A stretch of 62,381 nt of DNA, counting the filler, from Bonamia ostreae (taxonomy: Eukaryota), in the NCBI GenBank assembly GCA_040357525.1. It is 21 parts of 21 records of this genome, joined end to end, with 100 filler letters (N's around TTAATTAATTAA, not from the genome) between each part and the next. Parts side by side here need not be neighbours in the genome. Positions count along the whole stretch, not along the records: positions 1 to 2,906 come from JBDODL010000650.1; positions 3,007 to 5,904 come from JBDODL010000651.1; positions 6,005 to 8,900 come from JBDODL010000652.1; positions 9,001 to 11,893 come from JBDODL010000653.1; positions 11,994 to 14,886 come from JBDODL010000654.1; positions 14,987 to 17,874 come from JBDODL010000655.1; positions 17,975 to 20,858 come from JBDODL010000656.1; positions 20,959 to 23,839 come from JBDODL010000657.1; 13 more parts are not named here. One strand, written 5' to 3'. The position numbers and the translations under genes are program-made. Of this stretch, positions 1-62,381 are shown one piece after another. Numbering within the stretch: the stretch's first letter is position 1; the number at the start of each line of letters is the position of its first letter. Under the pieces are notes generated by a model. It had not been told where the DNA came from and did no database searches. It saw only the letters and a list, made by a program, of their open reading frames with translations.

Positions 1-190
1 CATTTTTGTTTGATAAAATTTTTTTTGTTTTATCGATGGATTTTAATGCGCAAATTTATTCATTCCCTCAATCAATCAATTAAGTCGTCAAAAATTTTAT
101 ACAACGTATTAAAACAACATTGTTAAGAATTGGAAAAAATTAAATAACAAAATAAAAAAGCTATTTAAAAAATCGAAACAAAAAAGTAAA

Positions 191-2289
191 ATGTCAAATA
201 AATCAAGTTACAATTTAAACATTTTAGTAATAAACAGTTCAGAAATAAATTCGGATGAAGATAAGGAAAATATTTTTAGCGACAAAATTTTTGTTTCTTT
301 ACTAATAATTTTAAGAGTGAATTGAACAAAACAACAACATTTAAACAACAAAAAGTTTTAAAAACTTAAATTTGAAGAAGCCTAAAGATCCAATAACAAC
401 AAAACATCAAATTTCAAAGGAACAACAAAAAATTTTAAAAACAGTTTAAAAAATAAAATTTTAGCGGAATCAACAAGAACCAACAGAACAAGACAAATTA
501 TTAGAACAAAAAATTAAACAACAAAGATTTTTGGAGCGACAAAAATTATTAGAACAGCGAAAACGGGCGGAAAGAGAAAAGTTGCAGCGAAAACTAGGTC
601 TACCGTTTAAACTGAGGAATTGCAGTCGATTGCGATCACCAAAAAGGGCCAAAATCCCACAAAAACCTGTTTGTGTGGATACGCCAGACGTTCACCCGGT
701 CAAATCGCAACGTCGCAAAATGACATTGTTGGATCGATATCCCTACTTGATGGATTACATCCGCAAAGAGTCGACATTGAGGCATTTTCGACGAAAAAAC
801 GGAACTTTTGTCGACAGGGACAAATTTATAAATGCGGTTAAAAAAGGGAAAATGAACAAAGAGCAAAACTTGCTGTTGTACAAACTGATTGAACGCAAAA
901 ACAAAGAGATGATTTCGGAATGCTATGGACGCAACCCTTCTTCACATCTCAAAGTTCTTCTGACGACGATGAGCCCGCGTTCTCCAAAGTTCCATATCAG
1001 AGAAACTGAACACGGACCAAAGTTCTACAAATACATAGATAATCAGAAACAGTACGTGCTCAAAGACATCGAAACTGATTATGAAAAGAAAGTGTATCAG
1101 AGATTTCTGAGAATTAAAGGTTTTGTTTCTAAAGGTTAGAACTAGAAGAAGAGAGAGAGGAAAGAGAGCGACATGCGATTTGGGAAAAACAGTTTATCTT
1201 CAACGATAGCGACAGTGACGAAAATGACGAGTGGGATTTTTTCGCAGACGGTCCGGTGGTTTTAAAAGTCATTTTTAAATAAGAAAAAAATTATTGTCAA
1301 CGCACAAGAAGACAACGAAATAACTGAAGAACAAAAAAAGTTGGAAAAGGTTCGGAGAAATATTTTTAAAGAAAAGGAGAAAATTGAGTCTGAAAAATAT
1401 AAAAATGACAAAGAAACAAATCTCAAAGAAAAGGAAATGTCTTCAGAAAAAGAAAAAATTTTGGATCTCCAGAAAAGCGAATCTGATTCTAAAAATTTTA
1501 TTTCAAACGCAAAAAATGGCTCGGAAGATCCAAAAAGTTTTTGTTTGCAAGTTTACAGAAATCGAAATTCAAACAAAAAATTCAACGGAAACCGATTTAA
1601 ATGGCGTTTCTGACAAGTCAAAAAACGTTGAGATGAAAAAAAGTGAGAAGTTGAATGTGCAAAAGAAAAAGAAAAGGGGAAGAAGACGCTCTAGCCATAA
1701 AAAGAAAGTTTGTGATAATAAAGAATTTGCAGCACCAAAAGACGAAATGACTTCTGTAAAAGAAAAAGATTTGGATGTCCAGAAATGCAGATCAAATTTT
1801 GAAAACAAAAATTTTTCAACAGAATCTGCAAACGCAAAAAATGAAAATGGCTTGGAAGATTCAAAAAGTTTTGTCTGAACATTTATAGTGAAAATGAACT
1901 GCTGCTCGGAATATTCAAAAAACGTCAAGTCGGAAAAAAATGCTTGTGAAAAATCGAATGCACATAACAAAAAGAAAAGGCGAAGAAGAAGACGCTCGAG
2001 TCATATAAAAGAAATTGTCAATGTTAAAAGAAACATCAAGTTTTCTGAATACTTTTTGAGAAGTTTTTTTTAATAAAATTTAGATATTGTGAATTTTTGG
2101 TCCTTGTTTGTGAAGAATATTTTTGCTGTAAGGAAAGAAATTGCGTTAATAAACCAAAATATTTTTAAGATTTTTAAGTCGTTCAGAGAGAGAAGTCTAG
2201 AGATTTTCGCAAAAATTTCAAGTTTAAATTTTTTGAAAATACGAATTTGTAATATTGGGAGCAAATTGTTGTTGTTTGAAAATGTTTAA
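191..2289 (+). CDS. Lys/Arg-rich protein of unknown function, about 9 tiny introns
   Basis: ATG 191; removing GT-AG introns 207-227, 293-315, 355-377, 444-464, 1120-1139, 1259-1283, 1537-1558, 1868-1888 and 2063-2083 joins ORFs 531, 1341, 1384, 1888 and 2089 into one frame. Confidence 0.7.
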
Positions 2290-3129
2290 GTGTGTGAAAT
2301 GTTTCAATCGAAGTGAATTTTAAAGAGTTGATCGTTTTGTATTTCTTCAATTCTTTAATTTTATTTTTTTTTATTTTACATTTTTTTAAATAAAGTTCTA
2401 TTTAAAGAATTGTTTGTTGTTACTGATAATGTTGTTTCCTTTTTTTTTGTGCCGATATCTTTTCTATTGTGGTTGAAACGAAAAACAAATTTTCTTTAAA
2501 GTGGTTGTTGAAAAAATTTTTTTGATCTCAATAAAATGTAGCAGAAAGAATTGTTGTTGTTTACAAATGTTGTGTTTTAAAAGTGTAACATGTACAAAAA
2601 ATTGTTGTTGTTTTTGTTCAGTTGTTTAAATACTGTGAAAATAGAATGTTGTTTAATTTTATAATAAATCTCAAATCAGCTACACTGTCAGTCATTGGAA
2701 AATTGATTATCTTTGGCGTGTTCATCAGAATATTGCATCTTTTAATGCTCAAGATATAAAAAAATATTTACGATGTTTTCATGTTTTGTATCTTTTATGA
2801 AATTTCACATTTTTGCATCTTTAGTTCATCGTTTTTAAGATTTATTGCCAATTCGCTTAGCATACAATATAGAAGAAGATTTTACATTTTTTTCATTTAG
2901 ATTTTANNNNNNNNNNNNNNNNNNNNNNNNNNNNNNNNNNNNNNNNNNNNTTAATTAATTAANNNNNNNNNNNNNNNNNNNNNNNNNNNNNNNNNNNNNN
3001 NNNNNNAATGTGACCCCCTTCCGTCTGTCAACCTCCATAGTTAATTTGTTGGACTTTTTTCATTCATGGCGTACTTGGACGGGGGGCATATAAACAGAAC
3101 TGCCATATATACAGTACTAATGCTTATAC

Positions 3130-3310
3130 ATCCACCTAGTCAGCTCGTCTCATATGCCAGGTACCCTTGGGTTGAGAAGGTGCACCTGAAGTACAGTGAA
3201 GTAACTTGCCCAAGGTTACAATGATGACGCAGAGTTTTGGTGACTGACTGGACTCAAACCCTGGGCTATGGGGTTTGAATACAAAATGCTAACCATTGAA
3301 CCATCACCTC
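3130..3310 (-). mobile_element. Degenerate CORE/MIR-like SINE remnant (host DNA)
   Basis: AAGTAACTTGCCCAAGGTTACA resembles the CORE-SINE core as read on its antisense strand; followed by GGACTCAAACCC, a reverse B-box-like motif. Confidence 0.55.
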
Positions 3311-3367
3311 CACATAAACAAGCAGATATAATGATATTATAATAATTGTGTCATATTTTGTTTACAG

Positions 3368-4058
3368 GTTTGAGCATTGTGCAAAGTGGCCCTTTGCCAA
3401 CATTTATGAAGAATTTTGATCATATATTAGAGCAACCAACAAGGAGTCAGCAGCAATTTTTAAAAGGCCTTAATCAAGTTGGATTAGTTGATGTAAGGCA
3501 ATTATTTATATCTTGCTTCACAATATTTGAAATGTTTTTATCTTTATCTTGATCCAATGTATTTTGAAGGTCAGGATCCTAGACCTTAAAACTTAGACAA
3601 ACTCGCTTTTGGTTTCAGTCTCACTTTTCAGCAATCAATTCCTTTTGTAAAAGTGAAACTGCAATCAAAATGTGGGCCAGCTAAGTTTTCTGGTTGTTAA
3701 GATGTCATCATGATCACTCAGCCCTTAAAATTTTTAAGCATTGATGTTCAACAGATTGTTTGATGAATTAATTTTAAATTAAAATTCAAAGGCCAAAAAA
3801 AAAAAAAGGAAAATAAATGAAGAAGACAGGCAAGTTTTTAGCTCACCAATTTTTAATGTTTTTTTTTTTTTTTTTTCCAGGTCATTAAGGCAAAACCATG
3901 CACCAGGTTTTTGTTTCAGGCTACTGCAAAAGCCGACATAACATTACGGAAGCTTAAACACCTTCTCCAGCCTAAGTTAGATGAAGCTGGATCAAATAAA
4001 AGAAAAAGGCAAGAAAAGATTTACGAAATCTTTCTTAACTATTTAAAAGAAGTGGCAG
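3368..4058 (+). CDS. Two exons (3368-3492, 3881-4058) of a metazoan G2E3/HECT-like protein (host DNA)
   Basis: GLSIVQSGPLPTF...GLNQVGLVD and ...GSNKRKRQEKIYEIFLNYLKEVA; animal-type splice sites (long poly-T tract + CAG, GTAAGG donor) and a 388-nt intron. Confidence 0.6.
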
Positions 4059-4765
4059 GTACTGTTTTTTGCATTATATATATAAAAAAAATAACATCAA
4101 GTGGGAGATGGTCTAATCATAACTATTCTGTCCTGTGTCCAATTGTACAAAAGTTGGTTACGTTTAACTGACAGTTAACTTCACGTACCTGACCAGGTCT
4201 GTATAGTCACTAGTAAACCTCCTCACAAGTCATTTAGTTTAATATCTACACGCCTTGTAATTGATTCAGATTTTTGTCAGCCTCTGTTGATTATGTGGAT
4301 AAAAGTACCTTTCTTTATTTTAAACTGGAAGAAGGGAAGTACAGGATGGAAAGATAACACTTGGTCACATACTCAAATTTATTACCAGAATTGAGTGGGA
4401 ACCAGTTCTTGGGTATTCTCTGCAACCGAAGATTTGCTTCACAGAAACAGAAAATGCAAGTCTTATACCAAAGAGTTCAACTTGCATAAATTGTCTATAT
4501 CTTCCAGTACCAGGGGTTTTAGATCCCATACCAGAGCCTTCTCATCTCTTCAACTTTTATGATTTGGCATTTTGTAACACCTACTTTGGACTTAATTAGG
4601 AACTGGAATTGTATACAGCTGTGACGGCCTGAAACTTTTCCATCTGTGCATCTAATTTTGCAAATCTGGACCAACGCAGTATAGTAATGCTTTTTAAGAA
4701 AGTTAAGCATAGCATATATTCAAGCTTGCCCATATAGGTTCTTTCAATCTAGTGAATTTTTTCCC

Positions 4766-4835
4766 TTACCTGTACTAAAGGTTCAAGTGAGCTTTTCTAA
4801 TCTCCTGTCATATGTCCATCCATGTGCTAACTTTT
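4766..4835 (+). mobile_element. Oyster-type Helentron/HINE terminal-motif remnant (host DNA)
   Basis: AAGGTTCAAGTGAGCTTTTCT...TGTCCATCC resembles, from recall, the conserved end of oyster non-autonomous Helitron/Helentron elements. Confidence 0.5.
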
Positions 4836-5667
4836 TGTCTTACTTTCACTGAAAATGGGGGATATTAATTTTTGTCTGTCTGTCCATCCATCATGATCCA
4901 TCTTTCATTTTGTCTGTGTAACACTTTCGATTCCGGACAACATCTCAAAAAGCCTTTGAACTTTCGCAATGAAATTTTATATCATAATCACCTATCATCT
5001 TTAAAAAGACAACAACAAAAAAAACCAAAAAAACATCTTACAAAGGAATGCCTTGTGTAAAAATGTTGATTTTACATTTGACCAGGATGGGGTCACTTAA
5101 ATTTTTTTCTATTTTTTTTAAAATCTTTTTTTTATATAAATGTTTTGTTTATATTTTGTAAAATTTATTCAAGTATCATCATGTACATTCAATAAGTTTC
5201 AAACCATGTCAGGGATGGGGCTAAAAAGTTGATCCAAAGATTTACTCAGGATATATTATACATTGGGGGAAAAATTAGTATACACAGGGAAAAAATTTCT
5301 TGTTCGACATATTTCAAGCTCCACCTATAAAAATAAATGTTTGCTTTGTCATCATTCCGTAAAAGAAACTTGTGAATGTATTAAATATTTATTACAAACT
5401 AGCAGGATGGTATTGTGATTACCATGAAATTTAACTTTGGAAGTAAAGCTTAGCTTTTCTTTAAAAAATTCATGATTTTTGGACAAAATGTATTTCATTT
5501 TTGTAAAGATATATCACAAATTGTTTAAAATTTAAAATTTCCTATCAGTATAGGCACTAAAAGGTTTCTTGATATGGAATATACCTCATCCCAACATCTG
5601 ATGACAAATGATACAGCTTGTTTAATCAATAATTGAATTTATGAAGGGATGTTATTTTTGTCTTAAA

Positions 5668-5904
5668 GATATAAAGTGTAGAACTTGTGTCATACTTTGA
5701 TATTTTTTTTAATATGGTTACCATGCAATATTTCATGCATGCTTATTCTGTTAATTTGTTAATTATTTTGATATAAAGTGTAGAACTTGTGTCATATTTT
5801 GATATTTTTTTAATATGGTTACCATGCAATATTGCATGCATGCTTATTCTCTGTTAATTTGTTAATTATTTTGATATAAAGTGTAGAACTTGTGTCATAT
5901 TTTG
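5668..5904. repeat. Tandem repeat, 102-103 bp unit, about 2.3 copies
   Basis: GATATAAAGTGTAGAACTTGTGTCATA recurs at 5668, 5770 and 5873. Confidence 0.9.
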
Positions 5905-6004
5905 NNNNNNNNNNNNNNNNNNNNNNNNNNNNNNNNNNNNNNNNNNNNTTAATTAATTAANNNNNNNNNNNNNNNNNNNNNNNNNNNNNNNNNNNNNNNN
6001 NNNN

Positions 6005-6125
6005 TTGCAAAATTTGTCATTTTTGTAAATCGAAATCTTTTAAAATTGCAAAATTTGTCGTTTTTGTAAATCGAAATCTTTTAAAATTGCAAAATATGTC
6101 ATTTTTGTAAATCGCAATCTTTAAA
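6005..6125. repeat. 41-bp minisatellite x3, probably intronic
   Basis: TTGCAAAATTTGTCATTTTTGTAAATCGAAATCTTTTAAAA repeated just upstream of the exon starting about 6171. Confidence 0.9.
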
Positions 6126-6170
6126 ATATTTGCCATTTTTCAATTAAAAATATTGTTCAATCTTTTGAAG

Positions 6171-8900
6171 TGATTACTCCGAAAATGAAGAAAACACAAA
6201 ACAAAAAACTGATTGAATGTGGAGACAAAGTTGTGATCAAACCGCAAATACTCATTCACTGTTTCCGCTCCTTCCAACTTTGTCCGATCAACATGAATTG
6301 GTTCGGATGGCCATCCGAATTCAACTCGATCGTCAACAGAGAATGCGTCGTTCGAAAACTCTGCAAAAAAACTTCGCTCGCGCTGGTCGAAATGACCGCA
6401 GAAAACAGAAGCAAGTTCATCCTGATTTGGGTTCCGATCAAAGCCATCAAACGATTGGCCATTTCAGAAAAGTTTTGCCGCGTCAAATCGAACGAAAAAT
6501 TAAGATCGCTTTTACGGAACAATTTGGTAAAGAATATTGTGAGCTTATGTACTCGGATAGTAACCAAAGTGATCGAGAACAAGTCGAAAGATCTCGAAGA
6601 TGAATTCGGGAAAAGGTTTGTGTTGGAGCAGATGGCGCGTTCACATCTTCGCTATTTCGAGTCCTTTGAAAATATTCCTTTTTCGTTTCCCGAAAAAACA
6701 AAAAATTTTGAGCGCTTTTTAACAAGTTTTCGAAAAATTTGCAATTTTAATTTTTCAATTTTATTTTTTTCTTAAGTCGAAGACAGTTTTGAAATGAGCA
6801 ACAAACTGATCATCGAAGGAAAAGACAAAATTGCCAAAAACAACAAAAAATTGTTTTTCAAGTGCAACGAAATGAGCTTGAAAGGCGAACAATTCCACTT
6901 TCGGAACACAGTTTTGCTGTGGAAGCAACACATTTTGATCGAGCACAGCGAAGCGCTGTGTTTCAGTATTCTCGGGAAAATCACCGTTCCGCCCGAAGTC
7001 TCCATCGTCGTCGCAGGTTTCAAAGAAAATTTCATCTCTGCAAAAATTAGGCGACGAAAACTGCGAAGAAGTGCTTTTGGAGTTGAAGGACAATAAAATT
7101 TTCTATCCCTTCAAAATCGACCGCGGCGAAGCTTGGGTCTTCGTTCTGGCGAGAAAAGCGGAAAGAGAAAGCAGATTGCGCAATGTCCAGATCTATTTGT
7201 TGGCCAGTTCGACTTGTCTGGAACTGACTTTGGGGCTGTGGCTGCTCTCTGTTTCAATGGATCGGCTGAAGGAACTCTCTCTGCGCGGGAAAAGCGATCG
7301 CAACGACGAAGGAAAAGTGGCGGAACGCATTGTGAAAACACTGTTGCCGCGCGTGAAAGATGGGATAAAAGGAGTGCTGGCGATAGTGTCGCAGACGAAC
7401 TGTTCTTTGTATGTCAAGTTGGTGATCTTGAGGACGTTGTCGTATGTGCTCGAGTCTTTGAAGCCCTTCTGCGCGCCGGAAAAGCATTTTGGGTTTTCGG
7501 AAGAAATCTCGAATGTCGTTTTTAAAGATTTGTCGTTTGTTTCCGAGATACAGAAAATCGAAAAGAGCGAAAATTCTGTTTTTTAAAATTTTTGTTTAAT
7601 TAATTTTGACAATGTCGTCCAACAAAATTTTTGTTTAATAAATTTTGACAATGTCGTCCAACAAAATTTTTGTTTAATAAATTTTGACAATGTCGNNNNN
7701 NNNNNNNNNNNNNNNNNNNNNNNNNNNNNNNNNNNNNNNNNNNNNNNNNNNNNNNNNNNNNNNNNNNNNNNNNNNNNNNNNNNNNNNNNNNNNNNTCCAA
7801 CAAAAAAAGAATAAAGAAATTTATTCCGAATATTATCACGCTTTGCTGGAGATATTGATATTGACTTGTTTCAACCAGATAGATAGCACTTTGGCGGAAG
7901 AATCGATAGTAAGTTCGGACAATCCCAGAAACGAATTGGCGGAATTGATGTCTTGTTTCAGTAACAACTCTTATCCTAACTCTTTTTTATGGCCTGAGCT
8001 TTCTGAGCGAATCGTCTTCGTTCTTTACATGTTGCGTTATGTTACTGGCGACAATAGAAGATTGGACGCGTTTGAGAAAATGGCGGGAGCTCTAAGCAAA
8101 ACGGCAAAAGTTTTGGAAATTTGAAATTTATAAAAGAAGAAAAAAGTGAGTTGGCAAAGAGTAACAAAAGAAGATTTGGAAGAGATCGCCGAATTTGAGT
8201 ACGACAGCAAAATCACAAAAATTTCTATCGAAATTGCTCGCGAACTTTTGTTGGAAATCGACAATTCGGGCAATTTGATTTTTCTACACGTCGATTTGCG
8301 AAACGGGTTTTTTTGCAAATGAAATTAAAATATTTAAAATTTAAAATTGGCAAAATTTCAAAAATTGATAAAAGCACAAAAAAATAAAATTAAATAAGAA
8401 AATTTGCTAAAATTGTGAGAAAATCAAAACGTTTATTGAGCACAAAAATGCTATTAAATTTGACGGATTCAATTTTAGACATTTCTTCTATGACTTGGAA
8501 CCCAAAAAGAGTCAAAATTGACCGAATTAATTCAGAAAAATCGATTTATATTCAATTATTTGACCAAATAGGATTAGTCGACAGTTCGAAATTAAGGTAA
8601 AAATTGACATTTTTGTTAAATTTTAGTTTTTTCAAATTTTATCAAAACTTGATTTAAAATAATAGGATTAAACCCTCTCCGACTGGTAACTCTGTTGGAT
8701 TTTTTGTAAATTTTGTAAATGAGAGCGCAGTTGGCAGTGTTTTTTTCTTCAACAAATAGACTGGTCCGTACAGAGAAGTGTTGGAACAAATTTTCAACGA
8801 AATTTTTTCAGTTAAAAACGACAACTTTTTATTTGAACCAACTCCAAATTTCAAGGTTTTTGATAAATTTATCACTAAAATAACAAAAAATCTGTAAATC
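6171..8900 (+). CDS. Internal fragment of a large multi-exon protein; N-terminal part weakly resembles a MIB/HERC2-type SH3-like module
   Basis: Consecutive + ORFs (6170, 6794, 7071, about 7800-8120, 8415) separated by short AT-rich gaps; GDKVVIK...FGWPSEFNSIVNRECVV...LIWVPIKAI. Confidence 0.45.
7586..7800. repeat. 39-bp minisatellite spanning an assembly gap, probably intronic
   Basis: AAAATTTTTGTTTAATAAATTTTGACAATGTCGTCCAAC with period 39 (7611 to 7650). Confidence 0.85.
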
Positions 8901-9000
8901 NNNNNNNNNNNNNNNNNNNNNNNNNNNNNNNNNNNNNNNNNNNNTTAATTAATTAANNNNNNNNNNNNNNNNNNNNNNNNNNNNNNNNNNNNNNNNNNNN

Positions 9001-9877
9001 TGTCAATGGCATCCGCTATTTCTTTGGTATCAGCATAGACACTTCCACAAAAACCTAGAGCGTTAATCTGCAAAGACGCCAAAGAACCTCGCGTTTTTCC
9101 TTTTTCGCCCGGCAAATTTTGCTTTATTTGGATCTCAGCACACGGCTTCGCCCGCGGCACCAAAAGAAGTCTTTGCCTATCAAAAATCAGATTATAATCA
9201 AATCTGTCTTTTTTTAGTTGCCGTCTGGCGGATTCCATCGCATCATTATAACAAGCCAATAAAGTGCTTTCCAAATTTTCCGCATTTGTGTCGAAAGTAT
9301 AAAAATAATGGGCAAAATCGAATTCTCGAATTTTTGATTTTTTCGATAAAACGGTCGAAAAAAAATTTCCGCTTATTGAGCTGTACGGCATAACTTGCAA
9401 ATGAAAATGGTCTACGGAACGACCCGAATTATAGCCCGCGTTATAGAACGCAAAACTGTCTACGGAAAGCAACAAACTGATCGTTGCCCTAAAATCTGAT
9501 GAGGAAAGACGATCTCCTTGCGCTCTAAAATTTTTTGATGTCAGCAACAGATGATTTTCGAGCACTTTATATTTGTTAAGGAATAATCTGTAATCTTTTC
9601 CTTCTTCGCACAGATTCGCAAATTGGTCGGAATCCATTACAAGAAGTCCTTTTTCAAACGGGGGCAAAAAAGGTTTTTCGTTAGTTGTTTTTTTGTACAA
9701 TGAGATTTTTTCTGGTTCCGAAGAGACATAAATTGAATAGTACGGACTTTTGGTTTCTTCGAAGCCTTTTTTGGTATAAAAAGAATGTCGTTTGGTTCTG
9801 ATCGGCGATAAAGTTTTATAATTGATAGCTGTTTTGGTGGCTTCTTTTACCAAATTTAAAAGTGAAATCTCGGGCAT
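9001..9877 (-). CDS. Ap4A phosphorylase / ATP adenylyltransferase (APA1/APA2 family), 3' end truncated by the contig edge
   Basis: PFLPP, LNKY, FYNAG..SG.S..HFHLQ (HxHxQ) and INALGF motifs. Confidence 0.9.
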
Positions 9878-10036
9878 TTGGATTTATATTATATTATTTG
9901 AGCTTATTATTTAAGCTTGATTTTACAGGGAACAATGACCAATGTGCTTGACGCTCATTTTAAGACAAACAAAAATATTACATTTTGCTAATTTGTTCTT
10001 AACATTTAGGATCACCAATATTATTTTTGTTGAAAA

Positions 10037-11893
10037 ATGGCGAATCACAGGATAACTAAAAAAATTCAGAAAAAACACAAAAAGATATCAAAAAGAAAAA
10101 GTCGAGGTTTTAACTCAAATTATATTGTCCTTTAAAATTTAAATTTTCGTAACAAAGAAAAATTTGCAAAACGGCAAATGGAAAAGATTAGCTCTAAAAT
10201 TCCTAAAACAACAAAAAAACTATCGAAAACCGAAAAAATCAACAAAAACCGCCAAAAAAGATTAGAAAATCGCAGATTTTTGGCAAAATCGTTAAAAATG
10301 AAATTGGATTCTCCCAAATTAGCCGTTTTAATACAAATTTTAGATATTAATACCAATATCTCTGCAAAATCTCGAAAAATCTTTTGAAACTTCTGACCTT
10401 CTCCAAAATGTTGAAAAGATAACGTTTTTAAATAATGTGGAAAAAACAAATTCCAAAATATTTTTAAGCAAATTCCAAAATTTGGAAAAAAACAATTTAA
10501 ACTAAAAAGTTTGGAAAAACAAAAAGAAATGAAAATATATCATCTTTCGGAAAACTTTAATAATTTGGCCATTTTGGACGCGTCAAAAATTAGCGATTTG
10601 ATAATAATTGAAATAAAAGTAAACGAAGAAAGTGAATTTGTGAAAATAATCGAAAATTCAAAATTTTTGGATAAAATAAAAAGATTGAGCACTTTGTTGA
10701 TATCACAAGGTTGTCCTAATTTGATAGTTTTGTTGAACTGTGGTGCAATGTCAATGAATAAGAAAGTTATTCAAAAAAGAAAAACAATTTTGAAAAGAAT
10801 GAGCACTTTATTTTCTAAATTTTTTAATAACAAAATTCGTGTTGAATTTAAAGACGTTTTTATTCTAAATTTTACAAAACTTTTAAAAAAAATTTATTAA
10901 TCAATTGCGAAAATGAAAATAAATTTATTAATCAATCGCAAAAAAATTTAAAATCGCAAAATTTAATTAAATGACAAACAGAATGAAAGACTGCATCGAA
11001 TTCTTAAATCCACAAATACTCCAAAAATAAATTGGAGAGACAAAAGAACTTTTCTCGTTGCAGACCAAATTCAATTTAAAAACAAAATTTTATCTCTTGA
11101 AGGAATTTTAAGAGGAGATATTCCGTTAAATCCAACTCTCAAAGTTCATTTGACCGGTTTTGGCGATTTTGAAGTTTTGTCGGTCGAAAAAGATTACGAA
11201 AAAATTACCATTTTTAACGAAAAAATGGACAAAAATCGATTATTTGAAAATGGCAAAAATTCGATCTTCGGAAAAAATGAAATTGATGAAAAAAAACATA
11301 AAAGAGAAATCTTGGAAAAGTTGAAAATCGACGAAAAGGAATGCCAAAACAGAAATTTTACTGTTTTATAAAAACAACTTTTTCGTTATTAAAATCGTTT
11401 TCTAAACAAAAAAAGATGGAATCGAAAAAATTGGATATCAAAAACGAAGTTTTGACCCCCGTCGACAAACCAGCTCGACTGCGCTTCTACAAATACAGAG
11501 GATTGCAAAGTTTAGCCAAATCTCCTTGGCGCAAAAATCCACTTCCAAAACATTTAGAAAACCTCTTTTCTCCACAAAATTTTGGCGATTCGATAAAAAA
11601 TATGAAAAAAGAAATTGAACATAAATTAAAAATTCAAATTAATGGACAAAACGAAAAGAAGAGCTTTAAAATGGATGAAATAAGTCCGTGGCAGAGGGTA
11701 AAAATCAATGTTAAAATTGATTTGGAGATGGCTGAAAAGGTTTGTGAATATTGGAATGGCGGAAGTCGTTTTGTCATCTTGTCTAGTCTTTTCGAAGATG
11801 AATCTATACGTTCTGTTGTACATTTTAAAGTTTTTATTAAAAATTGGCGATTTTTGTTGTTGAAATTTCGAATTTTTGCGATTTTGTGTTATT
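10037..11893 (+). CDS. TSR1: Pre-rRNA processing protein TSR1, partial, multi-exon
   Basis: WRDKRTFLVAD, GILRG..LNPTLKVHLTGFGDF, PARLRFYKYRGLQSLAKSPW; includes a 19-nt intron at 10325-10343. Confidence 0.88.
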
Positions 11894-11993
11894 NNNNNNN
11901 NNNNNNNNNNNNNNNNNNNNNNNNNNNNNNNNNNNNNTTAATTAATTAANNNNNNNNNNNNNNNNNNNNNNNNNNNNNNNNNNNNNNNNNNNN

Positions 11994-13658
11994 TTTTCTC
12001 AACGAAACATTTTCCGTTTTGAGAGCTTTATTCGTTGATTCCAAACGCTTTTTGATATTTTCGTCGTAATTAATTTTCTTTAAATTTTGGAAAAGTTACT
12101 TTTGTCTCGTCATGAAAATCGGTAATGATTTTTTCACTGTTCAAACAAAAATTGTATTTTTTCGCAACATTTTTTCCCAATCTTGAATTCAGCCGCTCTC
12201 TCAAATTTCTACATTCCAATTCGCTTTTCCGGAGTCTGTGCTAAATTTTAAATTCGAATCTTAACTTTGATCGCGTTGAACTTTCCGATGAAAACAGCGC
12301 AATCTTTCTCAATTTGGCTCAATTGCTTTTTATATTTTTTTGTTTCCAAATTTGACCTTTCTTCGTTTTCTCTAAATTGGAAAATTAAAATTTGAACTTT
12401 AGTTTTATCGAAATTTGATCGTTTTTTCTTGTTAGAAAATCATTGTTATTTTTAAGTTCGTTTAAAAGTTTCAATTTGCGTTTGTTTTCTTTTTCCAATT
12501 TATTGATTTCCTCGAAAGTCTAATTTTTGTAATTTAAACTTCGTTTTTAAACGATTCGCCATTTTTGATTTCGGATAAAAGTTTCGAGACGACATTAATA
12601 CAATTTTCTTTGTCTTCCAAAGACTGGTTTTGGAAATTAATTTTTTCAAAGTTTAAGTCTATTCCAAATTTTCTGGAAGCCAATTCTTTATTTATATGAG
12701 CAGCTTTATTTTCAAAGTCCGAAATAGGAATTTTTCTTTGATTTTTATGGCAGAAAACCTTTTGGTTGGCAATAGTGAATTTTCGTTTTTTGCAGCCATT
12801 TTCTTTTTTTATAAGCTCAGAAATTTTTGGTGATTATATGTGAATTTGTTAATTGAAAGTTTGTAAAAATGGCGTGTTCGTGTTAAAATTTTTATTAAAT
12901 TCCAATTCTGAAATTCCACAATTTTTTCTTTTCGACGTACTCCTTTTTGAAGCCGCCCGCAAAACAAACTATTTTCCTAAATTTTGAATATTTTTAACTG
13001 TTTTTTGTTTTTATCTTTTTTGACAATAGTCGGAAATTTGAATGAATGAGCTACGAATTGTATATCGTTCGAGGATTTTTCGATCAAACGAACACTGTTT
13101 TCTTCGTTTTCCTAAATTTTGAAATTTGTTACTTTTTTGCGTCGACTTATCAATTTCGAATAGTTTTCTTTTAATTCTAAAATTTGTCGCTTCGCTTTCT
13201 CTTGTGTTTCAGTTGTTCCTGTCGTTAACATATTCACTTTGAGATTGTTGAACAAAACGTATTTTAGCTATTTTGTTGTAATAGTCAAAAAATTCTTTTC
13301 CGTCGTCAAAATCTTCTTTTTCTAAAATAGACCTGAAAATTAATAAAATTACAAAAAATTTAGTTTTTTCCTCGAATTTATTTGTTCGTAATATTTTTGT
13401 CTAAAAAAGGGATCTTTCACAAAATCCGTCTTTTTGAGCTTTTTTGTACAATTTTTGCAGCGAAAATCAGATTTCTTAGAAAAGTTTTCGTTTATGCAGC
13501 CGAGACAACTAATTATTGAATCTAGAAAACAGAGTCAGTCCACAACAATTGCTGTAATACAATTTTAAGCTTTTAAAATTTCTTTTTGTTAGTTTGCATT
13601 CTGGACAATTATTGGAAATTTCAAAAAAATCTTTGTCCCATAATAAATTATGTTCCAT
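11994..13658 (-). CDS. MNAT1: CDK-activating kinase assembly factor MAT1/TFB3-like RING protein (absent from the ORF track; 3' limit uncertain)
   Basis: ATG 13658; CPECKLTKRNFKSLKLYYSNCCGLTL-[22-nt intron 13509-13530]-CLGCINENFSKKSDFRCKNCTKKLKKTDF matches the spacing of the MAT1 N-terminal RING. Confidence 0.7.
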
Positions 13659-13826
13659 AAAAATAAAGATTCTGCTAAATATCGTTTAAAAATTAGTTTT
13701 TCCGATATATTTTTTAAATAGACAAACGAAAATTTATTTTGCAAAAAACATTAAACACCGTTCCCCATTTTTAATATCGCCTAAAAATATTAGATCCAAA
13801 TAATAACTTTTCAAAAGCTGGCAAAA

Positions 13827-14732
13827 ATGTCCGATATAAACTTCCAGGTTCTAAAACGTTTAAAATAAAAGATGGAGTTCGCCAGAAAAAAGGCCAAATC
13901 TCTGAAACCAAAAAACTTTAGAGATCTCTCTGCACAAGAAAAAGACCAATTTCAATTTATTCTAAGTAAACTTGACGGATCCGAAGAATCCGTTAGTAGC
14001 ACATTTTAAATTTTGTAAACTTTGCAAATTTGCCAAAACAAAAAATTGCAAAAAATTTTAAATCGACAACAGATCAAAGGCGCCAAAAAATGGGTTGTTT
14101 CAAGAGGCGAAGCCTGTAAAGACATCGCCATTCTAATCTTAAACAAGTTAAAACAAATTCGGCCATACGACTTCCAAAATAAACTTTTCCTTCTTTATTT
14201 GGTAAACGACATTTTGCACTCGTCGTTGTGCCACAGACTCAAAATCGAAGTTCTGGATTCAATGAGTCTTTCGTTACTCCACGTTTTGCCGGAAATGCTC
14301 CAAATGGCTTTTGCCAAATCCGGCCAATCCGAAAAAGACAAACTCTATTCGCTATTAACTTTGTGGCATAACCGGCTCATCTTCAATGGCAGCACCATTG
14401 ACGATTTGAAGCTCAGAATGTCGTCGTTTGAGTTTAATTTGTTGAACGAAAGCGATTCGTTGGTTCAAAAAACCGAAAAAGAGCAGATCAACAAAATGGA
14501 CAGTTTAGATTTGTCCGCTGGATATTTCGTCTATCTGGCGAGAGGTCAGTCCAAATACACTCCGATGGACGCGAGAAGGTTGGCCGTCCAAAGTGATTTT
14601 GGGCTGTCCAAATTGGAACCCGATGAGCGAGTTTTCGCTCAATTGGAAAAACTGGAAAAGGTTTTGGGCGAATTGGATCCGACGCTAAAATGCAGTGTTC
14701 TGGAATACAAAAGGTTTTTTTGTTCATTTTAG
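13827..14732 (+). CDS. CTD-interacting-domain (CID) protein, CHERP-like; 3' limit uncertain
   Basis: IKGAKKWV...KLFLLYLVNDILH (CID) and DLSAGYFVYL...YTPMD, similar to CHERP DLPAGLM...YKPLD; ATG 13827 followed by a tiny intron. Confidence 0.7.
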
Positions 14733-14986
14733 GCGATTTTTCGATTAAAACGTTTTTATTATTTTTGTACTGTTTCAATAATTGTATAAACGCTGGTAAA
14801 TATTCCCGTTTCCCGGGCGGTTCTTGCATGGATTCTAACTGGTATACAAAACGAAAAAAATATTTCTTAAAAGAAATGGCAAATTTNNNNNNNNNNNNNN
14901 NNNNNNNNNNNNNNNNNNNNNNNNNNNNNNTTAATTAATTAANNNNNNNNNNNNNNNNNNNNNNNNNNNNNNNNNNNNNNNNNNNN

Positions 14987-15135
14987 TCTGAAAATTCGAT
15001 GGTTTGTTGGTACTTTTTGATGTTCTCTGACACTTTTGAAATGGCCTCGATTCTTTCTGTTTTCGAATTTTCGGCCAAAAGTTTGATCAACGGTTTCAGA
15101 TTTATTTCTCTTGTTTTTTGGATTTTCGACGCCAT
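14987..15135 (-). CDS. N-terminus of a protein, possibly RRP1/NOP52-like
   Basis: MASKIQK...LIKLLAENSKTERIEAISKVSENI; only weak resemblance; cut by the contig edge. Confidence 0.35.
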
Positions 15136-15306
15136 TTTTAAATTTAAGCCTAAATCGGTGATTTTACAAGTTATATATATATAATTACGAACGATAAGAA
15201 TTTTTGAGCTTATAAATATATGTGAAAAATTACGAAATGCCGAAAAGCAGTTTTTTATCAAAATAAAATGCGTCAATAAGAAGATGTAGAATTTGTAGGT
15301 TCGGAA

Positions 15307-16037
15307 ATGGCGTACTACAAAAATCGCTTCGAAGAACTAGACCGAATCGGCGACTTGCCCACAGAAACGTTTAACAAGAGATTCAACAAGTTATTTCAAC
15401 AAAACGAAAATAGCTCCAAGTCCATCGGTAACACGGATATCTTCAGAAATGTCAAAATCTATGTGAACGGATATTGCCAACCGCCTCAATCAGAGATCCA
15501 CAGAATGGTCAAAACGCATGGTGGAAACATATCCTTTTATTATTCGAGAAAAGTAACGCATGTCGTCTCGCAGAACTTTGGAACACGCCTTAAAAAATTC
15601 CGTTCGTCGGTAATAGTGAAGCCATCTTGGATCACAGAAAGTGTCAAAAACAATCGCAAATTGCCAATTTGCGAATTCACTTTTTTGCCAAAAACGAATA
15701 TTTTGAGTTATTTTAAATCGGTAAAATCGCCGCGTAATTGCGAAAAGCGCGTTTTAGGCAAATTGAGTAAAAAGAGCGTAGAAAGCAAAAACAACGTTGA
15801 AAACAAAAATTTTGTAAATTTTGGAGAAATCAAAGATTTTCTTTTTCGGCAAAAAAATTTGAATTCCATTTTGTTTTTTATTCGAAAAATTTGAAAAATC
15901 TCAATTTTAAATCTCAATTTTAAAGAAAAGCGTTAGAACACTTTAAAACAGACAAAAAGGCGATATCCGATTTTAAAGAGTTTCTACAGATTTGCAATGA
16001 AAATGACTTATTGGATCAAATCAACTCTCAATTTTAA
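15307..16037 (+). CDS. REV1: Short REV1-like protein: BRCT domain plus putative Rev1 C-terminal domain, no polymerase domain
   Basis: IFRNVKIYVNGYCQP...THGG...YYSRKVTHVV...VKPSWITESVK is the REV1-type BRCT; intron 15873-15925 extends the frame to TAA 16035-16037 (about 225 aa). Confidence 0.7.
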
Positions 16038-16210
16038 TGTGCGCATAAATTTATTACAAAAATTTTCCATTTTATATTGTTTCGAAAACAAAAAATTTTG
16101 CAAACAATTTTCTAATGGATAAAATCCATAAACGACAAATCTTCGAAAGCGAATAAACATTTTTTTAAATTTCAGCACAAAAAAATGATCAAAAAATTTG
16201 TTAAAAGAAT

Positions 16211-16626
16211 TTAAAGTAGCGATCCGGATTTTTTCACACTTTCCAGAAACTCGGTCGAATTGATTTGATCGTCGTAATTATAAAACGGATCCATTTGCAT
16301 TTTAACGAACGCGGCGTAAATTTGGTCGAAGAACGCTGATATTTTGCGCTCTGTGAGTCGATTCTTGTTGTACATTAACATAAAGCGGTGATTCGATGCT
16401 GTGACAAAACAGGAAATGGCGTTTTTGTCAAAAGTGTCGATTTCCTTGAGATCCATTTCATCGGTCGATGTAGATTTGAGATCGACTAAATCTAAAGTGG
16501 AGTGTAACAGAAATTGCGTTATCCCCTCGACCTTTGACTAAATTTTAAAGGAACTTTAAAAGACGGGTCTTTAAAATCGTGTTCAAATAACAAGAGGTCA
16601 TCTTTCGAGACTACACATAAATACAT
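16211..16626 (-). CDS. TRAPPC2: TRAPP complex subunit 2 (sedlin/Trs20)
   Basis: MYLCVVSKDDLLLFE...QFLLHSTLDLVD...LKEIDTF...SCFVTASNHRFML...MDPFY; requires a 17-nt intron at 16538-16554. Confidence 0.9.
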
Positions 16627-17070
16627 TTCAGATTTATTAAAAATTTTGCTAATTAACAATATTTAGACAACAAGGTATAAACGAGTAAAATTTTTCGAAT
16701 AAGGCGAAAAAGGCAGTAATAAATTTTATTTTTAATGCAAAATTTTTTCTTGTTTTGTAAAATTTCAATGTGCGTCATTTTGGCTCCAATTTTTGCTAAA
16801 AATTTGAAAGGGACCGTAATTCAAGTGTTCCAATTTTGTATCCAAATTAATAAATGGATTATAAAGTCTTGAGAGCCCATTTTAAAGAGATGAAAGAAAA
16901 ACATTAAAATCTTTTTGTTTTTAGGTTGTAATTTTATTCTGAAAAATCAAAACTGGCAGAATCTTAAATAAACTGAAATATGAACATTATATACATAACT
17001 TCAAAAATTAAATAAGAACGTTGTCTCTATCGATATTTCATAATTTTACTCCAAAATCGATTGAAATACA

Positions 17071-17874
17071 ATGATTGCGATATTGTTTTTAGTGCTGCTC
17101 AAATACAATTGCAACTACACTAATCAATTGATTGTATATCCATCACAGAATGCCAATTTTCAAAGAGCGGAGAGAAGTAATCCCAATACTATAAAGATTG
17201 TTCTTGAGTTTCTTATTGATCGTTGCGCATTAAGTCCAGGAGAAAATATACAAGATCTTAAATACGAAATAATAAGTTTAGTTGATCAAGTTAATAATGT
17301 CATTCAACCTCTCTTCAATGTGTATCTTGAATTGGTTTTCCCTTACAATGGATTAATCAGCATTGTTAATGACTGCCGGGTTCTAGTTAATTCGAAATGC
17401 GTTTACGAATTCATGAAAAATTATAAAACAAATATTTATGTAGACTTGGTTGGGTTGACGTATATATACGTCCCTTTTTCGTATCAGTTGAATTACCTTG
17501 AACATAAAAATGTCTGTACAAGCAAAGCAATAGGAGTTTTGCAAAGAACTATCTACGCAGACAGTCTTGCGAGATCAGTTTTTTTTTCATTAATAAAGAT
17601 TTATGGAAATTTGGGAGCAAAATTTCCAAATGATATGGATAACGTATATCATCAAAAACAAAACATCCAAGATATACACTGTTTCTTGACTACTTTAAGA
17701 GCGGCATCACCCTATGTGAGTAGATCTTGTTTCTATATTGATAGCGTGAATAAAAATAATGAAAAGATTCCGATGATACTATATTCAACAAATCAGGACG
17801 TTTTTACTTTGTGCTACCAGTATTTAGTCCAAGTTATGTATCAAGAGTTATTCGTTCCTCGATGTGTACCCGGA
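17071..17874 (+). CDS. Secreted protein, probable degenerate reprolysin/M12B-like domain, partial
   Basis: Hydrophobic N-terminus; IVLEFLID...LVDQVNNVIQP..VYLELV...VGLTY...VCTSKAIGV...GNLGA in ADAM-like order, without HExxH. Confidence 0.5.
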
Positions 17875-18287
17875 NNNNNNNNNNNNNNNNNNNNNNNNNN
17901 NNNNNNNNNNNNNNNNNNTTAATTAATTAANNNNNNNNNNNNNNNNNNNNNNNNNNNNNNNNNNNNNNNNNNNNTGAAATAAAACAAGGAAATAATTTCT
18001 AAACTATAAGAAAGTGGAAAAACATCCAATACGTTTAAATTTAAAAGCATCTCAAATTCGAGAAAATTGAATGCTATTTGGTATAACGAAGATTCGAAAC
18101 ATTATCTCTTAAAAAATGTAAATTTCCTAATGAAGATTTTGCGGTAAAAATGAATCAATAGAATTGAAACATTACAAATTTTATAGATAAAATATTTATC
18201 TTAATATGAAACATTACAAAAAGATTTTTAAAAATGAAAAATTTTAGATTGAATAGTCAAAATCAGAAAAAAATTTTGATTAATTTA

Positions 18288-18553
18288 CTAATAATCTAAT
18301 ACTTTCACTGTCGACTTGTCATTTCTTATGTTGTAAGCAATCGAGAAAATGCAAACTAAAATTAAAGCAAACACGACTCCAACAAATCCGAAAATTAAAC
18401 CAAATTTGAGATCTTAAAATTAACAGGCAAACTTTTTTCAATGTCATCTCTAATCGCTATTGTAAATATTATAAATGCAAGTACGATTATCACAAAAGAG
18501 CTTAAAACAGCTAATTGGTATCGCCCATCTTCATCTTTACAACATTCTGGCAT
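18288..18553 (-). CDS. Small two-TM membrane protein (not in ORF track)
   Basis: MPECCKDEDGRYQLAVLSSFVIIVLAFIIFTIAI..., 20-nt intron 18413-18432, then LKFGLIFGFVGVVFALILVCIFSIAY to TAG. Confidence 0.6.
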
Positions 18554-19490
18554 TTAACTTTGTGTGTTTATTATTAGTTTCTTATATGGGAGCACAATAG
18601 ATTGTTGGAAATCTGGGTTGCGTTACAAAAATCATATAAGAAATTAGAATCATTGAATTTTTTGAGTAATATTTATTTCACAGCTCCATTTTTTGAGAAA
18701 ACTCAATTTCAAAGCTCCATTAATTTGTTCAGAATTCTTTTGCTTTAGCCATTGCCCTTTTTTCTCTATCTCAAACTGTTTTAAAATTTCTTTCTCGTGA
18801 TTTGTTTTTGCTTTCTTGTAGTCCTTTATCTTAGCTTTTATTCATCATTACCCACGCATTATATGTTTTGCTAAATGTGGATTTTTGTATGAAGGCATCT
18901 TCTGTGCAATCAATCATTCTAGACAAAGAGTTATGTGAGATCTTCTAGACTAAGAGTTTTACTCTCTTTTCAACAACGCTCATATTCCGTGACGTTTCCG
19001 CTTTTAATGTCCCAATGTTTTTATTACTATTTTTGAGGGACGTGTAGTTTAAACACAAGTTGATCGACTATGAGAAACAATTTTATTTTGGAATTTAAAT
19101 TTTTGGTCATTGTCCCACTTGTATGATGGTTTGTTGTGACATTTGGAGAACACAGTTTGAGCTGATTTGTGGAAGCAAAAACTTCCGTGTTGGGAATTTT
19201 TGGCAGCAGCTATTATTTGTAAGTAATCTTTGTGAATATGGAAATTTATTGTTAAACCGATACACGATTGGGGCGTTCGAAAATATTTAATAACATATCC
19301 ACAATTCAATATTATAATTTGGGGCTCACGAGATTTTTAAAGCAAACTCAGTCAAATTAATAGTCATCCGTTTGGAAACGACAGAATAGAGATTCGAACC
19401 CATCCACGCCCGAATGCGTACACTTAGTGCGAACGACCGAGCCATCTTAATATTATTGCATTAAAAGGCCGTGATCGAAAATGAAATTTA

Positions 19491-20154
19491 TTAGAGACGA
19501 TTGATCCTGTTCTCAAAATCAGTCTTTATATTCTGCGAAGTGATATTTGAAGGAGCGTCCACTAAACTTCTATCGACCTCGATTCCCACTTCCTCCAAAA
19601 CTGCGCTTACTAATTCTTCCTGCAATTCGTCCTCGTCCTAAAAATGTTTTAAGCTGAACAATTTCGACGCCGTCCAACATGTCGCCCAGCATTTCCTGCT
19701 TTACTCCCAACATCTCAGATTGCCTTTGGAATTGCATCAGAGCGTTTCTCAGCGACGGCAAGTTGCTCAACCTGTTCATCACTGCCATCGACTTGTTGTA
19801 AAATTTGAAAATTACTCTGGCGCATTGCATCGTCGAAGTCGCCAACATTTGCATTGAGGCGACTTCGCTTAGTTTGAATTTTAGCGACATCAAGTCGGCC
19901 CTGATTTTGACATATTTTTTTCTTTGAGTTCGAACTTGTGCGATGTTTTTGGCCAAAATGGCCGCCGCTTCCATCTCGTTCTTTTTAGCGCGCTTTTGTT
20001 TATAAATATTTACCGTTTTGAGCTCGGCCAAAAGCTTTTTCTCTTCGATTTCGGTGTTTCTGTATTCTCGGTCAATGTCGCGCATGCTTTTGCTGATGAG
20101 GCGCTTGTGTTCTTTTACAATATCCTCAAAAGATCGTGAGTAAAAAATGCCCAT
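19491..20154 (-). CDS. CHMP2: ESCRT-III subunit CHMP2/VPS2
   Basis: KSMRDIDRE...EEKKL...AAAILAK...MAVMNR..NLP...MQFQRQSEM; introns of 21, 24 and 22 nt, the last restoring an acidic tail ending DFENRINRL. Confidence 0.88.
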
Positions 20155-21557
20155 TATCTGTTTTGTGATATAATTAATATTGCAGAAACATATCGCTTTC
20201 GCATAAATTGCTTTTTTTAACGTCAAAAAAATTTTGCTTTTAACGTCTCTTTTCAAAATTTTTATTAATCAAATCTCCAGTTGGCATTCCGCTGTTTTTG
20301 AGCAATTTCATTCACAAAAATGGCGATTGTTATAATGACTGATATTTTAGTAATCAATGGCGATATTTTCTAAAATAATGGCTGGAAATATTATAAACTG
20401 AACTTAAAAAAATTTAGTCGCTGTTCCCCATTTTAATCGATTGCAAAGCGACGATGCAGATTGTGCAGAAAACATAGTTTAATAACAATGCTCCAAAAAC
20501 AATGTTATATCCCTCTACAACTCCGTCGCATAACTTTTCATAATTTTTCAATTAATAAGTAACATTATTTTTGACAAAAACATTTTATAGTTAAGTTGTA
20601 AAAATGTAAAAACTTTATTTTTGGTTATATTTAAATAATTTCCCAAAAACGAACAATCAAAATTCCGCAGTCGCATTATCGACAGCATCATTTTATCCAT
20701 AAATTCGTTGTGCATTTCGGCCGCGGTCTCCAACAAATTTTCGGCATCCCTTCACGTTTAAATTTGTTGATTTTGAGAAAAAATGGTTAAAAATAAAAAC
20801 TCGTTAAGCTTTAAATTGTATATTTTCAACTTTTCGATCAATTCATTAAATTCGTTCANNNNNNNNNNNNNNNNNNNNNNNNNNNNNNNNNNNNNNNNNN
20901 NNTTAATTAATTAANNNNNNNNNNNNNNNNNNNNNNNNNNNNNNNNNNNNNNNNNNNNAATCTGAAGAATAAAAGTCGATCATAATGCACAAAAAGTCAT
21001 TAACAATTATACGTTTTTTTAAAGTAATCTCTATGATTTAAATGTTGTCAGCTGGTGTTCCTTGTCCAATAACCCTTGGCACTTCAAGAAGGTGTTCTTT
21101 CTTACCGTACAATGACTTCTGATATCACGAAAATTTGGTCCGTTCATACACGTCTCTCGAAGAACAAGATATATTACCGGCTATATCCTATCGTAATTTC
21201 ACCCCTCAGTTTTTCAGTTTTCAAGTAAGTTCGTAGCGTTATCATTTACATAAGTAAAACATAAGTAAAACGTTATCATTACCCCACTCACATACAAATG
21301 ACGTAATATATTTTATGGGATCGCGGTTGTGTGCGAAATTTGGATTGCTTAGGGAAATCCAAATAATGTATTGATACACCGTATTAAACGCAAGAAAACA
21401 AAACACGATTGCATGCAGCAACTACATTCATATTTTGTATTTGATATTCGTCATTCAATATTGTTGTGATGACAATTGTTGGCTGTAAAAAATACCAATC
21501 GTAAGAAAGAATACAGAAATCGGTAGTTTTTCAATATGATTTTGTGTGTTACAAATC

Positions 21558-21700
21558 TGGATCGTGGTAGTGCAGAGGTTTCGGTCTCACTCTCACCGCT
21601 GCGACATGAGCTTGATCCCCGTGATCGACAGTGGTAATATGTGGAATGGTATGGTGGTCGCCCATTTGGACACTAGGGTTTCATCCCACATCAATGAACA
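21558..21700 (+). mobile_element. Degenerate tRNA-derived SINE (host DNA)
   Basis: A-box-like GTGGTAGTGCAGAGG, B-box-like GCTTGATCCCCG, then GGTTTCATCCCACA resembling a V/Meta-SINE central domain. Confidence 0.45.
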
Positions 21701-23939
21701 GGGTTATCCGATAAAACGTACGAGTTTCCAATACTTTAAACCACAATTCCCCACTAATGATATAGAAGACAAAACGCTTGCTTGAGCTGTCTAGAGAAAT
21801 ATTATACAAATATCCTTACCTGAGATAATCACGCATTGTTCGATATTGATTTTTTTCCGTCACTTCTTTCAATTTTCTTTGAAAGCGCTCGAATTCTTCT
21901 TTATATTCACTTTCATTCTGAAAAGGAAATTACTATCGTTTGGGAGTTTGTGACAAAATTGTTGAAGTTAGAATTACAGGTGGAGATAACGAACAGCGAT
22001 CAAACTCATAACTCCTTTAAGCTATAGATATATTCCTATTATACGTATATTCGGAAGCATTTCCTGGGTATTTGTTCTATTTTCAAATGTATGGTTCCAC
22101 AGGCCTTTGGTATTGGTAACCTAACCTCTTAAGTGAGAAAGAATACAATACTTGAGACAGCAATTACCCCAAATAACTGATGATGCTGTCATTATTTATA
22201 TGTACATAACTTATCATATCTAACATAAAATTTATTAGGATGGAAACCGAATAGGGTAGCATTCAAATAAAAAAAATACATCGCAGGTACAACAATATTC
22301 AGGCTGTATTATAAATACATGTACGTGACTGTACGGTATTTGCAATAGTTTGCATATATTATTAGGTATCAGTAAATCAAATACAAGACGTTTGTGTGTA
22401 TCATGTGTAATTGAAGAACTGTTCATTACTGCAGAGACGTCACAATGAGACAAACTGCCTCTACAGCTTTTGTTTCTCATGCCAAAACAAACCGTGATAT
22501 GGGACCTCCGTTCTGAAAGTGTCACGAATTTCAGTTTCAATGCCTGGCTCTTGGCAGGGAGCAATAGGTACTTCTGTTACACAGTTTAAGTTTATAGCGG
22601 CTAAGGGATCAATAATCTAACTCAATTATAAATTGTGACCGACCAAACCGTATAAAATTCTACATATACCACTTATTAATAAAAAAAATATGAATTTATA
22701 TTATCTTTCTAAAGAATATAGTTCCCGAAATATAAGATTCGCGGATATGTCCATATATTACGAAATTGTATATCCCCTCTACCAGGGACACTATTCTTAT
22801 ACTTTCTGGCAATCTTTTAAATTTTTAAAGGTAATAGTACTGTCTGTCTGTCACTATATCTTGTAAACGCTCCTTTTCCTCTATGACTTATTTAATAGAC
22901 TTGAAACTTTCTAAAATTCATCTTTGCCATTTCTAGATATGTGTATTACTGGGATGTGATGTGCCAATTCCTAAATTATATGATGTGTCCATGAGGGTTC
23001 GATGATGTAGAATATCTTGTTAACACCTCCCATCCTACACAGTTCCCGAAACGTTGTACTTTACAACTTTAAGAGTGATCAAACGGTGAACACACGCAAA
23101 GAGAACGATGTGGGGACGGTTGGTTAGTAATCATTAAACGTGTACGGAACACAAACGTATGTGAAAAGTTAACTTTGAGCGAACGGTGAATGCACAACAA
23201 ACGTGCAAGACTGACGATTATTCGGAATGTCTGGGATATTTTCCTTACAGCGTACGTAATTCATACAGGTTCATGTAAAAGAGATATGTACATTTATGTA
23301 ATAACCAAATTCACCAGATTACATTAGAAGCTAAAAGATTTTTGTGAAAACTTCCTAGATCATATCACTTTGATGTAACCACTTAGGGTTGAATCCATTT
23401 ATCGAAGTGGCATTGGACCTGTTATTCTATGACCTTATCATCTACGTCATGTAAAGGACACTACCCCGGTTTTTAAAGTCATTAACGTTATAATTTTTGG
23501 GATATTAGCCAAACACAGTAACAACCGTGAAGTGAAACACAAAGTCCACAATCGTCTGTAAAAAGAATTAAAGGTTAGGACGTGCTTGAGTTATATCTAC
23601 TATAAATTAATAAAATTATATTATTTGTCAAACGGTTTTTATTTAGGATTTTCTCGTCCGATGTGGAAGTATGTTTTAAAGGTAATAACTCTCCGGTGAC
23701 CACAAAATTCGCAGATTTCAGTCAGATTTAATTTTTCATCTTATACGTCTACACGTGGCTCTTGAAAATCTCCATACTTTTTTGCAATTTGCACTTTTCA
23801 CATACTCTTTAATAGAACATGTTATACTTTAATTTCATTNNNNNNNNNNNNNNNNNNNNNNNNNNNNNNNNNNNNNNNNNNNNTTAATTAATTAANNNNN
23901 NNNNNNNNNNNNNNNNNNNNNNNNNNNNNNNNNNNNNNN

Positions 23940-24265
23940 TTTACCAAGAAAGAAATAACTGACAAAATTATATTAAAATACATTAAAAAAACACAGAAAT
24001 CCTCAAAAAAACAAAAAATCTGTTTCATTGCGATTTCTTTGACAAAGAAGACAAGAAGTACGCGATTGTTCGAATTGATGACAATTCAGAATTGATTGGA
24101 GACGATGTGAAAAATGGCTTGGCCAAAGAGGAATCGAATATTCGGGCTAAAATTTTATCAGATATAAAAGAAGCGGAGGAAATGTGGATTCAATCGATGG
24201 AAGAATTCCATAAAAGTTTGAAGAACAGAAAACGATTTAAGAAGAAACGCAAACGACGCTTTTAA
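23940..24265 (+). CDS. 3' end of an unidentified gene
   Basis: Open frame ...KKYAIVRIDDNSELIGDDVKNGL...RKRFKKKRKRRF-TAA. Confidence 0.45.
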
Positions 24266-24351
24266 ATGGAATTGCGTCATTTTTAGTCATTTTTTAAAAA
24301 TTGTTAATGGTCACTGACATTTTAATATTGCAATTGGCATTTTCCAATAAT

Positions 24352-25570
24352 TTAATTAAAAATCGCCATTACCAGTAAAACGTATTGGTAACTCAAATAA
24401 GCTGTTTTTTCTAAGGACCGATCATTCTGCCAGACAACAATTTCTGGATCTTGAGCAGATATTTCTTTGAACCAGTTGATTTCGTTTTTGTAATAATGGG
24501 CTGGGCATTCTTCTCTCATTAAAAAATTGGCAACTATAATGTCATTGTCGCTCAGTTCTTCGCTATTGCCCACACAACAGTTTCCCCCGTTGTAACCAAA
24601 TAAACAGCACTGAAATGTTAAAATTATGCAACATTTAAATTGTACAAATATGCTTTTTTGGTTACACAAAAAAGTTGTAAAATTATTGATACATCTCGAC
24701 TAGTAAAGACAACCTCTGGTTCATACCCCTTTCGAATTTTTATCGTTTGTCCTCTCGGAAAATCTCTCACTTTTCCCGGACAACGAGACCCTGAACATAC
24801 AAACGAATTTAAGGAATAGTGCATTATTGACAGAAAATCGTACGGTGTTATCATTATGCCCTCCGTTTCTTTTTTGAAGTTTTGCAAGTATTCCGTTGGA
24901 ATGTTTTTGTATAAGATTTGGACATATTTGTCTCTATCGGGTCTATTTTTTCTAATTATTATGAAACCTGCTGTGTTCGTGGTACATTCCAATGACATGG
25001 CCTATTTCGTGAATAATGTTAGAAACTGAGCAGCTATCACTCACGCCTACTTCATGGGCCTTCATTCCTGGGATTTTCCCTACATAGGATTCACATCTCG
25101 AGCTTGGTTCGAATATCAAATATTCGCTTTCATATTCGTGTTTTTTAAACCTCCAATTACTCTGTTAATGTTATTGTAACAATGTGATGGGGAAAAATAT
25201 TGCTAAAGATGTATCCATTTAGAAATATTTTCAAACCTTTTTTTGCCAATGATTTAAAGCCTTTAGAATAGTTTTGACTGACTTTTTAGATAACTCGGAA
25301 TGAAATTTGAAGGGGATTGGGCAATCCCATCTTCTCGATGGTCTCAATATTGGAGATTTAGTTTTATATCTGGCTTTTTTGCACATATCCAAAGGTACTT
25401 TTATATCATTCTTTGTTATTTTTATTATTCAAAACATCAATATAACATCTTTCAACATTTTTGCCAATTTTACAATGAATTAAATCGACATTTTCGCCCT
25501 TCAAAACAATACATTTTTCACCAGAAGCCAGTATTAATGTTACCATTAACAGTGTTTTTAATTGGAACAT
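24352..25570 (-). CDS. Astacin-family (M12A) zinc metalloprotease with signal peptide and hydrophobic C-terminus
   Basis: CESYVG...IIHEIGHVIGMYHEHSR-[25-nt intron 24943-24967]-PDRDKYV...YDFLSIMHY (Met-turn)...VGNSEELSDNDI; start MFQLKTLLMVTLILASG. Confidence 0.92.
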
Positions 25571-25665
25571 TGATTTAATTATTCCGGTTTTATAGAAGGG
25601 CTTTTTATTTTTAAATTTTCTAAATCAAATTTATTTGCTTATAAGAAAAAAGTTGGTAAATCATT

Positions 25666-38040: not shown

Positions 38041-38200
38041 ATTTGTTTGCAAAACAGTTTTTCTATTGTTATTTGTTTGCAAAACAGTTTTTCTATTGTT
38101 ATTTGTTTATAAAACAGTTTTTCTATTGTTATTTGTTTTTAAAACAGTTTTTCTATTGTTATTTGTTTATAAAACAGTTTTTCTATTGTTATTTGTTTTT
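38041..38200. repeat. 30-bp minisatellite, 5+ copies, intergenic
   Basis: ATTTGTTT(GC/AT/TT)AAAACAGTTTTTCTATTGTT at 38041, 38071, 38101, 38131, 38161. Confidence 0.95.
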
Positions 38201-38326
38201 GTTGTTTTTGATGGTTTTACGGAAATCAATGAATCAACGAAAAGTTAACGATTTCAAAAGTTTTAAGAGTAAAATGGAATAAAATAAATTTTCAAAAGAT
38301 TCAATATTCGAACAGCAAATTTAGTA

Positions 38327-38690
38327 TTAAAAGCCTTCTTCGTTGCCATTAACGATCTTGTAAAAAAGACTTTGACTGTCTTTCAACAATTCGGACGGCG
38401 CAGCAAATTCCGCCACTTTCCCTTGTTCCATAACCAAAATACGGTCGGAATCCATTATCGTCTTCAGACGATGCGCTATCGTCAAAACGGTGTACTCGGA
38501 GAAAGCCGTTTTGATGGCGCGTTGTATCTTCTGGTCAGTTTCGAAGTCGATCGAACTGGTTGCTTCGTCGAGTAAAAGTATTTTGGACTGGCGGAGGAGA
38601 GCGCGCGAGATGCAAATCAACTGTCTTTCTCCAGCGCTTAAATTGGAACCAGATTCGGTCACTTCAAAGTCCAAGCCATTTCTTTCTGTT
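38327..38690 (-). CDS. ABCC/MRP transporter, C-terminal part of NBD2
   Basis: GSNLSAGERQLICISRALLR..KILLLDEATSSID...TVLTIAHRL.TIMDSDRILVM. Confidence 0.93.
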
Positions 38691-38905
38691 TAAAGTTTAN
38701 NNNNNNNNNNNNNNNNNNNNNNNNNNNNNNNNNNNNNNNNNNNTTAATTAATTAANNNNNNNNNNNNNNNNNNNNNNNNNNNNNNNNNNNNNNNNNNNNA
38801 ACAAGAAAGACGCTAAAATTAAACGTGTTTCAATGATTTTTACAACGATTTTTGATTTAACGGGTTGTAACAATGTACTAAATTAATGTAAAAATACAAA
38901 GTTTA

Positions 38906-40021
38906 CTATACGACATATCCAATCTCATTTCCAACTTTTATTTTCTGCCCCTCTCTAATTCGAAAAAGAAAGTTTTTGTCTTCCGGAATGTCGTACAAAA
39001 CGACAACGGATGAGCCGATTTTGAAGAACCCCAATTCCACGATTCTGAAGGTGTTTATAAAAACTTTGGCATTTTTATGCCGTTGCTGTTTTCCTCCTCG
39101 AACAAAATTTCTTTTTGTGCGTTTCGCTGTGGCAAATTGGTGCTTAGCTTGGGATCGATAGTCTTCGACAAGACTATGCTCCCGACATTCAACGCGCCGA
39201 TCGGGGTGACAGAGCAATATCCATGTTTCCAGGTTCCTTCTAGCACAACTCTTTCATTGCTGCACAGCATAGAAGGAATCAGATTTGTCATAGAAGAGTT
39301 CACTGGCAGAAGATTTCCCGAAAAGTGTTTCAGTCTTTTAATCGACCATTTAACGGGGGAGTGAAAGCGATGGTAGTCTCCAGGGCTTAAGTAGAAAGCC
39401 ACGAAATGCAAATTTTTGGCTTGTTCCTGTGATCTCCCGGTAAATTTCTTCAGCGAGAATTTTATCCCCTTCGCATCGATCATCTCCCCCTCTTTCAATT
39501 TCCCGAAAGAGGACACTCTCCCGTCTACTGGCGACACCTAAATCGGCGAGAAGATTATTTTTACGATGGCGAAATCCCATTTACAAATTCAAATAATTTA
39601 TATATTTATAGAAAACGATATCAGAGTCTGCGATCTTTCTGTACTTTTCGATGTCGAGAGTTCGAGAGAAAAAATCACCAAAAGAACGAAACGAGTTTAA
39701 AGGTTGTACTTCGCTCAAATCTTCATTTTTATCTAAAAACTGATTCCGTAGATCGCAGAATAGCTGTAAAAAATGGGTTTGCGTAGAAAGTTGGGCACTG
39801 TCTGTGTGCTCAAAATCCCAGCAATCCGAGACAAAAAACGCAGTGGAAGCGATTTGTAGAAAATGACCTTGTAGAAAATGTTATAGAAACCCTGAAATTC
39901 CCTTGTCTGGGCTCTTTCCGCCTTAAATAAGAAATAGAAACTTTTTGAAGTAATAGAAAGAGAGGCTCGCGGCCACCACTAGAGAGCCTTTGAGCACTTT
40001 CGGTTGGAAAAGTTTGTTCAT
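38906..40021 (-). CDS. PISD: Phosphatidylserine decarboxylase, mitochondrial type
   Basis: SLPLRFLSR, SPVDG, YLSPGDYHRFHSP, NERVVLEG.WKHG, GALNVGSI, GFFKIGSSVV; several tiny introns. Confidence 0.92.
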
Positions 40022-40476
40022 TCGCTTCGAATTGTGGTTCTGGTTTATTGATTTTGGCTTAAAAACTAAGATTTCTGGATATGTCGTTTTAATATCTTTT
40101 GTCGAAACTAAATTGCACGCGGACGAGGATTTTTAGATTTTGTTAAATTGCTTGCAATCTTTTTAGGCGGTGTGGCTAATCTCTTTCAGATGCAAATTTT
40201 TCCGGCCCATTAAATTTTTTGCAATTTTACATTATTTTAAATTGATTTTAGACATTATTTTAGACATTATTTTTACAATTGTTATTGATAATTTTTGCTG
40301 TAGCGTTTTGGGATGAAAAATTTAAAAATAGTTTTGGCATTTTGAAAATTTACAATATAATTTAATTCGTTTATCAAAAAACAATTTTTGAGTAAAAAAG
40401 ATGTTTTATTGGGAGTAGTTTTATTAAAAATGTTAATCAAATCAGTTAATTATTTTCAACCAAATCAACCGATAAA

Positions 40477-41666
40477 ATGTTCAACGTAACTTCACAAAAC
40501 AATTCAAATGAAGTTTCATTATTTTCCTTTTTCATCAAATCCGGTGCAATCTTAAACGATTTAAGAACTTTGATTAACGAATTTGATCATGGAAAACAGA
40601 CCGAGATTTTGAGAAAATTTAATGTTGAATATTTCCAGATTTTTTAATTTTGAAAAACAAACCAAAAAGACTTTGGCGTCAATGTTACAAAAATATTCTG
40701 ATATTTATTCCAACATTGATTTGGGAACACAAATTTTCGAATTTGGGTACATGTTCGAAATATGGGAAATTGAGATAACTTTGATTGCTTCATCCATTGA
40801 AGAATCAGATTCAGCTGCAAAAATAAAAGAAATTCAGAGCAAATTTTTAAATTTTGAAAAAGTTTATTTTCAATAATTTGCAAAAGGATTGGAATGAAAA
40901 AGCATCATTGTTCGAATCTATTGACAACAAAGACTTTTATTCAGATGAAGCAAATAAATATCAAAAAATTCTGATTCGGTTCACAAAATTGTTCGAAAAA
41001 CGAAGAGACGATTTTTATTTTAACAAGGAAATAACAAATCAATATGTCTTCGTAAAGGTAAAATAATCAAAAACTTACAAAGACTCTTTTCTTGTTAACA
41101 AAGAATTACGACGCTTTAAGAATCAGACAAAACAAAAAAAACAAAATTTTTGACAAATTGTACAAAAAAAGTCTTTTAGCGTTAGAATGTAAAGTCGGAA
41201 ATTTTGTTTTACTCTTGGACTGCCAAATTTACGACAAAACGAAGAATGAAATTTGGGTTTTACAAAATGAAATTTTTAATTAAAAAGGGGAAAAAGGCGT
41301 TTGAATTAAAAAAAGATGTTTTGTTGTCATCTTTTCAGAATTTCAGAAAATGGGCCATTCTTTGTAAAAGCAAAATTAATTTATCTTACCGACCGAAATT
41401 TAAACTGTTGTACTGATTGAGTAAATATTATAAAACTTTATTTTTTTATTACATCTTCTGGTTCTTTGAAAAGATTGGCGATTTCGTTTGATCGACAAAT
41501 GTCGAAAAAATGGGGGATTTTATTGCTTGAAAAAAATTGTCGAGCAGCTTTTTCTGTTTTAAAGATTTCAAGCGAAAATTGCTGAAAAGATTTTTTCTGA
41601 ACTATTCCCTTTTGTTATCGTTTAATTAACTAAATTTAAAATTCACAAATTAAATTAAAATTTGAG
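40477..41666 (+). CDS. Unidentified multi-exon gene; exon structure uncertain
   Basis: Chain of + ORFs (40622, 40854, 41092, 41204) with short AT-rich breaks; no recognised motif. Confidence 0.35.
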
Positions 41667-41800
41667 NNNNNNNNNNNNNNNNNNNNNNNNNNNNNNNNNN
41701 NNNNNNNNNNTTAATTAATTAANNNNNNNNNNNNNNNNNNNNNNNNNNNNNNNNNNNNNNNNNNNNAATATCGGTTTAGCCAATCTCGAGATAGTTCGCA

Positions 41801-42405
41801 ATGGACTGGTCGAAAATGTTTAAACCGGAGCCCAAACTAGGGATTTCTTATCTTCCCGTTAAAACGCAATTGAGACAACAGATCTTCTTTGAAACCAGAG
41901 GAATCACTCTGTATGTTTTAGAATCCAAATTAAAAGTGGCCATACTTGTACAACCCCATGGAAACAATTCCAGTTAAAGCCATTACCGGCTTATTTATCG
42001 GTTCTATAAACTAATATGTCAGGGGGCATCACCGGCATCGTCTTCGGAATTTTCATGTCAGCGTTCACAACGGCGCCGTTTGACTATTCTGACAAATTCA
42101 ACAAACTCCCGTTCCAATTGATCAGTTAAAGATTCAAAGAACAAATGAAGATTTCGTGGAAAAGCAACGCGAAAAGAAGCGTGGCAATGGGAAAATCCTT
42201 CTCCATTGTCATGGCACTCTACAACTCTTCGCTCACGTTCTTATCGAGAAGAACGGCAAGAGAAGACATTTGGGCTAAGACGAAAGCTGGTTTCGTAACC
42301 GGAAGCTTATTTAACATTCGAAGAGGAGCCTTTAAAATGGCTTTGGGAGGCACTGGATTTGCCATTTTTAACTATCTATTTGAAAAATATTTGGAGACAA
42401 AATAA
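41801..42405 (+). CDS. TIM22: Mitochondrial inner-membrane translocase Tim22 (Tim17/22/23 family)
   Basis: GGITGIVFGIFMSA...LPFKEQMK...GKSFSIV...RTAREDIW...AGFVTGSL...GGTGFAIF; three introns of 21-22 nt. Confidence 0.85.
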
Positions 42406-42491
42406 ATTTTATTGCCGCGAAAATATTAAATTTTGCCGAAAATAAATGTTTTCGGCTTTATCAGCAGAGCCGTTTAAAAATCACAGGGTAT

Positions 42492-42719
42492 TTAATCCAT
42501 GTATCTGTGGATGTTAGAATTAACACAGCTGTCTATGCACCCCCACATGTCTAAATAATATCCGGTGCAATGCTTGCTCTCACTTTTGTCGATTTTGACG
42601 CGGAGGATGCATTCTCTAAGATCGCTTATTCTTCTAGTGCAATATCTCTTCTTGCAGAGATCGTTCAGAACATTCCTTGCTTCCGACTTTTTTACTTCGC
42701 TTTTTTTGGGGAATTTCAT
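42492..42719 (-). CDS. QCR6: Cytochrome bc1 complex hinge subunit
   Basis: LNDLC...C...ECILRV...KHCTGYYLDMWGCIDSCV cysteine pattern. Confidence 0.85.
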   Translation of the reverse strand: MKFPKKSEVKKSEARNVLNDLCKKRYCTRRISDLRECILRVKIDKSESKHCTGYYLDMWGCIDSCVNSNIHRYMD

Positions 42720-42765
42720 TTGAACACGCCGCAGTTTTTTTTAAATTATAGGCTTTGATTCTCTA

Positions 42766-44633
42766 ATGAGACCGAACGATAAAGCGGATTTAAAGGGGGT
42801 CAGAAAAAGATTGCTCTTCTGGGGGAGACCAAAGAGCAAAGTTTTTAAGCGGCCATTTGAACTAAAATCAAAGTTTTAAAGAGCAAATCTTAAAGACTGA
42901 GAAAAGCGACAAAACAGACAAATTGCCTTGCAAAGGTTAACATCGATTCCCCTGATGCAAACCAGAACAAATTTTTCGAGCAAAACCCTGCCACCCCCGT
43001 TTCAAAACAGAAACGGAGTTCTTTAAACTATGCCAGCAAAAGACCAAATGGCCGGTGGTACAGAAAAAAGGGACAACAATCAAAATATATCGCCATTAAC
43101 GGAAAAGTGTTCGAAGGCTTCCAAGCGTTCAAACAAAGCCTACTTGACAAAGAGAGTGTAAAGAAGCGTTTAGAATTAGAATCCGCTCAAAACAAGAATA
43201 CGATTAGGAATAAAGAAAATGAGCATCTTTTAAAAACATACGGGATTCCGGCCGAAATGGATCGAGTCTATCGCCAGAAAGGCGTCAACCGGTTACACCA
43301 ATGGCAAATCGCTTGCTTAAAGAAAAAGGGTGTTTTGGAAGGAAAAAATTTGATTTATTCAGCGCCGACAAGTGGCGGGAAAACGCTTAGTTTATAATGT
43401 TATAATTCGCAGTTGCCGAAACTCTGATGATTAGAAGAATGCTCTCCAAAAAGGGGAAATGCATAATTGTGTTGCCTTTTATTAGTTTGGTACAAGAGAA
43501 AAGCGAAGATTTAAGAAACAAGCTTTGCCCGCTTGGGTTTTCAGTTAGGTCTCTCCATTCGAGCTCCCCACTCACATTGCCGAACAATGTCGATGTCATA
43601 GTCTGCACAATAGAAAAAGCCAATTTACTCGCCAATTCGTTAATGGACGATGGAACAATTAAGAACTACTTCGGCACTGTCATCATCGATGAGCTGCATT
43701 TGATAGGAGATGAACACAGAGGCTTTATTTTGGAACTGTTGTTGACAAAACTCAAAACTGTAGGCGGGGAACATCAGATAATAGGGCTTTCCGCAACTCT
43801 CCCGAATATCGGTAAACGATTATTATAAACAAAGGCGATTTGGCCAAATGGCTTGACGCAGAATTGTTCGTTACCGATTTCCGACCTGTTCCATTGACAG
43901 AATTTTATCTAATCGGTTCAACTGTTTACAGCAAAGCTGGAAAAAGAATTAAAGAAATGGGCAAAAATAGCGCGGACAATGTTTTGTTGCGATTTTAACT
44001 TTTTAAAGATTTTCGAGCTGTGCAAAGAAGTCGTGGAAAAAGAAAAATCTGTTTTGATCTTTTGTCCGTCCAAAGATGGCTGGTTAGATTTGTAATTTTA
44101 AGTAAAAGGAGTGCCAGAATGTTGCTTGATAAAGCAAAAAGTTCGAATTCAAAGGCCACCGACAATGATGAATTAACAAAAAGGTTTTCTAATGTGACGT
44201 CAAATATAAATCAGGAAAACTGTTCTGGAAAGATTGAGGCAACTGCCAATAGAAATTTGCGAAGTTCTGAAAGAAGCGATTTTGTACGGAATAGCGTATC
44301 ACCACGCCGGAATGACGATAGAAGAAAGGGACATTGTTGAAGTTGACTTAATCTTCATCATCTACACAATAGGCGGCGTTCAGGAAAAGGACGATAAATG
44401 TCCTAAACGCGACTTCTACTCTCGCCGCGGGAGTGAATTTACCCGCTTTCAGGGTGATTTTCAGATACCCGTATGTCGGAGCAAATTTCATCTCTGTGTC
44501 AAAGTTTCTTCTTCGACAACCACAAAAATCAAGGTATCAACAAATGAGTGGAAGAGCGGGCAGAAGTGGCATAGACGACGTTACATTTTATATTGATGAT
44601 TTTAGAGAGGCGAGAGTTTTTTGGTTGCATCAA
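42766..44633 (+). CDS. POLQ: POLQ/HELQ-type Ski2-like helicase N-terminal region, partial
   Basis: WQIACL...[74 protein letters not shown] versus HELQ cannot be settled without the 3' part. Confidence 0.8.
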
Positions 44634-44939
44634 NNNNNNNNNNNNNNNNNNNNNNNNNNNNNNNNNNNNNNNNNNNNTTAATTAATTAANNNNNNNNNNN
44701 NNNNNNNNNNNNNNNNNNNNNNNNNNNNNNNNNGTTCGACTGCTTCGATGGGACTTTTTGATAAAAAAGTTAAAGGAGAAAAGAAAGTGAAAATCAAAAA
44801 AGGAAAAAGCGATCGGAAACCTGTTTTAAATGAAAAGAAAAGAGAAATGAACATATTAAAGAAAATTGGCAAACTTGAAAATTAAATTTTTCGCCAAAAT
44901 TTTTGTTATAAAAATATTATTCAAAAGCTGATTTAATAA

Positions 44940-46431
44940 TTATGGCAATAATTCTTTCTCTTCTTGGTTCATCAAAGGTACTTGAACGGGAGCGAAGAAG
45001 ACGATCAATTCAAAAAGCAAACAAAATAATATCATCAATGCTGCTGTATTCAAATCTGAAAATCCATCATCTTCAAATTTTTGTTAAAATTAAAAACAAA
45101 AAAAATTTAAGACGAAAATGGAATTGTTATTTAAAGAAAAAGAATTTCAACACGAAAAGAAAATTTTTGTTAAAATTAAAACAAACAAAATTTAAGACGA
45201 AAAAAATTTTAAGACGAAAATGGAATTGTTATTTAAAGAAAAAGAATTTTAATTCGAAAAGAAAATTTTTGTTAAAATTAAAACAAACAAAATTTAAGAC
45301 GAAAAAAATTTTGAGACGAAAATGGAATTGTTATTTAAAGAAAAAGAATTTTAACACGAAAAGAAAATTTTTATTAAAATTAAAAAAAAATAGAAAACCA
45401 ATAATTATCTCATAAAATCCTCCAGGCCACGCATCAACATTGTTTTCAATAATGACAACGAAAGAATTAAACGCAATCAAATTCGAGATATTCAACACAA
45501 TTAGAAAAAGTAAAATTTTTATTTGATCTCTTTACAAAATTTAAAATTTGTAAAAATGGCAAATAAACGCTCGAAAATTTTAAAAATAGCACAAAAAGCA
45601 AATTAGAAAAAAAACGCTTCTTTTACACTGACAAACGTAGAAAAAAACAGATAAAACACAGCGAACAAAATTGGAACGAAAAAGACAAATTTGTCGAAAA
45701 AATTAGTAAAAAAGGCTTTTTGCAAACTTTCCGCAAAATTCGAATTAAAATTTTTAGATTTCTCGATAAACTTTGCCGTTTCTATTTCCAATTTGGCCAA
45801 AACTTCAGGTTTTGCCATTTTTGCGCAAATTCCCGTCGCTGTCAATTTCTTCGATTTTTTGAGCAATTTTTTTAATAAAAACTGTCGATTTTACGTGATC
45901 AAAATCAGAATAGTGCACTTCGACCCAGTTCTGGACGCCAGAACTGTGCATAAAATAGAGCACGGCAAACAAAACGACACAGACGAAAAATTTTCCCGCC
46001 GTGAAACGAGTCGTTTCAGGCAAATTCCCCTCGTTTTGGTCTTTTTCCCGACCGAAAACTGAACCGTCGACCGGTTCTATATTGCCGCTGACGCTACTTA
46101 AAGTGGCCAGAAGCAGCAAAAGGACGGATTGCGCGGCTATTCCGGCAAAAGTGACGCCGCGCAACAGATTTGCTTTCGGCTCGATTACTGCGAAGCCCAA
46201 ATCTTCGCGAGGATAAACCGCTTCGCGGATGACGTCGTTACGGTAAATGACGATGGAACTGTACAAAAGGGCGATTTGTACGAAAACGAGCGCTGTGTCG
46301 GAATTTGGAAAGCGTCGCGGGAAAAGAATGAGGAAAGTGACGGAAAGAAAAAGAGCGATTCCGTCGACGCTTGCGAAGACATAGATGACCTCATTCCAAA
46401 AGAGAATGGTTTCGTTCGCTCTGAACGACAT
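44940..46431 (-). CDS. Multi-pass membrane protein of unknown function
   Basis: ORFs 45805-46431 and 45603-45866 plus further hydrophobic exons ending ...EEKELLP-TAA near 44940. Confidence 0.5.
45083..45390. repeat. 102-bp tandem repeat x3 filling an intron
   Basis: GACGAAAATGGAATTGTTATTTAAAG at 45111, 45213, 45315. Confidence 0.9.
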
Positions 46432-46690
46432 TAAAGCGCTTTTGACTTTTTAGTTACGAAAATCAATTTTTTAATGTGGACAGCTCAGTTTATTATTAAT
46501 TTGTTAACGACATTTTTGAGGCTAAAGTTGTTATTAGACAGATCGCATATGTTGCGAAATTGTTTTCACGTTTTTAGCTTTCAAGATCTGAGATTCATAT
46601 ATTTTTAATCCAGCAAAATTCAAAATGCGAAATAACAATAGCTCGTTTTTAAATGTCGTTAATGTCGTTAACGTCATTAAAGTCGTTAGA

Positions 46691-47597
46691 TTAACAATTA
46701 TAAACTGAAAAACTTTCTTCTTTGTCGGCGATGCCCTTGCACCAGCTGACCATGTAGCCCATTAAGTTTTCTCCGCCTTGGTGAATGAAACCGGCGGAAA
46801 GTTCGAATATGCCGACATATCCAATTAAGACAATTCCGGTTGTGGCTACACCGAAATACAGTTTTTCGAGGAAAGATTTTGAGGCTTTTTTCGTTTCCCA
46901 ACCGCCTTCCGTTTCCAGTTTTGAATAGGTTGCGCCTTTAATTCGTTCTCCCACGAAAAGTGCGGTAAGCGTGACTAGCGACAGGGCGAAGAAAATCGCC
47001 ACAGTGGCGACGAAGAGAATGATCTTAACGTGAAACAAAAACGTTGAATGTTTCGTCGTTGCTGTTGGACAGAGCGATTGCGGTCTCCGCGATGAGAAAA
47101 AAGTTGTGCACTATTTGAATCCGTTTGATTTTGTAAGTGCGGTTTTTGATCATGTAAGCGAAAAAGACGACGTGTTTCAGAGAGTTTGCAGTTACGAGAA
47201 CAGCGTTTATCGTCAAAACAGTGTTTTTCTGTTTTTCGGATTTTTTGATTAAAAACGGGATGGTCGATTTTCGGGATATTGAAATAAGCGTAAAAATTGA
47301 TCAGGAGCACAAAAGCCAACGACAATGAAGCGACGACGATGTTGAATATGAAATTGAAGGAATTCTGACTGTTGGTTCTAGCTCTCGGTCTGTAGATCAG
47401 ATCTGTTTTGGAATCTTTGTCTGGATCAGAAACAACGACCATTTCGGGGCTGCTAATTTTGCTCTTTGCGAATTTTAAGTGATAAATCAATCTCAAGAAA
47501 AAATAAGTTCCGGTCAGAAAATAGAGAATCTTTGGGGAAGCGAAAACGTCTTGGATATGAAGAGCAGAATCCACTTTGTCGTAGTTATCGATGAAAT
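46691..47597 (-). CDS. Multi-pass membrane protein of unknown function, 5' end truncated
   Basis: ORFs 46975, 47025 and 46691 join through 28-nt and 19-nt GT-AG introns. Confidence 0.6.
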
Positions 47598-50500
47598 NNN
47601 NNNNNNNNNNNNNNNNNNNNNNNNNNNNNNNNNNNNNNNNNTTAATTAATTAANNNNNNNNNNNNNNNNNNNNNNNNNNNNNNNNNNNNNNNNNNNNCAT
47701 GTATGGATTTTTATTAAAATCGAAACAAAGGATGGTACTTCTATTTTTTTTAAAAATGTGGTCGTGAATGATTGAAAATCAGGAATAATGAATCGAGTTG
47801 TCCATTTCCGTTATTTTTACTTATAAACTTAGTTTATATATTTACATACAAAGAAAGATACATTGTGTCACTTCTCACATTCCACGGGTTTTTAAAAGTG
47901 AGAATGCAAGAGTTAAATTGAACCTAGGTAGTGAAGGAGGACCTCCACCCTCCCCCACGATCTAGGAATTTGACATTTGGGCAAAATAAAACATCTGTTA
48001 GGTTAGTTGCTTTGCTTTTTTCAGACAATTAATTTAGACAATTAAAGTCACCTCCTCCGGCTATGCGCCTACACTTTTAAAAGAATGTTACGTGCTTGCA
48101 TGCCAATTGACATACAAAATCGAGAGCTTTGAGTTTTCTCTAATCCTAAAACTAACCTCCGACTTTATATCAAGTTGCAAATTTTACTGAATATTTCAAA
48201 ACAGAATAAAAATGACTCAAAAGAAACGCGTATTCTGCTTTTTCAATGTTAGATATCATACATTTTTGCTTAACACATTTAAATCAATTTACGCTTTTTG
48301 CTAAATGTCATAAGTTTGATCGATCAAAATATTACCTGGCGGATCATGTAATTTCTCGGAGTTCAGTATTTTGATGGTCAAGTGTAAAGGAAGTTTGAAA
48401 ATGACCATAAAAAGACCCAAATCGTGTCATACATGCAACAGTCAACGCCCAGTATAACTGATGTACTATAGCTATAGCTGTCATTGATTTTCTCACCCTT
48501 GCAGACTATGACAATGGAAAGCATTTTCTACTCACCTAAATTCATTTCATTTTCAACTTTAGGTCAAAATTTGTAAACCTTGATCCCGAGTTTATAAAGC
48601 TTCAAAATTGTTTAGAGGTGAAATCAGGCTACAAAATACGGAAAGTTTTCATTATTGTTAAACATAATGAAGATTGATACATACATAAACACCGTTTATT
48701 TTATACTATATAATATACTCTTTAAAGAAGTGAAGAGCCATAGTTTACATCCATCAAATTATCACAATGAACAGACAGCAATGAAGAGACAAGCAGAAAT
48801 AATAAGTTTTGACCGTCAATAAAGAACAGAATCAGTCTCACGTTAATCTTACCTTCATGTCTATCTGTATCGAAATATGAATGTCATATACATTTTAATT
48901 ATAATTCCATGAGACAAAAACTTAAATGATATCTTACCGGACTCTTGTTCTTCTCTTCCGAACGACAAAGTGCGTATACCACGTCCTAATCGCGTGGATT
49001 TTAAGGTTTCTATGAACAAAGACAGTCACTAGGGGACTAGGGGGTACACTGTAGGCCCAGGTATTCTGCAATTAATATTCCGTTCAAATGATTTTGTACT
49101 GTCATTTGTAATCATAACCACAATGAACAAAATGGCATCAACATCTGATTACACTAATTAATTAAAAAGTTAACACCTCTGCCTCACAGGGACTCCATTG
49201 ATAGTAATTGAACTGATTTACATCTAAAAAGTTGTTTTTGAAGAAGATGAATCTTATCATTGAAAAGCCATACTTCAGACTCATAAATTGATACTTTAGA
49301 CTCATGTAGATAGTGCAGTGTTTTAAAAACATTGAATTCATTAATCAATGCACAAAGCGTAATGCATTGTTAACTGAACGAAACAATCTTTAGAGATGAA
49401 AAGAACCGATCATTTAAATCTAGATCTTCTATCATGAATTACAATTGTAACTAGTGCTTTAAATTTATCAAACACCTCCGATATACCTACGCAAACAAAT
49501 GTGGACAAAAGGAATACAGTGTATTATCAAAATATATACGGTATTGATGATANNNNNNNNNNATTTGTAAGGCACATATCTAAATGTTTGAACACGTAAA
49601 GTGTATCGCTACTGTCAGATAAATATAACAATCATGCTACATATTAGATCTGGAAACTTCAAATGTCTACATATACATATGAATGATAATTTATCTCCAG
49701 ATCCAACATGATATAAAATATCCTACCACAATATAAACAATACATGTTGTCAAGATACATCGATAATGTCAACACTGCAGTAGCAATGTAAGCTTGTACC
49801 AACGACTTAACCCCCATCTTTGTTGTGTACTGAGAGAGACTAATCCAAAACCCTATCCCCTCTACAGCAGGAATTGAAGGTTTGGGCATAACTTCCCATT
49901 TAATTTATTTGTTCANNNNNNNNNNATTCCGACTCCCCTACATTGAATACAGAGGGGACCTGTCTGCCAAGTCTAGTCTGCTCCAAATCCTACGATCCCT
50001 TCGGTTGGTAGACAACAAAGCAAAATATATATTTTCTAATGATTTAGAGTTCACAAAGTTAAAGTTCAAACTGGACACACATGCAGAAAGATATTGTCTT
50101 CTTTATATATTGATAACGATTTGTTTGACATGCATCAAACTTGCTCCGATGGTTCTTCCTAAAGGGTAGGTGACCACTATTGATTTTGAGGCTACAGGTC
50201 AAGGTTTAAGATACTCTAGACACAAGAAAAGATTATTTGCTCAATATATTGTCAACCCATTGCACGAAATACGTCAAACTCGGTACACCAGTACACTAAA
50301 AGCGCAAGTCACAACGTCAAATGCCCGCTCAGTATAATTTATCCTAAACCCATTTTTTCTAAGATTAAAAAGTTAATACTTTTCAACATTGAGATATGGG
50401 AACAGATTTAAAAAGATACTTCTGTTTTACGTAGGTTTTGCTGAAAATGAAGAAGAATACTTTAAATGCATTTTATAGAATGCTCCTGTAAATCACCATT

Positions 50501-50765
50501 ATAAAAGCAAAGTATTCTGATAAAGAACGCCTCATCAGCCTTCTGGCTGCGGTAGGGGTCNNNNNNNNNNNNNNNNNNNNNNNNNNNNNNNNNNNNNNNN
50601 NNNNTTAATTAATTAANNNNNNNNNNNNNNNNNNNNNNNNNNNNNNNNNNNNNNNNNNNNATATTGTTTTAACTTAAACTATTGTGAGCTTTTCTATTAT
50701 TTATTGTTGTTTCGTTTAAGATTTTGATGAAAAGCGTTTTCATTTTTTAAACAGAAATAAAAAAA

Positions 50766-50949
50766 TGTTATAAACAGTTTTTCCTGTAAATCCTTGGCAA
50801 ATAAGTCTAGTATTTTCATCGATGAAAACAGCCGGTTTTTTAGTTCCCGTCGACTTGAACCGTCGGCAAAAATTCTCGCCAAATTTTAATCGCTGATATT
50901 TAACGTTTAAAGTTCTAAGGAACAAGCGTTGCATTACGATTTGTTTCAT
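50766..50949 (-). CDS. SUCLG1: Succinyl-CoA ligase alpha subunit, first exon with mitochondrial presequence
   Basis: Arg-rich N-terminus then VFIDENTRLICQGFTGKT. Confidence 0.88.
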
Positions 50950-51052
50950 TTAGATGATTAGGCAATTTTCAAATTCTAAATCTCAAACTTCACATATCAA
51001 AACATCTTAACACTTTTTCGAACTTGCTAAATTTTAGACTTTAACCTAACCG

Positions 51053-51304
51053 ATGGAAAACAACGAAGGAACTATCGTCGACAAATATGTGCCTCGGAAG
51101 TGCTATTTGACGAACAGGATCATCACGTCCAAAGATCACGCTTCGGTGCAGTTGGAATTTGCACTACTTGACGAAGATGGAATTTACAGAGGTCAGTCCA
51201 ACACACTGGTTCTTAGTGGATACGCACGCAAAAACGCTGCCTCTGATGGCGCGATTAACAAGTTTCTCCAAGAAAATGACATGATTGAGCCGTTGTTCGA
51301 CTAA
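51053..51304 (+). CDS. RPS21: 40S ribosomal protein eS21
   Basis: MENNEG..VDKYVPRKC..TNRII.SKDHASVQ. Confidence 0.97.
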   Translation: MENNEGTIVDKYVPRKCYLTNRIITSKDHASVQLEFALLDEDGIYRGQSNTLVLSGYARKNAASDGAINKFLQENDMIEPLFD

Positions 51305-51582
51305 CCTAAATAAAAAATTTGCGCTTTTTTTTATTTTTTTCTTCGTTTTTTGTATTCTTGCACTTCCCAAAATTAAATTACTTATTCCGTTTTTCAACTA
51401 AAATTAAAAAATGGTTCAATTAAAAATTTTTAAGAAATTTATTTGTTATTTGCTAAAATTTATTTGTCAGAAATGGCTTGACAACTGTTGCAGCGCATTT
51501 CTGGATTATTTGAATACAGATTTTCGATAAACAAATTTCACGTTTCAAAATTATCAGTTTTCTTAAAAATAACTTTTGTAAA

Positions 51583-52406
51583 AATGTACAAAGTTGAAAA
51601 AACGGCCATCTCAAAGTGTTCAAAATCGGTTTATATTAATCCCAAAACGATTTTTTACAATCAAAATGGTCAACAAAAATCTTGGGATTTTGTTGAAAAC
51701 ATCGACTCTGTAGCCGTTCTTGTTTTTCACAAACAAAAAAATTGCTTCATTTTTGTTAAGCAGTTCAGGTTTCATCACGGCTACGTTAAACTGCTTCATT
51801 ACGCCAAATAAATTTTTCCCATAAAAATGAATTTTTTAATGGAACGTTTTTTAAAATCGCAAAATTGTAAAGACCTCCAGTTTTTGAGCATTTGGAGAAA
51901 AATTTGAATATTTTTGATACGGAAAAAACCCCAAAAGGTTTCACAATCGAATTGGTCGCGGGACTTCTAGACAAAAAAGGTTTATCCCCTGAAGAAGCCG
52001 TAAGAGAAGAAATGATAGAAGAAATAGGATATCGAGTCGATACGAAGCGAATCGAAAAAATTGTGGCATATCTTGGCAACGTGGGAATTAGCGGTTTTTA
52101 GGACCAAAAAATAAAGGAGCGATATCGACAATGTTCTACGTCGAAGTAAATGAGGAAGACAAAATATCTGAAGGGGGCGGAGTCGAAAGTGAAATGATTG
52201 AAGTAGTGTTTGTTGAGACGGAAAAAGCAGAAGATTATTTGGAAAATGTTGCTTCGCCAATCGGATTAAAATTCGCTGTTATGTGGTGGATGACAAATAA
52301 AAAAATTTGCCATTCTATTTTATCAATTGCAATTATATGTTTTGCACCTAAACTTTTTATCAATTGCCATTCTAAACTTTTTGTGTGTGTTTGTGCATCT
52401 TTCTAG
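51583..52406 (+). CDS. NUDT14: Nudix hydrolase, UDP-sugar diphosphatase (NUDT14-like)
   Basis: YNQNGQQKSWDF...DSVAVL...VKQFR-[intron]-PPV...TIELVAGLLDK..LSPEEAVREEMIEEIGY...EGGGVESEMIEVV. Confidence 0.85.
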
Positions 52407-52496
52407 GCGTCCTAGCTTTTATAAAAACGACAAATCTAAAAATGTGATTAGCAATAATATATTGAGAAATCATAACAACAATAATTAGTCTTTTGA

Positions 52497-53520
52497 ATGC
52501 GACGAGTTAAAGACTGCGTTAGAACACACAGTGTTTTAGATCACAAAGGATGTAGTGGTAACTAAATTGCTAAATTTTAATTAAGGGCGTGTAACTATAA
52601 TTGGCGGATCTCCCGTTTACACAGGGTTCCAATCTTTAATAATAACAATGTAGCGCGCCATATTTTGCGGGAATGGCGGCTTTAAGAATGGTTGCAAATT
52701 AGTTTAATTATTGCAGGGGGCAGATTTAGTGAAAATAATTTGCCACGGAGACGCGGCCATTCCAATAAAATCCTATTCGCCTGAATTAATGGTCGAGCCC
52801 ATTTTAAGCGAACAGTTTAAAAACTGCAAAACTAAAATTTCATTTTTAAGATAAAATTAAAAAGCGCTATAAAAAATCAATTTTGAATCGAAAACACAAA
52901 TTTACAAAATTTACAAAAAAATCGATTTAAAAAACGACAAATTTTTATAAAAATCGAAAATATTATAAAAAATGTCCAAATTCGCTTTAATTATCGGAAA
53001 ATTGAAAAATTAAAAAAGCGCTAAAAAAGAAGATTTTCACGATAGTCTTAAAAATCAGCATTGCGTTGTCGTCGGGCCAGTTAAATTTTACGAAAATTTT
53101 AAAGGGATTGGGAAGAAACCAGAATATACAAAAATTGTGTTGTCAATTGATCCGCCATTGTTGTGACGATCTTAAAATTCCGGTTGTTGTAGACGGGGTT
53201 TTTATTGATATCGAAAAAGGACGGGATATATCTTCTCGAAGATTTGAATAAAAACAAACCAAAAAATACAAATTTTTTGGTTTTGACGCCCAATAAAAGA
53301 GAACAAGATTTTTTGGAGACTGTATTTGGCGAAAAGTTTTTTTGTTTTGCTAATTTTACGCAAAAACAACAAATTCAAAAATGACTAATTTTTCCTTTTA
53401 ATCGATAACATTCAAAAACGACAAATCTTCAAAATCGAATTTAAATATTTAGACCAAAAATTTAAATTTTCAAAAAAGTGAAAAATTTGACACTGACGAA
53501 TTGGAAATGTCCAAAATCGT
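52497..53520 (+). CDS. NAXD: ATP-dependent NAD(P)HX dehydratase, partial (largely missed by the ORF track)
   Basis: After removing introns 52558-52585, 52626-52653 and 52691-52716: [35 protein letters not shown]...IKSYSPELMV; later VVGPGLGR, VVDGDG, LTPNKRE. Confidence 0.9.
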
Positions 53521-53829
53521 NNNNNNNNNNNNNNNNNNNNNNNNNNNNNNNNNNNNNNNNNNNNTTAATTAATTAANNNNNNNNNNNNNNNNNNNNNNNN
53601 NNNNNNNNNNNNNNNNNNNNAACGAACTCATTAACAAAAACAAAAATCAAAAAGAAAAATATAAATAAAAAATAAAAATATTTAAAAATAAAAACACAAT
53701 ACATACAAAAAGACAAAAATAAAAAAAACAAGTATAAAAATATATATAAAAAATAAACTAAGACAAAAATAAAAATTTATAATATAAAAAAAACAAAACA
53801 AAAATATCAAAGAAAGAAATATTTTCAGA

Positions 53830-56405
53830 GAAAAAGAAAAAAGGTGGCTCAACAAACAATATTGGATTTGTTTTTACAAAAGAACTGGACAGTCTCATCA
53901 AAACACTTAAAAAAACGAGCAATTTTTTTGTCCGTTGCGTCAATCCCAATAAAAATAAAGTTTTTATTTGTAAATCCAAATTCAAATTTTTTAGTCGTCG
54001 ACTGAATTTGATATTAAACATGTAACAAAACAATTGAGATCGGGTGGCTTGGTACAAGTCTTGAAAGTAATAAAATTGGGATATCCGACAAGAGCAAAAT
54101 ATGAAACTTTAAAAAATTACAAAACAAAAATCGCAACACATCCCATTCTCGAAGATTTGACAGAAAAGGATTATTGGAGAGCCATTTTAGCTGCTTTCAA
54201 TACCGATACTGACAAATTTACATTTGGTCTAACTAAAGTTCATTTTTGCGCTTATTCAAATATTGAAATTTTTGCAATTTTGTTGACTAAAAATTAAAAA
54301 TAAGCAACTTTAAATATTGAAACGTCAAATTTTTGCAATTTAATAAACAATATCGATTTAATTAAAATTTCTTAATTTAAAAGATATTCTTTAAACCAAA
54401 CATAAACTTCATTGCAAGCATCAAAAATTTTGATGGCAATTTGACAGAAGAAATGATCGCCAAAATCAGAACGCTCTTCGTGAGACAGAGATTGCAAAAA
54501 ATAAAAGGTCTCATTTTCACTTATTTCCGCGTCGCCGCAAAAGTCGACACGAAAAAAATTCTACGCCTCTTTTCAAGCGCCGTTGTTACAAACACCGCCA
54601 TCAAAACGAGCTTAACAACAGTTCGCGAAAAAATTCGAAAAGAAAAAGAAGAAGCGGAAAAAGAGAGAAAGCGCCAAGAACAGCTTCGTTTGGAGCAAGA
54701 AAGACGAGAAAAGCAAATCGAGGAAGAGAAACGCCGCGCGGAAGAAATGGCGATAAACCAACAGCGCTTATTGGAAGAGAAAGAACAACGGATGCGCGAA
54801 GAAGAGAAGAAAGCACAAGAACTGCAGCAGAAAAAGATCGAAGAGATCAGAGAAAAGGAAAGACTGATTCAGTTGAAAGAAAAAGAAGAGATTTTGAGGA
54901 TCGAAGAGAAACAGAAGAGAAAAATGGAAGAAATGAAGGAAAATCTGGCGAAGAAAAGAGAAGAAGAATATGCGGAAATGACGCGAATCAAAGAAGAATT
55001 TGAGAGTGAGCATGAAGAGCAAAAGAAGAGAAAACGAGAAGAGATTGAAGCACTTGAAAAGAAAATCGTGGTTTTGAAAGAAGAAGCTCAAGTTGTTTTT
55101 GCGAAAACAGGTTATTTTTGTTGTTGCAAAATTATTGATCGCTTTTTAATAGAAAATTTTGATCGCTTTTTGTTGCAAAATTANNNNNNNNNNNNNNNNN
55201 NNNNNNNNNNNNNNNNNNNNNNNNNNNNNNNNNNNNNNNNNNNNNNNNNNNNNNNNNNNNNNNNNNNNNNNNNNNNNNNNNNNAAATTATTGATCGCTTT
55301 TTAATAGAAAATTTTGATCGCTTTTTGTTGCAAAATTATTGATCGCTTTTTAATAGAAAATTATTGATCGCTTTTTGTTGCAAAATTATTTAAAAAAAGC
55401 TGAAGAAAAGGAAAACCAGATCGAAAAAGAAAGAGAATACGAAAAGAAAGTGAGAGAAAAGTTGGAAAGAGAACGAGAAGAGGCTCTGAAAAAAATCTTT
55501 GAAGAATCGAAACAAAAATCGGATGAAATGAGCACAAAATTATCCCAAATCGAACAACAGAAAAGAGATGAAATCGAACATCTTTTCGCAGGTTTGTTTA
55601 CAAAAACTAACCACTTTAACCTAAAAATCAAAGAAAACGAAAAACACATGGAACGAAGAAAAGAAGAAATAGATTTGTACGAAGTTTATTAAAAATCAAA
55701 TTTAAAATAGAAAGAAAGTAAAAAAAGAATAAAGTTGTTTAGCGAAGAAAACATTGAACATTTCGAACAAATGAAAAAATTTTCGCAAGAAAACCAGAAT
55801 AAAATGAAATTAATGCTCGACGAAAAAACTGAACAAATCGAAATGTTCATTTACAAATTTTAAAAAAAATTAAAATTAGTAAAAACAAAGAACTGGAAAA
55901 ACTGAAAACGGATCAAGAAAAAGAACATCAAGAGAAAATGGAAGAAATCTCATTTTTGAGAGAAAAGGAAATGAGCGATTTGAAGCATTTCAAAGAAATT
56001 ACTGAAAATGAATTGGAATACAAAAAAAGAGAACTTGAAAATGAAAAGGACAACGCGATCAAGTTTTGTGACTTTAAAAATCGTTACGTGCAATGATAAA
56101 AATTTGAAAATAAAAGATTGGAAAAAATGTTCAAAGAGCAACTGGAAGAACTTGCGAAAAAGAAGAAATCGCTTCGATCTAAAGAATCGCGATTGAAAAG
56201 AAAAGAGCTCTCCAACAAATCGAGATCTTTGGAAAAGTACCAAAAGGAGTTGTTGGCGACAAAGAACTTTTGTGAAGAAAAATCTTCAATAATTGAAAAA
56301 ACGAATTTGATTTTGGCTGAATTTTGCGACTCTGAAAGTATTTTGTTATCTTTGAAAACTAAGTCGAGAAAGGATATGGACGAAAGTGTCAGTGAAGCTC
56401 TAAAC
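53830..56405 (+). CDS. Myosin heavy chain fragment: end of motor, neck, ER/K-rich helix and coiled coil
   Basis: FVRCVNPN, QLRSGGLVQVLKVIKLGYPTR, FGLTK-[intron]-IFFK, long E/R/K-rich tail. Confidence 0.9.
55126..55390. repeat. Intronic minisatellite of alternating 24/25-bp units spanning a gap
   Basis: AAAATTATTGATCGCTTTTTAATAG alternating with AAAATTTTGATCGCTTTTTGTTGC. Confidence 0.85.
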
Positions 56406-56769
56406 GTTTTTATTAAAATTTTGCTTTTTATTAGTATTTTTTTATTGCTATGTTTTTTTAGTGAATGTTTTTCTATATNNNNNNNNNNNNNNNNNNNNNN
56501 NNNNNNNNNNNNNNNNNNNNNNTTAATTAATTAANNNNNNNNNNNNNNNNNNNNNNNNNNNNNNNNNNNNNNNNNNNNGATTTTTTGTTGTCGTTTTAAA
56601 AAACGGTTTTGTCGTTACGCCATTTTTGTTTTTGTTTTTTTGCGATTTTTTGTTGTCGTTTTTAAAAACGGTTTTGTCGCTACGCCATTTTATGTTTTTC
56701 GTCAATTATTTTTGCCATTTAACAAAAAATTATCGTTAAAAAATTATTGCACAATTCCATTTAATCCAT

Positions 56770-58360
56770 TTATTCAAGTTTGCTGGGATCCAACAGAATA
56801 TTCGCATTCGAAGGCAAATAAGAAACGTTTGGCGCTTTCGCCAAATTTTCCGTCACTTGTTTTGCCGTCTCTATTTTCCGCAACTTCAAATTTTTGATAT
56901 TAAAAAATAAAACTTTTATTAGTCCATTTCCGCTTTTTTGAAGAGCGTTCGAAATCAGTTTCGCCGCCTCCGATTCTCCTTCCGATTTTATAACAGCGGC
57001 TGCTTTTTCGTGCTCGCTTTTTATCACCATAAATTTGGCCCTCTCCGCGTCTTGTTCTGCTATTTGCTTCTGCTCTATCGCTTTTGAGAATTCCGGGGAG
57101 AAAGAGAGATGTGTCTGAGATGATTTTTTAGAACAAATGAGATTTCGAAAATTTATAAAATCATTTCAATAAAAGTTGAAGATGGTGAAATCGAATGGGT
57201 CAAATTTAGCTTTAAAAACGATAGAAATGTCATCGAGGACAATGTTGAACTGTCCTGCTCTGACAGTCAAAGTTTCGTTGATTTGTTTCGATATTTTTTC
57301 TCGCATTGTTATTAATTCGTCGGCGTTATATTGCGCCTATTTTGAAAAGCGAAAAAATAATTAAAATGGCACAAATATGTTAAAAATGGCTAAGAACAAC
57401 AAAAAACATTAAAAATGGGTTAAAATGGTGAAAAAATAACAAAAAACAAAAAAAAGACATTAAATAATCAAAAACAACAAAAAATGTTGGAAAATAGTAA
57501 AAAACAACATTAAAAATGGCGAAAATTAGCAAAAAAATAGTGAAAAAAAAGATATTAAAAATGGCGGAAAATAATAAAAAACGACATCAAAAATGGCGAA
57601 AATTAGCAAAAAATAGTGAAAAAAAAGATATTAAAAATGGCGAAAAAATAACAAAAAAAAACAAAAAAAAGACATTAAAAATGGCGGAAAATAGTAAAAA
57701 AACGACATTAAAAATGGCGAAAATTAGCAAAAAATAGTGAAAAAAAGATATTAAAAATGGTGAAAAAAATAACAAAAAAACAAAAAAAAGACATTAAAAA
57801 TAACAAAAAATGCCGAAAAATAGTAAAAAATAGTGAAAAAAGACATTAAAAAAAAGCAAAAACACAAAATAAAAACAACAATACTCTTCAAAACTTCATT
57901 TCCAATCGAAGGCAAAACTCTCTCTTCAAACGACTTTCCCAAATTTCTGTAAATAATTGGAATTTTGGTTTCTCTCGGATGAGATAAAATTCTCAGCGAA
58001 ATATTGACTTGTTGCAAGTCCTTCGTCCCCGTGATTGAAGTTATCGTCCTTGGCCGTGTCCTCACTTCGAACAAAATCGCTTTCTTACCATTTACAAAAT
58101 TGTAAAACATCAAAATAGTAAAATATCTTTTAAAAACTTGCACGAACGGAATGAGGAAATGAGTTCCTTCTCCGTAACTCTTATCGAGGATCCCTGAAAA
58201 ACGGGAATAAATAATGCCGCGGTGACCAGCTTTGACTATTATTCTCAAAATTTGGCAAACCGTCAAAAATGAAATTTTGAGCCAGAAAAGCTGCAGACCC
58301 GAATCCAAGAATGACAGATGGAAAGCCTTTTGCCATTTTAAGAAATTGATTTGCGTTCAT
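56770..58360 (-). CDS. PHB1: Prohibitin (PHB1-like)
   Basis: [66 protein letters not shown]. Confidence 0.92.
57360..57870. repeat. Composite low-complexity tandem repeats filling a prohibitin intron of about 540 nt
   Basis: Recurrent ATTAAAAATGGCG(A/G)AAA and ATTAGCAAAAAATAGTGAAAAAAAGAT units. Confidence 0.85.
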
Positions 58361-58620
58361 AAAATTAGCTTTTGCTGGATTTTTTATATAATTTGCTTAA
58401 AGCTTTTTTGCTGTTTGTTGTTTGTTTTTATTTGCGGTCGTTAATATTCGGATTTAACGGATTTGCAAACTCCAAAAAAAGACATTGTTCGCAATTTGTT
58501 CGAAAACAATGTTTTCGTTCTAAAACTTTTCGAACGTAAAATTTTTATGTTCGATTTTTTTTTACCAAAACTCACTTTTCGTATAAACGAAAATTTTTTT
58601 GGTATTTATAGTTCCATCGA

Positions 58621-59323
58621 TCAATAACTTTTGATGTCGGCACCCCTTTCCTTTTTTAGAGCACAGTAATCGTCAAAGTTGAGACTCGACTTTTCGCTTT
58701 GATATTTAAAAATCTGCAAATCGCCCCAAACATCTTTATAAGACCCGCCAAAATTCGATTTTCTAATCAAATTTTTTATGGTTTCTTCATGGTTCCAACC
58801 CTGTTCTTTTATCACGTCTGGCAAGAATGTCGCGGAATAAGAATTATCGTCTTTTTTGAAGACTATCAAAATTCCATGTTTTCCTATCTAAAAATAAAGA
58901 TTTAATGGTTGAAAAAAGTTTCGTTCTTAGTTTAAGTAAATAGGGGAAAACTTTCCAATCGTAAAAATCTTTAGCTTTTTCGAATGGCGAGAGAATCGAG
59001 ACTTCGCAAAGAAGATGTTTGATTTCCTTCTTCTGAATCGGCTTAAACCTCGAATCGAAAAAAGCGCTTCGAACGGAAACGCTTTTGAGAGAATGCAACA
59101 GATTTTTAGATTGGAAAGTACCAGTGCAACCTTTTAGCTCTTTCTTCTTGGAACTATCGTTTTTCCAAGAAACGAAAAGGGAATTATCGGAATTTTCTTT
59201 GATGAGCGAATCGTCGATTTTGTGGGAATTGTCAAAATAGTTTAAAATTGAATCGAAACAAAGAGCGTTTAAATTTGAGTTGTTTTTTGGAGAACGTTTA
59301 ACTGAAATTTTTGGTTCTGACAT
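58621..59323 (-). CDS. AMMECR1: AMMECR1-family protein
   Basis: LFVSWK...LKGCTGTF...SAFFDSRFKPI...CEVSIL..FE...DWK-[intron]-IGKHGI...ATFLPDV..EQGW. Confidence 0.9.
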
Positions 59324-59530
59324 TTCGGAAATTGAGGTCGTAGCTGATTTGTATAACTAAGGAAAAAAGTGGAAGGAAATTTGGATAAAAAATAACGTTT
59401 TGGCTAATTTTTCTATATACAAAGACGTGANNNNNNNNNNNNNNNNNNNNNNNNNNNNNNNNNNNNNNNNNNNNTTAATTAATTAANNNNNNNNNNNNNN
59501 NNNNNNNNNNNNNNNNNNNNNNNNNNNNNN

Positions 59531-61817
59531 CTCTCTATTGAGACATTTGGCGATCGGTTTATTATTACAAAAATTAAAAAGTGCAATTTTAGATATTTTG
59601 AAAAATAATATCATTCCGATAACGACAACAAATTTGGTTCGCTTTCAGTTTCCTCACTTTCAAACTCAAAATCGCTACTTTCGCTTCTCTCTTCGATCTC
59701 GATTTTTTCATTTTTATCAAATTGACCCTTTTTGATTTCCAAGAATTTTTTCGCGAATTCAAAGTTTTCGCTCAAACTCTCAATTTCGTTTGAAGCAAAT
59801 TTGGTGACAAAATCGCTATTCGAAAATTCTGTCTCAAAATTGATTTGGTTGTTCTGGACTATTTGACTCGCCATTTTCGATATGATCGGGTTAATATGTC
59901 TCTCTAAAAATCTCTAAAATTTTAAATTCAGCCAAAACCATTTCGACCATTTGTTCTCCGTTCGCAAAAGAATGCCTCGGATTTCTAGCGTCATATTTAT
60001 AAGCTTTATTACCAATAAAATGTAATTACATTTCGCACATTCTTTGAAATTTTTTTCGTTATCGAAAAGGTAATTTTTGATGAATTTCTTTGTTTTGGTC
60101 AGTTCGAAAATGGTGATTAAAGCTTTGCAACTAAAAGAGTCACTTTGCAGTGCACAAAGTTGCAATAATCTCTTTACGAAAGCTAAAATCCGACATTCGT
60201 CCGCGTCTTTAAGAATAGATCGATATATTAAGCTCAAATAAATCGTGTGCTTGTTTTGAGCGTTTTCTAATGTTGTCGACAACATTGAACTGTACAAAGC
60301 GTTATAAAATCTATCCGGAAATTGCAAATTCTTCGAGTAGATCTATTTCCAAATTTTTAATTTCAAAACGTTGAACAACAGAGAAAGTGATTGAATAATA
60401 GTTGGTAAATGCGGTAAATGCGTTGATTTGTAAAGAGCGTCTAGTTGTTTTTCGGACTTTTTAATTAATTTTACATTGGACAAAATTATTTTTAATTTTT
60501 TATTGTTAGTTTTCGGACTTTTAATTACATATATTGTTACAATTTTAAAACAAAATCAAAATTGTCTGTAAAAGGTAAAGCTCTGTTAATGGCACAGAAC
60601 AAAGTCGAAGCAATTTTGAAAGTTTTTTCGTCGTTAAAGTTTAGCTTTGAAAATAAATTTAGCAATGTTTTGATCGTTCGAATGGCCAATTTTTTCTCGA
60701 TTTCGTGTTTGCTATAGCGAAACTTCATTTTATTAAAACTTAAAAAAATAACTTGAGAAATCAGAACAACTGCGTAAAATGAATTTTTGTTATTTTTGGA
60801 ATTTAGAAACTTTTCAATTTCTTTAAACACTTCGATTTTCATTCCCGGATGTTCTCTGAACAAAGAATTGAAATATAATAAAGTCTAAATTTTACAGAAT
60901 AAGACTTTTGCGATAATTGTTTTATTGTTGGAAAAAATTAATCTTGTCAACGCGCAAAGAATTTCTTCTTCTTTCTCCGATTTGGATTTTAAAATTTGGA
61001 ACAAGAATGTTAAAATTTTGACTTGGTACCACTCAAAATTAGTTTCGGATAAAATCTTTTCACAGTTATCTGTGAAAACGCAGAATTCTCTTTTCAGCAA
61101 ATCTTCGTAATGACTATATTTGGATTATGAAACAATGCCAAGAGAGCTTTATCGGAGTTTGTAGCGAGTTTGGAAAAATTATTTTTGAAATTTGATAATT
61201 TTCTGTTCGGCAAAAGATTGTTTATGAACAGATCTGTCAAAAGTTCGGCGATTACAACGGACTAAAAATTAATATTTAGCCATTAATTTAAGATAAAACG
61301 TGTTTTGGTTTTTGAGTGGAAAAGCGGTTAATCAGTTGATGCAATAAATCGATTTGATGCAAAGGGGAATCGATTATTTTGCTGATCGAAGAGTAAATTT
61401 TGTCTTTCGCGGCGCCTTTTTTGTCGATTAGAGAAAGAAGATTTTTTGATTGTTTTGTGGAGAAAATTTTGATTTCTTCTTCGTAGAGCATTTTTGCTCG
61501 TTTTAAAGCCTAATCAATGTACACTAAAAAACTTCATCTAAATTGTTGTAATTTTGCTTTTTCGGTGTGTACTTTAATTTTGTCTTTATATTCAAGTCTT
61601 CGAATATTTTTAGTTTTTCTTCTTTTGGCATTTTCGGAAAAGGCTCATTTTGGATAAAATTTTGTTTGCTGGAAATGGCTTTTTTTGCGATATCCGGATT
61701 ACCATTTTTTAAAGATCGTTTCGGTTTTTTCGTTATATGGGATAGATCGACTTTAACAGACTTTCTGTCTTTTTTGCCAAAACTCATGAATCCGCTAGAA
61801 AAAGTCTCTGAAACCAT
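59531..61817 (-). CDS. CEBPZ: Ribosome biogenesis factor CEBPZ/Noc1/Mak21, 3' end truncated
   Basis: HPGMK..V, INRALPF, PDRFYNALY, YRSILKD...RILAFVKRLLQ, YDARNP. Confidence 0.88.
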
Positions 61818-61897
61818 TTTGTCAACTAAATGTAAATTCGTATTTTAATATCTAAGTTTTTACTATATATAATTCCAATTTTTAGTCATTTCAAATT

Positions 61898-62381
61898 ATG
61901 CTAAAAACGGCGAAGTTCATCAGAAGCAGTAAAGTCAGACTTTTCAAGGACAGAAACGCTCTCAATAAAACCATTTTGGCGCTAACTATAAGACCGACAG
62001 CAAGCTCTTCTTTAAAAATAGGCGAGATGTCTGACGATCCCGAGATCTACAAACGATTCCCTAAAAACCTGAACGAAAACCAAAAAGAAAACATCGGCTT
62101 TGTCTCGGATCAAGAATTCAAGGAAACTGAACAAGAAATTATCGTTCCAAAACTTAAAATTTAGAATCACGGCAAAAAAAGAAAATGGCATTGGATGCTA
62201 ACAGAAGGAGTCGATCATTGGCAACGGAAACTATTGATTTTTTACATTCTCGGCTTATATTGCGGTATCGGCATTTTAGGGATCACTTCACCGACTCCGG
62301 CTGCCAAAGCTCTTTTTTTCTTTTTGGTCCAGTCGTTTATGGTCGCCTCAACGTTGTTATAAATATCTACGTAAATCAACC
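61898..62381 (+). CDS. Probable mitochondrial membrane protein (possibly SDH4/SDHD-like), partial
   Basis: Basic presequence-like start; a 21-nt intron near 62144-62164 gives ...GVDHWQRKLLIFYILGLYCGIGILG; family assignment is weak. Confidence 0.4.

Follow-up and report, generated by a model that had tools for sequence, protein, structure and literature searches.

The 62,381-nt stretch of Bonamia ostreae DNA analysed here (the window) probably carries genuine haplosporidian U2-type (GT-AG) spliceosomal introns whose 5' splice site has been transformed to G-U-U-U-(U) and is read by a changed recognition machinery. On these data the donor signal has changed its sequence rather than become lax. 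Twenty-four introns were anchored in this single 62-kb window by evidence in which donor context was not used: five by joints in contigs of run X1, eight by Pfam-profile junctions, two by the homologue P0001 and nine by the protein model P0019. All 24 begin with GT and end with AG, which at the homology-anchored junctions was a search criterion, and in 4 of the 24 the GTTT solution was picked among several GT..AG solutions. The anchored segments are very likely genuine introns.

Origin of the sequence

The window is AT-rich nuclear DNA with a GC content of 29–37%; its runs of 100 and of 10 N's were taken as gaps in the scaffold. The protein P0019, which is NCBI MES1920427.1 [Bonamia ostreae], is matched at 99% identity by exon 43406-43825 (single gene compared), and all ten of its blocks map exactly on the window. 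Judged from these matches, the organism is either Bonamia ostreae itself or very closely related to it (Haplosporida, Rhizaria). The eS21 protein of the window scored 78 bits against its best PDB chain versus about 55 bits against chains which we take to be mammalian, and by these scores the organism is not animal-like. The standard genetic code is used, since a homology-supported exon of an SNF2-family gene (tblastn of P0001) runs for 430 codons without a stop.

Contig joints in a Tsr1-like gene

One 2.9-kb stretch of the window was compared with contigs of X1, a public run whose library type is not on record and is only presumed to be RNA. The contigs from this presumed-RNA library skip five segments of a Tsr1-like gene. 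When these are removed one frame is open over 487 codons, while the unspliced gene has 19–50 stops per frame. GT..AG ends were reported by the tool itself at three of the five joints. The features of this gene are as follows.

about 10107..10157, plus strand: 51-nt intron, GTTTTA..AAAG; the X1 contig joins 10104 to 10157 plus one extra G
10325..10343, plus strand: 19-nt intron, GTTTTA..TTAG; missing from the 1848-nt X1 contig; an example given in the original prediction
10424..10509, plus strand: 86-nt intron, GTTTTT..AAAG; X1 contig joint
10856..10981, plus strand: 126-nt intron, GTTTTT..ACAG; X1 contig joint
11363..11415, plus strand: 53-nt intron, GTTTTA..AAAG; X1 contig joint
11830..11835, plus strand: donor of a sixth intron, GTTTTT; the X1 contig departs from the genome exactly at 11829

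The extra G at the 10104/10157 joint would be explained by a GT..AG intron together with an A>G difference at 10105. No acceptor was found for the sixth intron, the loose-end letters of the X1 contig having no match in the window; it probably lies under the N mask.

Introns of two helicase genes

The HELQ/PolQ-like protein P0019 maps in ten blocks, and each of the nine gaps between them admits exactly one GT..AG cut, GT..AG ends being built into the annotation pipeline for these nine introns. P0019 shares 39–47% identity with 25 distant helicases, and of its eight junctions that fall in the conserved core, five show no gap in any of the 25 alignments.

42873..42895, plus strand: 23-nt intron, GTTTTA..AAAG; one GT..AG among 4 protein-compatible cuts
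43390..43412, plus strand: 23-nt intron, GTTTAT..GCAG; single solution; gap-free in 25/25 alignments
43812..43834, plus strand: 23-nt intron, GTAAAC..AAAG, the sole GTA donor; one GT..AG among 5 cuts; gap-free in 25/25
43981..44008, plus strand: 28-nt intron, GTTTTG..AAAG; single solution; variable loop with nearby gaps in 7/25 alignments
44083..44102, plus strand: 20-nt intron, GTTAGA..TAAG; one GT..AG among 2 cuts; gap-free in 23/25
44184..44214, plus strand: 31-nt intron, GTTTTC..TCAG; one GT..AG among 4 cuts; variable loop
44342..44372, plus strand: 31-nt intron, GTTGAC..ATAG; one GT..AG among 4 cuts; gap-free in 25/25
44504..44533, plus strand: 30-nt intron, in frame, GTTTCT..CAAG; one GT..AG among 3 cuts
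44580..44605, plus strand: 26-nt intron, GTTACA..TTAG; single solution; gap-free in 25/25

The first of these lies outside the conserved core, and its support therefore comes from the annotation only. The ten codons of the in-frame intron 44504..44533 are missing from P0019 and from 25/25 homologues.

In the SNF2-family helicase gene, two junctions were fixed by tblastn with P0001 (41–58% identity).

31895..32342, minus strand: 448-nt intron with a 10-N gap inside, GTTTTT..AAAG; P0001 stops at ..IIITS and resumes at YVML..
30206..30236, minus strand: 31-nt intron, GTTTCT or GTTTTC..TCAG; break in the P0001 alignment at residues 762/771

The 448-nt intron is the sole frame-consistent GT..AG at its junction. 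Eight GT..AG solutions exist for 30206..30236, the two shortest both being GTTT and an alternative of 40 nt starting from 30245. At another junction of this gene one has to assume either a GA..AG intron or 16 inserted residues.

Introns anchored by Pfam profiles

A frame-consistent GTTT..AG solution was present at 8 of 10 Pfam-anchored junctions versus 2.15 expected by chance (P = 6e-6); two of the ten had no GT..AG solution among frame-consistent deletions, and one Band_7 junction permitted solutions of 456–558 nt only.

24943..24967, minus strand: 25-nt intron, Astacin gene, GTTTCA..ATAG; upstream frame matches profile 37-100, downstream frame 96-150
25162..25236, minus strand: 75-nt intron, Astacin gene, GTTTGA..ACAG; profile 2-33, then 37-100; sole GT..AG among 148 frame-consistent deletions
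39045..39064, minus strand: 20-nt intron, phosphatidylserine decarboxylase gene, GTTTTT..TCAG; PS_Dcarbxylase profile 25-150, then 160-197
58888..58951, minus strand: 64-nt intron, AMMECR1 gene, GTTTTC..TTAG; AMMECR1 profile 2-107, then 107-167; sole GT..AG among 317
33096..33117, plus strand: 22-nt intron, GOST/LUSTR 7TM gene, GTTTCG..AAAG; GOST_TM profile 6-58, then 55-241
53960..53994, plus strand: 35-nt intron, myosin-like gene, GTTTTT..TTAG; Myosin_head profile 536-591, then 593-678; sole GT..AG among 290
26066..26120, minus strand: 55-nt intron, SDF/EAAT-like transporter gene, GTTTAT..AAAG; SDF profile 201-264, then 271-379
57115..57219, minus strand: 105-nt intron, Band_7 gene, GTTTTT..TCAG; Band_7 profile 104-142, then 144-166; sole GT..AG among 1437

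Four of these allowed more than one GT..AG solution. For 24943..24967 there were two among 107, with the same donor, the alternative being 16 nt long with its acceptor at 24952. The 22-nt GOST/LUSTR intron competes with 33101-33125 (donor GTCACT) and the 55-nt transporter intron with one of 43 nt (donor GTTCTG). At 39045..39064 four solutions exist, and the shortest, with a GTTT donor, was taken.

Splice signals

The donors of the 24 anchored introns were GTTT (20), GTTA (2), GTTG (1) and GTAA (1), so that GTT occurs in 23. Position +3 was T in 23 and A in one, +4 was T in 20 and A in three, +5 was T in 13 and G in two, and +6 was T in 10; the last exon base was G in 7/24, i.e. without G preference. 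The original prediction had described donors that are mostly GTT-, rarely GTA, and nearly devoid of +5G, and all three features recur here (23/24, 1/24 and 2/24). Likewise borne out were its acceptors TAG, AAG or CAG without a polypyrimidine tract: AAG was found 11 times, CAG 7 and TAG 6, GAG never, and the last 12 nt of the introns are A 46%, T 38%, C 12% and G 4%. It had also proposed altered 5' splice-site recognition, which the counts at +3, +4 and +5 G favour. The canonical donor GTRAGT (+3 A 1/24, +4 A 3/24, +5 G 2/24) and U12-type introns (/RTATCCTT; ATCC at +3..+6 in 0/24) were both rejected. Motifs resembling yTrAy are visible by eye inside introns; they are uninformative because the sequence is 80% A/T.

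The introns could be real and yet be removed by an ordinary or merely reduced machinery needing GT and AG only, a sufficiency that has been proposed for myxobolids and Dicyema, with TT as a by-product of AT-/T-rich DNA. The GC content of the window points this way, as does the fact that 20% of GT sites are already GTTT. Animal ultrashort introns, whose 5' signal has shrunk to 'GTa' and whose 3' signal is down to AG (PMC13644364), set a precedent, GTTAGA, GTTGAC, GTTACA and GTAAAC are among the donors of the nine short HELQ-gene introns, and T stands at +5 in 6/15 introns of up to 35 nt, less often than among the longer introns (7/9). Composition cannot, however, explain the T at +3 and +4, since intron interiors are 43% A and 38% T and yet A stands at +3 once. 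GTTT was found in 16/20 introns of the unambiguous-donor subset versus 20.3% of all GT sites of the window (p = 1.8e-8). The flat-penalty (unbiased) chain had GTTT in 20/33 picks (p = 5e-7), and with control donor dinucleotides it gave TT at background frequency only. Moreover, the nine introns of more than 50 nt all begin with GTTT, and in these proximity is no help; therefore a real signal is being read. We consider the by-product explanation improbable. The near invariance of +3 and +4 beyond composition also speaks against 'relaxed' recognition, the other form in which the original prediction had been put.

Lengths and density

The anchored introns measure 19, 20, 20, 22, 23, 23, 23, 25, 26, 28, 30, 31, 31, 31, 35, 51, 53, 55, 64, 75, 86, 105, 126 and 448 nt. 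Fifteen of them are of 35 nt or less and nine of 51–448 nt, the tail behind the 19–35 nt majority reaching to about 450–550 nt. A fixed-length ultrashort class (1–4 nt window) was rejected on this range, and a definition of the introns by length, also suggested beforehand, finds no support because longer introns share the GTTT donor. The frame-restoring introns first proposed are supported where X1 joints and homology anchors reach them, while the range of 17–28 nt given for them covers only 10/24.

Density reaches nine introns per 1.9 kb in one gene and six per 1.8 kb in another. 'Dozens' had been inferred: 24 are anchored, and 46 of 40 nt or less are predicted in the window only by a PWM-guided chain, which recovers 14/24 anchored introns. 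Two of the five examples given at the time were anchored, 10325-10343 by the X1 contig and 24943-24967 by the Astacin profile; the other three only join open frames.

293..315, plus strand: candidate 23-nt intron, GTTTCT..TAAG; 60 open codons upstream and 17 downstream; also called by the PWM chain
13509..13530, minus strand: candidate 22-nt intron, GTTTTC..TTAG; 51 open codons upstream and 52 downstream; reading through meets a stop after 7 codons
52558..52585, plus strand: candidate 28-nt intron, GTAACT..TAAG; 20 open codons upstream and 21 downstream; upstream of a Carb_kinase profile match

The PWM chain made no prediction at 13509..13530 and 52558..52585. Coding-potential statistics in the window, taken alone, did not distinguish GT..AG from control dinucleotides.

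Alternatives: artefacts or removal at the DNA level

The segments might not be introns but insertions introduced during sequencing or assembly, or products of faulty gene models. The scaffold does contain 100-N and 10-N gaps, the PWM chain made false calls (2/10 predictions in verified stretches), and in a naive chain control dinucleotides yield as many frame-restoring 'introns' as GT..AG. Against this, GT..AG bounds 24/24 anchored segments and a donor motif is common to them, contigs of an independent run with 7 base differences from the window skip exactly five of them, and a separately deposited NCBI protein model demands the same nine cuts. Such artefacts are very unlikely.

The weakest alternative, removal at the DNA level as for ciliate internal eliminated sequences, with the joined form present as DNA in some nuclei, draws on X1 not being on record as RNA, so that the joints alone are no proof of RNA-level removal, but GT..AG ends with an NAG acceptor are spliceosomal hallmarks, the eliminated sequences of ciliates have TA ends, unlike GT..AG, and intergenic 9900-10014 has no coverage by X1 contigs, as transcripts would show; we know of no nuclear dualism in haplosporidians and give this alternative almost no weight.

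How the donor may be recognized

U1 snRNA pairs with the 5' splice site through its 5' end, canonically ACUUACCU. A GUUU(U) donor would form about two Watson-Crick pairs with it, at around +1/+2, and with so few pairs the choice of the 5' splice site would have to rest on changed machinery. The likeliest arrangement would be a U1 5' end co-evolved to pair with GUUUU, like the ACAAAC/GUUUGU pair of Entamoeba. Second in likelihood, recognition may lie mainly with the ACAGA of U6, which could form 4/5 pairs with GUUUU(U), one of them a G-U wobble (scheme: bioRxiv 10.1101/2022.06.08.495308). Third come U-rich-RNA-binding proteins of TIA-1/Nam8 type. In the tiny introns the nearness of branch A and AG may assist (intron definition), length itself not being the defining signal. 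U1 co-evolution is not the rule, because no compensatory U1 change was found with the atypical donors of Thecamonas, Mamiellales and 69 yeasts (Roy & Bowser, bioRxiv 10.1101/2022.06.08.495308). No Rfam family, and so no snRNA, matched within the window at gathering score or E<=1.

Comparison with known systems

The closest parallels are the GUUUGU donors of Entamoeba and the 16–17 nt introns of mikrocytids. In Entamoeba, GUUUGU occurs in 88–90% of introns and U1 carries ACAAAC; Mastigamoeba has another compensated donor variant (Roy & Bowser, bioRxiv 10.1101/2022.06.08.495308). Like the organism studied here, Entamoeba is an AT-rich parasite with U at +3/+4 in nearly all introns and a donor that cannot pair with canonical U1. 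Unlike it, Entamoeba keeps the +5 G (97–98% GUUUGN, versus +5 G in 2/24 and +6 T in 10/24 in the window) and is intron-poor, where the window has 6–9 introns per 1.8–1.9 kb gene, and the parts of the preprint consulted describe no ultrashort introns there. Its modified U1 has been demonstrated; in Bonamia a modified U1 would be a prediction.

Mikrocytids (Mikrocytos mackini, Paramikrocytos canceri) belong to the same class, Ascetosporea, and share extremely short introns; their spliceosome is reduced, with only U2, U4 and U6 snRNAs found (PMC10245619). Unlike the introns of the window, all of theirs are 16–17 nt, highly conserved in sequence and few, with 224 introns in 179 genes (PMC10245619); the window has dense introns of 19–448 nt. 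Heterotrich ciliates (15–16 nt) and chlorarachniophyte nucleomorphs (18–21 nt; both as cited in PMC10245619) also have introns close to the physical minimum of the spliceosome, but within a narrow length window, whereas the lengths here are broad and the genetic code is standard. Myxobolid myxozoans and Dicyema japonicum differ in their donor 'GTa' (PMC13644364), A standing at +3 in 1/24 introns of the window, and they are animals, whereas the organism of the window is not animal-like.

The published B. ostreae draft genome (PMC11069148) has a GC content of 33.3% and an N50 of 1.4 kb; according to Table 1 of that paper an mRNA has 2 introns in the mean, and these are termed 'canonical'. This was the sole paper on Bonamia introns found, and nothing on intron length or donor consensus turned up in the passages, Table 1 and four supplementary text files that were searched. 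The mean of 2 is probably an underestimate, if the window is typical. The protein MES1920427.1 of the published annotation already calls for nine introns of 20–31 nt.

Implications

Bonamia is an important oyster parasite, and its genes will be broken up by gene-finding and read-mapping programs that assume GTRAGT donors and a default minimum intron size (often 20–50 nt). Until now, atypical strict donors have been associated with heavy intron loss, six lineages of this kind being listed by Roy & Bowser (bioRxiv 10.1101/2022.06.08.495308). A transformed donor in a genome dense in introns would offer a natural test of whether splice signals and snRNAs co-evolve, and also of the minimal sequence needed by a spliceosome, with introns of about 20 nt lacking both +5G and a pyrimidine tract. 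It bears as well on the ancestry of tiny introns in Ascetosporea. A wider reading, which we offer tentatively and regard as doubtful, is that intron-dense haplosporidians shifted wholly to GUUU(U) with a re-tuned or U1-independent early spliceosome, and descend from an ascetosporean ancestor with tiny introns. They would have an A-rich U1 5' end, or no U1, as apparently in mikrocytids, in which case U6 ACAGA and U-rich-binding proteins would define the 5' end. If true, this would break the known link of atypical strict donors to massive intron loss, and the 16–17 nt introns of mikrocytids would go back to tiny introns already present in an ancestor shared by the Ascetosporea.

Introns absent from sequencing contigs

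GT..AG introns in the window are dense, mostly tiny and begin with a transformed donor. Run X1, a public sequencing run whose library type is not on record (RNA is a guess), contains 68% of the sampled words of positions 9001-11893, the region over which its contigs were compared with the genome. The contigs were colinear with the single-exon Ap4A phosphorylase gene, and the intergenic segment 9900-10014 had no contig cover. Across the Tsr1-like gene, the following segments were missing from the contigs:

10107-10157, 51 nt, GT..AG; contig bridges 10104/10157 with one additional G, read as an intron plus a base difference
10325-10343, 19 nt
10424-10509, 86 nt, GT..AG
10856-10981, 126 nt, GT..AG
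11363-11415, 53 nt, GT..AG

Removal of the five segments left a single frame open for 487 codons from ATG, while the unspliced frames contained 19-50 stops. One contig departed from the genome at 11829, where the genome runs on as GTTTTT. Contigs of X1 thus look like spliced cDNA across this gene, with the reservation that the library type is not on record. Segment 10325-10343 is exactly one of the examples named in the original prediction, which the X1 contigs support at this site. Three other examples (293-315, 13509-13530 and 52558-52585) are candidate introns that join open frames. No contigs of a second run, X2, were placed on 9001-11893. Seven listed base differences and one at 10105 separate the X1 contigs from the window over about 1.8 kb (10105-11790), suggesting that the two data sets differ by strain or allele.

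Introns fixed by homology

Ten sites were selected at which successive segments of a single Pfam profile are in different frames, and every frame-consistent deletion was enumerated. A GT..AG solution was present at eight of them, and at all eight the solutions included one with a GTTT donor; site frequencies predicted 2.15 junctions with GTTT..AG (P for at least 8 of 10 = 6e-6). The two junctions with no GT..AG solution were:

26293-26360, minus strand, SDF/EAAT-like transporter; no frame-consistent GT..AG between the frames of profile positions 73-214 and 201-264
31545-31661, minus strand, SNF2-family gene; junction fixed by the homologue P0001 (..KALRPG / GILGD..), with no GT..AG at the homologous point

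The first contains a GTTAG..CAG 25-mer that runs into a stop; the cause may be a micro-exon between two introns, or an error in the sequence. The second is either a 73-nt intron starting from GTTTTAC (31617) after a 16-residue A/T-rich insertion or a non-canonical intron, for which GA..AG fits.

P0001, a SNF2-family protein of 885 residues from a related organism (41-58% identical), fixed a 448-nt intron at 31895-32342 (GTTTTT..AAAG) and an intron of 31 or 40 nt at 30206. The HELQ/PolQ-like helicase protein P0019 (NCBI MES1920427.1) was placed on the window as ten exact blocks. For each of the nine gaps (23, 23, 23, 28, 20, 31, 31, 30 and 26 nt), GT..AG ends occur in only one of the cuts that yield the protein sequence. 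Because P0019 is an annotation product, it was compared with 149 homologues that the same search had returned. Over the helicase core the best 25 were 39-47% identical; of the eight conserved-core junctions, five were gap-free in all 25, and the other three lie in variable loops. With P0019, tiny introns are already implicit in the public annotation, a raw fact of the databases that we did not find in print.

Donor and acceptor signals

Together, the X1 joints (5), Pfam junctions (8), P0001 (2) and P0019 (9) gave 24 anchored introns, a set fixed without donor context. Their signals are summarized below.

Splice signals of the 24 anchored introns
Donor tetramer: GTTT 20, GTTA 2, GTTG 1, GTAA 1
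Donor +3: T in 23
Donor +4: T in 20
Donor +5: T 13, C 5, A 4, G 2
Exon -1: G in only 7
Acceptor: AAG 11, CAG 7, TAG 6, GAG 0
12 bases preceding NAG: A 46%, T 38%, C 12%, G 4%
Exon +1: A in 14

These counts confirm GTT donors with scarce +5G, as well as TAG, AAG or CAG acceptors, as originally described. The base composition ahead of the acceptor shows that a polypyrimidine tract is absent. In four anchored introns the GTTT solution had been picked among several, and these were left out of the enrichment test; GTTT still accounted for 16 of the remaining 20 donors, compared with 20.3% of GT sites overall (p = 1.8e-8). The T bias at the donor is not due to composition: A exceeds T within introns (43% versus 38%) but occurs at +3 only once. 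An unbiased chain of introns predicted with a flat penalty likewise selected GTTT in 20 of 33 donors (p = 5e-7); with control donor dinucleotides, TT followed only at background frequency. The suggested alteration of 5' recognition agrees with this transformed donor. The term "relaxed" does not, since T at +3 and +4 is strongly enriched beyond composition.

Intron lengths and numbers

Anchored introns measured 19, 20, 20, 22, 23, 23, 23, 25, 26, 28, 30, 31, 31, 31, 35, 51, 53, 55, 64, 75, 86, 105, 126 and 448 nt. Fifteen were of 35 nt or less, and the range of 17-28 nt first proposed proved too narrow, as it held only ten. All nine introns longer than 35 nt (51-448 nt) also start with GTTT, which speaks against introns defined by length. 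In the Band_7 gene (57337-57894, minus strand), about 550 nt separate profile positions 100 and 104. Every frame-consistent GT..AG solution there measures 456-558 nt, and three have GTTTT or GTTGTT donors. The window therefore holds introns of about 0.5 kb alongside 19-nt ones. Density reached nine introns in 1.9 kb and six in 1.8 kb.

A position-weight-matrix (PWM) chain trained on the anchors predicted 75 introns, of which 46 measure at most 40 nt; it recovered 14 of the 24 anchors, and eight of its ten calls in verified stretches were true. Dozens of tiny introns in the window are plausible on this model estimate. The earlier description was right as to the introns, donors and acceptors; its length range was too tight and its count is partly modelled.

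A tandem array was also observed:

38039-38198, 30-nt unit, 5.3 copies, 96% identity, between exons of an ABC ATPase gene

Each 30-nt unit, taken on the minus strand, looks like a perfect 23-nt intron (GTTTTATAAACAAATAACAATAG) with 7 nt added.

Several statistics were of little use. The naive flat-penalty coding-potential chain gave 33 GT..AG introns and 31-66 introns for 11 control dinucleotide pairs, so its intron count does not speak for GT..AG. Enrichment was confined to introns of 40 nt or less (16 versus 3-12 for nine control pairs); TT..AA gave 22, but has twice as many sites. The first PWM chain placed two false introns within Tsr1 exons backed by X1, exons called RNA-supported on a guess as to the type of that run. 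Enrichment of open-frame joiners by their termini was noise across the window (214,425 joiners, CG-rich termini topmost), and a junction test on open frames only (301 junctions, median 613 solutions) gave a GTTT..AG ratio of 0.96 versus 0.41-1.07 for controls, too weak for use.

Gene content and source organism

The window (62,381 bases, GC 29-37%) carries N masks at regular spacing and a few assembly gaps. For Bonamia ostreae the published GC content is 33.3% (PMC11069148, Table 1), in agreement with the window. No tRNA was found in the window, and no Rfam family matched it at gathering score or at E<=1. An ordinary eukaryotic nuclear gene set emerged when open frames were scanned with Pfam.

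Genes and domains recognized by Pfam in open frames
Helicases and nucleic-acid factors: SNF2-family helicase, HELQ/PolQ-like helicase, CID, BRCT and KH domains
Ribosome and translation: Tsr1, eS21, CBF/Mak21, ABCF ATPase
Membrane and trafficking: Snf7, sedlin, GOST 7TM protein, SDF/EAAT-type transporter, Band_7, HECT
Metabolism and mitochondria: Ap4A phosphorylase, phosphatidylserine decarboxylase, AMMECR1, UCR_hinge, Tim17
Others: astacin-like protease, end of a myosin motor

The decisive clue to identity was a full-library HMMER search in which one window exon was 99% identical to P0019, recorded as "hypothetical protein MHBO_002095, partial [Bonamia ostreae]". The window is therefore from Bonamia ostreae or something very closely related (Haplosporida, Ascetosporea, Rhizaria). 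Three genes bear on its affinities or are unusual in themselves:

51050-51301, plus strand, eS21 gene, single exon; 78 bits to a PDB eS21 chain
24355-25428, minus strand, astacin-like metalloprotease; Astacin profile 2-150 over three exons, then a short DUF2650 match
53783-54294, plus strand, Myosin_head; only profile 536-679, then a 267-codon open frame

The top-scoring PDB chains for eS21 (78-74 bits) are probably from Euglena, plant and fungal ribosomes, and another group of chains, presumably mammalian, scored clearly lower (about 55 bits). An animal affinity (myxozoan, dicyemid or orthonectid), hinted at by the Astacin and DUF2650 matches, was set aside on the eS21 scores and P0019. The standard genetic code fits, with a homology-backed exon stop-free over 430 codons, which led us to set aside a ciliate; an anaerobe was set aside on the presence of UCR_hinge and Tim17.

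DUF2650 is a family described from nematodes, and an astacin-like metalloprotease with such a match is unusual for a rhizarian parasite. A Carb_kinase (NAD(P)HX dehydratase) gene and an N mask lie immediately upstream of the myosin match, so the motor has been truncated, is hidden or is misassembled. The ESM Atlas yielded no taxon of use. In an index of words from 5.8 billion proteins, the only word-sharing match of eS21 was itself and the Carb_kinase exon had none. This index seems poor in eukaryotic proteins, and blanks there carry little meaning here.

Comparison with other lineages

Older papers on haplosporidian actin genes reportedly describe small introns. The one Bonamia genome paper (PMC11069148) describes the introns as "canonical" and averaging 2 per mRNA, from an assembly whose N50 is 1.4 kb; its text and four supplementary text files give no intron lengths or logos. 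A literature search, mostly outside subscription journals, found no description of intron length in Bonamia, nor of a GTTT donor in this genus or any other haplosporidian. Heterotrich ciliates, nucleomorphs and mikrocytids have ultrashort introns, as do myxobolids and Dicyema, known for this since 2026 (PMC13644364). Those lineages have a fixed length or a "GTa" donor, whereas the Bonamia window has neither. A U-U donor is also that of Entamoeba, which, however, keeps +5G and is intron-poor.

A probable change in recognition of the 5' splice site

A canonical U1 pairs through its 5' end with GUAAGU; against GUUUU, essentially only +1 and +2 would remain. In the U6 scheme of an Entamoeba preprint (bioRxiv 10.1101/2022.06.08.495308, section 12), 5'-ACAGA-3' pairs with donor positions 2-6. 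GUUUUU would then form A-U, G-U, A-U, a mismatch at +5 and A-U, a pairing better at +3/+4 and worse at +5 than that of GUAAGU. Sections 14-16 of the same preprint describe an Entamoeba U1 carrying ACAAAC, which matches GUUUGU, another compensated variant in Mastigamoeba, and no compensating U1 in Thecamonas, Mamiellales and 69 yeasts. For the related mikrocytids, PMC10245619 reports only U2, U4 and U6 snRNAs. From the donor pairing with U1 and U6 and the Entamoeba and mikrocytid precedents, we take 5' splice-site recognition to be changed, through machinery that is itself inferred. A co-evolved U1 would be the most likely basis, followed by recognition centred on U6 or assisted by a U-rich-binding protein. 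Fixed length is not the signal, and where introns are tiny, recognition would be aided by intron definition over so short a span.

Follow-up and report, generated by a model that had tools for sequence, protein, structure and literature searches.

In REV1, catalysis, BRCT function and CTD scaffolding have been separated in research by engineered alleles. The BRCT domain docks on PCNA and on 5′-phosphorylated primer–template junctions. In yeast, an Arg and a Leu of the N-digit are responsible for choosing dCTP and for evicting the template G. The Rev1 CTD, a bundle of four helices, is the element behind Rev1 scaffolding: it binds Rev7/Pol zeta and Y-family polymerases. Full-length REV1 thus described comprises a BRCT domain, an N-digit, an IMS core, a UBM and a REV1_C domain. 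A gene of the oyster parasite Bonamia ostreae encodes a protein that shares with it the BRCT and a diverged form of the N-terminal helix motif, but that is without the SRLH N-digit, IMS, IMS_C, UBM and REV1_C. In the long REV1 relatives examined the IMS core follows the BRCT on one chain (18 of 18), whereas the Bonamia chain stops 99 residues past its BRCT. The protein, a REV1 homologue whose architecture has been cut down radically, is already public under an enzyme name. We lean mildly towards a genuine, probably expressed REV1 descendant in which only a diverged helix motif and the BRCT are kept, joined by a linker to a lineage-specific helical tail, and which would work as a BRCT adaptor.

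The window, that is, the whole stretch of DNA analysed, is 62,381 bases long with a G+C content of about 30%. It is made of 21 pieces of about 2.9 kb each, joined by 20 artificial linkers (N44-TTAATTAATTAA-N44, with stops in six frames). As the linkers join separate contigs, the order of genes across them carries no meaning. The BRCT gene occupies 15307..16037, with its stop at 16037, as a sequence-only reading of this DNA had placed it; the identity of the predicted spliced product to a public protein record (P0001) confirms this. The same reading had the gene boxed in by a divergent start codon (ATG 15135) and by the stop codon of TRAPPC2 (16211), and both coordinates are correct. The divergent ORF starts 171 nt upstream of the BRCT gene and the TRAPPC2 stop lies 173 nt downstream of it. 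The coordinates of the features are collected in Table 1.

Table 1. Features of the contig that carries the BRCT gene (positions are those of the window)
Feature	Coordinates	Strand	Details
Host contig of the BRCT gene	14987-17874		2,888 nt; N44-TTAATTAATTAA-N44 linkers on both sides; gene wholly inside
Divergent neighbour, first exon	14990..15135	-	ATG 15135; continues past contig edge; no family matched
Exon 1	15307..15389	+	Start codon; N-terminal helix motif, P0001 residues 1-22 = 15307-15372
Intron 1	15390..15413	+	24 nt, GTTATT...AATAG; in frame, stop-free; X1 contig omits the same 24 nt
Exon 2	15414..15872	+	BRCT residues 35-118 = 15433-15684; disordered linker 15685-15813; tail helices 1-2
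Intron 2 (predicted)	15873..15925	+	53 nt, GTTTTTTA...TTTTAAAG; GTTTTT..TAAAG
Exon 3	15926..16037	+	TAA 16035-16037; last two tail helices
Tail helical unit	15820-16031	+	P0001 residues 164-216; four short predicted helices
TRAPPC2/sedlin gene, convergent	16211..16626	-	Pfam Sedlin_N, E 1.9e-18
ORF, same strand, 268 codons	17071-17874	+	Leaves contig end; best Pfam match PTase_Orf2, E 0.017, under cut-off

Read without splicing, the frame that opens at ATG 15307 is closed by a TGA (15892-15894) after 195 aa. A second short frame, open from 15924, closes with the TAA at 16035-16037; it encodes ...AISDFKEFLQICNENDLLDQINSQF. When all GT..AG pairs are enumerated, the first possible acceptor (AG 15924-15925) joins in frame solely with the donor at 15873. 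The joined exons 15307-15389, 15414-15872 and 15926-16037 give a translation identical to P0001 (217 aa), the public record 'deoxycytidyl transferase [Bonamia ostreae]', which is seen on one 2,888-nt contig. The signals of intron 2 are plausible, since an intron of a prohibitin-like gene in the window uses the identical GTTTTT donor. Against the 3′ part of the model (intron 2 and exon 3) stands that the read contigs listed gave it no support; the chance expectation of a 37-codon open frame is about 0.046 at this composition.

Evidence from reads comes from one public run kept as contigs (X1), the type of which, 'RNA?', is a guess. A 422-nt X1 contig covers 15363-15808 minus exactly 24 nt at 15390. 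Among the pieces listed, shorter ones extend to 15865, and others cover TRAPPC2 (16263-16526) and the upstream neighbour (14987-15129). The intergenic stretch 15181-15277 has no X1 cover. Together with the contig that omits the 24 nt, this pattern fits spliced RNA and suggests that intron 1 is genuine; an allelic in-frame indel is the alternative. X1 cover is also absent at 15278-15362, 15957-16053 (exon 3) and 16539-17874, and the junction 15872>15926 is not among the X1 joints listed. These latter gaps are not informative, because parts required in mRNAs are equally uncovered among the pieces listed: the 5′ coding sequence of the BRCT gene and, by bin depths, the 3′ coding sequence of TRAPPC2.

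The BRCT of this gene is clearly derived from REV1 and is closest to REV1 among the BRCT families, in agreement with the sequence-only reading. The Pfam BRCT model (PF00533) matches ORF residues 43-112 (E about 2.5e-13 to 3e-13); the score, 50.2-50.5 bits, exceeds the cut-off of 21.3. Searching all PDB sequences with phmmer gave 16 distinct matches at E ≤ 1. REV1 entries fill the first five places (E 3.3e-16 to 1.8e-14): human 2ebw (3.3e-16), yeast 2m2i, 4id3 and 5umv (about 5e-15), and 8tlq_B (1.8e-14), full-length yeast Rev1, in which query residues 22-121 align to chain residues 150-252. The sixth match, TopBP1 (E 0.0036), is separated from the REV1 entries by a gap of 11 orders. Identity between the Bonamia domain and these REV1 BRCT domains (2ebw from human; 4id3, 5umv, 2m2i and 8tlq chain B 150-252 from yeast) is 36-38%. 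The structural comparison agrees: AlphaFold2 models the BRCT at residues 35-118 with a pLDDT of about 96, and the best Foldseek matches of the model are Rev1 BRCT domains (5umv and 4id3, TMt 0.90 and rmsd 1.0-1.2 Å; 2ebw, TMt 0.81), with TMt spanning 0.81-0.90 and rmsd 1.0-2.2 Å across the REV1 BRCT structures.

Searches of larger protein collections led to the same family. Over 1.84 billion representatives, phmmer returned 849 matches at E ≤ 0.001, 64 of them at E ≤ 1e-10; among the 150 matches listed of the 849, none besides P0001 itself exceeds 45% identity. All of the long matches scanned with Pfam (18 of 18) are REV1 proteins with BRCT and IMS, most of them with IMS_C as well and several with UBM or REV1_C. 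A profile search that used a 42-sequence alignment found 52 proteins, and 50 of the 52 carry PF00817. The exceptions are P0001 and P0002, an unnamed fragment of 257 aa that visibly enters the start of the polymerase core. These are also the two proteins at E ≤ 0.001 among the 47 candidates of a word-indexed search; a 'longer' word search found none among 373 candidates.

Conservation within the domain is high. Of the 21 BRCT columns that are at least 80% conserved across 41 relatives, Bonamia keeps 15, and the changes in the other six are all conservative (T>C, L>I, I>V, A>S, L>F and K>R). Ahead of the domain, the 41 relatives have in common an N-terminal helix motif, YMxxKxxKLxxQF, and a related motif likewise precedes the Bonamia BRCT. 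The Bonamia copy has diverged: it retains Y3, L11 and F22, carries the changes M4>Y, K7>R and K10>E, and has seven residues inserted. At the K10 position, 39 of 40 relatives have K, and Bonamia has E. We infer that this helix is the M1 motif of PMC12871630, of which Bonamia would then hold a copy with K10>E and the 7-residue insertion. The damage to the N-terminal motif (K10>E and the insertion) fits decay and function equally.

Beyond these parts, no REV1 domain was detected in the gene or on its contig. At E ≤ 10, the Pfam matches of P0001 are four BRCT models and two sub-threshold families, with no IMS, IMS_C, UBM or REV1_C. The IMS core (PF00817, PF11799) has no match at E ≤ 10 in P0001, and no core was found in six frames of the contig or the window. 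UBM (PF14377) has no match at E ≤ 10 in P0001, and 8 of the 18 relatives scanned have one. In REV1, the motif of the N-digit, [FY][FYW]..S[RK][LIM]H, sits immediately ahead of the core; it is absent from P0001 and present in 105 of the 150 proteins of the set (P0001 counted). HMMs built from the matches were also run, with all filters off, on the complete six-frame translation of the window (1,405 pieces). The core HMM (78 sequences) found no core (best E 1.9), and the best E values were 0.2 for the CTD HMM (76 REV1 C-termini) and 0.53 for the N-digit HMM (99 sequences). Apart from the BRCT gene, neither its contig nor any of the 20 further pieces showed anything REV1-like. The sequence-only reading had held that the gene has no deoxycytidyl-transferase domain and no room for a Y-family core. 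Both points stand: by Pfam and the HMMs the product ends well ahead of any such domain, and there is no such core on the contig.

The absences limit what the protein can do. Because the N-digit and the polymerase core are gone from the gene, P0001 cannot insert dCMP; as no CTD is detectable by sequence, P0001 would also be unable to bridge Pol zeta and inserter polymerases in the manner of the Rev1 CTD. The name 'deoxycytidyl transferase' is unjustified by sequence, since the N-digit SRLH, IMS, IMS_C, UBM and REV1_C are all missing. It is also misleading: a pathway reconstruction counting P0001 as a translesion polymerase would overstate the DNA repair capacity of the oyster parasite.

We propose that this descendant of REV1 has probably kept only the N-terminal module, a diverged helix motif with a well-conserved BRCT, and that N-digit, polymerase core, UBMs and CTD would have gone from this gene. 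After a probably disordered linker of about 45 residues there would follow some 53 residues of lineage-specific sequence, predicted as four short helices, for which no relatives were detectable. The remaining protein may be a BRCT adaptor that docks where the REV1 BRCT docks. By analogy with that domain, its likeliest role would be docking at PCNA or at 5′-phosphorylated junctions, and the new helical tail may provide a different partner surface. We infer both the functionality of P0001 and its binding targets; that the gene is in use is argued from three points, namely that its BRCT is conserved, that its frame is intact and that its transcript is probably spliced. The scaffold-only REV1 of the earlier reading survives in part: REV1 descent and the lack of a catalytic domain hold (Pfam, HMMs), but the scaffold half is not supported, as no CTD is detectable by sequence, the fold searches gave no support for one, and UBMs are absent.

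A stronger form of this proposal is possible, if rather doubtful: a natural separation of function, in which Bonamia has wholly discarded the polymerase, the UBMs and the CTD and has kept helix and BRCT as an independent protein of 217 aa whose four-helix tail is newly evolved. The claim is bounded by the very fragmented assembly and by the matches listed, among which no orthologue exceeds 45% identity. If true, the N-terminal module of REV1 would have a role on which selection can act, independent of both dCMP insertion and CTD scaffolding. A natural protein of helix and BRCT would then show which part stays useful as a parasite strips damage tolerance, and would provide a minimal setting in which to look for the binding targets of the REV1 BRCT.

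A split REV1, with the BRCT module here and the N-digit, core, UBMs and CTD in a separate gene elsewhere, the two jointly doing the job of REV1, is in our view unlikely. To our knowledge there is no precedent for a split REV1. The well-conserved BRCT would suit a pathway still in operation, but none of the source-named proteins among the 52 profile matches is a Bonamia core-only protein, in what was a word-limited search, and the core, the CTD and the N-digit were not found in the 62-kb window. A second gene may be missed, as a published B. ostreae assembly described in PMC11069148 (12.24 Mb in 9,705 scaffolds, N50 1,417 bp) recovers 65.9% of 126 conserved genes; absence from so fragmented an assembly proves little. 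Against a split, the same source reports that DNA repair genes are over-represented among the gene losses of B. ostreae: in its supplement sheet 'B.ostr. losses', DNA repair accounts for 23 of 328 lost groups versus 224 of 12517 (FDR 2.7e-6). This context favours loss. REV1, deoxycytidyl, REV3, REV7 and MAD2L2 have zero occurrences in four supplement files of PMC11069148, and we found no paper in the literature that mentions both Bonamia and REV1.

We regard it as similarly improbable that the gene is a decaying relic, that is, a REV1 that has lost its 3′ two thirds and is still transcribed without having a function. The damaged N-terminal motif, the disordered linker and the tail without relatives would all suit such a relic, as would a lineage that sheds DNA repair genes (PMC11069148). 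The BRCT argues otherwise, with 15 of 21 conserved columns kept and only conservative changes in the other six. The reading frame is likewise intact over 217 codons, although about 8% of random codons are stops in this AT-rich DNA. Apart from the 24 nt, the sole difference in the 422-nt X1 contig from the same locus, G>T at 15705 (L125F by frame reading), falls in the linker and not in the BRCT.

An artefact, either a mis-joined contig or a 3′ mis-annotation of what is truly a full-length REV1, seems to us quite improbable. The contigs are merely about 2.9 kb long, introns of about 540 nt occur in this genome (prohibitin gene), and the stretch 15866-16262, A/T-rich with a short tandem TCTCAATTTTAAA repeat, is unbridged by independent X1 contigs; each of these would leave room for such an error. 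Yet the unspliced frame of exon 2 meets the TGA at 15892, 27 nt beyond the last base in the X1 pieces listed. The sole downstream ORF on the same strand (17071-17874) has no Pfam family above cut-off and no similarity to IMS or to the REV1 core. Furthermore, the spacings of 171 and 173 nt to the neighbouring genes agree with the median of 218 bp reported in PMC11069148.

The C-terminal tail was analysed both within the full AlphaFold2 model and on its own. Residues 119-161, the linker, are predicted to be disordered, with pLDDT <50 over most of their length. Residues 164-216 form four short predicted helices (164-173, 177-185, 191-203 and 207-216) with block-mean pLDDT values of 72-87, in a model whose input alignment has no relatives over the tail region. 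The last 60 residues folded alone gave the same four helices (mean pLDDT 77.8). The sequence-only reading saw in the tail a likeness to the Rev1 CTD, and both are indeed small, all-helical and C-terminal. There is, however, no sequence signal between them. REV1_C (PF16727) has no match at E ≤ 10 in the protein or in the tail; the CTD HMM gives the tail 0.1 bits, a score equalled or exceeded by 165 of 1000 shuffled tails; hhalign of tail against CTD gives P 0.14; and no Rev1 CTD is among the nine phmmer matches of the tail in the PDB at E ≤ 10. The tail helical unit has 53 residues versus 91 positions in the Pfam REV1_C model, roughly half the size.

Fold searches with the tail gave generic helical-repeat matches. 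Foldseek against the PDB returned 0 matches at E ≤ 0.001 and no Rev1 among 16 matches. In an exhaustive structural search (VIA), the best matches (Z 6.9) were alpha-solenoid pieces from IFT-A, the clathrin leg, AND-1/Ctf4 and Integrator, a level within noise for helical models, and no Rev1 CTD was among the 50 matches listed. The ESM Atlas gave no usable match for the tail. The CTD identity of the tail is thus not supported, the sequence tests being negative and nothing from the fold searches speaking in its favour. That the protein is a mini-REV1 reduced to a scaffold, with a Rev1 CTD as its tail to bind Rev7/Pol zeta and Y-family polymerases, is very unlikely indeed, even though the tail is predicted as a small four-helix bundle like the CTD fold and a remote likeness would be compatible with the fold searches.

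Other identities for the tail were considered. BLASTP and phmmer alignments extend up to NKNFV, and the tail (NKNFVN...) was tried as a vestige of the N-digit (..NF[LIV]..FY..SRLHH in the relatives). This candidate was rejected: an HMM of 99 such regions gave 2.4 bits, which 67 of 1000 shuffles reached or exceeded, and hhalign gave P 0.16. Pfam NPR2 (nitrogen permease regulator 2, C-terminal end) matches residues 102-209 (15634-16010) with E 5.4e-4 and 19.3 bits versus a cut-off of 27.5, and the tail alone with E 0.051 and 12.8 bits; the match is sub-threshold and falls in K/N/F-rich sequence. The best phmmer match of the tail in the PDB, an engineered I-CreI-type protein (E 0.0064), was put down to chance, as no stretch passes alone.

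Several minor features of the window were recorded. The TRAPPC2 frame shifts, by eye, between the first coding stretch (ATG 16626; minus strand, 16537-16626) and the remainder. A 17-nt GT..AG segment at 16538-16554 (GTTCCT..ATTTAG) would restore the frame; this points either to an intron of extremely small size or to an error of 1 nt in the assembly. Over the first exon of the divergent neighbour, an X1 contig has an extra T after 15113 (depth 2792), which would be an assembly frameshift error or a strain difference in that gene. The prohibitin-like gene (~57300-57880, minus strand) has an intron of about 540 nt with T-rich tandem repeats, donor GTTTTT and acceptor AATAG, placed after ...NEVLKSIV. 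Finally, a 42-nt element at 16113-16154, in the 3′ intergenic region of the BRCT gene, has a second copy at 53399-53440 on another contig with 86% identity; several X1 contigs with differing flanks terminate on this element, which is a short dispersed repeat.
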